Below, one piece after another: positions 1 through 64,000 of a DNA stretch of 64,000 nucleotides. Both the position numbers and the translations under genes were made by a program. How positions within the stretch are numbered: position 1 is the first letter of the stretch; every line of letters starts with the position of its first letter. The notes beneath the pieces were generated by a model. It saw nothing but the letters and a program-made list of their open reading frames with translations, was not told the origin of the DNA and made no database searches. Origin of the DNA: Botryllus schlosseri. Its lineage: Eukaryota. The stretch spans positions 24,986,001-25,050,000 of the forward strand of contig CM119381.1 of NCBI GenBank assembly GCA_051294905.1. Direction: 5' to 3'.

Positions 1-680
1 AATAAAAATGTTAAGGAGTGATTTAAAAACATGCTATAAACTATTCCTGGTATGGTTCTATTCCCATTTATTTGCATAACAAAAAGGTAGCCTGTAGGAT
101 GGGTTAGCTGCATCTCACTGTTATCTATGACACAATGGCTTGCAAGCAGGAAATTCAACTACCCCTGCCTAGCGCGACCGTGTCCGAACAATATCTAAAT
201 AGATCGCTGTAATAATTTTGTTCCCATTTCACGAACGCTCAGGCGAGACCGCCGAAAATTACATTTTCACTAAGTCTCCTTATATTTTGTTAAAGTCGCC
301 AAGAGTGAGTGTTTCTACAACGCCCTGGGTCAAGTTTGCAGACCTGGAGGGTTTGTGGTGTGTTATTTGAATTGTTTTAGGGGGAGGGGTTATCGTTATG
401 TGCTAGTTGGCTTTTCGGGGTAAAATTGTACCCGCATTGCGTAATTTTATTCATACTGTGTCTCGCCAGAATCTTTGGCGGCCTTGCCAGAATGTGCGTG
501 AAATAGAAAAGTAACAAATTTGACTGCTCTATAGGAACTAGAGGTTATACATCGGAACATTTCGAATATCTCACACTCTACTAATTCAACAAAAATTATA
601 AATGCAACTTTTTACAGCAACTTTTGTCAAAATTAAGTGCAACTTTGTCGCGATTTTAGTGCCACAAAAACTTGACCTGG

Positions 681-714
681 TAATAATAATAATAACTACA
701 ACAGCAACAACAAC
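681..714 (+). repeat. (TAA)n/(CAA)n microsatellite
   Basis: taataataataataactacaacagcaacaacaac. Confidence 0.8.
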
Positions 715-759
715 TGAAATGAAATAAATCTATAATATTTTAGTACATTTACAGAAATA

Positions 760-873
760 TTGGAGTCGGAGTTATGTGAAGAAAATATTAGGAGTCGGAG
801 TCAGAGTAGGAGTTAGGTATATTGGTATATCTCTGAAGTCGATGGGAAAGTGAAGCGACCGCACTACCCTAGT
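760..873. repeat. MITE relic with GGAGTC/GGAGTT subterminal repeats
   Basis: ggagtcggag repeated, ending ...gcactacccta; partner end not identified. Confidence 0.4.
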
Positions 874-995
874 TATAACAAACGTTGGCGTATGGCGAGA
901 GTCTATCAAGCGCTATCAGCGGTATAACTATAGCCGCTTTAACAAAAGCAATATCAGTGGAATTGGTAATAGAATCAACTCTCCCTGGTACGCAC

Positions 996-1102
996 CGTCA
1001 CAAAATTCGGACAGTCTGATCCTTGTCCTGTTATCGAAACAGGTAAAGAATTCGTCACTGTCCGCACAATATCGTTCATCTGACGCATCGGAGCAATCGA
1101 TC
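996..1102 (-). CDS. Gene A exon (IDCSDASDERYCADSDEFFTCFDNRTRIRLSEFCD)
   Basis: ttggtag|G...GACG|gtgcgt; 107 nt, same length and phase as gene B exon 29871-29977. The ORF track shows a different frame here. Confidence 0.85.
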
Positions 1103-4100
1103 CTACCAAACAGTCATGCGTCAAAGGACAATCCGCAAAATGAATGGAAGTCGCAGAAAGACAGATAATTTGCTTTGGGCACAAATACTAGCGAAACTGA
1201 TATTTTCAAGATGATCGCGAATTGTGAAAATAGCATTGATAGATTTATAGAGAGGTCCCATATCTTCGGTGAATACATAGGCTATTATGGTAAGTTACAA
1301 TGAGCTAGTACATAGTTGTGCGTTCGCCTCTAGTATTTCCTGTGGCTACAACAGCTAGGTACTATTCATAATTCTAAATAGTCTCAGTAACAACACTTGC
1401 TATTATGCGTTTTCTCGGTTACGTCATTTTAGTGCTACGTGAAATCACAGCCAATAGTATAGATTCGGAGCCTTCAGATCTAATGCAAATGTAGGTTACG
1501 CATATTCTAATTATTTCTGTCTTGTCGTAGAAGTTGGGGAAACCCTTCAATTAATTTATGAGGTCAATAATCCGATTTCGTATTCATTTCCCTTGACCCG
1601 GAGGAAAGTGCCTTGATTTGTATCAACTCGTTGATTGCGTCGCAGTTGACTCCCGGACCATACTTTGGACACCCTGCTCTGTAATCATTTACTTGTAATC
1701 GCATATGTATGAACTAGGTAGGCAAACTTTTGTGTCCGACGATGTCTCGGGTAAGTTGCACATGATCTGTCCCGGGCATTCACAGTCGACTCCTGGAAAT
1801 AAAGTAGCAAAGTCATAAAATCATGAAAATTATGATAGGAGTTCACAGATTATTTGGCACTCTATGGCGGCATCGGAAACTGAGAGTGCATTGCAGTAAA
1901 CCTGTCTACCGTGTTTTGCCATAATGAGTGCCGTCAAGTCCATTGCGTATTTCAGAAACTCGATCATTCACAAGCCATAAGTCAGTGGCTCCTTAACCGG
2001 TTTAGCCGAGATCCAAAATCTTGTCAGTTGAAAATGTCGCATCACAATATGATGACGTCATAATCACAGACAAACGTCGAAGCTTCCTTGCTGTTAACGA
2101 TAAGCCTACTGCTTTAGTTAACGGTGGAATATAGTGCAGATATCGATACTAAGAATACATAAGATCTGAAAACATTAAACCCACTGGAGGTGAAATATTA
2201 AATTATATACGCGCTTGGTGATCATAACAATGTCCTTCTCTTCAAAATTTGGCAAGAATCAACAGAGCACCGGCAAGTCACGAAACTGAATGGCAAAAAT
2301 GTTTGACTTCATCATCTCTCATATATCAATTGCACTCCAGCGGCAATATGGACAGACAACTGAAACTCGGATCTAGCCTTCAAGACAAAAATGAAGCTGG
2401 TTCTAGCGAATAAACACTGTAGCCTGTATCTTAATGTCTTGTTGTCAAATAGATTTGGCGTAATTATCTCGCCCAAAAAAACCATACCGATTACCGATGC
2501 TCGTTACAACCACACGACATTCGACCTCGCAGAGAATTTCGCATGAGCTTGCTTTTTAGCAACACTGCACAGTTATGAACTGAGTGTTCATTTGAAATGT
2601 ATTATAGGTCCTTATCGAACGTTTGAATAGAAAAATAGTCCAATATTTAATGCATAATATGTATAATATGTATAATATATCATATAATGGAATAAGGTGT
2701 CTCGATCTGGAAATATATTGAGCATTATTGGAAATCGCTCACCATCACATACGGAGTCGCATATTGTAAGCCTTGTATAGCCCTTCTTCGCAGTGCAAAG
2801 GCACTCATCAGACAGATCGGCACAGTGAATTGTACCATCACATAATTGCTTTTGGGGAATAATCAGCGATCCGTCTAGGCACCGAAAGCACTTTGAATTT
2901 GAGAACGCTGGGAGACGATAATGTTTGTTTTTAAAAACTATACTGCTCTGCAACTGAAATTGTTTTGCTCACAGTTGGTGATGTATTGTCCTTCGCGGCC
3001 TTGTGCATTGAAATCACAAAAACACTCGTCCACGCCGTTGTCGCAGTTCGAAACCCCATCGCACACATGATGGTCCGGTAAGACACAATTGCGTGATTCG
3101 TGTTGTTGAGTGACGGGGCATTGGAAACCGATCGGCATTGATCTGAACGATTTCATACCGGCATATGAAATGATAATGGAGCAGGTGACAATATCAATAT
3201 AGGAAAGTGAATTCGAACGTGAATACAGATCTTTTCGAGTTGTATCCGAGGAATTCAGATAAAATGCATGAGGATTGTGGATAAGCTTACTCATGAACTA
3301 CCACCACCCCTTCTAACGAAAATATTGTATTTTACCATATTGTACGGTCAAGATCAAGTAAAAGTGCTTCCGGTGCGCATTTTGGCATGCATATCCAATT
3401 CAATGAGTGAAAACGAGTCAAATACCCCGATGTTATGGATATATATATATCCCAGGGGTGGTGTTCAATGTTCATGGGCTGTGTTTTCGTATACCACTCC
3501 AAAGAAGGCGCACAGCGGTGGTAGGCCTATACATAAACATTATCCACTGCAATTATGGGATGTATCTCCATAAGAATGGGTGTATTTGACACATCTTCAC
3601 GCACTGGAATGGGATTGAAATGAAAATTTGCTACCAGAAAGTGCTGGTGGACAGATTTGCATCATGCTGGAAATCTAGTAAATACGCCTATTTCCTACCC
3701 ACTGTACGTCTATATTCAAGCATTTATATCATCTCTACTTGCAGTATACTTGGATGATTTTTATTTAGTCTAAATTTAACTTCCACTCCCACTTGAACAG
3801 TTTTCACAGCTAAATTTGAATTTCAAATGGTGTAAATATGGATAAAGGAGTAAAAGCTGGATCGTTTTACGAAAACAATCGTCCAAAACGCCTCGCAGGT
3901 GGCATATAGTCTTGGTCTAGCTATGATCACAATCGAGTGGATAATAATGTCTTGTAACCATGCGATGCATATCTAAATGTCTGGAAATTTGAACCTGTTG
4001 TATAGGATTTCGTCCGATCCGTCTGGACAGTGTTCTTGGGAGTCGCAGAACGACGCCTTCACGGCACAAGACCCATCTAAACACTTAAAAGTGTGTCCAC

Positions 4101-7100
4101 AGTCGCATTCGTCAAGTCCTGTAAGAAAGTTCACCAGATTATTTAAGAATGAGTATTTCAGCTTTTGTTAGTATCTTCATTGAGACATCGAGCGAACTAT
4201 AACAACGTATACAGACTGTTATGGCCTATAAGGTTATACAAGACCGATGTCACGCATCCGGGTTAAGTGCGCACAAATGCATACATCGTATACTTGTGTG
4301 GTTTGACAGCCATTGTTAGTTGAGGGTCCCGTTTTGAGTACTTTTATGATTAGTCATAAATCGGCCAGGACAGGTTCAGCTGCGAGCCTGACGGTCTACA
4401 GTTTAGTGAGGCAGACCGCGCAGCCGTAAGTCAAAGAATTTTCAGCGAATGAAGCATATCTCTATTAAAACAATACGGAGACTATACGGCGGAGCGTGCA
4501 CGTGAATGGGGATTTGTCTCTATAATGACAAGAATCAGCACTGACTTCCGATAATTCAGCATAGACTAACGCAGTGGTTATCGGTCATTGGTACTTCGCG
4601 TATACCGGCAAAACTTGAAAAAATATATTGCGGACCGATGAACCTTCAAAAATCAACATCAACCCTAAATTTAATCTACGGTTACCATACGTCCTCTTTT
4701 GAGAGGATATGCCCTCTTTTTAGACTTTTTTGAAAGTATCCTCGGAGGACGCCAAATGTCCTCTTTTTTGAGATTTTGTCCACGTTTTTGAGAATATTGG
4801 TTAAAATAGAGTAAAATTCGAGTGAGACACAGTAAATCAGCACTGAAGTAACGCTTCGTCAGCTAATTCGGAAGCTGAATCGGAAAGTTGACCTATTTTT
4901 TAGTCAACCAACCACAAAGTCGGTGCAAATTTACCGTTTTTTCCGTATTTTACTCCAGAAGTGTAAGTCGGAAAATTTTGAAAAAGTGTCCTCTTTGCAC
5001 ATTTCCACAATATGGTAACCCTAAATTTAATCACGATAAATCTATGCAAGTCGAATGGATAAATTAATATTAAAAACTTCATTTAATGCTGCCTCTTTGA
5101 TATTGTAGTAGTATTGACGTTTCTGCGAGGCGAAGCTATCGAATTCCTGTTAGAGACCACTAACTTGATTGTAATTGCTTGGTATCCTTTGAAAGAAATT
5201 AGAATTGGCAGTTTGCTTTATATCAGGGGTTCCTATGGGTCGCGAATGGTGTAATTTAGGGTCGCGACACCATCAGAGAGATCTTTTAATATGTATCTAA
5301 TATTTGTTGAATTCCTCGCAACAACAAAAATTCCTTCACGCTTCGCGAGATTTCTGTAGGTAGTTTGTGCGTTTACGAGGATACTGTCTTGGATACTATA
5401 TATAGCCAATAGCAGGACACGTAAAAAGTCATTACTACAACATGGCTTGATCATAAAATATGCCGTTCTTTGGGTTACACAAATTGGTTTGAATTCACGA
5501 CAAGATTTATCCGACATGTGGTCGCTCACCATTAGGATGCTTTAGTCAGTTTAGTGTAGGGGTGTGCAACGATTGGGAGTGGAACTATGAGCCACAGGCC
5601 TTGCGAGGCCAATAAGTAGGCTATGTTTTCACGAAAGTATCAGTGAATATTATTTAGGTACCGGATTGCTTGATTCCGCTCACACCGCATTGTCGCTCAT
5701 ATCAAATATTTCATCGCATTAAATATGGCCCACCATAACATTTGAAACTACCATTTCGCAATCAAGCAATTACCTATCATATCGTAATCTAGCAGCCCAT
5801 GACCTGTCCTGCTAATCTGGAAAATCCGGCTTTTCTTAACGTTACACCTGTTTTAGCAAATCACCTTTGAAGCTTTATGGACGAAAGATATGAAATATAT
5901 TTTCCGCTTTTTAGAAGCGGTATTAATATTGCACTTTCAATTCCGAGTATCATACTATATGAGTTGTAATTACTTTCAGTTATCTGCAGAACATTCATGT
6001 TGAAGCATAAAAGCAAGTGTAGTAATTAGAGCCCGACCGATATGGGATTTCTGAGCCGATACCGATAAGACCGATATCCAGTACCTCCACCGATAACACC
6101 GATATATTCAGCCGATATTCAAAAGATATGGAATCTAGCTAAGGTCCATATTTAACACATCAGAGTATTTCTTTCAACAACTTTATACCGCCATTGATAT
6201 GATTGAACATGAAATAAATGATCCAGGAACTATAAAAATATATCAAAAGCACCAATCCAGCAATTGCAGATTACAGTTCACGAAGCACAAATTCTCGGAG
6301 TAAACTTCTGTGGTCTTCCATAGATGATGTATATAGTACTAAACACATTGAGCAGTCTTTCACTTGGTACCATAGTTAGTGGCACAGCAAGAATTGGAAA
6401 TCTTTCTTCATTTCGGTTCCACCGCTCCATTGCAGGGGATCTTTCCTTCAATGGTTTCACCATATATTGATATTATTATTGATATTCTTCAGGCAATGCA
6501 CCTGGAGCCTTCAGCAAATCATTAACAAATAGCTGAAGAGAATGTGCAAAACAACTCAAATTGTCCACGTCTGCAACTGCTCCACCCATTCCCCTTGGGC
6601 CTTGACCATGACCAGCATTTCAACAATCAACATTTTACGCTCTTTTGTCAGAATTGGCCAATGTCATCATGGAATCAAAATTTTTGGTATCAATTATTGG
6701 CTTTACTCCACGTTTGCTTGATTTTCTTGCCCTTTATGCTTGCATATTTCCTATCATGGTGGCCCCGCAGGCCTCAGTCAGACGACTTCATACATTACTG
6801 GAATAATTAGCTCTGTCTGTACCGAGCCGTGATATGTTTCGACGCGACGCTTTTCTCTATCATTACGAGGGTCAGTCCAGCATGATTGAAGTTCTCATTT
6901 CTCTTACTGATTGAAATCTTCTGCAGACAACTATCCATCCAGCTGCTCTCCGTCGTTGGTGATCGATTACTGCAGGGGGACTCCCACGAAGTCAGTGGGG
7001 CATAACGGTGGTTAGTTATCTATAATATTTTTCAGATAGGCGCGCCTACTGCCCTGTATGCAGTATGCACTATATGCAGCTTGGCGATTTATTTTTATAA

Positions 7101-10100
7101 TTTACCGCCCTCACGTCTTCTATTGACTTCTCTGACTCCCTGCCACCATGTTGTGACGTCACGAAAATGGCTGATATTTTTTTACCTTCAATGGCCGATA
7201 CCGATATTTCTCTCCGAGCGTGATATCGACTCGATATTATAGGCGAGCCGATAATCGGTCGGGCTCTAGTAGTAATGCCTCTATTTTCCGAAAATAAAGC
7301 TACATCAAATATAAATTTTACGAGCCACAATATTTGTTATTAAGGTATATTATAATCGCGCAATGTGTTGAAACCGTATCCAATACAACTTCTCCGTATT
7401 GCTCTTCGTCTATAAATTAGGGGCCCTATAATATGGGGTAGGGCGCAATGCCAAGATATTCTCTAAAACGGGGTCTTCTACTAAACAAAGGGTTAGTATC
7501 GCATTTTCATATCAATACTATAATTTGCATCCCATGATGCGAAAGAATGCTTATTCTGTCAAAAAATGATACCTCCTGGGATGGATCAATACGAATCAAG
7601 CTCTCTGCACCTTCCACATAGCTCAATTTGCAGCTTTTGACAGTCCATGCGAACGAATTAAGACTGTTTTCAAAACTACTTATGTTATGTTCTTGATCTT
7701 GTTTGAACAATAACTCATACGACGAGGTAGCAGTGATCAGTATATTATACAGCAGAATAGCTCCAAGGCAGCGACACGATCCAGAGTAGAGGTAAACGAA
7801 AAGACTACGAGACAACAGAACACAGGGTATAAATACAAGCACGACACACGGGGAAATAATGATTGGCTGTAATTACTAATCCTAGACAAATAAGAGATAA
7901 ACGATACCAACGTAAAATGCACGAACATAACAACTTACTTACTTAAGTAGATTTAAAGTAAGTCAATTCCACTTCTACTTCAAGTAGTTTTAGGTGGCCT
8001 ATGGAAGAAGTACTTCTATCCGTACTTGAGTAGCTTTCTTGACTACTTTGATCACCTCGGCATACACATGACCGTAAAAATGTAGCATAGCGATATTACA
8101 ATGCAAAGAATGCATACGTATTTATGCATGGGGCTTGGGTCGCGGACAATAAAATTTAGGAGCTGCTGCTCTATATACTGCCATGCGTCGCTTATAGGGT
8201 TGCATTTAAAACATACGGTGTTTTAAAACACTTTGTTTAAAACATGTTTTAAACCAGGGGTCGCCAACTCAAAACGGGTCGCGGGCCACTTTTCAAATTT
8301 CGTAGAGGCCGCGGGCCGCATGAATTCGATATCGATGTAAAATAGGCAACCACGTTCTAATACTCTACGTCAGTACAACGGTGAGCTATCTAACATAGGC
8401 GATGGGCATATTTGACCACAAAAGAAATAATATTTCAATAAAGGAATACAAATACAACAAAAAATCATTATCACCAATTATATCTTATTTTGAACTGTGA
8501 GCTGCGCACGGTACCTGGAAACGCTTTTCAGCGACTAAGGAATCGATATCGGGACTAGCGAGATACGTTACTAACTTAAAGACCATCTCCACGTAAAGCA
8601 TGATCTTGTGGGGAAGCCGTAAGTCGGTGGTTCTCAAACTTTTTTAGACACCCTCCCCTTTATGATACTGAAAAATCGTCATATCACAAAATGCAACCAG
8701 AATGCTAGAAATCCCAACAGCTAGTTTGATGGCATGGGTGGTTATGGCTGTTGATATGAATTCCGGACTATACACATAGCACTAACTATGAAATAGAGGT
8801 AAATCGCGCCGAGCGCGAAAATTTTTTCATTTTAGCGCATCTCCACCTCCCCTTCAGATGCTTTCGCGCCCCCACAAGGGGCGCGCGCTCCCCAGTTTGG
8901 GAACCACTGCCCTAAGCCGTTTTCTATGCGTCTCGGTCTTGGCAGTGTTTGGGCCATTGCAAGGCAAGACAATATGCCCATTGCCCATTCATATCAGCTG
9001 ATTCTCCCTCGATGGAATGCTGTTGCCATCACCACAGCCGTTTTAGCTATAATGACGTATAGTGATGTTGGGCACAAGAGAATAGCTTATTTTGAAACAA
9101 CAACAACATGTTGAAACTAAAGTTAATTTCAGCATTTCAGATTGGTTTTCCTAGCTTTCTTCCTAAATCTCAAATCAGATCGCGGGCCGCAGAATATGAC
9201 TTGGCGGGCCGCGTGTTGGTGACCCCTGTTTTAAACAGTGTCTTAAGGCCTTTAAAAAAATTGTGTTTTTTTAGTTGTAAAATTATGCCATAATTGTGTA
9301 AATACTTTCCAAAAGACATGTTGCATGAGCCTACGGTAAGGTTACCATATCTCTGTGACCCAAATTCCGGACACTCTTTGGCGCCCACTATAGTGGATTT
9401 CAAAATGAGTTATGAGCACATTGTCTGCCAATATGACGTCACACTACAAAAGCTTTGCTTATTGACCAGAGGAGGTCACGAACCAGGTTCAGGAGTATGT
9501 GGCTGTGTGTTGTGTAACCGGGACCGAAACTACATTTTTTTCAGCCCCCTTCCGCCCAAATATACAATGATTTTGAGCCCACCATCGGGTAATCGATGCA
9601 ACTTCAGGGGGCTTGCTATAAGCATCTGGTCGTTAGATTTTTTGAATGAATTCTGTCAATTATATATTGGTTCTTCCATATTACTAAATAGTTTGAACCT
9701 CTCTCCGCCACATGATCAGAGTTAGCGATAGAGCTGGAGGATAATGACTTCGAAAATACGGGGAGTGAAATTGTACATCATTAAGTCATGTTCATTTCAC
9801 ACCGATAATATTGTTTATCAGCCCTATGCCAGTGCGCACCACGGAGCTTAATAAAACCCCACATCCATTGGTTTCCCCAAATTTTTGACGAGTCTGCGCA
9901 CACTCACCAACTCACTGCGCGGTCCCTTGAACCACAGAGCGTTACTACTAGAAAAAAAGGTTATCACTTCGTGTCAGCACTGCGCAATTGCTCACGTGCG
10001 CAGCTTACAGGGAACATTACCGCGGCCCAGATCAAAATTTGACGCGCTGATTACTGAAAGAAGTCTGCACCTTGGCCCAGACTTAGTCACGGGCTATTTT

Positions 10101-12806
10101 GGAAGCCGATTACGTTCAACATTTTTGCGAACCGCAGAATAAGACAACCGACCCCCACGTTTGGAACCACTAACTTTAAATAAAGCATTTAAACGACCTT
10201 AGCCATCTCTAGGAATATACTGTTCTCCTATAATTGCGATTAAAATTAGGCTTATTATTTCAGTAAATGATGGTTATTTATATTAAATTGCAGTTTTTGT
10301 GAGGGTGATAGTCCCCGTATTAAAAACAATAAACGTTATAGTAAATCGCGCGCAGCGCGAAGAAAAATATCAAGTAGCATATATATTCCCAAAAATAATT
10401 ATGTTATTATGTTGATTTACGGAAACATTATGAGAATATGACAAGCCTTAAAAATTCCGGACATTTGGGCATATTTTAAAAATTAGTGAAATTCCGGACG
10501 TATGGCAACCCTAGCCTACGGACAATTACCACCCGATATTATCGACGTATATCGATATGGGATGGTTGGAACCCTCAAGGTTGTCGATTCAACAGCAGTA
10601 GTACAGATATTTCGTCAAAGGAGTTATATTTACCCTATATTTTCAATTGTCAATATCAATCCACCATGACGTCACAAATGAATATTCGTGACGTCTTGGC
10701 TATAAAAAAAATTTAAAACAAACATGTTTTAAACAAGGGCCTTGTTTGAAACATGTTTGTTTTAAATTGATTTTTGTTTTCAATGCAACCCTAGTCGCTT
10801 AACTACACGTAGTCTCCGTAGCTTTCACATATAACGTGTCCGAAACGAGTTGTAGACAAAGCTGTTTTGTACAACACTTGTACACTTGTGATGCATAGGC
10901 CTACGCCCTAAGGATACCATTAACTCTCTGATACACCACCATACAGTTTACAAACTTTTAGATCAATCAAAAATTCGATGTGTTATTTCTCAAATTGATG
11001 GACAAGTATTCAACTTCTTGGAATTTGGAATTGAGATGTAAATTCTAATATATTTGGTCGACCGGTATAGGAAACTTTCCACGGACCGGTGGTTGAGAAC
11101 CACTAGGCCAGTCGTTCCCAACGTGGGTGATATCCCCCCCCCCCGTCCCCGACGGGCGATTTTGAGAAACATGTGGGCGAAAATGTTTGAACTCCTAGTG
11201 AGATATATTTGATTAACACGGTCAAAAAATGCACGTGAAGACGGCTTATTGTGCACATGACGCGAAAAAAAACGTCAACTCAATGGAAAGTAGACGCGGA
11301 AAACGATTTTCCGACCACCTAACACCTTGGCAAAGTGGCCCATTTTAAATAAATTCACCAGCGATCAGAGTTACGCGAATAAATTTCCCAATTATATACT
11401 TTCTTTTTCGGATTCGTGGTTATGGGGGGCGGAAATTCGTGTTGAGAGTGAAAAGGGGGCGATGAGCCGATAAAGGTTGGGAACCATTGCACTACGCTAA
11501 CGGATCAAAACTACGCAGTAACATGACACACCAACCGTAACGTTTTAACACTACTGTAAAACGAAAATCGTTTATTTAACCGATTTCCGCCATAGCGCAG
11601 GATGAAAATGAGATAGAGGTGGCTTTTTGGCACACAAATGTTCTTTCGCATCCATTCCAGTGTGTGAAAACAAGCCAAGTACACCAATTCTTATGAAGAT
11701 ATATACCAGGGGGGAGTGGATTCCGTTTTGTGTACCACCTCAAGATGGCTCAAAGAGGTGTGCACGCAAATAGCCCAGTACCTCCCTAAGGATTCGCGTG
11801 TTTGATTCGTATTCACCATTTGAAATATGTGTGAAAGGAAATTTCGTTACCAGAAAGTGCCGACAGCTCGATTTACACTACTCTATGATGGAAATCTGGT
11901 AGAGGCACTAATTTTCGGCCCACGTTTTCACAACATTACCTCCAATGCAGTCAGTTTCATGATCGCACATATATCTGTGTGGGAGATGACATCTCTTCTC
12001 CTGCTGTAGTTGGTAATTTCTGCAACTTATTCCGAGCCTTGCTTCTTCGTTCGGATCATATTCGAATTCGTCGCTCCTGTCGCTATAAAGATAAACATGC
12101 TTCCAATGTCAGGCTGTAATGTTGAACAGTGTGCTCACGGATCATCAAACTATAGGATGTATATTATATACATTGCAGCGTTGGGGGAGGGATGCATAAT
12201 ATGAACTCCAAATTTATCGCTGACGATATATATTGAAGACGGGTTTAAATTATACTTGTGTAGCAACTACCATAATAGTTGCATCGCTTTTGACATTACT
12301 ATAGAAAACGCGTCTGGCGAGATAGCGTAGTGGTATAATCCACAGTTGCAACACCAATGAATGGATTGCGGGTTCGTGTACGACTGAGGTCGACTCCAGA
12401 ATTCCTACCTAAGTGTTGGAGGTTTATCTAGGCGCCTCCTCGCCATCTCATCCGTGTAAGCGGTGTCATTTAAAAAGCCTAGAAGTGGGCCGTGCAGCTA
12501 CGGAATAAAAATAAAGAAAATTGGTCTGGTGTAAATGACCATAGTAGTCGACAAACACCATGAATACCTCAAAACAAACAAACAGATAGGAACCGCAATG
12601 GGTTTCTCACGTTTATTTAAATAGACTGATCGATATTTGTAAAAAAAATTGATAAAACGCCTGACCGAGCTGATTGTCATATTAGCAACGAACTTACGGA
12701 CAATCTGGCACACCGTTGCAATACGCCTCCCATCTATCGACGCACGTTATTCCGTCGTTGCATTCGAACACTAGTACTTTGGTAGTGTTACACGGCACTA
12801 CTGAAC
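996..12806 (-). CDS. Gene A: multi-exon LDLa-repeat (LDL receptor class A) protein, partial; join of 12806-12698, 12082-11940, 4118-3995, 3142-2973, 2907-2743, 1792-1693, 1102-996
   Basis: All seven exons have AG/GT boundaries and chain in frame (phases 1,2,1,2,1,1,2,1). Spliced peptide has repeated C..CDG..DC.D.SDE motifs (CNGVPDCPDRSDE, CDHETDCIGGLDEC, CDGVSNCDNGVDEC, CDGTIHCADLSDEC, CDYKIDCSDASDE). Exon-for-exon paralogous to gene B. 5' and 3' ends not found. Confidence 0.88.
1693..1792 (-). CDS. Gene A exon (GVDCECPGQIMCNLPETSSDTKVCLPSSYICDY)
   Basis: atttccag|GA...AA|gtaaat; phase 1-2; paralogue of 28646-28742. Confidence 0.85.
2743..2907 (-). CDS. Gene A exon (SFSNSKCFRCLDGSLIIPQKQLCDGTIHCADLSDECLC...CD)
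   Basis: ctcccag| ... G|gtgagc; phase 1-1; preceded by a 65-nt intron; paralogue of 28349-28519. Confidence 0.9.
2973..3142 (-). CDS. Gene A exon (SMPIGFQCPVTQQHESRNCVLPDHHVCDGVSNCDNGVDECFCDF...)
   Basis: gttcag| ... T|gtgagc; 170 nt, identical length to paralogous 27650-27819. Confidence 0.9.
3995..4118 (-). CDS. Gene A exon (GLDECDCGHTFKCLDGSCAVKASFCDSQEHCPDGSDEILYN)
   Basis: tttcttacag| acceptor; donor AG|gttcaa is weak but phase 2 matches the paralogue 26982-27102. Confidence 0.82.
4677..5023 (+). mobile_element. MITE family K (TIR tacggttaccata/tatggtaacccta, GTCCTC subterminal repeats)
   Basis: TIRs seen; flanking direct repeat aatttaatc; reverse-oriented relative at about 17560-17890. 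Confidence 0.75.
5620..8060 (-). mobile_element. Family A element (GAAGTA-rich ends), 3'-truncated, interrupted by 6027-7268
   Basis: Colinear with 30523-31802; the empty site aagtgtagtaatgcctct is seen there. Confidence 0.85.
6027..7268 (-). mobile_element. Internally deleted hAT element retaining transposase remnants
   Basis: TIR tagagcccgaccgat/atcggtcgggctcta, perfect TSD GTAGTAAT, CCGATA subterminal repeats; minus-strand DPLQW/WNRNEERFPILA..VP.T.VPSERL matches the hAT C-terminal dimerisation motif. Confidence 0.9.
8255..9228. mobile_element. hAT-type MITE (TIR caggggtcgccaac/gttggtgacccctg; GCGGGCCG repeats)
   Basis: Perfect TSD TTTTAAAC. Confidence 0.9.
8625..8909. mobile_element. CAGTGGTTCTCAA-type MITE nested in 8255-9228
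   Basis: TIRs cggtggttctcaaac/gtttgggaaccactg; TSD ccgtaagt/ccctaagc (6/8). Confidence 0.8.
9337..10513 (+). mobile_element. Family E element (TIR taaggttaccata/tatggcaacccta; TTCCGGAC repeats)
   Basis: Perfect TSD GCCTACGG; colinear with 61809-62948. Confidence 0.9.
11109..11489. mobile_element. CAGTGGTT-type MITE inserted at the end of another MITE
   Basis: TIRs cagtcgttcccaac/gttgggaaccattg; TSD cactaggc/cactacgc. Confidence 0.8.
11940..12082 (-). CDS. Gene A exon (DRSDEFEYDPNEEARLGISCRNYQLQQEKRCHLPHRYMCDHETDCIG)
   Basis: ctttatag| ... G|gtaatg; phase 2-1; CHLPHRY.CD.E.DCIGG shared with 23912-24057. Confidence 0.88.
12317..12584 (+). mobile_element. tRNA-derived SINE, near full length
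   Basis: A-box-like tagcgtagtgg, B-box-like ggttcgtgta, shared body, (AAAC)n tail. Confidence 0.8.
12698..12806 (-). CDS. Gene A exon (SVVPCNTTKVLVFECNDGITCVDRWEAYCNGVPDCP)
   Basis: ctatttttag| ... CC|gtaagt; phase 1-2; paralogue of 19006-19111. Confidence 0.88.
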
Positions 12807-12977
12807 CTAAAAATAGAAAACACAAGATGAGATGAAGATGAAGGAAAAATTTCTGCGAAATTTCAAATCCGCCTGAGAATATTTATTTTTGGATAATTTC
12901 GGAATCAGGAATCAGGGCCATTTTGTGAGATAAAAATATATTTCGCTTATATTTCGCAACCTAAATACATAGAGTGT

Positions 12978-13256
12978 CGAGATAGCGTGGTGTAGCGTAG
13001 CGGATAGTCCATATCAGCAACACTAATGGGTTGCGGGTTCGAGTCCGACCGAGATCGACTCTACAATTCCTACCTAAGTGTTGGAGGTTTATCTATGCTC
13101 CTCCTCGCCATCTCATCCGTTCAAACGGTATGTTACAAAAGCCTAGAAGCGGGCCGTGCTACAAGTCGCCAGCTACGGAATAAGAATGAAGAAAATTGGC
13201 CTGGTGTGAATGACCATAGTAGTCGACAAACCCCATGAATACCATAAACAACAACA
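12978..13256 (+). mobile_element. tRNA-derived SINE, near full length
   Basis: A-box-like tagcgtagcgg, B box GGTTCGAGTCC at 13036-13046, body matches 12317-12584, AAAC tail. Confidence 0.85.
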
Positions 13257-13671
13257 CGTGTAACTGTGTATCTGAGAAGCTAGCGTTGGGTCAATCCTAG
13301 AAATTATCATATATGTCAGCGATATATGACTGGGTGCCTCATGTGTCTTTTTATTGAGAACCAATATTGCAACGAAAAAGAAATGTATTAAATGTCTATG
13401 TACAAAAATTGTATGAACTAAGCCATTAATCGACTGCTGTAAGCTTCCTCAAGGGCAGGTTGCTGCAATAGCAGAACTCAATTCTACTTAAATATTGAAT
13501 ATCATTGATTGCACAAAATCGCCTCATCATTGAATCCTTCGGAACCATCTCAATTTACAGAATTATATCATTTATTAAGTTTGGTAGAAACCCACCTGTC
13601 CTAACGCACTGTATACTTTCTGGCCGACTCTTACTTTTGCCAAAACTTGCCAGACACGTCCGCGTAAAAAG

Positions 13672-14646
13672 TAGGGATGGTGTGAACCTCTGAAAGGTTC
13701 GGGTTCGTGTGAACGCGAACCTTTTTGAAAGGTTCTGTGTGAACGCGAACGTGAACCTCGTGACGTCATATTGCTAATTCCAACCCTACATTTCAGTGAA
13801 GTGATAGCCTTGCAATGCCTAGCGACGATTCGGGCCACATAATGCCACAATGCTGAAATTGATGTTTTACACGTCTACAGATGTATCAACTGGGGCAATC
13901 AATTGATATAATCATCCCAGAAAATCAATATCTTGCGTCGCTTTGCCACAATTTCGACGAGAACTTGCAAGGGAATATAAGCTTACGCCTTAACGGTCAA
14001 GGTCAGGCCAGACAATGTATTCGGCGTCCCGAGTATTGCTAAGTTGATATTGAGCAGAGTGTAAAACGGGTTTCCCTACTTGCTACCGATGTTACCCCTG
14101 TAACAAGTTATACAGCAGTAGCCAAGACCCCAATCCACGGAGTAGGTTTTTATGATACAATAAACATAGGAAATCGAGATTGACCCCGTACGCCTGCTAG
14201 ATTTTTTACATCAGACAACGATATTAATTTCATTGATTGGTTGGACAAGAGTCATTCGCTGACTACCTACATGTAGTGTTTCGCTTTTGATGTTGTGGGA
14301 TTGTGGGTCAGGCTCACAGCAGGGATGAGTCACTAAATATTCGCAAACGGAAAGCTGGATATTTCGAGCAAACAATTGTAACAAAGCAAGTAAAATGTTT
14401 GTGATTGTCAAGGTGCATGCTCGTTTAGTGTTGATTTTTATGCTGCCAGCGTCATGCATATACCGGGCCCGCTGTTGAAATGCAATAAATTTCAATCAAA
14501 GATGCTATAATGAAGTGACAATTGTAATATATGAAAAAGGTTCACAGTGCAGAACCTACCAAGGTTCGTTTGTGAACGCGAACCTCTAAATATCTAACGT
14601 TCACACACAGAACGCGAACGTGAACCTCGCGTTCACACCATCCCTA
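13672..14646 (+). mobile_element. Family B MITE (TIR tagggatggtgtgaac; GTGAAC repeats)
   Basis: Perfect TSD GTAAAAAG; colinear with 31905-32895. Confidence 0.92.
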
Positions 14647-16109
14647 GTAAAAAGCCATTCAGTTCATCAATCGAATGTTAGCCACTTTCGTATGTCAAAA
14701 GTATGAATGTAGATGAGCAACCTACCGTAGGATATTAATATATAGTTTGAGCCAGTAGTTGAGTGATAGTTAGGCTACTCTACGATGAAATACGTTGTAT
14801 AGCCAGCAAACATCGCAACGAATGCATGGTTTTCATTACGGATCTTACATAAGATTTGTTTCCATGGTGATCGTACTACTTCAATTTTTCTGAAAACCAT
14901 GTAGTTTCTCAAATCCTGCCCTAACTCCTAATGACGAAATCCACGTGTTATAATGACAGATCCTTTGCATTTCCCAGTGTAATTACAGATGCCAAACAAC
15001 AGAAAACATCAGCTCAATGTGCAATCTGAATAATCATAAATAGTTAGTTACCTGTTATTTCAAATCCACAGGAGAGTGTGATATACGTCAAGGTGAAAAC
15101 CTTCAGAAATATCATGGTCACGATGCTTTGACGATATATATGTCAACCATAACGAAAATACGATGTCATGATATCGATATTAACCTCAATTGAAATGGTT
15201 AAATATACGGAAGATATTATCGTACCTGTAAAAGATAAATCATTAAGCAAGTGCATGAAGATTTTGATCACATTCTGAATAGGAAAAGCTATCATGCACT
15301 TGGTATGTGCGAGGATAACGAAAAGATCGTTTGCGAATTCATCATGCAGGACTTATTTGTCTCTGCTGATCGGCAGACAATGCCCGAAACTAGATACCAG
15401 GGCAGAGATAAAGTCGTCATATAATACAACGCTAATAACTACGTAGTTAGGAGTAAAACAACATGCCGACACAAACGTCCCATTAAACATGCATTGATTT
15501 ATGCTTTGATTTCACCATATAAGAATTAAAAATAAAATTAATGAGGTACCGAAAGGCTGAAAAAAAACGGAATACATAATTTTGTATCGAATGTTCATTG
15601 TAATTGGTGCATCCACGAGAATTGGCATGCTTTCGAAAAGCTAATAAAATTGCCCTGCTATAATCACAATAGGACGTCTCAAATTAGAGATTTGAACACT
15701 CCCAACTCCTCGACGAAACATATTAATTTGGAACAATAGTTTGAATAACCCAGCTCGACAAAAGTATGATGAAGCCCCGGAAACTCCTACTTAGAGGTCC
15801 ATGCACGGTATCGTAATAACAACATGGGCAACCTACTCTATATAGAGCATACACGCACTAAATACCCTAGTAGAAATGTCGAACTCACTTACCCTTCCAG
15901 CAATCGATTCATCGATTTATCATGAAGATTCCAATATTTATTATTCATATTCCCTTTGAGTCCTGCTATAAGGCTCCCGCCCTCCACCATATAAATAACT
16001 CTTATCGGCCAACCTGACGAGCGACTATAGCGAAATCAGCATACTAGCGAAATAACGAACACGATTGTACCAGGAGAGAATTAATCGCAAAATGAAGCAT
16101 GAAAAATTT

Positions 16110-16176
16110 AATATCGGCCTGGTGTAAATAATCATAGTAGTCGACAAGCCCCATGAATACCACAAACAAACAAAAC
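16110..16176 (+). mobile_element. 5'-truncated SINE copy
   Basis: ggcctggtgtaaataatcatagtagtcgacaagccccatgaatac + AAAC tail. Confidence 0.75.
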
Positions 16177-17463
16177 TCTTACTCTTTTCAACGATATCTA
16201 TTCGACTGATTTAACGTTATATCTGGTTTAAGTAACATATTCCCAGACTAAATGGATGTTGACGAGATTTTCTACCCACACCGGAACAGTAAATAGTAAA
16301 CACACAACTGAGAAGTCTGGACCGCGACTGATAGTAATGATGAGCGTAAAGCATCGGAACATGTTCGATATCTTCTCTGCACTGATATACAATTGATCAC
16401 CGCGTTTCACGCAAAATGATTCGTTATCAATATGGTTGGTGTCGAGGCATTAAAATATATTAATACTAATTAATACTGGGCGCGGGTATCAGAATACAGG
16501 TTGGACACGAAATAAACGTTACTATAGGCCTGTAACTTGACACTTTGTGTGCTGTAGTGCTGTAAACCTTTAGTTGATCATATCAAAAAATATTAAAAAG
16601 AGCATCCAGAATGTTTGTCATCCCAATGTATTGTTTGGTGACATGGAAGGTGTCTTATGGCTGTTAAGACACTTCTCAAATAAGTGATTCGGATTATACG
16701 GATAACTACGAGCTGGAGGTAAATCGCGCGGGGCGCGAAAAGACTTTTCAGCTCAATATTTTGTTAAACATAATCATATGCAATGGTAGCACGTAGCACA
16801 TAGATATTTTAGCGATGTTGGTGACTAATCCGTATTACTCCACTTGAGCTTGCCTCAAACATACCTAACCATAAGCTAAATACAAAACCAAGGGCACAGC
16901 TACACGCATTGACCAGTAACACTTCATTCAGAGACATATTCTGATTAATGCAAGGTTCTGTAGCAGTCAATATTTAGCATCAGTGTCAGTATGTGGATGA
17001 CACGACGCAATTATGACATATAAAATCGATGTATAATAACGATTATTGCCATTGTTGAATCTCGGAAGTTTCAGCACAAATTAACTCATTCCGAGTTCAA
17101 GAAACACCATTTCTTTCGGGAGGCTTCGCGTTTCCCCGCGGTTGCTTTCGCGTCCCGACTGGGGGCGCGCCCTCAGTTTGAGAACCACTGCGTTAGATTT
17201 AAAATATCATAGATGGCCTGTAAAAGTCACGACAACTGAATAATGTTTACACTGTACAGCCTAAAAACGCGCGATGCGCGAAAATTATCTATAGTTCATG
17301 ATTGAATCGGTCAATATGATCGGGAATTGCAAATATATTGACTTCGAGCTCATCCGCTTAATTGGGGGTTTGGGGTGCGGCGGTCCTGCCCATAAGGGAG
17401 ATAGACTATTCGGCAAAGGCCATTTTCACACCAGGATATATCAACAAGGTCAAAGGTTTAGGC

Positions 17464-17890
17464 CAGGGGTGGCCAACATTTTCGCCGTTCACGGCCGCAT
17501 TTCGACTACTCATGTAACCTACGGCCGCATTCCTGGGCATGGTCGTATAATGATCTAGCTGGGCGCCAAAAGAGGACAATTTTTCAAAATTTCCACACTT
17601 GCAATACCGAAGGAAAGTCCTGATGAAAATGGTAAATTTTTACCCACTTCGTGGTCGGTTGACTAAATAAAAGGTCACTTTTCGCCTCATCTCCCGAAAT
17701 AGCCGCCGGGGCGTTACTTCAGTTACGATCTACTGTACCTCATTCGATTTTTAACACTATATTTAAACAAAATTCTCAAATAAGAAGACAAAATCTAAAA
17801 AAGATGACATTCGGGCGTCCTCCGAGGACACTTTAAAAAAAGTCATAAAATTGCGAAAATGCTGGTCACCGAAAGGGCGGGCACCTGAAT
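17464..17890. mobile_element. Family F 5' fragment (caggggtggccaac) abutting a reverse family K relic
   Basis: Similarity to 19194- and to 4677-5023 (reverse complement). Confidence 0.7.
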
Positions 17891-17954
17891 GGCGACGCCG
17901 AACAGTCTCACGCCCGCAGGCTGCACATGCACATCCACGGATTAAATCATCCAA

Positions 17955-18203
17955 CAGCCACAAACGATATTCTGAAAAACTCGCCACTCCTTTTTTTATT
18001 TACAATGACCGACGTATGGTTTAATGTCTTTCCGTAAATTCCACAATTGAAAAATATATGCGCGGGGCCTACGATAACTACGGCCAGAAACGATATTCTG
18101 AAAATCTTGCCACTCCTTTATTACTTACAATGACCGACGTATGGTTTAATGCCTTTCCGTAAAATTCACAATTAGAAAATATATACGCGGGGCCTACGAT
18201 AAC
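17955..18203 (+). repeat. Two-copy tandem duplication, unit about 126 bp
   Basis: acgatattctgaaaa...gcggggcctacgataact occurs at about 17964 and 18090. Confidence 0.9.
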
Positions 18204-18375
18204 TTAGTAGTAACGCGTATATTTTGTAGCGGGAAGAATACAATTTGCTTGCCGAATAAATCGGCATACCTCAAGGTCATTTATGAAATAATTTTGGGCT
18301 CAATGGGGTTTTCGGGTGCGAATGCTACGGCTCTAGCGTGGCAGTTATGAGTGTTTTAGAAATGAAAGTGTCCAG

Positions 18376-18425
18376 TTGCAGAGACGTTGGTGATCTAGCA
18401 TTTTTATTGTACAATCTTGGGACAA
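18376..18425 (+). CDS. Candidate upstream exon of gene B (CRDVGDLAFLLYNLGT)
   Basis: gtccag| ... A|gtaatt gives the phase-1 end needed by exon 19006; weak polypyrimidine tract; no domain support. Confidence 0.3.
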
Positions 18426-19005
18426 GTAATTGTTTTGTGCTAAGTAATGTACAATGGGTGGTCAACTGATCATATATCTAATTCTCACGCGTAAAATGTT
18501 GATTTGTACTATAATTGGTAGATAGATAAAACAATTTATCAATGTCCAATTGTCCATGTGGCATATACGGCTGCAAACGTGCACCTCAGACATCGATCGA
18601 TTTACTATGAACAAAAATCATGGAACTATGTTTGGAATTACGAATATTCTCACGTGAAACACGATTTGCCTGACTGTAGTTACATTTCAACCATCATTCA
18701 GGATCAATTCAGTCTGGCACGATTTATTTGGAGATTCCAGCATTACATTATAGTCGCCTAGGATTTGTCTGAGGTTTAGCAACTCTAAACGATGTGGACT
18801 ATAGTCGCATTAACGTTCGCGTTGTGTTCTGGACATACAAAGAGTCAAAGTAGGAATATTTTTCGTTTTTTATTAGTGATTGATTGATTGCGGGGCTGTT
18901 GCTCTAAACTTGGTGACTATACATAGACTATATATAGAATACGTGTGGTCCATCTATCCTACCGACTAAGCCAACAAAGATGCTTAAAATGCTTATATCT
19001 TGCAG

Positions 19006-19111
19006 TACTTCCTTGTAACTCGACGGAAAGGTTCCTATTTCATTGCAACGACAACAATACCTGTATAGACAAATTCGGATCATTCTGCAATGGCAATGAT
19101 GCCCTCTGCCC
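19006..19111 (+). CDS. Gene B exon (LPCNSTERFLFHCNDNNTCIDKFGSFCNGNDALCP)
   Basis: tcttgcag| ... CC|gtgagt; phase 1-2. Confidence 0.88.
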
Positions 19112-22100
19112 GTGAGTTGACTATATTGTCATATCATACGATGCGGCCATAGGTAAACGCGTATAGTAATGGATAATATAGCTCTATACCATGCAGGGGC
19201 GGCCAACCAATTTGCTATTCACGGCCACATTTCGATTACCTATAATGTAGCCTACGGCCGCATTCGAGGACATAGGGGTAATGAACTAACTGGACGCCAA
19301 ATACCCATGCTAAACTGTCCAGTGTCCATGTCCATTTCCGGTAAACTCTGAAGAAATCTATTTGTTCATATTGGTTTATTATTCGCGAGCGGTCATGTTA
19401 TGAATGGTTTCTGGGATTCGTTATGGCCGCGCCAAGCGCCGTAAAGTTTTCAGATTCATGAATGCAGTTCGTCATTAATATTAGTAGTTTCACATATTAC
19501 TATATAATATTTATCATTTCTCAGCCCACGCGATCAGATTCACTGGTAGAGCTGATGGAGGGAGTGTTTCCGAAAATTTAGGGCAAGTTATAAATGACTG
19601 TGCATTAGGGCTGTTCAAAAATAACTTTTTTTTCCTGATTCCAGCCATTCACTGATTAAATTGTCAGGTTGCCACAACAAAGGCTGCACACCAAATTTGG
19701 TTCAATTCGAACATGTCTAAGCGTCCGCAGAGCCAATTAAAATTTTTAATTTAATACGTAAAATTGAAAAAAAAAAATTTCAAATTTTTCTCTCAACCCC
19801 ATGAAAATGTTGAAATGTCTTCAAAGACCATGCAAATGAAATTTGAGTCAATTCCGACCAGTAGAAACGGAGTTATTTGAGTTTTTCGTTGATAATTCTC
19901 GGATTATCCACCAATCAAGGATAATTGGAGAATTATCAACGAAAAACTCCAATAACTCCACTTCTACTAGTCCGAATTGAGTCAAATTTTATTTGCATCG
20001 TCTCTGAAGACAGCTCAACAATTTCATGGGGTTGACAGAAAAATTTGAAAAATTTTTTTTTTCAATTTTCCTGTATAAATTAAAAATTTTAATTGGATCC
20101 GCGGAGCCCTATACTTGTTAGAATTGAACCAAATTTGGTGTGCAGCGTTTTTTAAGGTAACCTGACGATTTAATCACTGAATGGCTGGAATCCGGAAAAA
20201 AAAGTTATTTTTGAACAGCCCTACTGTGCATCTTCGGGCGGGCCAATTGTTATTAGTCACGTTGTTGCATGCTGGTATTTCCTGACCTCAGGATTGTCGG
20301 TAGTGGAAAGATATTATTGGAATCGCCCCAACGTATTAGAAACAAATTTCTTTCGTGAGGAGCACTCGATTCCAAGTTGGTATTTCTATATGGGGTGCAT
20401 CATTTTGTTTTGCTGCTCGCATCTGTGTTGCGGAGCATAGCTTGCAAAGGGCGCTATTCCTACATTAAAATAAAAAAATGAAGTTGCATTGAATCGCGTA
20501 TAGTGCGCGAAGAAAATTTCAAGATTCTTCAAAATCTCTCAAAAATTCGGCAGTCAATTAGTAAATTCAATTTTTATATCGACGGCCGCCAACACATATG
20601 AATTGAATTGCGTGTCGACGACTCCACAAATTTCCCGACGGTCGCAGGTTGGCCACGCCCATTCTATACTGAATCATATATGCGACATTACCCTTCACAT
20701 GGGGATGAATGAGCCCGTGGCCAATCTCATCGTGTGCAAATGGTATATGCATATTGCATAGTGTTAAGATTCGTCAACATATGTTCACACCAGTCGTCGG
20801 CAACTTTTTTGAGAGGCGACCCAACTTAAAGGAAAATGTAACCAGCGATTGCTTACGATGACTCCCATTTTCAAGCCATCACACTCATCACTCAACTATC
20901 TGGTTATGCATGTGCATTGCATTGTGCAATGTGCATTTGCGAATTTCGATAGCGCTTCTCGGTATAGCAGTGCAGACGTCTTACATTTTGAGGCAAAGAT
21001 TTTGTGCTAGTAGATACGTTTGAATTATATCGATTATGGAATCATGCCGTGATTAGCTAATACTACAGCAACGACTGTGTTCGATTACAGTGGCGACTGA
21101 ATTATGTTTAGCTTCCGTTTAGACTCGCTTATAAGTATGAGGTAGGCTAACTTATTCAGTTGGTAAATAACTCATTATATTGCGGTATGATGCTCGCCGA
21201 CCATTAGCAGCCAAGAATTCATGGTGATATTTCATGTGGTCTTCCTGACAGCGAATTTCGACTGTTCGTATATACTTGGTAATTCAGTCGAATTCACACA
21301 CACCCAGCTCGTACGGCATAATAAAGGTAAACAAATGCTGTGTTTATGGCTGTAAGTCTGGATATTTGACAACTGGGAAAAAGGTTTCGTCATTTCGCTT
21401 TATATTTTATGATTTGGAGTTACGAAAAAATGGATATCTTTTGTGAGTAGGCGCGATTGGGAGCCGACTACGAATTCTGTAATTTGTGTTCTACACTTTG
21501 AATCAAAGTACATCAAAGACTTTGACTCGCGAAAAAATTTACGTTGGGACGAAAAACCAGTCCCTTCTATTAGATCCGAGCAGGAGCTGCAGCGGTCTTC
21601 ACTGATCCCGACTGTGACTCCTTGCAGAAAACTACCAAAGCAAAGGGTATTTCAGAAAGATGAGTTGAAAGATTTCCAGCTGGCTGATAAAATATGCAGC
21701 TTATCAGATTTGACGGAGTCCCGCGCTCCAGAAGGCTATACCACGTACAAAAGAGATAATGAATATGTGATTTACTACCACATGGAATTCAATGATTTCC
21801 CAAAAGTCTCAAAAAGCATAAATATTGACAATAATTTGCATGTTAAATTGCAGTGTGATGGAAAGAATGTTCCTCTGCCTCCTTGGTTCACACAAGGCAC
21901 AAATGCTACTCTGACTAAGTTTGGTGCGCTACTTAACTTCCCGAAATATCTCGAAAATGTCCGTAAAAAATCCGACAACAATTTACTGGATGAGTTTCAA
22001 AATCGAATAGATGACAAGCCTGATGGTCACGCTCATATTCCGTATTCATTCGAAATGATTCGTTTTGCGCTCCTACTCCGGAACACATCTGCACAAGCTT

Positions 22101-25100
22101 ATAGAATTCTTACAAGAAGCTTTCCCTTCCCATCAATGTCAACCTTGAGTCGGTGCAGCAAAGGAAGCGTTAGACTCGGTTAAAGTCCTTGGACTTATGA
22201 AAGAAAAGGGCGAGATCTCCACTGATATAATGTTGATGGTAGATGAGATGTACTTACAGAAATGTCACTTATTTAAAGGCATTGTTGTATTGATGGTCCA
22301 TGGTCTTCAAAAATGATGAGTTCTCTTTTCATTACACATCCTGCAAGAACAAAACGAATCTATTTTTTGATGATATACATCTTGTAAAGAACATACGAAA
22401 CAATTTGCTCCGACCAAAGACATTTAATTTCCCACCATTCTCATTCAGCATAAATTCTTCAATAATATCATATCCAGGTGAATTCATTGCATGGAGCGAC
22501 CTTCACAAGATCAGAGAATGTGACGATAAGCTGGATGCGAATTTGCGTAAGGCGCCGAAATTGACATATATGCCTCTTTGCATCCGGGTAATAACAAGCA
22601 AAATGTAAATTTAGCTCTCGCTCCATTCCACGAGTCGACTATTGCAGCTTACAAAAGCTACCTGTATCACAGGGAAGATATGGCATCATTCTTGAGCCTA
22701 ATTAATGCTTGGTGGACAATTGTCAATAGCTGTCACAGATATTCACCCAATCCATTGTCTGATTCAGTTGTCTCACATGTTGGTAAAATCAATTTCCTAC
22801 AGGATTTCGCTAATTGGCTGATCAAATCGAACGGATACAACCCTCAAAATTATTGCCTGTCCAAGCAAACATTCAAAGCTCTGATCGGAACCCTGCAGTC
22901 GCAATCGCTGATTATGGCAGACTTGTTAGCAGGGGGTATGAATATGTGATTCCAAGAAAATTCCAAAGTGGCCCCATTGAAAAAAGGTTCTCGCAGTACA
23001 GGGAAATGAGTGGGGGCGGTTTCTGGTCGGTTTAACAGAAGTTACCAACTCTGAATAGATAATACTGCTCCGTTCCATGTTGAAAATTGACATTATCATT
23101 GTGAACATATCTTACAATAACAAGCAGAAGCTAGTTAATGCCTCTGCGAGAAAAGATGCTATGAAGGACTTTAAAAAGCGGCAGTTGAGCTTGCATACTT
23201 CATTGATGCATTTGATTCACTGAATTTGAGGTCGAAGCTTTGTAACCATAAGCTTGGTGTTCGTTTCTGCGATTAGTTACTTATGAAAACGACTTCAATT
23301 TATTCTTCACATGCTGTAATTGATTTTACCATGCATTAAAATACTTATCATTAGCAAGTTCGTTCCTTACCGCTATACAGCCTATTTGTGTGATTAGTGG
23401 ATAAGTGGATATACTGGATAACTGTATCTTGGACGCTGTCAATTGTAACCTTTGGATAGTACTAATTTCGTCTCTTATAGGGCTTTGCTAGACTTATCTT
23501 AAGGGAGGGATCTGGTTGCGAGAAGCGAAATCGTAAGCAATCGCTGATGTCTGTTTTGCGAACGTCGGCCTCCCCGATATTGCAAGTGGAATGCACCATA
23601 TAAGGCCTCTGTCTTGGCCATCATTAGTTGCAAGCACCTCGTCTCAACCTGTAATCGAATTGTGACTACTAATTTGAAACTACTGTCACAACGATTTAAA
23701 ATGACATAGGATACGACGCCCATGACTGGAAGAAATGACCTGTGTATATTTACCCTGCCAATACGAGTCTATCCGTCCTAACGTACTTTTGATCTTGCCG
23801 CTTGTGAGCTATTTCGGAGATTTCACGAAACCCAAACCCATGGGCCGATGAATTAACTTTATAAGCATAATTGTACTGTACAATCTACATCCCGTAAACG
23901 ATCTATTTCAGTGATGGAAGTGATGAATTTAAATACAACGCATCGCTGGAATCAGAACGTGGAATAGAATGCCAAGTGATTCGCAACCCACCATCTAAGA
24001 GATCATGCCACTTACCACACCGATACGTATGCGATAAGGAATTGGATTGTATCGGAGGTATCATATACATCAGTGCTTATCAACGGGTGAACTGTGTATG
24101 GAACGGCAGACAATAGAGTATGGGTATGGGGAAACTATTTAGCTCCGGGCCGCATTCAACATCTTAATCCCTTCGCGGACCGCACTATACAAAATTAGGA
24201 ATATAAACCAGAACACAAAATTGGTATTTGATTATATCGTGAGGATATGGAAATAATGTATATGTTTATGTAAAACAAACCAACCCCTGATTTGATGATA
24301 TCGTACACGCATCAGAAACATTGGTGAGATTTCATAAGCTGGTTAACCCCGATAACCAATTTTCAAAACTAGGTAAGAAAGTCGGTTGTCCTGATTCTTA
24401 GAACAGGATGGAGATTTGAATTTGTGGATCAGTGATCTGTCTATAGATTTGCTGATTCTAATTTTGGTTCAACTTCTGGACACACAATGCTGGCAGCGTC
24501 ATAGACATGTTAACCACTGAAATATATAGCTTTTTATAAATATAAATACTTCTGCATATAAAGAGAACGAATCTACCAAACACACGCGCGAATTGGGATT
24601 TCAAAGTACAGCACTAAAAGCAATGAACTTGTTGGAGTGAAGTGGCCAATGTAAAATACCACTCGTGATCCAAAAGTCATTCCCGTTTTGACTTTCTGTG
24701 ATGTTTAGTAGTTGAAACCTTTTAAAATGCGTGAGCCTTGACGTCGGGCTATTGCGCCAGCAATGAAATAACAATACACTATAGTAAGAATATAACACAT
24801 AATTTTAGCGATGAAATATAACAAGTAAAAGTTCAATCGAGTCGCTGCAGTAATTAGATTTTTAGTACAGATATTATCAATATTTTCAGTACGTTTCTTA
24901 AGCCCTTCGTGGGCCGCAAAACACGGTGTTGCGGGCCATAGTTTTCCCACCCCTGCAGTAGAGTGTAAAGTAGACGCTAATGAGTACATATTCAGTTATG
25001 AATAATCGAATGCAACAATACAGCAGAGGTGGTCAAAGTAGTCAAGAAAGTTACTCAAGTACGAGTAGAAGTACTTCTTTCATAAGCAACCAAAAACTAC

Positions 25101-28100
25101 TTGAAGTAGAAGTAGAATTGACTGACTTTAAGTTTACTCAAGTAAGTAAGTAGTTGTGAAAACGATCGTATTTCGTTCGCAAGGACTGGCAAAAGCTGCA
25201 AATGGAGCTATGAGGATGGTGTAGATAGCTAAATTCATATTGATGCATCCCAGGAGATGTCAATTTATGACAGAATAAGCAGTCATCCACATCATGGGAT
25301 GTAAATGATAGTATTGATATGGAAATGCGATACTAATCCTTTGTTTACTCGAACACCCCGTTTTAGAGAATATCATGGCATGGCGCCCGTCCTCATATTA
25401 TAAGCAGATGTGGTCAAAGAAGCCAAGAAAGCTACTCAAGCAGAAGTAGAAGTAGCGACGAAAAAATCTACTCAATTGCGAGTAGAAGTACTTTTTCCCA
25501 TCTGAAACTACTTGAAGTAGAAGTAGAATTGACTGACTTCAAATCTATTCAAGTAAGTAAGTAGTTTTGAAAACAGTCTTAATTCGTTCGCTTGGGCTGT
25601 CAAAAGATGCAAATTGAGCTATGCTGATAGTACGGAAAGATTGATTCGTATTGATGCATCCCAGGAGGTATCAATTTTCGACAGAATAAGCATTCTTTCG
25701 CATCATGGGATGCAAATTATAGTATTGATATGAAAATGCGATACTAACCCTTTATTTACCAGAAGACCCCGTTTTAGAGAATATCATGGCATGGCGCCCT
25801 ACCCCATGTTACAAGGCCCCAAGTTCAGGCGAAGAGCTATACGGTGAAGTTGGATCGGAGGCGATTAGTATACGTTAATAACAAATATTGTAGATCGTAA
25901 AATTTACATTTGATGTAGCTTTATTTTCGGAAAATAAAGGCATTACTACACTTTCTGTTATGCTTCAGCATGTATGTTCTGCAGACAAAAGAACTGAAAG
26001 TAATTAGAACTAGGAACTGAAGGTGAAATACAAATACCACTTCTAAAAAGCTGAAAATATATTTAATGTCTTTTGTCCATAAAGCTTCAAATGTGATCGG
26101 CTAAAACAGGTGTAACGTTCAAAAATGCAGGATTTTCCGGATTAGCTAGACACGTCATGGGCTGCTAGATTACGATATGATATGTAATTGCTATTTGCGA
26201 AACGGTAGTTTCAAACGTTATAGGGGACCATACTTTCAGTGATGAAATATTTGATATAGGCGACAATGCGGAGAGAACGGAACCACGCAACCTGGTATTT
26301 AAATTATATTCAGCGATACTTCGTTAAAACATATTTGTCACCCCACATGGATTGTGCGCAAAGCGCAACGAAAATTCTGGGTATTACATGACTTTTATGA
26401 AAATAAAATGTTGGTATACTACGTGAAAACAGTCCCGAAATTCCTTAGGCTATCTTTCTTATTGGGGGATTAAACTATTTCTACTTGGAAAACTGAAAAT
26501 AGCGAAGAGTAAGTAAGTAGTTCACAAAATATTTTGAAGTAGAAGTTGCGAAAAAAGAAGATCTACTTGATTAAATACCAGAAGTAGAGGAAAACTAATT
26601 GAGTACTTCGAAAAAGTAGAATTACTTCGTTACTGACCACCTCTGCAATACAGAACACATATGAAATGTTCCAAGAGTCTCGAACCGTTTCCCATAGCGG
26701 TAAAGAATCGGCTTGTACATAATCTTCGAATGAAAGAGATCCGCGAAGATCGGCAACGAGAAACACTGGAAATTTGACTGTCACTAAAATGTTAAGCGCA
26801 GTCTGGATGGGATAGAAGTTATTGTCAAACAGCAACATTACAAGCGTTAATTTGATCAATATGACATGGTGTCTCGAGAGAATGAAGTGATTAATTACGC
26901 TTTGCCTAATCGGCGATAACAATTACAGCACGAAAGACTGTGATTAGATCCTTTACAGCTTATCATATTTTGCTGTGATAGGCACGGATGAATGTAATTG
27001 CTCCCATACATTTCAATGTGATGGACAATGCATAGTGAAAAGCGGATTTTGTGATGGAGCTCCGAATTGCGACGATCGATCGGATGAGAGGCAGTATCAC
27101 AGGTATAAGGAATTATTTTGAACTCGATAGAGCGGAACATCTCGGTCTTGGTGTACGTTCAATTGAATAGCTGAGTGATAACTGGAATTGAATACGAGTT
27201 TCAACTATGTACAATGTACATAGCCAAGTTCAAATGTTTTACGAATATGTCCAGAATCGGTTACGTCAATTGTGTGAAGACATTACCTGTTACAGGAAAG
27301 AAATAACCCTAAAGAAATTCTACTCGGGTGCGCGCAAATGTACTGCATGTCGAAAATACTTTGTCATGGTGACCTGCAAGGCACACGTATATTGGAACGC
27401 GTTTGTGTAGTGGTCACCTAAAAGAATTGCAGTTACCACGAACACCTGATGCGTGTGTTCGGGTTTGCGACACCGTAGTGAGCGCGCAGCGAATAGTGTC
27501 AAAATAGTTCGATAATAGGTGCATGCCTGAGTGAATAATATCCAGTCAAAAGACGCATACTTACAGTATTTTGAGGAATTTCGAAATTCGAAAGTTCGAA
27601 AGTTTCGATTCGAAACTTTCAATTCGAAAGTTGATATCAATTTACACAGAACAAGCGACGCCGGTTTTCAATGTCCGGTTACGAAGTTGCGGGAGACCAA
27701 TGTATGCGTGCTACCCGACCAGTACGTTTGTGACGGTTACCCTGACTGTGATCACGGAATAGATGAGTGCTTTTGTGATTTCACCTCGGGACAATCTCAC
27801 GGTCGATACGACAGAGAATGTGAGTAATCCATTGATTAGAAGGTACGCTTCATTATAATTACGTCAACACATGACCACTTGACCAGACTTCGACAACTAA
27901 TTCTAGTTGTATAATTAGACTAGTTAGAGCAAAATGTCAGTCACTGCATTCTAATCTAATTTGAAAAATGTTTCATTGCTATAATTCTAATTCCATTCTA
28001 TTTTGTGAAATGTTTCTATGGTCTATAGTTTGAATTCCAATTTAATTTCCGTTTTTTCTGAAAATATAACGGCAGAACGGCATAGTGCGAAACGAGTTAA

Positions 28101-31100
28101 GCTTATACTGTATATGGATTTGTCAATCTCGTACTTATGTGAATGAACTCTAATTGGAAACGGACTGAACTTTTCAAGTTTGCGCGAATTCAAAATTCTA
28201 ATCTTATCTGTAAAAGCTAAAAATCGTATAATTGTCCAGCTCTGCACATGACATATCCAATCATGTAACGGCCAGACGCCCAGACCGTACATATAAATGA
28301 CATAGGCCATACATATAAATGATACGCGACGTATGTGCCGCATTTCAGCACGCTCCAACGGCGAATGCTTCCGATGCGAGGATGACTCCCTGATCATACC
28401 GAAGAGACAGCAATGTGACGGCGTGGTGCACTGTACAGACCTCTCGGACGAATGTTCGATAGAATGTGACAAAAAGAAGGATCACGAATTGCCGGGAGTG
28501 TGTAATTCTCGCTGTACAGGTGTACTGATATTAATAACATCCTATCCCACAAAAAGAGCATTTCTTTAATTTTATCGTGTACAAATACATTTCCCTAAGA
28601 TGAATTTGATTGAAACAGGAGTTATAATACTCTTATTTGATATAGGCATCGAGTGTAATTGTACGGGGAACTTGGTTTGCGCCCCGCCCGGTCACAACAC
28701 CAAGGAGAGATGCCTCAAAGAAACGTCAATTTGTGACAGGAGGTAGGAACAGAATTCGGGTACTATAAACCAGTAGGCTAGTCCCCAACGATTTTGGAGT
28801 CACGGATTCCTGTCAGATAATTTTCCAACTTACGATTTACGAATCCCTAAATTTTCAATATAGTGACCAATACCAATATTACTTTCCCAAAACTACGCAT
28901 TCATAAATAGCCTACTATATAGTCCACGTTGAAAACAATATTGCCATGACGAATTTGACAAGAAAATTTTTCAATTGCAAAATGCAGTCCGAGAACACAA
29001 TCCCTTACGAAGTCTGATGGTGGTGTATTTTATATATGCTCCTCATAGCCATCCGATTCGCCTATACGGTGTCTTAACAAAAGCCCGACGGAAATGGGCT
29101 GTGGTATAAGCTCCAGAATCATCAATACGAACAACAGCTCGGCGGACAACAACCATAGATGGCGGAACACCGTGAATATTTTATGAAATAGCAATGATGT
29201 AACATGCAAGCCAATAATATAGAGAAGCCCGTTTGTTCGTTTGTTGGTGACAGTGCATTGTGTATTGGTACATGCAACATGGGGCGAACAAATAGCACTT
29301 AGCGTTACACAGTCGATCCGCAGTATAGAAAAATATCTGAGACTTGAGACCTATATCTGTCCTAACCAGGGTTGTAACCAAGTCGCAAGGTTCCGAGTCA
29401 CAAGTCATTATGTTCACTGTTCAGTTTTCAGTTCAATCTGGTTCAACTCACTTTTTTCAACTCATGTTGAATGATTTAATGACTCGCATTCAAAATATAA
29501 TAATTTTCCTCAGTCGTAACAGTTTCTGATCTTACTTTCCAACTACCAGGATTGATAGACGAAGTAGCAATAATGGGTAACTTTGCTATTCTTCGAAGTT
29601 ACAATGAAGTGTCTGTCTTGGCCGTCCTAGTCTCGAGTCATACGACTTGGTTCGAGTCACGCACAATGACTCGAGTACAAGTCGAGTCAATCCAATAATT
29701 GACTCGAGTCGAGTCGAGTCATTTTACGCATTTGAAAAAATGACTCGAGTCATTACAACCCTGGTCCTAAAGCAATTGCTCACCAACTTTAGGTGGTTTA
29801 TACTTGGCCGATGTAGCAAAATTAGTATATGGTTTTAGCGTATCACTTGCGCATGTACTTTCGGTTTCAGGTTTGATTGCGCAAATGGGTGGGACGAGAA
29901 TTTTTGTCCAAACGAGGAACAGTTCTTCAAGTGCTATGACAAGAAATTAATTATTCAAAAAACACTGCTATGCGACGGTACGCTTCCCCGATATAGGAAT
30001 GTATAGATTAGTTATCTATGTAGAGGCACACGCCCGTTTCTTTCCATCAGGTATTCCCGACTGTGAAGACAGCTCGGACGAACTGAACTGCGGAAGCCTT
30101 ACCGATTTCATTTGCAATACGTACAGAGTGTTCTTCCCGCATATTACCGGTAACTTTATCAGTATTCGTTGAGTGGTATAAGAAATTAGTCTGTGGTTCC
30201 GGAAGTCCTGTCGAATTGAAAAATAGCGTAGTTTCAGGTACAAGCTGTATGTGTACTGTACATTGCTGTGCAGTGCTGATAAATAGTCTAAGAAAAAATA
30301 TAAACATCACTATCTATATATTCCCAATTGTAATATCATATCGTTCTATTTCTCGGATAGCTCTGCACCGGGGTAACGAACCTTTTTGCAACCACGAGCT
30401 ACTTCTTGGGTACTGATTGAAGCGACGGGCTACCATTTACTAATTGTAATTGAGGATATTTGATATCATTATTTCAAGGGTATATATATTATGTGTGTAT
30501 GTAGGCTATTGTCATTTGTAAGCTGAGGTGGTCAGTAACGAAGTACTTCTACTTTTTGGAAGTACTCAAGTAGTTTTCCTCTACTTATGGTACTTACTCA
30601 AATAGATCTGATTTTCGCTACATCTACTTTTACTTCGTAATATTTTGTGAACTACTTACTTACTTTTCGCTATTTTCAGTTTGTCAAGTAGAAGTAGTTT
30701 AATCCCCCAGTAAGAAAGATAGCCTGAGGAATTTCGGGGATGTTTTCACGGAGTACCAACATTTATTATTCATAAAAGTCAAGTAAAGCCCAGAAATTTT
30801 GTTGCGCTTCGCGCACAGTAGTTATCGAGTGACAGATATGTTTTCACGAAAGTATCGGTGAATATAATTGAGGTAGCGGATTGATTGGTTCCGCTCACAC
30901 CGCATTGTCGCCCATATCGAATATTTCATCACAGTACATATGGCCCAACATAACGTTTGAAACTACCGTTTGGCAATCTAGCAATTACCTATCATATCGT
31001 AATCTAACAGCCCATTACGTGTCTTGTTAATCTGGAAACTCCAGCTTTGTTGAACGTTTCACCTGTTGTAGAAGATCAGTTTTGAAGCTTTATGGACAAA

Positions 31101-34100
31101 AGGCATGAAATATGTTTTCCACTTTTTAAAAGTGGTATTTGTACACTTTCAATGGCGAGTATCATACTTTGAGTTCAAATTACTTTCAATTCTTTTGTCT
31201 GCAGAACATACAAATTGAAGCATAAAAGCAAGTGTAGTAATGCCTCTATTTTACGACAATGAAGCTACACTAGATATAACTTTTACGATCCACAATATTT
31301 GTTATGAACATATACTAATCGCGCAAAAAGATGAAACCGTATCTGATGCAACTTCTACGTACTGCTCTTCGCCTAACCTTAAGGCCTTATGATATGGGGT
31401 AGGGCGCCATGTCACGATATTCTCTAAAACGGGGTCTTCTCGTAAACAAAGCGTTTGTATCCCATGTTCATATCAATACTATACTTTACATCTCATGCTG
31501 AGAGCAAATGCTTATTCTGTCGAACATTGATACCTCCTGGGATGCATCAATACGAATCAAGCTCTCTGTACCTTCCGCATAGCTCAATTCGCAGGTTTTG
31601 ACAGTCCATGCGAACGAATTAAGACTGTTTTTAAAACTACTTACTTACTTGAGTAGATTTAAAGTCTGTCAATTCTACTTCAACTTCGAGTAGTTTTAGG
31701 TGGCTTATTGAAGAAGTACTTCTACCTGCACTTGAGTGGATTTTGTCGTCGCTACTTCGACTTCTACTTGAGTAGCTTTCTTGACTACTTTGACCACCTC
31801 TGTTTGTAAGTAACATGTTAGTGTGATTTAAACAAGAATAGCTATATCAATCAATCTATATATTTAAAAGTTCATTGTAATAATCTGACGAATATTGGTA
31901 AATCTAGGGATGGTGTGAACCTCTGAAAGGTTCAGGTTCGTGTGAACGCGAACCTTTTTGAAAGGTTCTGTGTGAACACGAACGTGAACCTCATGACGTC
32001 ACGTGACGTCATATTGCTAATTCCAACCCTATCTTTCAATGAAGTGATAGCCTATATTAATATACACAATACCTAGCGACGACTCGGGCCACATCATTCC
32101 ACAATGCCGAAGTACATGTTGGCGTTTTAAACGTCGCTAAATGTATCAACTGAGGCAATCAAAGGATATGATACTCCTATAAAATCAATATCTTCCGTCG
32201 CTTTGCCAACAATTTTGATGAGGACTTCCGGGGAATATAAGCTTACGCCTTAACGGTCTGGGCCAGACCGTACAATGTATTCGGCGTCTGAGTATCGCTA
32301 CATTGATATTAAGCTAAGTGTAAAACGGGTTTCTACACTTGTTACCGATATTACCCCATTGTCAAGTTTTACTGCAGTATCCAACACCTCAATCGCAAGG
32401 ATTTGGTTTTAATGATGCAGTAAAGATATGAAGTCAAGATTGACCCCGTACGCCTGCTTGATTTTTTTGCATCAGAAAACGATATCAATATCATCGATTG
32501 GTTGAATAAACATCATTCGCTGACTATATATTTCGCTCGTGACGTTGTGTGATTGCGGGTCTAACTCACAGCAGAGAGTCACTAAATATTCATAAACGGA
32601 AAGCTGGATATTTCGAGCAAACTTTTGTAACAAAGCAAGTAAAACTTTTGAGATTGTCCAGGTGCATGCTCGTTTAGTGTTGATTTTTAATGCTGCCAGC
32701 GCCATGCATAGAGTGGCCCGCAGTGGAAATGCAATAATTTTCAACCAAAGATGTTATAATGAAGTGAAAATTGTAATAAATGAAAAAGGTTCACAGTGCA
32801 GAACCTACCAAGGTTCTGTTGTGAACGCGAACCTCTAAATTTCCGAGGTTCACACACAAAACGCGAACGTGAACCTCACGTTCACACCATCCCTAGTAAA
32901 TACTGCCATTCGATCTATTTTCAGAACCGGCTCGCGGGATACTCATCTGGTCCTCGCGGACTACCTGGGGCCCGCGGGCACCGTATTGGTGACCCCTGCT
33001 CTGGACAATGTTCTGTCAATATGATTACTATGACTAAACTCTTTATCTCTTTATATAGATTGGGACAACAACACGCAGACTGCTTCTGTTCATCCACCTC
33101 CTGGGAGAAGTAAATATATTTCCATTTATATTGTTTAGTCTTTTTGACTAACACATTCTTAACTCAAAGTATGCGTATTAGCACGGGTGTACATTAACAC
33201 CCGTATATCACGGTGATACAAGGGCGTGAATGCTTACTTTTTTCTATAAGAGTGTACTTGTTTGCTTGAATTGGGTAGATGTCTTAGCTCATGGGTACGA
33301 ATACCACCAATTTATCAAACCTTGTATAGGTGCCCTAAGTATTTTGTAACGATGATAATTGCAGACCGTGGCGCGCCAGTACTTGATTTTTGATAAGTGC
33401 CGCTAGACTTCTACAATACTAACAATAACAATTGTCATCAGTTTTTATATGTCATCAGTAGGGCGATTTTTTTGAACTAAAAAAGGAAGTTTTGACCTAA
33501 AAAATAAAAATTGTGACCTTTTTTTACCTTTAAAAACTTAATTTCGACCAAATTTAACCTAACGTATGCAAACTAGGTGTTTTCCCACACAATGATAGAA
33601 TTGCACTACTTATCTACATTTTTTTGGAGCTATCTGACCTTACGAGGTAGTTTGGCCTGAAAACACTTTTTGCCTCGAAAACTGACAAATTTATTACATG
33701 AAAAAACTTTATTTTAACGAAATCTGTCCCTATGAAGAATTCCAGTAGTTACATCACGTATTATGTTAGAAATAATTAATATTTGTTGTAGCACAACGAA
33801 ATATACTTTCCTACGTTCTTGGGTAAAAAGTGTATCTCCTTAATAAGTAGCTTGCCAACAATGGAGAAAGAAAGTTCAACAGCAGCAGTCGTTGGCTGAC
33901 AACACTGAAGTTGTGCGTGCGTACACTTCTGGTGACATACCGTGTTGCTTCATTCTGACAATGGTGTCTACATCACAATTGTTCATCATGCGCTTTTAGA
34001 TGTAAGAACCATGCAATGCCCACGTAATCTTACTTCAGATAGGATATTGCGGTACGCTGAGCAAACACCAAATTAACCTATTTGTTCCACAATGAGCAGA

Positions 34101-37100
34101 CAATGGGCCGTTTACAACGGTAGGCCTATAAAGTAGGCTACAAGCTGTAAAATGTCGAATGATAAGTTCAACCGACAGCAAAATCTACGATACAAGCGAA
34201 ATGCGGGTTGCAAAAAAATCCGACTCTGTAAACAATTTTGACATTTTTTTTTAACTTGACGCTACAATTGTAACACAATTTTGAACTTTTTTGACATGTA
34301 AAAAAAAATCGCCCTAGTCATCAGTATATGTATCTGGATAGTGTATGCGTATTTAATTTCAAATTTCATTACCCTAATCGTCAGGAGTCTCCAAAGATTA
34401 TCCACTCCGTGCAGTTCAATGTGATGGAATCCCAACGTGCGGAGGACTTGGTGACGAATGTTCAGCTTCACGTTGTGCTGAATCACAGCCAGAATTTTGT
34501 AAATTCCAAACCCGTGAGGGTAAAGGTTTTAGGTAAACTTCTTTTCTTGTAGGTAGATTTTGATAAAACGAACATTCACTATAGCACGAACCAGCAAAGA
34601 CCGAGTTACTGTTTGGTTTGCGATTGGTGGTAATTCGCTGATCCATGTAGGATAATGACCTCGTTTGAGATTCTCCCCTATATACTGGCTCACAACCTTT
34701 TTTCCTACCGTGCACTATGAGGTTCTATGATTTTGTTGCATACCAACAAATTGACGAAAAACTCAACCTTACTCCAATTATATATACGGTTATTAACATG
34801 GGCCGATTAGCAAATAAGTCGGCATCGAAATTTCGAAACAAATGCGACCCACGAGCTAATCACCCTCGATTGCTAATAACACAAAATTAAAAATTTGGTT
34901 GCAATTATTTCTTGTCCAAGAGCTGATCTAGGCGGGGTGCAACTGATTGGAATGATGCAAAAAGTACTTAACTGTGCTTTCGATGCTTATACCGTATGAC
35001 TGTACTAACAATTCTTCCCATACTTCATTTGTAAACGTCTTCAGTCCCACACATCGATTTGAAAATGTTATTTTTGTTTCTCGCAGGTGTAAGAACTCTG
35101 CAACAATATTGATAGGACGCGAAGTTTGCGATGGAGTTCCGACGTGCGACAAATTCCATTCCGAATTATCCGTCGACGAGCTTTTCTGCCCAAACAGGTA
35201 GTGCTAACACTATGTCATTTTATCGTTTACAGATTGGTACAGCGAAAACAACTCATTATTACCTGACACAATATACCCAATCCCCCTCGGTATAATATAC
35301 TTCTTGTATTCACAGATTTTACTGCGCGGATCGAGGTGCCAACCGATTGCCTATTCACATTCCACAGTCCGGCCGTTGTGACTGGATTCAGGTGATATTC
35401 ATATCAGCTCGTACGACAAGATTTTGTTACGAAGAATCTGTATGTGTGCGATAGTCCCAATGCGTGGTCCTAAAACAAAATTGTATTCTTTTTTCTCGTC
35501 ACTTTGGTACTACGAAGGCAATCTCAGTATCACAATGCCAAGCTTGATCACAATGCAAATTTCGAGACTTGTTTAGGGGGTTTCCTGGGCCATGAGCAGT
35601 ATAAAATTCATGTTTTCGTAATCAGTACAGCAGCAGCTTTCCATTGATACCCGTTTTATCGAATTTAGCGCGCGGCAAGCCGGTCAAAAATGGCCGTAAA
35701 GTTGCCTTTGGTCAAAGGGAAAGTATGACATATAACCCAAATGCAGTGAGCCATTCAGTCTCTCTGTGTCCACGCCATAGAGGACACTATGGTCCAACTA
35801 TACACTCGCCGAGGTGTTTTTTTGGTCTCTGTTTACGGTCTTGAACAGAAGTCTTGGTTCTGAGTAGATGTGGTCAAAGTAGTCAAGCAAGCTACTCAAG
35901 TAGAAGTAGAAGTAGCGACGAAAAAATCTGCTCAAGTACGAGTGGAAGTACTTTTCCATAAGCCACCTAAAACCGCCTGAAGTAGAAGTAGAAGTAATTG
36001 ACTTAAATCTACTCAAGTAAGTGCGTAGTTTTGAAAACAGCCTTAATTCGCTCCGCATGGACTGTCAACAGCTGAAAATTGAGCTATGCGGAAGATGCAG
36101 AGAGCTTGATTCGTATTGATGCATCCCAGGAGGTATCAATTTTCGACAGCATAAGCGTTATTTGGCATCATGAGATGCAAATTTTAGTATTGATATGAAA
36201 ATGGGATGCTAACGCCTTGTTTACTAGAAGATCCCGTTTTAGAGAATATCATGGTATGGCGCCCTACCACATATTATAAGGCCCCAAGTTTTGCCGAAGA
36301 GCAACTCGGATACGGTTTCAACACTTTGCGTGACTAGTATACGTTAATAACAGATATTGTGGATCGTAAAATTTATCTTTAGTGTAGCTTTATTTCCGGA
36401 AAATAGAGGCATTACTACACTTGCTTTTGCAACATGGATGTTCTGCAGACAAAGGAACTGGAAGTAATTAGAACTCAATGTATAATACTCGTAATTGAAA
36501 GAGAAATAAAAATACCACTTCTAAAAAGCGGAAAATATATTTCATGTCTTTTGTCCATAACGCTTCAAGGGTGATCTGCTAAAACTGGTGTATCATTCAA
36601 AAAGCAGGATTTTCCAGATTGGCAGGACAGGTCATGGGCTGCTAGATTACGAAATGAAAGGTATTTGCTAATTGCGAAACGGTAGGTTCAAACGTTATTG
36701 TGAGCCATAGTAACTGTGATGAAATATTTGATAAGGTGTGACAATGTGGTGTGAGCGGAACCAAGCAATCCGGTACCTAAATTATATTCACCGATACTGT
36801 CGCGAATACATATTTGTCACTCCATAACTACCGTGCAAGAAGCGCAACGAAATTTCTTGGCTTTTTCGACTTTTATGAATATTAAATGTTGGTACTCCGT
36901 GAAAACATACCCGAAATTCCTCAGGATATCTTTCGTATTGGGGGATTAAACTACTTCTACTTGACAAACTGAAAATAGCGATAAGTAAGTACGTAGATCA
37001 CAAAATATTGCGAAGTAGAAGTAGAGAAAATCAGATCTACTTGAATAAGTACCAGAAGTAGAGGAAAACTACTTGAGTACTTCCGAAAAGTAGAAGTACT

Positions 37101-38325
37101 TCGTTACTGACCACCTCTGATTCTGACTCCTGACAATCACTGCTTCCGATGGAATATTACAAGTTTCACACATAATCTTACTTGAGTATCATCAACGGCT
37201 GTCTTCTCTGCTCAAAGTCTCCCGCACGAGCGAATGTGAAATATTGTCACAAAGTACTAGCCGGATTCTGTCGACATCGATCTCTAATTATTATGTATTC
37301 ATTCAATTCTTTGTCATGACTGCGCCTAGAAAGTGAAACAGTGACGAAATGTGTGCCTGGGGTTTAAGAAAGACGATGACGCGTCACCTAAATATCACAG
37401 ATATCGCGGGAATGGAGTTATATCTTCCGCGAAAATCTTTTAGCAGCAGTTCGTATAGCGGGAGGGAAATGGCTACTGCCAAAATGTTTTTCACACGTCC
37501 AACTTGACTTTGAGGCCACGTCGTATTTAGAGCGCAGTGATAGTGCACTGACAGCCGCGATTGCATTCGGTAGTCGGCATCGGTAAATTGCAAGGGAGGC
37601 TTGCATTTGTTTGTCAAACTAACATTATTTATTCATTACTTCCGCAGGACTGCGCAGACATGAGTGACGAAATGGGTTGTTCAAATGGCACCCATTTCTA
37701 CTGTCGAAGAGGTACGCGCAGGACTTTCATAAAAGCCAACGAGGTGGGAAAATACCGATAGATATGGCATCAAGATTGTTACAACACTCACCATGATAGT
37801 ATGCGCGCCATGTGGCTGAATTAACATGTTCGTGTTTTCTCTTGTTATTTTTGTGGAGGCTGTCAAGTTATTCGAGAAGCTTCTCTCAAACCCAAAAAGT
37901 ACGAGTGTCCGTGAAATGTTTCGTGAGGCAATCTCTACCTCAACCTGTAGCATTGACGCTTCGGCGCGCGAAGCATCTGAAAATGATTTATCAACGATAT
38001 CATTACATTGGTTGCTTATTTTTGGGCGTATAGGTTTGTGACGGCATCAACGATTGCGATTCTGGTCTGGACGAATCTCAAAATTGCAGCACGACCTATA
38101 AATCTGCATGCAAGCGTCTGACACACAGCTTGACAGTTTGGAGTGTAATGTTATTAATTGTCGGTGAGATATAGTTCGATCGTAGCAACTATATAAAATA
38201 GCCAAACTTACCTAGAATCTTGATCAGCGATACCAGAGAGTCGATATCCAACGCCTCAGTACGAGAACCATCCAACCGACCGCATCTTCCAACTTTTCTC
38301 CGCAGGTTTTAGTGACGCTAATTAG
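19006..38325 (+). CDS. Gene B: multi-exon protein with about 11 LDLa-like modules and a C-terminal hydrophobic tail; 5' end unresolved
   Basis: Exons 19006-19111, 23912-24057, 26982-27102, 27650-27819, 28349-28519, 28646-28742, 29871-29977, 30051-30149, 34385-~34519, ~34557-34629, 35087-35197, 35316-35391, 37648-37743, 38034-38163, 38306-38325 chain in frame with AG/GT ends. Modules are reconstituted across junctions (LCP|DGSDE, DCIG|GTDEC, CDR|RFDC, CDWIQ|DCADMSDE, ANE|VCDGINDC). Confidence 0.85.
19194..20661 (+). mobile_element. Family F MITE interrupted by the fold-back element
   Basis: TIRs caggggcggccaacc/ggttggccacgccca; colinear with 58391-59058, which shows the empty site; TSD ctctatac/ttctatac (left copy 4 nt from the TIR). 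Confidence 0.85.
19606..20223. mobile_element. 618-bp almost fully palindromic (fold-back) MITE
   Basis: Arms of about 300 bp from tagggctgttcaaaaataac to gttatttttgaacagcccta, centre about 19905-19925; perfect TSD CTGTGCAT. Confidence 0.93.
21324..23110 (+). pseudogene. Decayed P-element (THAP9-like) transposase with N-terminal THAP zinc finger
   Basis: VNKCCVYGC...W...WEPT..SVICVLHF (C2CH THAP), LMVDEMYLQK, DDIHLVKNIRNNLL, KQNVNLA, FQSGPIEKRFSQYREMSGG are P-superfamily motifs. Probable start codon reads AAG; several frameshifts and deletions. Lies in the gene B intron 19112-23911. Confidence 0.88.
23912..24057 (+). CDS. Gene B exon (DGSDEFKYNASLESERGIECQVIRNPPSKRSCHLPHRYVCDKELDCIG)
   Basis: ctatttcag| ... 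G|gtatca; phase 2-1. Confidence 0.88.
24119..24955. mobile_element. CAGGGGTGGG-type MITE (GGGCCGCA repeats)
   Basis: Ends ...ggggaaactat/atagttttcccacccctg; TSD caatagag/cagtagag. Confidence 0.75.
25024..26645 (+). mobile_element. Family A element with a doubled 5' end (second 5' TIR at 25405)
   Basis: TIR cagaggtggtca/tgaccacctctg; perfect TSD CAATACAG. Confidence 0.92.
26982..27102 (+). CDS. Gene B exon (GTDECNCSHTFQCDGQCIVKSGFCDGAPNCDDRSDERQYH)
   Basis: gtgatag| ... AG|gtataa; phase 1-2. Confidence 0.88.
27650..27819 (+). CDS. Gene B exon (TSDAGFQCPVTKLRETNVCVLPDQYVCDGYPDCDHGIDECFCDF...)
   Basis: tttacacag| ... T|gtgagt; phase 2-1. Confidence 0.9.
28349..28519 (+). CDS. Gene B exon (SRSNGECFRCEDDSLIIPKRQQCDGVVHCTDLSDECSIEC...CT)
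   Basis: catttcag| ... G|gtgtac; phase 1-1. Confidence 0.88.
28646..28742 (+). CDS. Gene B exon (GIECNCTGNLVCAPPGHNTKERCLKETSICDR)
   Basis: ttgatatag| ... AG|gtagga; phase 1-2. Confidence 0.85.
29367..29763. mobile_element. MITE with TIR cagggttgtaa/ttacaaccctg and CGAGT repeats
   Basis: TSD gtcctaac/gtcctaaa. Confidence 0.85.
29871..29977 (+). CDS. Gene B exon (FDCANGWDENFCPNEEQFFKCYDKKLIIQKTLLCD)
   Basis: ggtttcag| ... G|gtacgc; phase 2-1, 107 nt. Confidence 0.88.
30051..30149 (+). CDS. Gene B exon (GIPDCEDSSDELNCGSLTDFICNTYRVFFPHIT)
   Basis: tttccatcag| ... G|gtaact; completes CDG-IPDCEDSSDE; 3' boundary less certain. Confidence 0.8.
30523..31802 (-). mobile_element. Family A element, full length, inverted relative to 25024-26645
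   Basis: Perfect TSD TTTGTAAG. Confidence 0.92.
31905..32895 (+). mobile_element. Family B MITE, second copy
   Basis: Same TIRs and body as 13672-14646; TSD gtaaat(a)c degenerate. Confidence 0.9.
33059..33109 (+). CDS. Candidate optional exon of gene B (DWDNNTQTASVHPPPGR)
   Basis: ctctttatatag| ... A|gtaaat; symmetric phase 1-1, 51 nt, open; no domain support. Confidence 0.3.
33459..34316. mobile_element. hAT-type MITE (TIR tagggcgattttt/aaaaatcgcccta)
   Basis: Perfect TSD GTCATCAG. Confidence 0.88.
34385..34519 (+). CDS. Gene B exon (GVSKDYPLRAVQCDGIPTCGGLGDECSASRCAESQPEF...)
   Basis: aatcgtcag| phase 1; CDGIPTC...DEC motif; three alternative phase-1 donors (34498, 34513, 34519). Confidence 0.7.
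34557..34629 (+). CDS. Probable gene B linker exon (FDKTNIHYSTNQQRPSYCLVCDW)
   Basis: The only open phase 1-2 segment I found bridging to 35087; donor TG|gtaatt; the upstream intron is plausible (58 nt) only with the 34498 donor. Confidence 0.45.
35087..35197 (+). CDS. Gene B exon (CKNSATILIGREVCDGVPTCDKFHSELSVDELFCPN)
   Basis: tttctcgcag| ... AG|gtagtg; phase 2-2. Confidence 0.85.
35316..35391 (+). CDS. Gene B exon (FYCADRGANRLPIHIPQSGRCDWIQ)
   Basis: tattcacag| ... CAG|gtgata; phase 2-0. Confidence 0.82.
35865..37119 (+). mobile_element. Family A element, full length
   Basis: Colinear with the other copies; TSD gttctgag/attctgac. Confidence 0.9.
37648..37743 (+). CDS. Gene B exon (DCADMSDEMGCSNGTHFYCRRGTRRTFIKANE)
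   Basis: acttccgcag| ... GAG|gtggga; phase 0-0. Confidence 0.88.
38034..38163 (+). CDS. Gene B exon (VCDGINDCDSGLDESQNCSTTYKSACKRLTHSLTVWSVMLLIV)
   Basis: cgtatag| ... G|gtgaga; last LDLa module followed by a hydrophobic stretch. Confidence 0.85.
38306..38325 (+). CDS. Candidate terminal coding exon of gene B (GFSDAN*)
   Basis: Strong acceptor ccaacttttctccgcag; phase-1 reading stops after 6 codons (phase 0 would give VLVTLISG*). Confidence 0.5.
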
Positions 38326-38661
38326 TGGCTGAGAGTCGGGCAGAACAAGATCATGGCGCAGCCTCCTTGCACGTTGTGATTCGTCGCCTCGTCGCGAACG
38401 AATCACGGAACTCGGAACACGAAGCTTGTCAAATTGCCTGCAATATGTTCTAAGCCTATACATCGTTTGTAATGGTCCTATTATTCGAATGACAGCATGT
38501 ATTTCCATACGGATGGTAATCGTATAATATAATGTCAAACAACGATCATGATTCATTGTTTGTTTGTCGGCGATTGCGCAATGCGCATTCGTTATCTTTA
38601 AATTGCAAATCACGAAGTTATATAGCTATATTCTTCAATAGCATGTGTTCCTAATAGTGAC

Positions 38662-38903
38662 TTGTTATTGTTATGGTTGTTTGGGGTATCCATGGAGTTT
38701 GTCGACTACGAGGGTCATTTGCGCCAGGCCGGTATTCTATATTTTTTTATTCCGTATTTGCCGACTTGTGGCACGACCAGGCTCTAGGCTTTTTTTTAAG
38801 ACGCCGCTTTCATGGATTAGATGGCGAGGAGGAGCCTAAATAAACCTCCGACACTTTGGTAGGAATTCCGGAGTCGACCTCCGTCGCACTCGAACCCACA
38901 AGC
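38662..38903 (-). mobile_element. SINE copy, reverse orientation
   Basis: Reverse complement of the SINE body including gggttcgagtgc. Confidence 0.8.
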
Positions 38904-38904
38904 C

Positions 38905-39370
38905 TGGGAAAAATCGAGTACCTGAGCGATTCGATTCTGAATCACGTATTATGCTTCGAGTGGAAGATTCGAGTATCACTCATTATGACGTCACAACAGA
39001 AATGATACGTCAAATTTCAAATATGTAGCTTTTATGCCACCACAAAGAATATAGTGAGTGTTATCCATCACAATCCTATTAAAGTTGCTTTGGTATTTTT
39101 TTGACCTTACCGATTTCGTTGCGCTTTGTGACAATGTTTTAGGATGATCACGACCTCGAAGATGTGCTGTTATATCCAGTAAAGTTCGTATTTTGCGGTA
39201 CGGCCAATCAAGATGTCAATGCTTCTATAGTAGAAAATTATATCGAAACTATAATTCTCGTTGATAAATTAACCTTCAGTAGCGAGAAGCGTATCATCTC
39301 AGTACTGGAAAAAATCATCGTCTTTCACTACTCGACTCGAATCATTAAAATTAATACTCGAATCATTGTG
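38905..39370 (+). repeat. CGAGTA/TACTCG-rich MITE relic; related pieces at about 45590-45890 and 46930-47065
   Basis: Shared blocks aaatcgagta..., tatgacgtca..., ccacaaagaatata, atcgaaactataatt. Confidence 0.65.
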
Positions 39371-39502
39371 CGCAGTTCTACGCCACAACCCACTGGTGCT
39401 GCAGCTGTGGATTATACCACTACGCTATCTCGCCCCCCAATGGTAACTTAAAATACATTACCCGGCCTACGGTAGCATAAGAAACATTTCGAACCGCTAG
39501 AT

Positions 39503-40647
39503 CAGTTGTTCTTATCCCTGTCTCCAGCGCCCCCCAGGGGCGATTTGGATTTTGAAGGGGGCGGAAACGCTCAGTTGGCGAAATGGGGGGCGCTGGGCTC
39601 AGGGGAGCGGTATAGGGGCGCTGAAGAAAAATGGCCTCGCAGTAGATGGTGTACTAAGGACATTTGATTATACAGGAGAACACTCATTGCAAACTTTCAT
39701 TCGACAAAATCTGTTAAAGCACCAAGTTTTTCGTTGCGCTCATCGCGAAATATCCACCGACCATGTTTCCATGAATGCAGTGTTTTTTTTAATTCATGTG
39801 AAAAGAATTTGGCGTACTTTTGGCTAGCCAATTCCCCGCTATAACCCTCCCGCCACGCTAGCTACTCCAAGTCGTTTCGACACCTTCCTATCTTGTTGTT
39901 GTATCGCAGTTTTGTGCTGTTTTGAAATGAGGAAAATATTGATACACTGATAGTTATACTGATAGCTCGGGTCCTTTTCCTCAAAATGTTTTGAACTAGT
40001 TATTTTATCCCGCAGCGCACTGCGAGTCGAAATCGAGAAGGCCCTGTAGGCTACTGTACAACTTTTGAGAGTGATTCCCTTTGTAAATTAAAGATGTTTT
40101 GAAGCTTTTTGGCCGAAATAATTAACTAAATATGCTTGTATTTAAGAGCTACGAAACTAAATCGTCAAAATATTTCTTCATCGTATCATAAAGGATGATA
40201 CTTCTAGTGTTGCTAGCTGGCTACCCCCATTCATGTTAAAGTTAAGAGCTTGGTGCAGGACTAAATTTATTGTGAGCAAATATCTACCCCATTCTGAGTT
40301 GATTTAGTATAGTCACACAGAGCAATAAAACAGAACCCAATACAATTAACTTCCCCGTATTGCCAATCGCAGAGGAGGATTCATGACTTGTACATCGATC
40401 TCGAACCAAATTTTATGAGCCCGTAGGCCTTACCCGATGACTGTTATAACAACCTGGATTTCATCCCGAAAATAGCACATACCATTATAATGTTAATTAT
40501 TCAAGTGGTCTAATAGTGAAGTCCCAACCAGAAAGCGGACTTCGACCACTTACCCATTGTTTTTACTACAGTCCTTAAAATAGGGGGGCGCCAGACTTGG
40601 GCAATTTTTGAAAGGGGGCGCTGGAGAAAAATGGTTAAGAACCACTG
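39503..40647. mobile_element. CAGTGGTTCT-type element (GGGGGCGC repeats)
   Basis: TIRs cagttgttctta/taagaaccactg; perfect TSD CGCTAGAT. Confidence 0.88.
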
Positions 40648-43236
40648 CGCTAGATTACGCTGCTGTCAATCATCGAATGTATGGAATCAGGATGCGCCTG
40701 CGCCGCGTCATGTGCAAATAAATATCGATTCGCGTCAAAAGATTTCTCGGCAAGTCAATATATCTCCGAAACGATGCGTGTTTGTAGTTAGCGCGGCTGG
40801 TGGCACTTCAAACACTTATTCCAAAGTAGCTATCGCTATCGGGGTATGGTTTACCAACACGGAAAATACGAATGTTCGTAAACTTGTTTTACCGAAATCT
40901 GGTCGGGCAGAAATCAAAATTGAGGCAACTGTATAACAATGTATGACGGTATGGAGCACTTCACCTAGGCCAAGGTGGGTGTCTGATTTCAAAGACTATA
41001 CTCCAGGTCGTTTCGACACCTTTCCTATCGTTTCATTGTATCGCAGTTTTGTGGTGTTTTGAAATGATGAAAATATTAATAAACTGATACTGATACCGAA
41101 TACAATTTGAGATATCACAGTAATATGATCGCCCCATACTGGACCCTCAAGAGCTGTTAAGTGTAGGGGCAAGCATACATTGCGCCGTCCAACACTCTGA
41201 ACATGGCATCCATATATAGATTACGTAATGGCCGATGGTATAGTAACTATAAGGGAATGCGCGTACCGATTTAAACTCATCTATTTTGGAATCAACTCAT
41301 GTACTTCGAATTTTTGTAAATCCCGAAGTTAATTATTGATGGGAGACATGGTCTGTAAACATGTTGCGTGAATGAGTCCAAGGAAAACGAAGATAGATTA
41401 ACGACTAAGTATTACACGTTATACTTGAAAGAAAAACACTCCCCTCTAGTGATTTCGTACATCGGTCTCATTGGCGCGATCCATGTCTCGTGCCATTGAT
41501 TCAACGCTATGGCGTAAATTCCAGGCATACCTGGAACATCACCACCCACTTTGAAACATTCGAAAAAATGCATACGCCGCTAATCCAAAATCAAAGAGGC
41601 AAGGACAACTTTATTCCGGGGTATTAGATAAAATCTGTGAACGGAGACAGCTTTGACATATATGAAACGGTCGGTCCTGTATCTATTTAAGTTTAAGTTA
41701 AGTGGGCTGAAGGTCCATCTAGCAGAAATTGATCAAATTTCATTTGAACTCACTGCGTAGGTCAAGAGTATTTGCTATTCGGTCAATACATATTGAAGCA
41801 ACCTCCCTCCGAGTTTTATCCAAGAATCGCGTTTAAGCTGTACGTGCTTTGCGGGATTATGTTGGGTTGAGACTTGACTATATCGGTACAATAATTATGA
41901 AACAGATGCTGCCTTGTGATAGAGTGAACAGTGAACTGAACACTTTTTACCCCGATGTCTACGCTTTCTGCATTCTACCATGGAATCAAGAGATTTTTAT
42001 TTGGATCCATTTCCATTTTTTCATTTCAACACGACATCGGTGTTTGGGTTTCTGAATGCGAAAACTTGGACTATATCCGATTTTTGGTCAGCATTTGAGA
42101 AGTGCTTAGTATGATCAGATATGCACTTGATGGAATGCGGCGATATGATCGACAGGCAGTGCTGACACACTGATAAGTCATAGGATTGAGATGCGCAAAT
42201 GGCCGTATGAACCAAGTCAACCGCCGCGAGTTGAAATTGATGTAGCCGCACAACGAACAGTCGCGATCCGCGCACCCGCACGCTTGTTGCAAAGATCGCA
42301 GCTCTTTGCGTCACTGTTTCGACATACCAACGCTTAGCAGTCATAAAGATCATTCTACTCCATTCGTGATGACGCACGCCGCATGTCGCGCAAACAGCGA
42401 GTAATAACAGTCGCATATCCCCCGGGATTTACCAGCTGCCTCGGCGTCCCGCGAAAGCCACTCAAATCCACCAAGTCACATTGCGTGAGATAAAATACTG
42501 CGTGCTTCACGTGACGGGAACTGCAAGTAGAATTCCTGATGCTTGTTTGTGGTTTCTGAATCACTGTGGTCGGGATAATTCCATCTTATCTTGTAGTGAG
42601 AGGAATCAAGGATCAGCGATTGCTGATAAGAGCATTCGCGTTCATTTGCATCGGAGTGTTACGGATTTAATTAAGGTTGTTTCATAGCATGAAGCAGGTG
42701 AGTCAACAAGTGGAGCGGCCCATCTAGCAGAATTATTTGAAAACAACTTGTAGATCAACGGTTGCGTTTACGGAACAACACCGGGGAGTTGTTGACAAGG
42801 CCCGACTCGTGTTGGTGGCAATTGGTAGGCTACTTATGGTAGGCTTGGTGGCAATGGCTGGCGGTTAATTCTAACTACCGTTAATGATAAGGAACTATAC
42901 GAGTCGCTAATAGTGGAGGAAAGACGTGGAGCTAGTAGAACTACAGAGGGGAAAAATAGTTTCAAGACGAGAATTGCATTCTTCAGTTGCTATTGGTGTT
43001 TAACCTAAGGCCTCTCAACATAGCTGTTTTTCGCTGCATCCAGCCAGTAGCTCGGAATCCAATCATTGCGTACTAGAAAGTATATGTAGCATAATTCACG
43101 TAGCCCATAAGCCAGACTGTTTGGCGTATATACGTGTCACATTAGCCGATTAGCGCAAAAGCTCTCTCTCTCTGCCTGTAGTAGCTTTGCCAGAAGCGTT
43201 GACACCCGATAAGCTATAGAACGCAATTAGCGAGTC

Positions 43237-43410
43237 GGGTTTGTTTGCTTTGTGTTATTACTGGTGCCTACTATGGTCAGGTCAATGGTCATGGTCATTT
43301 TCATCAGGCAAATTTTCTGCATTTTTAACAAGTAGCTGCCGACTTGTAGCACGGCCCACTTCTAGGCTTTTATAAGACATCGCTTACGCTTACACGGATG
43401 ATATGGCGAG
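43237..43410 (-). mobile_element. SINE 3' portion, reverse orientation
   Basis: ttgtagcacggcccacttctaggct matches the SINE body; AAAC tail on the minus strand. Confidence 0.7.
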
Positions 43411-44243
43411 AGCAAGTCGTGTATATCTATTATCTACATTCCGATAACCCGTGTTTAGCTCGAGACACAGCGCGCAAAGCGATAGGCCTGCAACACCTTG
43501 GGAAAAGGGGAAGTAATTAGTGAGAGTGGAAACACACCATCTCACCTATTTTGGATCTCAATGCCATGACTTCACCAAGGAAACGTTCCGTTGCACCGTG
43601 GCGCCATTGGGCATTGTTGCCCCCTTGTAAACGTACGTTTCGGACATATCCTATTTCAAATTATAAATAACACAACTAATAACTGTTGCCATTATAAATC
43701 CACCCATATACACAGCCCTGGTAACCATAAATCATTCATTGAGCTGTTGCCTTAAAAGTCCATCTGAATGACTATGACTATTGTACGGAGTATGGTTAAC
43801 AGTTTTGTAGTGCAGCGTCTGCCGCATTGCTGGTATAATTTCTGACGTTAACTCTCCTGCAGAAATCTACAATTGATAACGTCATTCATAGGAGACCGCT
43901 ATGGTAAAGAGAAACGGCATGACAGTTCAGATATAAATATGCAAATGCATCAATAATTCAGTGGTCTATATTGGAAAATATCTATGGTAAATATGATATT
44001 AGTTCTGGGGAAATCTTCGTTTCGATATTATGCGACACGAAGAGTTGTGAACAGATAATTTCGGGGTCAAATGACGGGAATATGTGCCGTGTTTAAAACC
44101 AGAACCTAAATCAAAGTTATACCACGGTATAAATCGAGTACAACATATTAATCGAAATTATGCATGCACGTAAGAATGGTATGCACGTGGTCACATGATT
44201 TATGACCACGATATAATTCTGAGTTGGGCCTTTTTTCGTATAC

Positions 44244-44796
44244 CATCCTTTTCGGCCATTTGGGTCTGAATACACATTTTTTTCGCTAATGCGTAATCTT
44301 AATGACAGAAAATGATCCGTGCAGTTTGCATCACTCCCAATATTTATTTCTATTTCGGGCAATGGTTTCTCTGCGGGAATCAGAACGGCTTTCAAAATAT
44401 TTACGCAGTACGCAGTGTCATCTCTGAACATCGGTATTTCTCAATACTGCATGCATATGGCCGTATTTAAACAAAATTTCCAACCCGTCTTACTTGAATG
44501 AATGATTCATTGCCTGTAATATCCACAGATTCTTTGTGCGTAATATTTCCGTCTGCTCGCAGTGGAGAATCTTGATTGTGACTGATCTGCTGAGTGGGTA
44601 TTTTGACAATGTGTTGATAACGTTGTGATGCGCGCATTGTCGAATGCAAATCTACACAGGGAACGTTACTATCAGTTGTCGTTTGTTTCTGTAGTACATC
44701 ATGAATCTTCCAATGTCTTACCACTGAAACCATGAATTTAAACGTAAGCTGTGCAGTACAGCAGTCTTCGTATTCGTAGTCATTTATATAGCGGGT
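44244..44796 (-). CDS. Speculative small-intron gene fragment: exons 44796-44722, 44651-44494, 44423-44244
   Basis: Two 70-nt introns, both starting gtaagac, join three open frames in phase (TRYINDYEYEDCC.../ICIRQCAHH.../DDTAYCVNILKAVLIPAEKPLPEIE...); no recognisable domain. Confidence 0.3.
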
Positions 44797-46301
44797 CTAC
44801 TAAAGTCGTCTATCGTTCCACTATCTGAGTGCAGTAAAAGGAAAAGTCTAGAGTACTTCGGAATGAATATCAACGTCTTGTCATATATATTTATACTATC
44901 TTTAAAACGTTTATCAAATGCATTTAGTCTGCACTGGAAGGAGGTTAGAGAAACCCTCACGAGCACAAATTTGTGGAAGTGGATATTGAAAGTTGTGTAT
45001 ATTAACTACAAAGGACGATTGTGTATGAATCAGGTGGTGTTCTCGAGCGCGTTTCTTTTGTTGTATAGTATATGTACCTTCTTCAAACCCCGTTTGTCTT
45101 GTCGGGACAAGAAAGGATACTAATGAGGCGGCAACAAATAAACACTTAATGTGTAGATCTGATGATAATGCGTAAGTGGGTATTGAAGCTGTGTCAAATC
45201 GAGTTCGATTTACGTTATTTCCATGACGGCGCTGAATTGAACTGAGAGTAAATTCGATTTTAGCCCATAGTTGTACACATGCGGATTTAGACACGACTTA
45301 TTATTGGAATGATCTCTGACGATTTAACCGCGGGAATTATGCTAGAAGGCCAAAGCAGTTGCTTCCTGCTCTGTGGTCAACAAACAAGCGCAGAGAAGGA
45401 ACTGGCGATTGCTCCTTGCCAAGCAAATGCATCATTTTCTTCACTCGTAATAGTTATATAACACTTGCCTTAAGAGAGTTCTTTGTAAACCTGACTTATG
45501 AAACAAAATTCTTACACCTGGCACTCTGGAAAAAGGGTAATCACCTATGTCCGATAATTACTCGCATATAGTCCGCCGTCAGATAATTCTTGATTCTGCA
45601 TCGAGTATTAATTATAATGATTCGAGTCGAGTCGACAGAGACGCCATTTTGTCGGGCACTGAAACTATACGCTCTTCACATGCATCATCAACGACAATTC
45701 TTGTTTCGATGCTTTCTTCCGACCCTAAGCGCCTTGAAACCGTATTTAGTTATATCTAGGTCTGCGCAAAATCGAGTATTTGAGTGATTTGATTCAGAAC
45801 CGAGTATGACGTCATAACAGTACGACAGATCTGGAAAGTTCAGATATGCATATTTTATGCTGCCACAAAGAATATAATGCCAGCTCGACACCACATAAAG
45901 GTAATTCAGTATTGTTTCCACAAAGCCTATTTCATTGCACTTGGTGGCAATGCTGAGAGTCAGAGTTGTTAAACAGCTTTTGAGTAAAAGAGCCAAACAG
46001 TGTCGAAAAAAGGCCTAAACTGTGTTAAAAAGAGCCAAATTGTTCAATAACGTTGTTAGTAATACATAATAATGTTAACGACGTCAATAAAGTTGCGACG
46101 TTACCCATAGACCGTTTGTCAATCACCGGGAATTCCAGATTTTTATTGTTGATACTGTTGTAGGACGCCGAATCCAACTACAATAACTGCTATTATTTCA
46201 AGCCTTTTTCAACTGAATATTGAATCGTAAAATAAAACTTTGTGTTATAATATGAGTCTGTATTTATAATTCCTACACAGTCTACATTCTACACCGTAGT
46301 G

Positions 46302-46445
46302 GAAACACTGTACAAGATGAAGATTTGGAATTGTTCTTGCAGATTCTACAAGAACAATTCCAAATCTTCATCTTCTACAGCAGTGGTTCTCCACCTTTTT
46401 GTCTTCGCGGACCCCCGGTTGAGAACCACTGTTCTACAGTGTTTC
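46302..46445. repeat. Short palindrome (about 38-bp arms) with a 51-bp MITE inserted in the right arm
   Basis: gaaacactgtacaagatgaagatttggaattgttcttg / caagaacaattccaaatcttcatcttctacag[insert]tgtttc. Confidence 0.9.
46381..46431. mobile_element. 51-bp minimal hAT-type MITE
   Basis: TIRs cagtggttctccacc/ggttgagaaccactg (14/15); perfect TSD TTCTACAG. Confidence 0.9.
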
Positions 46446-47086
46446 GACTCGAATCTTTGGCACTGGCCTAAACATTCTCAGCTGTGTAAGTTAGTAGCTT
46501 TTTTGGTGATGCTTGAAAGTTCTTGCAACACTTGTTTGAAAGCATAAGATTTGCTCTTATCCTGACAGTGGCATCCAGAAGTTGTCTTGGCTGCATGCGT
46601 TTTCTTGCTTTCATTTTGTCCAAGTACCAAGGGGGAAACATTCTCTCCACAAGCATTGGCCCATAGCGAAGGTGAAATTCTGCGACAACACTGTCTAAAT
46701 AATCGTAATAACACTTTTCAGTCTCAATTTTCGAAAGACATTTATTTAGATAGCTATATAGTATGATAATATCTGAAAAGAGCCAACTATTGAAAAAAAG
46801 AGACGAGGGGCCGAACTAACTTTTTTGGAGCCAACTGCCTACAAAAAGCCTACATGCCTACATGTCTACGTGTCTACGTGTTTCGTATGCTGCGATAAGG
46901 CTATAATCGCGGTTTACAGCCTACCACAGTGGAAAATAGTATCGAAACTATAATTCCTGTTGATAATTTATTTTTAAGGTGAAAGGATTGTACAATTTCA
47001 GTACTCATCCCTCGCTACTTGACACGAATCATTAGAACCAATACTCGTTTCAGATTCGAGTACAGTGTTCGAATTATTGTGCTCAG

Positions 47087-47227
47087 CCCGAATGATGAGC
47101 CGAAGTCGATGCATGCCTAAAATGTTGTTCCATCAACGAACAACGGAGACGGTGCTCTCTATTCGTGCTAAACCCTATCCTCATCATGAAAGTGTGACAG
47201 ATATGCCCAGTATTCAATTACAACGAG
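47087..47227 (+). CDS. Tentative gene C exon (RMMSRSRCMPK...SVTDMPSIQLQR)
   Basis: Open frame ending CGA G|gtatga (phase 1); acceptor tgtgctcag or an internal ATG. Confidence 0.4.
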
Positions 47228-50200
47228 GTATGAGGTTTGAGGTATCAAGCTACTTTCGTCGCTAAGCCTTTGCGGATTAAATATGTATGAGATATACACG
47301 CATGATCGGAGATTGTTTGACAACCTCGATCCATTCTCAAGTACTAGAATTTATAATAACAAGCGCGCGTTTCAAACATTACCGTCACTTCTCCATCATT
47401 GGTTAGCCTGATATCGATCAGGCCTACGCGATACCTAGTTATTTAAGCTGACTGCAGCCGTTCCAACGTGGGTTAGCGTTAGTGAGTGTAGGTGGACACT
47501 AGACAGTCATGTCATGTTAAGAGGAGTCGGGTTTGTGTTTAAATTGAAAATGAATCTAAAACACAGCTGTTCAAAAACGAATTCCTTGTGTTTATTGATT
47601 TATGTGTTTGTTATCCATGATCACCTGCAGATGAAAATAACATTCTCAAGTACAATATTCCAGTTGTCTGGATACCTGTACGTACACAACATATAGAATG
47701 CTTTCAAGGTGCAATCAGTGGTAAAGAAACAATTGTTATTGTTATCGGCCACCTAACTACCGGTTCCGTTCAACCTTATTTCCATTTATTATCTGTACTT
47801 TTAAGTCATGAAAGGGGACGGACTTCATTGAACTATTTATTATTATATCAGATATTCTTACTCGGTTCTTTATTTGAACAATTCATTACTTACGATTGTG
47901 CCGTAGTATTCACTGACATTACCTGTTAATCAAAAACAGACTTGCCGATATCGCACTCTTACAGATGAGTAGCAGCAATATTAAATACTAACGGTGAATG
48001 TCGTGACATCGCAGATAAAGACACATATCAGAGACTAGATATTCCTTGATATGTAGTGGCATTTGACGATTCCCTAGTATGGACTCTTCGCATGTAGCTT
48101 TCGTGGTGATTTTGATAACGGCTGCGCTGATATTCATTTTGATTGTTGCAGATGATTTATGTACCTAATGATATCTAGAAGCAAGGAAGATTTGGATGCC
48201 TTCACACGTTTTTTCTAAGATGGGAGGCATTTTCTCTGGTTAGTTTCAACTGTTATATCATCACTTCGAGCCCGCGTCATTTCTCCAGAATTAGGACAGA
48301 CGCGGGTTACTGCACCGACATATTCCCCCGGATTGGGATCCATATTAGCGTTTTATTTCACTGCATTAGCTTAGATTTCAGTACCGAATTTCACATTGTT
48401 AATTCATTGTTTTTGCCATAAAACTGTGCTACCTCTCGCTATCTCATGCCTCAGATATATTTGTTCGGTAACAGCCTGCTACGGAACTACTGATTTGACT
48501 CGAAACGAACCAAAAGTTGAATACATTCCAGCATCGAGAATGAGAATAAGCACAAGCAGATTCAGTGGGCTTGGTAAGCATTCTGAGGTGGTAAAATTTT
48601 ATAATAATAATCATTAGGGATCGTGCGAGCCCATGAAACGTTCTGGTTCTTGACAATACGGTCTTTACTGTAAATTTCGCTGCGAATAAAAACCTTTGAC
48701 GTCACAATACTAATTTCAGAGAGTACATCTCCGTAAGGTTACAAATGCGTACCGGTAGGCTTACGTTACTTAGGAGATAAAGTAGTTCTGCAAAACACGA
48801 TAACATCAAATAGTCGTTGTGGCATTCGAAAATATGATGGTGTCACAATGAATTCGTCCAAAATCTGGGTAGTGATTTTGAGCTTCGTAAACTCCCTCTG
48901 ACTACATTTATGTGTGTACCATTGTACCAGTGAAGTCCGGTGAGGTTCATAGCTGGTGAGGCACTGATCCCTGATCCCCCCCACACACACCCACGGAAAG
49001 TAACTGATAAATATACACGACTATGTTAATAACACCAGCTGGAGGTAGCAGGTAGGCGAGAGCGTTTTCTCTGCACCCAGTTAGCAGTTGCAATTCTACA
49101 ATACAGATTTAATTTTTTTCCTCTAGTAAAATATTCAGTTATTTAATGCAGATTGCTCAACGACAAAGACGAAAGATAAAACGAAAAATTATAATGTTTA
49201 GGGTCCTAATTTCGGTTTTATATTCTCTGTTGTCCTTTGCTCGTCCGGTCTCATTTTTACGAGATTGAATTCGACACTGTATCAGCAAAACTATTAAATA
49301 GTATATGTCATTTACTAACATCAAACTTAAATGGTTGAAACTATCATTCACACTGTGGAAAATGAGAGTTCAATTCATGATCGCGGATGCAGATTTCCTT
49401 AGAATATGATTCGCAAATATATAAAACCTACAAGGCTAGCTGATAGAGTTAGCTTCCTGTTTCTTATCACATTAACTATCTTCACACGCAGGCTATCTAG
49501 GCTGTTCCTAGGCACCTGATCCGCTTAAGCGGTGTCATACAAAAGTGTAGAAGTGGGCCGTGCTACAAGTCGGCAGATATGCAATCATAATGTAGGATAT
49601 CGGCCAGTGTAAATGACCACTGCAGTCGAAAAACATCATAAATGCCACAAGCAACAACGATGCAGGCTGTGTAAGTAGCAATTCGGCCTACATGCCACAA
49701 TTTAAGATAGATGCATGGAGGGAAAAGACATTACAGCTATCCATCAGCAAGGGGATGTATTTGCGCCGCATTACGAATTGGCCGTCGCAACTCCACGATT
49801 TATACAACACTGTCGGTTTCCGAAAGCGATAGTGCGTTGCACTGTGCTGCGATTATATCCAATTGTTAGCGAATAGGGAGTGACGCAGATTCGATTGTGC
49901 CTCACCTGGCTATTGTTTCTCTGCGCTGTCATTGTACTTAATAAAGTAGAATTTCACATTCCTTGGCGAATTTGAGGGGTTCTGGTGCTCTGGAAATGTT
50001 AATATTTTCGAAATCCCTTCGATTTTCGGAATCAGTGAGTCAATCGCATTTGATTGATACCAGTTATTATAAATTCTGAGCTGTTTATGATGAATTACAT
50101 TGTCGCAGGTGAGGCACGACCCACACGTGCGTCACCTGTGCCTCGCCTCTCCTTTCGCGCTGAAAATTGGCGATGTTGGGTGAAAAAATGTTAAAATTTA

Positions 50201-53200
50201 GTTATTCATGAACATCGACGGAAAATATCATAATCACTGAAGGTTTTCACAATTTTGTTATACTTGTCCTGACGACAGGCGAGGCACTGCCTCTCTTGCC
50301 TTCCCTGACCGCACGTCACTGCATTGTACGTACACGTACATATGTACGTTAGACCAGCAAAGTAAGTCTGGTCGAGATAGGTAGGATAAACTCAATGCTT
50401 AGGGCTATAGCTTTTAAGTGCTAGAGTTACCAAATCCACTCACAGTGCCCACTGCCCATATATATGTCGACTGTCGTCATTCTAGGAGTTGATTCCCATC
50501 TTTTCACACTATATGACTAGACTAGAGGTCATATTGCGGGTTTGTTGCATTCGTCGAAATATTCTCCTGCATACCATGTTTTCTTAGACAATCCACTTTC
50601 TGATCAAATAGTCGACGAGGAAGATATGACATTGAATTTACCACAAGAGGAGCTGCTTTCGCTCCTGCACGCCGCGGACGAAGCCGTCGAGGACGTCCAG
50701 GATATTCTGCCAGAAGACATGAACGAAATTGACTTGGGGGATTCGATACCTTCCGATAATGACATGCTGGTTATTTGCTCCGTTATGAAACGATACATCC
50801 AGCTCGAAGCAATCTCAGTCAGCACGATTAACCCGCGACAGCTCGAACGGATTATACCGTGGGCAGACCATGAACATATAAAGGTAGGGATACACTCTAA
50901 GTATGCGAATATGGCAGTTGTTTGATACGTTGCGTTAGGTCAGAGAAACACTGACTTCTGGTGTTTGCACTCGAAACTTCACATACCCCGCTCTTCGACT
51001 CTCATGGGGCTGTATAGCAATTTGTACCGCGGGTCGTCGAAATCGATTACTATTCGGTATTAGGTCTTGTGCCTTTATGAGCTCTTGTTATCGATTTGCT
51101 GTCCAGCAAAATGAATTTTCATAACGCTAAAAGCCTACGAAAGTGCTTACGAATGGGTATGATATTACGTCATGGAATGTGTTGTATATAGGCTAGTCGA
51201 TAACAAAGTGCACTCGCATTGAAAGATATTTTGGCCGAAGCATTAAGAAGGTGGTATGTACTTGGAACACTTGCCAATGACATAATTATTATTCCATTAT
51301 TACCATGCCTCTATCAATATTGATGTGTCCACATATCCTAAATGAACCACTGCTTGAACTAGATTTTGTTGTTCATATATGGTAAATTTTCTGAAGAGTG
51401 GGCATAAATATTCAAATTACCCCTTTCAAACAATCGCACACCACGGGAATTGCATATCTCAGTGCAATGTTTTCTCTGTTGAACGAGCATTAGTTGATCT
51501 TTGTTAATTGCAGATAACAATACGAAATTTGAGCATCACTCCAACGGAAGTGGAGTTTCAGAAACTTCTACGAATTTACACAAATTACGAGAGATACCTC
51601 AACACTCTTTTAGAAGATTCTTCAATTTCAATATCCCTCTTAAACATGGACTTGACAGTTAGTAGATTCGGACAAGACATTGTGCCGTGGATAACTCAGA
51701 ACTGCCAAAACTTGGACCACTTCTCTCTCATGATGCCGTCTACATACCTCATTGATTTCGCGGTTATAGTTTCTAATTCCTTAGTCAAGGTGGGTAATCA
51801 TTTTCATATGACTACTCTTTCGCGAAAATCGTTTCCACGCCACATCTATCAGTGTCGTGAGGTCAGGGGAGGCAAGTGGGGCAGTGCCCGAATGAGTAAA
51901 AGAAAATTGTGACACCTTGTATGATTATAACATCAATGATTATGTGTATCTTTCATCGATGCTCATGAATGACTAATTCTGAAATATTTAATTAGTTAAT
52001 GTGGTGCTATTAAATGCTTGATTGAGCCAGGCGATGGGTTCCTGTTATTGTTTTGTAGTACGCTCACGACATGTGGACTGTTGAGTGAACACTTCGAATT
52101 CGACGTATAATGGTACCTGTGTAGTAGTTGGTCTTGCAGCTAGCAGCTCGCCGATAATGCTGCAGTTACCTATTTATCGTTAAAAAATATAGCACGGAAG
52201 AAGACGTGATGCAAAGACAGGCCAAGCCTCACCTGTGATAGCGCAAGTCATCAGAAACAGATCAGAATTGTAATAGCTGGTATTGCCGCACTGATTCTGA
52301 AAATCTAAATATTAATAACGGAGCAAGCGCGGAACGCCCTCAAAATTGCCAAGGAATATAACGCGCGTTATCGAATTGTGCAGTTGCGATGACCAACATG
52401 TAGTGCAGAGCAAATACATTGTCATTCTGATATATATTTTATGCATTTTCCATCCATACCTATACCTTCGATTGGGGATATGTATAGTTACTTCTTGCGT
52501 AGCCTGCACGCGAAGAGTGTTATTGTGATAAGAAACAAAACAAATCGCAAACTGAATTAGCTACCATGTTTGGGTCAGTGCCTCACCAACCATGAACCTC
52601 ACCGTCACCACACGTAACCAATGTGTATGAGGTATAGCAGTCTGATACATCATCTTATTGTGATCGATTCAAATTGATCAATACTACATTTAATCCTCTA
52701 ATAGCCACCCACCCCAATTTTACAGTATTTAACTGTGTTGCAAGAACTAGATCCGCGACACAAAATCCCATTATTTTGGTTTGTCATCCGATATCCCTTG
52801 TACAAGAAGATAAACGCACTAAGAATATGCATGCAGTGTTATGTCAACTTGACCAGGAATAAGATTTTTCATAGAGAAATCTTTTAATGCACAGAATTGT
52901 CAAATAAAAATTGGCATGACTAAAGGCCTTTACACGGGAAACTACAAGTGGACTGCTTTCATTTTTTCAGATCAAAAGACTTACACTGTTCGAACAGGTG
53001 TGTAGAAAATGTTGGATGTAATACGCGACAAAGATACATGGTGATTGATAATGTTAGTTTACGATGATATACTCAATTCGCGATGGTTCATTTACCATTG
53101 GTTTCATCCATGAGTGTTATACACCATAATGCATCATGTTTTGGCAAAGATTTAGGACAATCTGCGGCTATTTGTCTGCTCGTCCGCTCAGACTTCCGGA

Positions 53201-55528
53201 AATGTGTAGTAATTGTGAATTCAACCTACAGCAATGCAAGCTTCTTATATTAAGATTTTATTAACGTGATAATGTTATATGTTTTACAGATAAAGTTTTG
53301 TCGAGAGGTAAGTTTTGATTATACCTTGTAACAAAATAATGCAAAATTTTTAGTCGAGTAAAATTTTTTATGTATTGTGTTTTGCTATTCCAAACTAATC
53401 ACTAAACTACAAAAATGTTTTCTGCAGTGTCGACTGTCCATAGTCTTCGAGAAATGTCACTATTTCTGATTTCTCGTTTTACCTTAAATTTATCTGTAAT
53501 AATCCGCATAATTCGTTATTCGACGTAAAAAAGACACTCACAAAAAGAAGTCATATGCGCAAATATTAGGCCATTAGCTATACTTTTTGTCACGTAACCA
53601 AGCGATTGTGCTTGTGTCTTGGATATTTTCGATTACCCCCATTAAACTAGCGTATAAGGTCGAGAATTACGGAGAACTTTTCGTTCCACGGTATCCAAAG
53701 CAATTTGTATTCGCTAATTTACGGGATTCAATCCCGCACCCCGATGTTAACATAGAAAAACACAACCTATTTCATATAATATCTATGAATTGGAGCATTT
53801 GGCCCATTTTCTTCTGTACGAATGCGTGTGAAATCGAAATTATATACCAGACATTCCTTACGTAATCCGACTCCGATGTTATGGCGGAATCACTGAAATA
53901 CACGGTCCACGGTGCAAACTGCACACCCACGTTTGCGGTGGTAACTCCACGTATGTGATTCGCTATTGTGTCTCCTATTGCGTGAGCGAGCGTAAATGAG
54001 GAGTGCATCGTTTTCCATTGTCGCGACTCATATACCCAGCATTTACGTAGCGGATGATCTAACTTCATGTAGAAATGATACGATTGTATCTGTTTATCTA
54101 CTAGTTTTTCGTGAGGAAACTTGATTCACTTCTATCTCTCTCTCTGTCTCTCAGGAACTGCATGTGTCTGGAGCGCAGGCAATTTGTGGTCTCATACCGA
54201 ATGTAACGGAGAAATTATTTCTTGATTTTAAAGTCGAAGACCCATTTCTACTTGGGATTATTCAAAGTAAACTCAATTCCCTTCCGCAGACGGTAAGAAC
54301 ACGTGATTTGCATTATAATGAGACCTATTTACTTACGTGTTATGTCGGTCTAATTAGTCTATGATTTCCAACCGCGGCTCTCAAATCCGCATACAGCGCC
54401 AAGCTAGCCTTCTTGCGGCTCTGATTGACCTCTGAATATGCCACAAAAATATAATACACAGTTGTTGTTTGCTTCTACGAATAGTTATAGTGAATTTAGG
54501 TATATGAATGCTAAAATAGGAGATCTTAGTTAGGCCTATGTCTGAAGCCGCCCATGGCCACTTCTGAAAACGGGAAAAGAGACTTCCTGCAGAATAGGGT
54601 CAAACGCATGGATGACTACCCGCCAGACAATGATAAATAGTGAGTTCTGCTGGTCATAGACATTTATAGATCGTCTCTGTGAAGAACAAATTTCAACACA
54701 ATTTCACTGACTTCAAAGTAACGGCTCATAGTCAAGTATAAATTGCAATATTACCAACATTACACATTGTATAACCCCCCCAGAAAAAACAACAACAACA
54801 ACAACAACAGCAACTTGTGCATTAAGTGTTGGAGTGTATGAAGAGCTTTCACTATAATATAACCACATAAATAGTATGCTTCAGTAATGGTATGCACTTT
54901 CAGTTTATTTCAATGTACATGTATAGCACTCGCCAATCGGCCTATATCAATGCCAATCTATAGAAGTCTATGTTCATGCTTTTGGATTAGCTGGTGAGAT
55001 CCAGAGGTAGGCTAGCTACCTTTAAACACAATCTGGTAATTCATGGAAAAACGAAATCTTGTTGTTTTTATAAGTAGCGAAATTCTTTTTTGCATTAAAA
55101 TACTGCTACGATGCGATTTGACAGTTCGACTTCATAAAATCCTCCTGATTAGCCTATGTGGCGTGTAAACGACTAAAATTGTTTCGGCCATGTGTGCTGT
55201 GGATTGCGGATTCTTCGTAAAGTAGTCCTAGCAACACCCCTATGATAATCCCGCATTTGCGGTATACCTATTTAGTATATCGTTTATTCTCTATCACATT
55301 ATACATTGTCTTTGACGAATGAAAATAAGATAATTGCTGATTATCATTATTGTTGACATGATAACAAAAGAACGATCTATATTTCCATCACAGAATCTTG
55401 AAATTCAATTCGACCAAATCCCAGGACTTTATCGACTACGCTGGCGGAAACAAATGATCTGCCCCGCGCCTAGAGGTTCCACAAGAAAAATCGACGGATT
55501 CTCATCTCCGTCATCATCGACCCGCTGA
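47087..55528 (+). CDS. Gene C: unknown protein, acidic segment plus degenerate LRR-like repeats (possibly NLR-like C-terminus, no NACHT seen)
   Basis: Exons 47087-47227 (tentative), 47631-47720, 48179-48238, 50588-50883, 51514-51789, 52971-52997, 53290-53307, 54155-54292, 55394-55528 have AG/GT ends and chain in frame (phases 1,1,1,1,0,0,0,0,0). Repeated IIPW/IVPW and LxxLxL-like segments. The family call is inference. Confidence 0.7.
47631..47720 (+). CDS. Gene C exon (DENNILKYNIPVVWIPVRTQHIECFQGAIS)
   Basis: cacctgcag| ... G|gtaaag; 90 nt, phase 1-1, open. Confidence 0.65.
48152..48238 (+). CDS. Gene C duplicated exon; two in-frame stops from the upstream acceptor, open from the 48179 acceptor (EARKIWMPSHVFSKMGGIFS)
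   Basis: gattgttgcag|AT GAT TTA TGT ACC TAA TGA ... TCT G|gttagt; resembles 47631-47720. Confidence 0.45.
48928..50321. mobile_element. CAGTGACGTGCGG-type element (GAGGCA repeats) carrying a SINE fragment at about 49505-49660
   Basis: Ends cagtgaagtccggtgagg/gaccgcacgtcactg; perfect TSD CATTGTAC. Confidence 0.85.
50588..50883 (+). CDS. Gene C exon (DNPLSDQIVDEEDMTLNLPQEELL...QLERIIPWADHEHIK)
   Basis: gttttcttag| ... AAG|gtaggg; 98 open codons, protein-like acidic composition. Confidence 0.85.
51514..51789 (+). CDS. Gene C exon (ITIRNLSITPTEVEFQKLL...IVPWITQNCQNLDHFSL...NSLVK)
   Basis: ttaattgcag| ... AAG|gtgggt; 92 codons, phase 0-0. Confidence 0.85.
51850..52620. mobile_element. Same family as 48928-50321, opposite orientation, degenerate
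   Basis: cagtgtcgtgaggtcagggg... / ...gcctcaccaaccatgaacctcacc; TSD not preserved. Confidence 0.65.
52971..52997 (+). CDS. Candidate 27-nt microexon of gene C (IKRLTLFEQ)
   Basis: ctttcattttttcag| ... CAG|gtgtgt; phase 0-0. Confidence 0.5.
53290..53307 (+). CDS. Candidate 18-nt microexon of gene C (IKFCRE)
   Basis: atgttttacag| ... GAG|gtaagt (consensus donor); phase 0-0. Confidence 0.5.
54155..54292 (+). CDS. Gene C exon (ELHVSGAQAICGLIPNVTEKLFLDFKVEDPFLLGIIQSKLNSLPQT)
   Basis: (ct)n-tcag| ... ACG|gtaaga; phase 0-0. Confidence 0.85.
54788..54814 (+). repeat. (CAA)n microsatellite
   Basis: aacaacaacaacaacaacaacagcaac. Confidence 0.85.
55394..55528 (+). CDS. Probable terminal coding exon of gene C (NLEIQFDQIPGLYRLRW...STR*)
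   Basis: atttccatcacag| phase 0, stop TGA at 55526-55528; GC-rich, and other frames are also open downstream. Confidence 0.65.
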   Translation, partial: NLEIQFDQIPGLYRLRWRKQMICPAPRGSTRKIDGFSSPSSSTR

Positions 55529-58277
55529 AGGAGCTCATGCACCGCAAACGGAAAAGCGCATAAATTGGAGTTCGCAGACCACGCGCTACAAACGAGCGAA
55601 GTTTGTCGCGGACTTTGGGCATGCAGGAGAGTCGGCACCGAGAGACAAAAGACCGTGGAGAAAGCATCTCGCTTTCGCATCCGGGTGGGCAATGCATCGA
55701 AAAAGACAAGACGTGTGCCAAAGCCGACATCACTCTAACACCCTTGTATTTCTGCTTGTAATGCACAAAAAATCCGCACAGTGCGTACAAAAACAGCATG
55801 GATAGAGACGCCAATAATATTGGCGAGCTTCATTGACATTGATCTAGTGGGGCGATATGCACCATGGGCATGTTTTGATAAAGCAGACTGTCGGCCGAAG
55901 CTTAGAAAGTCTAACTATTCATAACAGATATCCATGATACGTGAATTTTGTTGGGACTTTTTTACACGGTATATTTACTACATATGATTCATAACGCTTT
56001 GAAATATCAAAATCTTTCAACTCGAATTTTCCAAGTGTTAGTTGTAAAAGAATAGCAGGAAGTAAGATAGCTGCAAAGACGAGAGCTCCGTTCACTTCCT
56101 TGTTGGTCATAGTATGGTATCTGAATATACCAAGTATCTACGTCTGTTCCGCGATTTCACTCGTTTTTACGCAACCAAACTACGTAACATAACACTGAAC
56201 ACATGTTTGAACTTTCCAGGTCAATATTATTGATATAACGTCATGATAAGCGACATACCACATTACTCGACTCCGAAACGAATTACACAGACACTCCATT
56301 TTGCCGAGGACTATTTATGATGCGAAGTATTACTCGCCATCACTTCAACGGCCGATTGATGATTACGTTAATTAGGAAATATGCATCGAGTTATCATCTG
56401 CGGCTACATTGGACACAGTTGACTATGTCACTGGTCTTGCTCTAGCCAACTTTCGAGCCAATACCACGTAGAAGTGGTGGAAGCTGGTCAATTTATTGTT
56501 TCCAATCGGAAATGCGTGATGACTTGGCATGTACTTCTTTTTCGCAATTGGTCCTCCTTTACAGCTTTGAGAGTCAGGCAACTGGGGTTGCGGCAACAGC
56601 GTTTTAGAAATATGCGGTTTAAAAATGTTTTTCGTTTTCAAACGTCTAATTATGCTATGACTGTGTAAATAATTTCGAAAAACATGTAGTATGAGCGTAT
56701 CACATACGATTTGCTATCAATAGAGTCGGCTTATACGATGTTGGGTGGCTGGCAGACATGGCGTGATTACTTCATGAATGTAATCGATTGTGATTACGAT
56801 TACTTCTGAACCATGCGAGTAGTCGATTACGATTACTTTGGAAAAGTAATCACGATTACTATTTTGCTTCTTAGAACTTATCTTTGGAAGGCAATATAAC
56901 GATTGCGATGAAAAGGCTTCATGAGAGAAGTTTATTTTTTATTTTTAAACGAGACGTCATGACGTTATTTGCTGTTCATGTCATAATATACCCATTGCAT
57001 GGTTCATAGAAATAGGCATTTCGATGCCGGCCAATACCGCGCCGCGACACACCAAGACGTCCTACCTTGGCCGAAACTTTGTGTATTTGTCCATTGTCCA
57101 TAGCCGCGCTGGATGGACGCGACGAATAGTCCTGTCTTCTCAATCTAAGTCCCACAATACAAATACCACCCGGCGCACCCACTGAGGAAGATGATACCTT
57201 ATGGGCCCATGTGTAGAAATGACAATTTCTGGGGTCGTCTCACGAAAGGTTTTCATTTAGTTTGGGCGATTCCAATATATTTTGAGTTTTGACTATATAG
57301 CAGACGGTAGGTCACGAATTGACAACATAAAATAAAGTAACAAATTACGTGCCCTGAATTTTCACGCTGGGCGCAGCCTGACAGCAAATCCATATCGCAT
57401 CAAAGCGTGTATCTCAACCGTCAGAAGTTTCATTGATCACCCTCTGGGGGCCCAAGTCGGCCATTTTAGGGGGCGAAATGCTGTTTCGGTCCTGATTCTG
57501 GTTGCAACCCACACTAACATGGTGTGTACTTGTACGCGGATGGCTATAGTGGCAGATCCAAATTTTGAGTATAAAATTGTGAAATAGCGATTGGTGCCCG
57601 TTTTAATTAGGGCCGTATGAGAATAAGATAAAGTAAACATAAAATTTTGCCTATAATCCACTTGATACAGATATTTCGAGCTGCCGTTATACGAGTAACG
57701 GCAAATAACGGCTCGGTTATGATTTTTTATCAGTAGCCGTTGGTTTTTAATGCTTCGATGCAGACATGGGGTGATTACTTCATAAATGTAATCGAATGCG
57801 ATTACGATTACTTCGGAATCACGCGATTACGATTACGATTACGATTACAACAAAATCAGTGAGTAGTCGATTACGATTACGATTACATTGGAAAAGTAAT
57901 CACGATTACTCACGATTACATTTATTTTGCTTCTCAGAACTAATCTTGGCCGATATATTGGAAGACAATGTAAGGAATTACGGATTGCGATGAACAGGCC
58001 TAATGAGATAACAGCTTTGTTTACAAATGATAGTCATTTGCTTGTTATATCATAAGGTACCCATTGCCCAACTTTATAGGGGACGATTTATCGCACGCAT
58101 AGATTTGCATTCGTGCCAGGTTCGTAACTGTCGCAGCCTAAACTCCCCAATAGGGTGGGGAGCGAGCTAGAAGGAGTCTTAAAAGTATTTCATACATCAA
58201 CATAAATTGGAGTATTTTCGAGAGATTCAATTAACTTGAAAATTTTCTTCGAGCTTGGCGATTTAATGTAATGAGAT

Positions 58278-59727
58278 CAGCGGTTCTCAACCTTTTTGGA
58301 CATGCGCCCCCTTGGCGATGATCAAAAAAATTGCGCTTCCTAACCCATACTGTAATTATCGTCATGTCAAAAAGAGCACATCATCTAATACAGAGGTAGG
58401 CAACCTTTTTGCTAATCACGGCCACATTTCGACTACTTATGCGCCGAAGTCACGAGTAGCAATGTTATAAAGAGTTGCTGGGGCTGAATATTGTCGCGAA
58501 ATTTTTCAGAAAAATCACGAATGAATTCCGTAATTAATAGTAGGCCTATAGCAGTATCACATATTACTATCAAATATTTATCCTTTCTTAGCCCATGTGA
58601 TCCGATTCACCGGTAGAGTTTATGGAGGTGGTGATTTCGAAAATTTAGGGAAATTTATAAATGATAATGCATCTTCGGGTTGGCCAATTGGGATTAGTCA
58701 CTTCATTGCATGCTGTTATTTCTTGAGCCCCCATCAGGATTGTCGATTGTATCGGTAGTGGAAATATATTGAAATCGTCCAAATGTGCCATAAAAAAATT
58801 TCTATAGTGAGGAGCACACGATTCCGACTCACATTGAGAAGGGTGCTACTATATTAAAATCGATAAATGAAGTAATGTTGAATTGCGCGGAGTGCGAAGA
58901 AAAATTCAAGATTAATTAAAATCTCTCAAAATGTCGGGAGTGAATTAGTAATTTCAATTTGCATGTCGACGGCCGCCAACACATATAGGCCAACTAATTG
59001 AATTAGGTTTCGACGGCCGTGCAATTTCCCTTCTACGGTCGCAGGTTGCCCATCCCTGATCTAATAGTATAGATATGGTATGTCTTACGCCAAGTTTGAA
59101 TCCGCATTCCAGTTTTTGAGTCTTTAACATATCTGACAAATTTCCCTAAACCTGTTTGAAAATAGCAAAAAACATTGAACAGGACATCAATTAATTTCAA
59201 GGTAGGTTGCACTGAGACTAATCCTAATGCTGGTAGTGACTACAGAGAACACGGCGTCGTTCTATACTGCCATGCTAAGCTTGATCAGTATTGGAATTGA
59301 ATTAAATTGTGCTGATTTAGGGTAGCCTAATTGAGGGCGAAACCGGGCAACCTATATTGCATTCAAGTCTGTCTTAGGCAGTGCAGTTCGCCAGCTATCA
59401 ACAACAGCTACCCAGCGCACCGAGCTTTAGGCTACTGCCAAAGCTATGAAGTAATGAATGACTTACACGTGGGAATTGCTCTAAATCTTCAAAGAAGATC
59501 AAAAATTTGCTCAAACGAAGTTGAAATCAGCCTATACTCCGTTGATCGCGACTGCTGGAGTTTGAATTTGGCGAGTTTTCTTGAATACGAAACAAGTTTC
59601 ATCTTCAACAATCGTTTTCTTAGAATGGTTGTGAAACACATGTTGAGTCAGAATTCATACAGACTTTGTCAATTTCCCGCGCCCTCCCCCCTGAGAGCCT
59701 CCCGCGCCCCCAGGTTGGAAACCACTG
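58278..59727. mobile_element. CAGTGGTT-type element inside inner D
   Basis: cagcggttctcaacc ... ggttggaaaccactg; TSD only 4/8 (aatgagat/ctctagat), so the pairing of ends is uncertain. Confidence 0.55.
58391..59058 (+). mobile_element. Family F MITE
   Basis: Perfect TSD ATCTAATA; colinear with 19194-20661. Confidence 0.9.
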
Positions 59728-61808
59728 CTCTAGATAGCTTGATTTTGAAATGCATACCTCTCCGCCTCAATAAAAAGCATGCATGGTTTATAGGAATATA
59801 CATTTCGATGCCGGTCATTACAGCGCCACGACACACCAAAAGACATATGCAGTTTCGGACAACGTGCGACTCCACGAAGTGTGCTACCAAAGACCTTGGT
59901 CGTGTCCAATGTAAATAGTCGCGCTTGGGTGGCGTGACGAATAGTCCTGTTCTTCCAATCTCAGTCCCACAGAACAAATGCCACCCGCGGCACCCACAGA
60001 AGAATGAAGACATGACAATTTGTGTGTGCGTCTCACGAACGTTTTTGTTAGTCTGCTGCGTTTGGCGACTACAATATCTTTTGATTATATAACAGACGGG
60101 AGGTAACGAATTAACAACGTACAATTAAATAATTATACCAACATATCAGATGTTATTATTATGAAGCACGTGCCCCCAGCACAACCGGTAAATCTGACCA
60201 TTGGGGGCTGTGAGAGTAGTAATATAATGCAGTTACCATTTACCAATATTATTCACAAAATTTAGTCATTAACTTGAGAATTGACTAGGACCACCATATG
60301 GGGGCCCAAGACCAACGTTTAGAGAGGGGTCCTGATTGTCACTACAACTCACGCTTCAACATGGTGTATAAGCGAATGGCTATCCCGGTAGGTTCAAATG
60401 TTGAGTAAAGAATTGCGAAGTAACGATTGGCCCCGTTTCAAATACAGTCATATGAGAACAGGATAATGTGAACATAAAATTCTGCATTTCACTTAATACA
60501 GATGCTACACAAGCTGCCGTTACGAAAAACAGCTCGATTATGATATATATCAGCAGCTGTTGATTTGATGCTTCGTCATGGATATCATAATGTTTCATTT
60601 GACGAGTACAAAATATAAAATCTTTGTCGGGTGTTCTTACATACGTACAATTACATAGGCCTACACTACTGCTCGCCAAGCGGCAACGGCCAAACTGCGT
60701 TCAACTATAGATTACTGACTTACCGTAGCCGTAGGTTGGCAATCTATAGCTTAATTAGGCATAACCTTACATCTATACATAGGTTACTATTTGAAACTAG
60801 GAAGAGTGTTGATTATTTTCCCGTTGTGAGGTAAAGGCGTCTGGAGTGCATTGATATACCCTGATATACAGCATGGTGGATGTTCTTACAATCCAGCTAC
60901 AATTGTACATCCAATATCTGTTTACTACACGTGGATACTTCTTACGCAATGACGAGCAAGGCTAATACTTCTGACATAATAATGAGCAGTGGCGTTTGAA
61001 AATCAGTCGTTTGTGCTATCACTAACCTGGTATAATATCTCTTCTTTGTTCACAAATGTTCAGTTTATGTCATAGTCCTTGTACAAATAAAAAGTAATCG
61101 TTCTTTCTCAAAGAAATCGATTAGATATGGGAAGTACTCGATTACGATTACGATTACTTTGGAATTTTTTCGAAAGTAATCGATTGCGATTACGATTACT
61201 TGAAAATGCTGTAATCGTCGTAATCGATTACGATTACTAATCGCGATTACCCCATGTCTGCTTCGATGTTGAAATCGTCATGTTCTATCTGACGAGTGCA
61301 AAATTTCAAACCTTTTTCCTTACTGCTTACTGCTCGCCAATCAGCAACGGTCAGACTTCGTTTACTTAAGCATACCAAAACATCACTACTTACGTTGCTA
61401 TTTGAAAATAGGCAGAGTGGTGAATATTAAACTGATATAATAAGCCATAGCGGGTGTTCTTACAATCACAGTATTATCATGTACAATGTACATTGTACAT
61501 TGTACTGACATCGAATATCTATTTACTTCATGCGGATAATTCGTTACGCAATGACGAACCAAGCCGGTACTTGTGACGCAATAATGAGCAGTGGCGCTTG
61601 AAAATCCGATGTTTCTGCTATCAATTATCCGTTTTAAATCATTGTTCACGAATGTTTAGTTTATGTCATGGTCATTGCAGGAATGAAAAGTAATCGTTCG
61701 TTCACAAAGAAATCGATTAGATATGTGAAGTATAGTCGATTACGATTACTTCGGATTTTTTTCGAATGTATTCGATTGCGATTACGATTATTTGGAATTG
61801 CTGTAGGT

Positions 61809-62948
61809 TAGGGTTACCATATTTCTGTGATACAAATTCCGGACACCCTTTAGCGCCCACTAGCGGATTTAAAAATGAGTTATGACGTCACACTAGCAAA
61901 GCTTTGCTGATAGACCAGAGGTCGTCACGATCCGGTTCAGGAGTATGTGGCTGTGTGTTGTGTAACCGGGACCGAAAGCACATGTTCTCAGTCCTTTCCC
62001 GCCCAAATCAACAATGATTTTGAGCCCACCATAGGGTAATCGATGCAACTTCTGGGGGGGGGGGTGGGTGGTGGGTGGCTTGCTATATGAATCTGGTTCC
62101 TATGTGCATCATGTCGTTAAATTTTTTGAATGAATTCTGTCAATAATATTGGTTGTACGCTTGTTCAATATATTACTATAGATAGTTACTATACTCTTCG
62201 CCCACATGAGTTAGCGGTAGAGCTGGTGGTGGAGGATGGTGATGAAAATACAGGGAGCGTAATTGTGCATCGTGAAGTCCGATAAGATCGTTTATCAGTC
62301 TTATGCCGGTGCGCACCACGGAGCTTTATAAACTCCCCACATCCAGTGGTTTCCAACCTTTTATAGTCGCAACTCCATCTCCAATTTGAAAATGTTCCGT
62401 GGCCCAGATCAAAATTTGACGAGCTGATTACTAATAGAAGTCAGCACCTTTGTCCGGACTTACTCACGGGCTATATTGGAAGCTGATTACGTTCAACATA
62501 TTCGCGAACCCCAGAATAAAGGCAAACGACCTCCACGTTTGGAACCACTATCTTTGAATAAAACATTTAAACGGCCTTAACGATCTCTAGGAATATACCA
62601 TTCTCCTATAATTGCGACTACAATTAGGTTTATTCCAGTAAATGAAGGTTGTTTTTATTTATATTTTATTGCAGTTTTTGCGAGGGTGGGGTACTGGGGT
62701 AGTCTTCATACTAAAATCAACAAATGTGATGGTGAATCGCGCGTAGCGCGAAGAAAAATATCATGCATCAGTATAAATATTCCCCAAAATAATGTTTTTA
62801 TGTTGATTTACGAAAAAATTATGAGCCTACGTCGTCAAATCTTCAAAATTCCGGACATTTGGCATATTTTAGAAATTCCTCCCGGACGCTAGTTTGAACA
62901 GTGAAATTCCGGACTTGTCCGGGAAATTCCGGACGTATGGCAACCCTA
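61809..62948 (+). mobile_element. Family E element in the 3' subterminal array of outer D
   Basis: TIR tagggttaccata/tatggcaacccta; perfect TSD CTGTAGGT. Confidence 0.92.
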
Positions 62949-63503
62949 CTGTAGGTCTAATCGTCATAATCGATTACGATTACTAATCACGCCCAAGTCT
63001 GGTGGCTGGAACCCTCGAAATCGTCATCGGTTCAACAGTTACAGCAAGTAGATATGGATCATTGGTACGGAATAAGTGTTCTGATGATGAAGACCGCCGA
63101 CCGTAAAAACGCTGCATAACGATTTAGTCCCAGTTATATATATTTCCGGTCTGTCTGTGACAGTGGTCAGAAGAACTTTCGTCGAAGGAGCCATATTTAC
63201 CCTATATTTTCAATTGTCAATGCCAATCCATTGTGACGTCTAATCCATCATGCGTGGGGACGGGCCCTTCGGGAGGCGAGTCGGAAAACTCACCTTTTTT
63301 AGTGAACCCTTCAATATTAGCAGTATTATTTCCAAAGTACCTGTTTAATGAGTGCTACTCCATATTTTGTGACTTGTAAAATAAGTCCTCTTTCGGATAT
63401 CAGAATGGTAACCCTAGAATGTTTGGATTACTGTACAACTTTGATGTTTATCACAAGGTAGAACCTGATAAGGTGGGCTATACTTCCGCAAATTGGAACT
63501 TAC

Positions 63504-63915
63504 GAAAGCCGTATGTCGAAGAGGAACTTCGTACCATCCCTTCTTAGAGGTCCGGAGTGTTGTAAAGAATGGTGGGAAAAATGAGGTTCATACCTGGTGC
63601 AATATACATCCTTTTACAAATCGCCATTGTAGCCTTCTAAAAGTCGACAAGCAAGACCCGTTTACTGTTGTTTAAATATTAGTTTATTGATATTGAACAA
63701 AAGTCTATTGAATTCAAACCAAACATAATTTAAAGTTAACGTAAACCCAACGATATTTCGCCCTTCAACGGGCCCCTGACGCAGCATGTTTATTCCGGAC
63801 ACCAAAACGGCACCACGACAATATCGTGTCATCAAAGGTTGCAATCTTGGTATTTTTGATTTGACCCGTCTTCTGTAAATCAACAAAGTAAGCAAGGCAT
63901 TTAAGAGAATAACCA
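63504..63915 (-). CDS. Speculative exons of a gene entering from the right edge (hydrophobic VVILLNALLTLLIYRRR; small exons 63636-63594, 63542-63504)
   Basis: ttcag acceptor, TM-like segment plus basic cluster, ccag|gtatga and ttc|gtaagt donors, 51-nt intron; chain not fully resolved. Confidence 0.25.
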
Positions 63916-64000
63916 CTGAAAGTAGAATCACGTCGCATTTTGCGCATACAGTGTGCAAAAATCAGACTATTCCTACGCGGAACCAGTCGCCGAGGTACAT

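Follow-up and report, generated by a model that had tools for sequence, protein, structure and literature searches.

Within a 64,000-nt stretch of Botryllus schlosseri DNA (the window, to which all coordinates refer), two neighbouring genes lie head to head, gene A on the minus strand and gene B on the plus strand. We consider it probable that A is a full LDLRR-GPCR and that B is an inverted, ectodomain-only copy, expressed and constrained, whose product would act as a non-signalling decoy or modulator. LDLRR-GPCRs were described as an ascidian lineage-specific expansion (Kamesh, Aradhyam & Manoj 2008, PMC2396169). The Ciona members carry tandem N-terminal LDLa repeats, have no LRRs and possess a 7TM region similar to that of the INSL3/relaxin receptors; some members have short N-termini and a 7TM region, while the converse, an ectodomain without 7TM, is not reported in that paper (PMC2396169). 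Gene B is a derivative of the LDLRR-GPCRs with an ectodomain only; the family itself has been known since 2008. To our knowledge, it has been an orphan family ever since, and we know of no ligand for it.

The preliminary description of this DNA had proposed that seven exons of A and B correspond one to one. Collinear matches do connect stop-free six-frame segments on the minus strand at 1-13 kb with those on the plus strand at 19-30 kb, and the seven exon pairs give blastp E values of 1e-5 to 1e-23 at 34-57% identity. Sequence reading and a splice-site search returned the proposed lengths exactly to the base (109/106, 143/146, 124/121, 170/170, 165/171, 100/97 and 107/107 nt) and the same phase series in both genes (2,1,2,1,1,2,1), with every intron GT-AG; the Cys/Asp peptides quoted for A and B were also found in the sequence. 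The correspondence is not limited to seven pairs, however, as six further A exons that lie beyond the left edge of the window have counterparts in B, up to 38163, and 13 exons of gene B (E2-E14) are matched in gene A. The spacer had been put at about 6 kb, in agreement with the 6.2 kb that separate the innermost matched exons (12807-19005). Searches of the 64,000-nt window for tRNAs and Rfam families were negative. The features are listed below.

15052-15115, minus strand: predicted coding exon 1 of A (start codon, signal peptide), the best ATG with hydrophobic stretch and phase-1 donor CAG/GTAACT upstream of exon 2; prediction only
12698-12806, minus strand: A exon 2, 109 nt, encodes the first LDLa-like module; counterpart of B 19006-19111 (AG/GT bounds, phase)
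11940-12082, minus strand: A exon 3, 143 nt (CHLPHRYMCDHETDCIGG); pairs with B 23912-24057
3995-4118, minus strand: A exon 4, 124 nt, LDLa, PF00057 26.0 bits; pairs with B 26982-27102
2973-3142, minus strand: A exon 5, 170 nt, GFQCPVT...DECFCDF module; pairs with B 27650-27819
2743-2907, minus strand: A exon 6, 165 nt; pairs with B 28349-28519
1693-1792, minus strand: A exon 7, 100 nt; pairs with B 28646-28742
996-1102, minus strand: A exon 8, 107 nt, last A exon within the window; pairs with B 29871-29977
15116-18791, no strand: spacer between the predicted A and B start codons, 3.7 kb
18792-18849, plus strand: predicted coding exon 1 of B, signal peptide ending ...KSQ, phase 1; the sole candidate passing the filters
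19006-19111, plus strand: B exon 2, 106 nt (homology, splice sites)
23912-24057, plus strand: B exon 3, 146 nt (CHLPHRYVCDKELDCIGG) (homology, splice sites)
26982-27102, plus strand: B exon 4, 121 nt, LDLa, PF00057 27.7 bits, above the Pfam cut-off
27650-27819, plus strand: B exon 5, 170 nt; pairs with A exon 5
28349-28519, plus strand: B exon 6, 171 nt; pairs with A exon 6
28646-28742, plus strand: B exon 7, 97 nt; pairs with A exon 7
29871-29977, plus strand: B exon 8, 107 nt; pairs with A exon 8
30051-30149, plus strand: B exon 9, 99 nt; homologous to A -738 to -836
34385-34532, plus strand: B exon 10, 148 nt; an RNA contig piece (X1 record 1) begins exactly at 34385, donor picked by phase and homologue length match
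35087-35197, plus strand: B exon 11, 111 nt; junction 35197/35316 in RNA contig X1 record 2, 0 mismatches
35316-35391, plus strand: B exon 12, 76 nt; junctions 35197/35316 and 35391/37648 in RNA contig X1 record 2
37648-37743, plus strand: B exon 13, 96 nt; junctions in RNA contig X1 record 2, 2 raw X13 reads on 37743/38034
38034-38163, plus strand: B exon 14, 130 nt, encodes the final LDLa-like module, a stalk that has diverged and the first half of what was TM1; stops at the ancestral phase-1 intron
38306-38325, plus strand: last coding exon of B, 20 nt, reading ..G-FSDAN-stop; GT..AG joint 38163/38306 in RNA contig X3 record 11

Tandem N-terminal LDLa modules are recognised in both genes with Pfam Ldl_recept_a (PF00057, cut-off 24.1 bits): exon 4 of each gene exceeds the cut-off, and the others stay below it, five additional A/B exons giving sub-threshold matches. 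The exon encoding GFQCPVT...DECFCDF reaches 17.4 bits in B and 14.3 bits in A, below the cut-off and over profile positions 11-37 only; in its alignment the cysteines are invariant and the D.DEC cluster is present. An AlphaFold model of this exon-5 module (13 sequences) had a mean pLDDT of 53, a confidence too low for fold searching. Both genes encode 60 cysteines, spread over about 11 modules each. PF00057 scores of 83-108 bits were obtained for the homologues P0002, P0008 and P0042.

As predicted from its exons, gene A is a complete LDLRR-GPCR with a relaxin-receptor-like 7TM region. Its intact ORF of 945 aa is assembled from 21 coding exons, the last 13 of which, all 7TM exons among them, lie 0.7-17 kb to the left of the window start. 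The ORF contains seven hydrophobic helices with the CWxP and NPxxY motifs, and seven of its exons are matched by the family 7TM HMM (E 1e-9 to 1e-35) and by P0002, the latter at 36-62% identity. The TM2-3 exon matches only FSHR, LHCGR, TSHR and RXFP1, weakly (E 0.03-0.2), and a PDB search with the ECL2/TM5 exon returned no match. In both A and the upstream neighbour, gene Z, one exon codes for the final LDLa module, a stalk of 20 residues and the beginning of TM1.

Membership of a lineage-specific family, as previously suggested, was borne out: A and B belong to the ascidian LDLRR-GPCRs (PMC2396169). They do not form a self-contained LDLa pair but belong to a family with at least eight members in this genome, at least seven of them on contig C11 within 0.32 Mb and one a distant copy; three of the members, in C11 25.18-25.27 Mb and 6.51-6.57 Mb, are known from exon matches alone. 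The exon-5 type (GFQCPVT...DECFCDF) occurs in 8 copies in the genome. A, Z and the members C, D and E fit the LDLRR-GPCR description fully. Database searches gave as best relatives proteins of 890-1009 aa from Styela clava and Ciona that contain Ldl_recept_a and 7tm_1 and no LRR, the nearest being Styela clava LOC120326605 and Ciona LOC100183011, and LRR families gave no match in the full-length homologues at E<0.001. The family 7TM region (represented by P0002) is closest to RXFP1 (7tmw, E 1e-25), followed by FSHR, LHCGR, TSHR and LGR4. A and B likewise have tandem N-terminal LDLa modules and no LRRs, and no LRR ectodomain of the kind seen in type C LGRs (RXFP1/2) or GRL101 was found. A cnidarian GRL101-like gene was considered and dropped, the closest proteins being from Styela and Ciona.

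Gene B is transcribed and correctly spliced. Its intact ORF of 1656 nt, distributed over 15 GT-AG exons, encodes 551 aa and ends with the TAG at 38323-38325, and the 3'UTR extends to at least 38456. RNA support comes from contigs of two studies and 2 raw reads of a third and covers E10 onward; the B junctions E1-E9, as well as exon 1 of both genes, are modelled from sequence. Three B junctions are backed by RNA contigs with 0 mismatches, and the terminal splice (38163/38306) by a separate contig with six mismatches. Both B isoforms reach a stop within a few codons of TM1, and the region 38034-38660 occurs once in the genome. Expression is low, with a contig depth of 3-10 and 2 junction reads among about 13 million sampled in one bulk RNA-seq run; a second bulk run contained no B junction reads. 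At the other end of the gene, the predicted E1/E2 junction (...SQ-I-LPCNST) resembles those of Z (...SQIFPCNST) and Styela P0002 (...SQIFPCNTT).

Gene B is a derivative of the LDLRR-GPCR family and not a GPCR, for the rhodopsin-class 7TM region of the family is absent from it. Neither tblastn at E values up to 10 nor a protein search of the own genome detected a plus-strand 7TM exon near B, and the family 7TM HMM, run with filters off on the six-frame translation of 264 kb, matched only minus-strand genes; a minus-strand match at 56720-56938 (E 0.72) was discounted. A receptor pair had been suggested for A and B; since A has a 7TM region (outside the window) and B has none, they are instead a receptor and a truncated ectodomain copy. 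The predicted B protein ends in ..KSAC-KRLTHS-LTVWSVMLLIVGF-SDAN, in which possible small residues precede a spacer of 6 residues, a hydrophobic run of 13 and finally 4 polar residues. For a membrane helix this hydrophobic tail is short, and it does not look like a typical GPI signal; GPI anchoring is a possible lead only.

In the architecture of this family, about eleven divergent N-terminal LDLa modules join an LGR-type rhodopsin-class 7TM region directly, without LRRs. On the reading that we propose, B is an inverted copy that kept the whole ectodomain exon for exon and lost everything beyond the TM1-internal intron, and its ancestral TM1 donor is now spliced to unrelated sequence, the 20-nt exon. 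The product would consist of a predicted signal peptide, the LDLa array, the 13-residue hydrophobic tail and SDAN, and would be made as a secreted or weakly membrane-tethered ectodomain (GPI-like or with a short anchor). We infer that it would bind the ligand class of its full-length relatives but transmit no signal, serving as a decoy or modulator.

The old duplication under purifying selection that had been postulated agrees with the substitution data. dS among A, B and Z is saturated (NG86 and YN00 are unusable) and the A and B exons have no DNA-level similarity; as this saturation applies against every paralogue, the B copy is old. Both ORFs are intact, dN is 0.33-0.44, and rough LWL85 dN/dS values stay at or below 0.2 (A-B 0.14, B-Z 0.19), figures that, for B, pool selection before and after the truncation in a comparison that includes no B orthologue from other species. 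B retains 58 of the 59 cysteines common to its paralogues and 72% of the other residues common to A and Z. Outside the stalk/TM1 segment its conservation is about that of A. Within this segment, which A, Z, Styela and Ciona have kept (NPSPFSSD), B is 30% identical versus 63% for A-Z. On the strength of the saturated dS and the retained cysteines, B looks like an old, constrained, ectodomain-only derivative.

Three other explanations were weighed. It is highly improbable that B is an ordinary full-length receptor with 7TM exons that escaped detection through a very long intron, misassembly or excessive divergence. Family introns do reach 8 kb and only 26 kb of the window lie downstream of B, but the window is free of N, and the family HMM found no plus-strand match within 156 kb downstream of B, while recovering every exon of five minus-strand genes. 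Moreover, the RNA contig joins exon 14 to the 20-nt exon and then continues for at least 130 nt unspliced past the stop. We also regard it as unlikely that B, though transcribed, is a relic without function, namely a partial inverted copy that lost its 7TM region and is drifting towards a pseudogene. The missing 7TM region and the low expression would fit this, as would the faster evolution of the B protein (a branch about 1.7 times that of Z, with dN branches of 0.21 versus 0.12) and the loss of the DEC cysteine of the last module and of the conserved stalk motif; the truncation may, in addition, be recent. Yet the copy is old by its saturated dS and still has an intact 1656-nt ORF over 15 exons with canonical splice sites, 58 of 59 cysteines were kept while 28% of the other shared residues changed, and the divergence is not even but falls mainly in the part left without its partner.

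The third explanation, rather unlikely in our judgement, takes A and B as direct products of one inverted duplication, co-regulated through a bidirectional promoter. Their head-to-head arrangement with start codons predicted 3.7 kb apart, their identical exon structure and phases, and an A+B clade that gains no support but that the AU test does not reject (p 0.31) are compatible with it. However, A and B are the least similar of the three genes (50%, versus 57% for A-Z and 59% for B-Z), exon 8 is 69% identical between B and Z and only 34% between A and B, and the ML tree computed without P0026 and P0042 joins B with Z, weakly (51/23); trees including these two distant Styela sequences have long branches and no resolved order. 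As the other cluster members all have the same exon plan, the exon-for-exon identity is a family trait and no evidence for a pair.

The intron repeats, which had been described as entirely different between the two genes, are not: A and B introns carry common interspersed repeat families at 78-88% DNA identity. Among the examples, A 5622-8060 matches B 25023-26333, 30837-31800 and 35921-36812, and A 13672-14660 matches B 31905-32911; the positions of these copies are not demonstrably homologous. Outside Botryllus, the LDLa-only protein P0003 (541 aa) was rejected as a B-type orthologue, being an outdated truncated model of a 1009-aa Styela protein. The Z orthologue of Styela clava has no inverted LDLa copy within 10 kb upstream, a stretch too small to judge whether Styela has a B counterpart.

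Several known systems resemble these genes in part. RXFP1 and RXFP2, which are type C LGRs, combine one LDLa module with about ten hormone-binding LRRs; the family 7TM region is closest to RXFP1, but here about eleven LDLa-like modules are present and LRRs are absent. Lymnaea GRL101 and GRL101-like receptors also place several LDLa modules before an LGR-type 7TM region. In GRL101, LRRs sit between the LDLa array and the 7TM region, whereas here exon 14 links the last LDLa module straight to TM1. LDL-receptor ectodomains and soluble or GPI-linked LDLa proteins are similar in that predicted B is an LDLa array without a signalling domain, with acidic CDG..DC.D.SDE clusters of the kind usually seen in Ca2+-dependent ligand binding. 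Unlike the LDL-receptor family, B lacks EGF/beta-propeller regions, an endocytic tail and a full TM helix. The majority of its modules depart from the typical form and score below the PF00057 threshold, and by descent it is a GPCR ectodomain. From the Ciona LDLRR-GPCRs, B differs in being an ectodomain only. A functional analogy for B is offered by truncated RXFP splice variants (LGR7-truncate and others), which retain the LDLa module, lack the 7TM region and inhibit the full receptor (PMC7196478); B differs from these as a separate gene. The B product is possibly a tethered or secreted decoy.

Apart from the truncation of B, the A/B pair is an ordinary piece of a tandem family cluster. For annotation, 'LDLa-array' genes in this genome need to be checked for 7TM exons tens of kb away before they are labelled as relatives of LDL receptors. 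More tentatively, B may be a stably maintained, gene-encoded decoy or co-receptor, free or lipid-tethered, that tunes the response of the divergently transcribed full-length member, or of Z, to a (lipo)protein ligand in ascidian blood cells. Judging by Ciona ESTs, haemocytes would be the expected site of expression. If B is a decoy, it would parallel, as a gene in its own right, the RXFP1 splice variants that are LDLa-only, and be a test case for the conversion of a GPCR gene into a decoy through loss of the 7TM region at an intron. As the LDLRR-GPCRs are a large chordate-lineage orphan family, an expressed ectodomain-only paralogue would provide a ready soluble bait for their ligands.

The exon structures of gene A (minus strand) and gene B (plus strand), two head-to-head LDLa-array genes, were compared in the window, which has about 40% GC and zero N and belongs to an assembly of 495.5 Mb in 219 contigs. 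When stop-free segments were translated, those from the minus strand at the left of the window aligned collinearly at seven places with plus-strand segments from its middle (E 1e-5 to 1e-23, 34-57% identity). Direct reading, together with a homologue-guided search for splice sites and phases, set the exon boundaries as follows:

12806-12698, 12082-11940, 4118-3995, 3142-2973, 2907-2743, 1792-1693, 1102-996, minus strand, exons of gene A in the window
19006-19111, 23912-24057, 26982-27102, 27650-27819, 28349-28519, 28646-28742, 29871-29977, plus strand, exons of gene B in the first seven pairs

These boundaries reproduce exactly the seven paired exon lengths listed in the preliminary description. 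All introns in both genes are GT-AG, and the identical phases claimed for them are found in the common series 2,1,2,1,1,2,1. The translations contain the peptides that had been quoted, and one exon per gene exceeds the gathering score of Pfam Ldl_recept_a, the other exons being sub-threshold. Thus, the exon matches, boundaries, phases, peptides and Pfam results show that the observation is real, far beyond chance; it is confirmed, and its interpretation was partly right.

Left of the window lie 13 further exons of gene A, six of which (99, 145, 111, 76, 96 and 127 nt) are the counterparts of B exons 9-14, while the remaining seven encode a 7TM domain. The A model comprises 21 coding exons and a 945-aa ORF without interruption, in which exon 1 with its signal peptide is a prediction only, and the protein carries seven hydrophobic helices as well as the CWxP and NPxxY motifs. 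Gene A is an LDLRR-GPCR, a member of the ascidian receptor family with LDLa repeats and a relaxin-receptor-like 7TM. An exhaustive HMMER search with the 170-nt exon of B found tunicate proteins of 890-1009 aa, in which Ldl_recept_a repeats precede a 7TM of the rhodopsin family, with no LRR found; relatives named in sources are Styela clava LOC120326605 and LOC120326832 and Ciona intestinalis LOC100183011. Compared with solved structures, the 7TM of the best relative comes nearest to RXFP1, a relaxin receptor (E 1e-25), followed by glycoprotein-hormone receptors and LGR4.

Family loci cluster on contig C11. Searches of the Botryllus genome with two distinctive exons returned 8 and 7 loci, every one on C11, with seven family loci within 24.94-25.26 Mb. 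Mapping of a Styela protein on the 264 kb analysed (the window plus a total of 200 kb of flanking sequence) placed these genes, in window coordinates with negative values to its left:

-62.6 to -37.8 kb, minus strand, gene Z
-16.9 to 15.1 kb, minus strand, gene A
18.8 to 38.3 kb, plus strand, gene B
68 to 90 kb, minus strand, gene C
121 to 149 kb, minus strand, gene D
from 176 kb, minus strand, gene E

B is the sole plus-strand member among them. Over the 26 kb from the end of B to the end of the window (38400-64000), no family exons were recognised and the ORFs tested had no Pfam match; the next gene, C, ends about 4.3 kb past the window end. For receptors of this type, the central exon of the 7TM has well over 100 matches genome-wide, many with in-frame stops, including C1 25-31.7 Mb, C16 20-21 Mb and C2 23-27 Mb. 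This points to a very great expansion of LGR-like/LDLRR genes, in which many copies have become pseudogenes.

Downstream of B, tblastn with four family 7TM domains gave no match (E up to 10), and a search of the whole genome placed no 7TM exon on the plus strand in its vicinity. A profile HMM of six family 7TM domains, applied with filters off to the six-frame translation of the 264 kb, matched all the 7TM exons of genes Z, A, C, D and E and had zero plus-strand matches. Two exons towards the ends of B are:

18792-18849, plus strand, predicted signal-peptide exon, with the junction SQ-I-LPCN as in Z and Styela
38034-38163, plus strand, exon 14, the last to pair with A, encoding the final LDLa-like module and then the initial half of what forms TM1 (first transmembrane helix) in the relatives

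Exon 14 ends at a phase-1 intron position common to A, Z and the Styela gene. A terminal 20-nt exon adds FSDAN and then the TAG at 38323-38325, where the preliminary description had ended the pair; if the last intron is retained, the frame stops 3 codons on. Counting the predicted signal-peptide exon, B has 15 coding exons and a CDS of 1656 nt, for a protein of 551 aa.

RNA matches to B span the exon 10 acceptor (34385) to 38456. A contig from RNA run X1 (391 nt, 0 mismatches) joins 35197/35316, 35391/37648 and 37743/38034, and one piece of a second X1 contig begins exactly at the predicted acceptor 34385. From separate studies, a contig of run X3 joins 38163/38306 (GT..AG) and continues to 38456, and 2 raw reads of X13 cover 37743/38034. 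Since 38034-38660 is unique in the genome, the RNA contigs derive from B. B is a transcribed, spliced, ectodomain-only copy with an intact open reading frame. An X3 contig with CT..AC splice ends (GT-AG on the minus strand; 37212-37324, 37791-37976, 38212 onwards) suggests an antisense spliced transcript with exons within the last introns of B; no coding potential was recognised in it, and its ORF at 38224-38613 (minus strand) has no Pfam match.

The A and B exons have no DNA-level similarity and synonymous sites are saturated. Protein identity is 50% for A-B, 57% for A-Z and 59% for B-Z, with dN of 0.44, 0.36 and 0.33, respectively. The dN/dS values of 0.14-0.19 are rough, the only ones obtainable with saturated dS, and the B ORF is intact. 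The main rival reading is that B is a transcribed relic. B has lost one cysteine, in its last module, together with the adjoining stalk motif NPSPFSSD, which is kept in A, Z, Styela and Ciona, and its stalk/TM1 segment shares 30% identity with Z, versus 63% for A-Z. Outside this segment, the B exons are conserved as much as those of A or more. Over the whole comparison, B keeps 58 of the 59 cysteine columns common to A and Z, but only 72% of the other residues that they share. This pattern fits, but does not prove, a truncation long ago, after which selection continued to act on the LDLa array. In exon 14, the X3 contig differs from the reference at 5/90 positions of the coding tail (38073-38162), against only 1/152 in the next exon and 3'UTR; the former mismatches could reflect high allelic diversity where B lost function.

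B is closer to Z than to A (exon 8: 69% for B-Z vs 34% for A-B). The maximum-likelihood tree pairs B with Z weakly (51/23), and a tree constrained to unite A and B is not rejected (AU p 0.31). Z evolves slowly and resembles an orthologue of Styela LOC120326605; A and B are on long branches. The Styela gene has this exon plan too; as a trait of the family, the plan provides no evidence for the private A-B duplication previously proposed.

The introns do not differ entirely in transposable elements, as had been claimed: several repeat families are common to A and B introns at 78-88% identity, with RNA-contig depths in thousands. Repeats in the introns and spacer include:

5622-8060, 25023-26333, 30837-31800, 35921-36812, interspersed repeat of about 1.2 kb, four copies in A and B introns, 80-88% identity
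12363-12584, 13028-13252, 38669-38904, SINE-sized repeat of about 230 bp, in the spacer/A intron 1 and the B flank or interior
13672-14660 and 31905-32911, further repeat family, in the spacer/A intron 1 and the B flank or interior

RNA contigs contain the 1.2 kb repeat in great abundance (depths summing to thousands), and ARAGORN and Rfam recognised nothing in the 230 bp repeat. In B intron 2, a run of ORFs of 56, 246, 102 and 123 aa (21276-23035, plus strand) looks like a THAP/P-element-type transposase remnant; the one of 246 aa weakly matches Tnp_P_element HTH (E 0.0016, below the cut-off).

A and B belong to a family reported from Ciona in 2008 under the name LDLRR-GPCR, in which 1-10 LDLa repeats, without LRRs, accompany INSL3/relaxin-receptor-like transmembrane regions; these orphan receptors form a lineage-specific expansion with ESTs mostly from blood cells (PMC2396169). 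Our literature search found no other paper using the name. We hypothesize that B would be exported through its predicted signal peptide, that it may either be secreted or stay attached to the membrane through a short hydrophobic, putatively GPI-like tail, and that it would bind the family's ligands without signalling. The family itself was known before; this analysis adds gene A to its members, and gene B as a variant with a new architecture, whose interest is modest.

What the first reader, a model, noticed from the sequence alone, without database searches (positions are those of the whole stretch)
38034..38325. LDLa array appears to end in a GPI-signal-like tail rather than LRR/7TM or EGF/beta-propeller domains
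Seen: the last module is followed directly by STTYKSACKRLTHSLTVWSVMLLIV, and the next strong acceptor gives GFSDAN* (or VLVTLISG* with the alternative donor). I found no LRR, YWTD, EGF, protease or 7TM exons downstream. Established: large LDLa arrays normally occur in LDLR/LRP, GRL101/RXFP-type GPCRs or mosaic proteases; GPI signals are small residues, a spacer and a terminal hydrophobic run. Inference: an LDLa-only, GPI- or tail-anchored surface protein (decoy, co-receptor or recognition molecule). Alternative: a truncated 7TM receptor, since the phase-0 frame continues about 65 codons past its TGA. This is the best candidate for an undescribed architecture here.
Basis: partly seen in the sequence, partly recalled or inferred. 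Interest (0 to 1): 0.7.

Follow-up and report, generated by a model that had tools for sequence, protein, structure and literature searches.

The report
Receptor gene copy lacking its seven-helix half
The "GPI-like tail" is the leftover first half of the first membrane helix of a sea-squirt LDLa-repeat G-protein-coupled receptor: this gene copy keeps and transcribes the whole outer LDLa array but has no seven-helix exons, so it may be an ectodomain-only decoy, though its true 3' end is still unknown.

Summary
The sequence facts hold. Exon 38034-38163 (+) ends the LDLa array with STTYKSACKRLTHSLTVWSVMLLIV, and no 7TM, LRR or EGF/YWTD exons follow.

The tail is not a new invention. It is homologous, at the same phase-1 splice donor, to the first half of TM1 in ten paralogues from the same genome. 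All ten continue within 0.06-3.2 kb into relaxin-receptor-like 7TM exons. They belong to the ascidian LDLRR-GPCR family described in Ciona in 2008.

Gene B alone lacks those exons. tblastn and exon HMMs find nothing in 13-19 kb or 38.2-69.8 kb, and the 134 kb examined has no assembly gap.

B is not decayed:
- It has 14 coherent exons and a 522-codon open array, colinear with A and C.
- Its ectodomain is as conserved as theirs (about 50% identity).
- It is transcribed and correctly spliced.

Only the juxtamembrane/TM1a tail has diverged, at 20% versus 46% identity. This suggests an old loss of the 7TM part and a retained ectodomain function.

The RNA contig stops at the E13 donor. The C-terminus, and therefore GPI anchoring, remains unproven.

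Verdict: a 7TM-less paralogue of a known receptor family, of moderate interest. This scan also noted the A/B pair in this window.

The parts
18792..18849 (+). Candidate first coding exon of gene B. It encodes the signal peptide MWTIVALTFALCSGHTKSQ and has a phase-1 donor AAA|gtagga.
   Evidence: Found by a scan for ATG plus a hydrophobic core plus a phase-compatible donor, 157 nt upstream of the next exon. No RNA check was made.
19006..19111 (+). Gene B exon E1 (LDLa module 1, first part)
   Evidence: Homologous to gene A ORF 12697-12882. Splice sites and phase are coherent.
23912..24057 (+). Gene B exon E2
   Evidence: 54% identical to A and 46% to C
26982..27093 (+). Gene B exon E3 (LDLa)
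   Evidence: Pfam Ldl_recept_a 27.6 bits, E 3.5e-6
27650..27819 (+). Gene B exon E4 (LDLa)
   Evidence: Pfam LDLa E 0.005
28349..28519 (+). Gene B exon E5 (LDLa plus Cys-rich extension)
   Evidence: Pfam LDLa E 0.002
28646..28742 (+). Gene B exon E6
29871..29977 (+). Gene B exon E7
30051..30149 (+). Gene B exon E8
34385..34532 (+). Gene B exon E9. Four tandem GT donors lie at 34513, 34519, 34525 and 34532.
   Evidence: Transcript contig X1 record 1 covers 34385-34501.
35087..35197 (+). Gene B exon E10
   Evidence: Transcript contig X1 record 2; joint 35197|35316.
35316..35391 (+). Gene B exon E11
   Evidence: Joints 35197|35316 and 35391|37648 in X1 record 2.
37648..37743 (+). Gene B exon E12
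   Evidence: Joints in X1 record 2, plus 2 spliced X12 reads across 37743|38034.
38034..38163 (+). Gene B exon E13. It holds the last LDLa half-module, a diverged juxtamembrane stretch and a vestigial TM1a (LTVWSVMLLIV).
   Evidence: Aligns with the E13-type exon of A, C and eight further paralogues. Covered by X1 record 2 up to 38165.
38164..38169 (+). Conserved phase-1 splice donor GTGAGA. In paralogues this position joins to the TM1b/TM2 exon.
   Evidence: Same position and phase in A (G|gtaagg) and C (G|gtaggt). The RNA contig ends here, at +2.
38306..38324 (+). It is unsupported by RNA.
   Evidence: Acceptor strength. In the four runs the only reads on 38166-38699 are ~4 partly fitting X14 reads with two mismatches in 38300-38499, which I do not attribute to this locus; depth is otherwise zero. 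The stretch is single copy.
931..12882 (-). Paralogue A, ectodomain exons E1-E7 inside the window. The gene continues left of the window: E8-E13 to -7566, then 7TM exons from -9204 to -16821.

Best explanation
Gene B (+ strand, 18792-38163) is a transcribed paralogue of the ascidian LDLRR-GPCR family that has lost its 7TM part. These are rhodopsin-class, relaxin-receptor-like receptors whose ectodomain is an LDLa array without LRRs.

B keeps the signal-peptide exon and all 13 ectodomain exons. The 'GPI-like' hydrophobic run is the exon-encoded first half of TM1. In every other family member examined, this half is completed by the next exon (G-LVAIVGN...). B has no such exon nearby.

Inferred origin: an inverted partial duplication. 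B lies head-to-head with A and is the only + strand member of a local array that is otherwise on the - strand. The duplication copied the 5' part of a receptor gene as far as intron 13.

Inferred function: a secretory-pathway LDLa array that cannot signal. It most likely acts as a soluble or weakly tethered ligand trap or modulator for the still unknown ligands of its receptor paralogues. This would resemble the ectodomain-only splice products of RXFP1 and LGR4.

My confidence by step:
- TM1a-relic identity: about 0.85.
- Retained function of the ectodomain: about 0.55.
- GPI anchoring: about 0.15-0.2.
For: 1. Homology and exon structure. B is colinear, exon for exon, with A and C. The donor after the hydrophobic run has the same position and phase in A, B and C.
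2. A and C go on to exons carrying GN (TM1), LNLAxAD (TM2), GTExSV (TM3), the ECL2/TM5 motif FGYYSAHSVCLP, CWxP (TM6) and NSAxNPFLY (TM7). A profile of the TM5 exon hits only RXFP1 and LGR4 among PDB chains.
3. Eight more paralogues have the same E13-type exon, followed by TM1b/TM2 or TM3 exons within 0.06-3.2 kb.
4. No 7TM remnant was found near B by tblastn or exon HMMs. The positive control, the TM7 exon of C, scored E 7.8e-28. The 134 kb examined has no N.
5. B is intact and expressed. It has a 522-codon open frame and canonical splice sites in coherent phases. A spliced 391-nt contig and spliced stranded reads cover it. The genome holds no retrocopy.
6. Constraint. Identity over E2-E12 is 51.5% for B-A and 49.3% for B-C, against 48.6% for A-C. 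Within E13 the LDLa half is as conserved in B as among the receptors (65% versus 65%). The juxtamembrane/TM1a half is not (20% versus 46%), and the motif FSSDxxLI...LWII, conserved in the family, is lost.
7. The family is published (PMC2396169). Ectodomain-only antagonists of related receptors are published (PMC7196478, PMC4154783).
Against: - The 3' end is not established. The RNA contig stops exactly at donor + 2, and no run covers the read-through or the 38306 exon. This hints that E13 is spliced to an exon I could not see. RNA was laid only to 40299, and repeats mask 38.7-39.9 kb.
- No orthologue from another species could be examined. Protein searches found nothing informative.
- Expression is low: depth about 10 in one 2015 run and 2 spliced reads in another.
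- Equal divergence of the ectodomain would also fit a recent loss of the 7TM part.
- The inverted-duplication origin and the decoy function are inferences with no direct test.
Confidence: 0.6

Rival explanations
1. Transcribed relic. B is a recently truncated receptor copy that is still spliced and open by inertia but has no function. Its product, an ectodomain ending in half a helix, is degraded or irrelevant.
For: No 7TM exons. Low RNA depth. One cysteine that is conserved across the family in E13 (DEC to DES) is lost. No homologue with this tail exists in 1.8 billion representative proteins.
Against: All 14 exons, their phases and their splice sites are intact over 19 kb. The ectodomain is not more diverged than those of bona fide receptors. 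Within a single exon the LDLa half is conserved while the tail has lost every family motif. That argues for an old loss with continued selection on the array.
Confidence: 0.22
2. Still membrane-anchored by a downstream exon. The E13 donor is used, and an unrecognised non-7TM exon completes a single-pass helix plus a short tail, or adds another C-terminal part. The hydrophobic run would then not be the C-terminus. A variant of this reading: the 7TM exons exist elsewhere because of misassembly or a structural polymorphism.
For: The donor GTGAGA is preserved. The RNA contig breaks exactly at donor + 2, as expected at a splice branch. RNA depth is zero on the unique 38166-38660.
Against: No credible helix-completing exon was found. 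The best hydrophobic candidate, at 46381, lies in a repeat with at least 72 copies. All AG|GT acceptors other than 38306 are weak and give short tails. The TM1a of B has lost the family's conserved LWII and FSSD motifs, which would be unexpected if a 7TM domain were still attached. There are no gaps in the assembly here.
Confidence: 0.18

Closest known systems
Ascidian LDLRR-GPCRs (Kamesh, Aradhyam & Manoj 2008, PMC2396169): Ciona rhodopsin-class receptors with 1-10 N-terminal LDL-A repeats, no LRRs, and an INSL3/relaxin-receptor-like 7TM
   Same: B has the same LDLa-array ectodomain, exon for exon, as its neighbours A and C, which do have the 7TM domain. It has the same last exon (LDLa half plus juxtamembrane stretch plus TM1a) ending at the same phase-1 donor. 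It sits in the same genomic cluster.
   Different: B has no 7TM exons at all. Its juxtamembrane/TM1a stretch has lost the family's conserved motifs. It cannot be a G-protein-coupled receptor.
LGR7-truncate / RXFP1 N-terminal splice variants (Scott et al. 2005, 2006, as reviewed in PMC7196478)
   Same: These are LDLa-only products of a relaxin-receptor-type gene with 1-7 extra residues at the C-terminus. LGR7-truncate inhibits cAMP signalling of the full receptor.
   Different: They are alternative splice products of the receptor gene and carry a single LDLa module. B is a separate gene with about 11 modules and a hydrophobic TM1a remnant.
Lgr4-ED, the secreted ectodomain-only splice variant of LGR4 (PMC4154783)
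   Same: It is the ectodomain of an LGR-type receptor made without the 7TM part. It is secreted and acts as a ligand-absorbing antagonist.
   Different: Its ectodomain is made of LRRs rather than LDLa repeats. It is a splice variant, not a paralogous gene.
GRL101 (Lymnaea) and RXFP1/2
   Same: These combine LDLa modules with a related 7TM family. The TM5-exon profile of the paralogues hits RXFP1 and LGR4 only.
   Different: They carry LRRs between the LDLa module(s) and the 7TM domain. B has neither LRRs nor a 7TM domain.

Membership tests
LDLRR-GPCR (ascidian LDLa-repeat, relaxin-receptor-like class A GPCR) | N-terminal tandem LDL-A repeats | tested here: met
   Pfam Ldl_recept_a on exon ORFs. 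The spliced 522-aa model has about 11 Cys-rich LDLa-type modules that keep their (S)DE acidic motifs.
LDLRR-GPCR (ascidian LDLa-repeat, relaxin-receptor-like class A GPCR) | No LRR domain between the LDLa array and the membrane | tested here: met
   The last LDLa half-module is followed directly, in the same exon, by the juxtamembrane stretch and TM1a. LDLa-type modules account for the whole model.
LDLRR-GPCR (ascidian LDLa-repeat, relaxin-receptor-like class A GPCR) | Relaxin/INSL3-receptor-like 7TM domain | tested here: not met
   B: no 7TM exon by tblastn or exon HMMs in 13-19 kb and 38.2-69.8 kb. A, C and eight other paralogues do have these exons.
GPI-anchored surface protein | N-terminal signal peptide | tested here: inconclusive
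   A candidate exon at 18792-18849 encodes MWTIVALTFALCSG.. with a phase-compatible donor. It has no RNA confirmation, and no signal-peptide predictor was available.
GPI-anchored surface protein | C-terminal signal at the very end of the ORF: small omega residues, a 5-10 residue spacer, and a 12-20 residue hydrophobic tail | tested here: inconclusive
   The pattern S-A-C / KRLTHS / LTVWSVMLLIVG fits on paper. However, the run is a homologue of TM1a, and RNA supports neither GEI* nor GFSDAN* as the real C-terminus. No GPI predictor was available.
GPI-anchored surface protein | Release by PI-PLC / lipid anchor shown | not testable with these tools
   This needs an experiment.
LDLR/LRP family | EGF-precursor region with YWTD beta-propeller, plus a single-pass TM and an NPxY tail | tested here: not met
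   None appears in the spliced model. Downstream + strand ORFs of at least 110 aa give no Pfam hit.
Ectodomain-only splice variants of LGR-type receptors (LGR7-truncate, Lgr4-ED) | Produced by alternative splicing of a gene that also encodes the full receptor | tested here: not met
   B is a separate locus with no 7TM exons to splice to. The resemblance is functional only.

The most novel reading that the evidence does not exclude
B is a selectively maintained, gene-encoded ectodomain-only member of an LGR-type receptor family. It would be a secreted or GPI-tethered array of about 11 LDLa modules, whose former TM1 half-helix has been re-used as a GPI or retention signal. It would act as a dedicated decoy or co-receptor for the unknown ligands of the orphan ascidian LDLRR-GPCRs.
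Probability: 0.3. Interest if true: 0.55.

Novelty: new variant of a known kind. Interest (0 to 1): 0.36.

Why it matters
LDLRR-GPCRs are a tunicate-specific expansion of orphan receptors. The only paper using that family name that I could find in the searchable literature is the 2008 description. A paralogue that keeps only the ligand-facing array would be a natural decoy. It could serve as a ready-made soluble bait for finding the ligands of the family.

The case also shows how a receptor gene can become a secreted or tethered binding protein by partial duplication, and how half a transmembrane helix can mimic a GPI signal. For annotation the practical lesson is this: an LDLa array ending in a short hydrophobic run at a splice donor in a tunicate genome should be read as the start of TM1, not as a GPI signal, until the next exon is known.

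Tried and rejected
- The search of protein representatives with E13. Six hits, all unrelated LDLa proteins. The query is short and had no power for relatives below about 60% identity, so this says nothing about orthologues.
- The search for homologous proteins with the E12 ORF and the E10 ORF. No candidates. The tool's length window excludes full-length proteins, so a blank is uninformative.
- Pfam on single 7TM exons. The exons are too short to reach significance. I replaced this with motif inspection and a TM5-exon profile against PDB.
- A + strand tblastn hit at 49809-49859 to the region upstream of TM1b. Rejected: it runs into a stop and has no GN motif.
- Candidate helix-completing exon at 46381. 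Rejected: it lies in a repeat with at least 72 copies.
- X14 reads at 38300-38499. All are only partly aligned (about 50 nt) with two mismatches, and no X14 reads cover E9-E13. I did not accept them as a 3' UTR of B.
- Orphan 7TM exons between A and B (13-19 kb), as a simple inversion would predict. None were found.
- Downstream ORFs (40520-40933, 44728-45120, 50521-50922, 51508-51909, 55458-55802, 59331-59915). No Pfam family. PDB was searched only with 50521-50922 and 51508-51909, with no meaningful hit.
- dN/dS between paralogues was not attempted, because synonymous sites are saturated at about 50% protein identity.
- Read laying and the look-up of sequencing runs are capped at one call each, so RNA beyond 40299 could not be examined.
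Full report
**What is there**

The window is G000:C11:24986001-25050000 of a 495-Mb sea-squirt genome.

Six-frame scans and Pfam show LDLa modules on both strands. They belong to two head-to-head genes:
- Gene A, on the - strand, runs from 12882 leftwards out of the window.
- Gene B, on the + strand, runs from 18792 to 38163.

I fetched 30 kb to the left and 40 kb to the right of the window. The resulting 134 kb contain no N.

**Gene B model**

Homology to A and splice-site and phase analysis give 13 exons between 19006 and 38163. All have AG/GT borders in coherent phases. Together they form one open frame of 522 codons made of about 11 LDLa-type modules. A candidate signal-peptide exon (MWTIVALTFALCSG...) lies at 18792-18849 with a compatible phase-1 donor.

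The last exon, E13 (38034-38163), reads VCDGINDCDSGLDESQNC-STTYKSACKRLTHSLTVWSVMLLIV and ends at TCG|gtgaga.
- Read-through gives GEI*.
- The strongest downstream acceptor, with the exon starting at 38306, gives GFSDAN*.
- The phase-0 reading gives VLVTLISG*, followed by 64 open codons that are not receptor-like.

**What the tail is**

Gene A has the same exon (VCDGTNDCRSGIDECQNC-NPSPFSSDTNLIKFLFLKSALWMI), ending at a donor in the same position and phase. So does a third paralogue, C, on the - strand of the right flank at 77259-77136.

In both A and C the following exons encode a complete class A 7TM domain:
- TM1b/TM2 (G-LVAIVGN... LVLNLAVAD)
- TM3 (C..LG..AV.GTEVSV)
- TM4
- ECL2/TM5 (FGYYSAHSVCLP...)
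- TM6 (CWIP)
- TM7 (LPINSA.NPFLY)

These are shown. A profile of the TM5 exon from six paralogues hits only RXFP1 and LGR4 among all PDB chains, at their ECL2/TM5 (E 0.03; single sequence).

Eight further paralogues elsewhere in the genome (loci L009-L016) have the same E13-type exon. In each it is followed within 0.06-3.2 kb by TM1b/TM2 or TM3 exons.

This is the LDLRR-GPCR family described in Ciona in 2008: LDL-A repeats, no LRRs, and a relaxin/INSL3-receptor-like 7TM domain (PMC2396169). The hydrophobic run of B is therefore the exon-encoded first half of TM1 (TM1a), not a purpose-built GPI signal.

**B has no 7TM part**

- tblastn with all 7TM exons of A and C finds nothing on the + strand from 38.2 to 104 kb. 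This holds even at E up to 50 with A's four main exons and at E up to 0.05 with the full A and C set. The only significant hits are C's own exons on the - strand.
- Exon HMMs built from 4-9 paralogues and run without filters find nothing on either strand in 13-19 kb or 38.17-69.8 kb. They do recover C's TM7 exon at E 7.8e-28 as a positive control.
- C is itself complete and colinear with B, with E2-E13 at 90164-77136 followed by the 7TM exons. Its 7TM domain is therefore not B's.
- A chance match at 49809 and a hydrophobic candidate exon at 46381, which lies in a repeat with at least 72 copies, were rejected.

**Is B alive?**

RNA evidence comes from one call.
- A 2015 run (X1, Logan contigs) holds a 391-nt contig at depth 9.7. 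It joins E10, E11, E12 and E13 at exactly the predicted GT..AG borders.
- A second X1 contig covers E9.
- A 2026 stranded RNA run (X12) has two spliced reads across E12|E13 in the orientation expected for a + strand RNA.
- The genome has no second copy of E13; the next best match is 49% identical. The joined form is therefore RNA, not a retrocopy.

Conservation evidence:
- Over E2-E12, identity is 51.5% for B-A and 49.3% for B-C, against 48.6% for A-C. B's ectodomain has not evolved faster than those of true receptors.
- Within E13 the LDLa half is as conserved in B as among the ten receptors (65% versus 65%).
- The juxtamembrane/TM1a half is not (20% versus 46%). The motifs found across the ten receptors, (P/A)FS(S/D), LI and W-I-I, are gone in B.

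Conservation of the array combined with decay of exactly the part that only matters next to a 7TM bundle argues for an old loss of the 7TM part and continued selection on the ectodomain. This is inference, not proof.

**The 3' end is unresolved**

The X1 contig ends at 38165, two bases past the donor. The stretch 38166-38660 is single copy. None of the four runs has coverage of it that I can attribute to B. The few X14 reads at 38300-38499 align over only about 50 nt, carry two mismatches, and come without any X14 coverage of E9-E13.

A contig break exactly at the donor hints that the donor is used.

Repeats also mask 38.7-39.9 kb. All other AG|GT acceptors up to gene C are weak and would add only short tails.

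**Mechanism, with odds**

- Shown: B is a 7TM-less, spliced, transcribed paralogue whose tail is TM1a.
- Inferred (about 0.55): the product enters the secretory pathway and works as a non-signalling LDLa array. It would act as a ligand trap or modulator for its receptor paralogues. This would resemble LGR7-truncate, which inhibits RXFP1 signalling (PMC7196478), and secreted Lgr4-ED, which absorbs LGR4 ligands (PMC4154783).
- GPI anchoring (about 0.15-0.2): the S-A-C / KRLTHS / 12-residue hydrophobic pattern fits on paper, but it needs a C-terminus that the RNA does not show. Twelve to thirteen hydrophobic residues are too few for a transmembrane anchor.
- Origin (inferred): B lies head-to-head with A and is the only + strand member of a local array otherwise on the - strand (A, C, L010, L011, L013). 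This suggests an inverted partial duplication reaching as far as intron 13. No orphan 7TM exons lie between A and B.

**Rivals**

- A functionless, recently truncated relic (0.22).
- A protein completed by an unseen downstream exon, or by 7TM exons displaced through misassembly or polymorphism (0.18).

**Novelty**

The family and the idea of ectodomain-only LGR products are both known. A separate, conserved, 7TM-less gene inside the LDLRR-GPCR family is not described in the searchable literature. I rate it a new variant of a known kind, of moderate interest.

**Limits**

- No orthologues could be examined. The protein searches were uninformative.
- No GPI, signal-peptide or TM predictor was available.
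- Short peptides were typed only inside scripts.

Noticed in passing
window 21413-22946 (+): Intron 1 of gene B holds open ORFs of 256 aa and 132 aa. The first matches the THAP domain (E 6e-6), with a weaker, sub-threshold match to the P-element transposase HTH domain. This looks like a P-element/THAP9-like transposon insertion.
   Followed up: partly
right flank: window coordinates 68122-91362 (-), loci L005-L007: A third, complete paralogue (gene C) lies tail-to-tail with B. It has E2-E13 at 90164-77136 and 7TM exons at 75542-68122, with all class A motifs.
   Followed up: yes
right flank: window coordinates 102518-102646 (-), locus L008: A TM7-like remnant (..LPTSSAANAF..) with three in-frame stops. 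It is probably the decayed 3' end of a further family member upstream of gene C.
   Followed up: no
window 50521-50922 and 51508-51909 (+): Two single-copy open frames of 134 aa each, one acidic and one leucine-rich. Neither has a Pfam or PDB match. They may be exons of an unrelated gene between B and C. If so, the 3' end of B lies before about 50 kb.
   Followed up: partly
window 25146-26310 and 36051-36791 (+); 5643-8121 (-): The same repeat, at 60-100% protein-level identity in several frames, sits in introns of both A and B, twice in B. Further repeats at 38664-39434 and 39700-39900 are highly transcribed on both strands in all the RNA runs.
   Followed up: partly
window 34513-34533 (+): Exon E9 of B ends in four tandem GT donors, three 6 nt apart and the last 7 nt on (gtgagg|gtaaag|gttttag|gtaaac). 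The two X1 transcript contigs leave a 55-nt gap exactly across this junction, which suggests alternative donor use or a heterozygous site.
   Followed up: no
window 38076-38110 (+): In E13, B has DESQNC where all ten receptor paralogues have DEC-x(1-3)-C. B carries a new cysteine eight residues further on (KSAC). This may reflect a rearranged disulfide after loss of the 7TM part.
   Followed up: no
G000 C1:14.30-14.46 Mb, C8:6.40-6.53 Mb, C9:17.73-17.79 Mb, C4:22.23-22.39 Mb: Clusters of 7tm_1 matches that start at model position about 51-60, inside open frames of 340-530 aa. TM1 appears to lie on a separate exon. These may be the 'unclassified LGR-like' relatives of the 2008 paper, or other tunicate-specific receptor families.
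   Followed up: no
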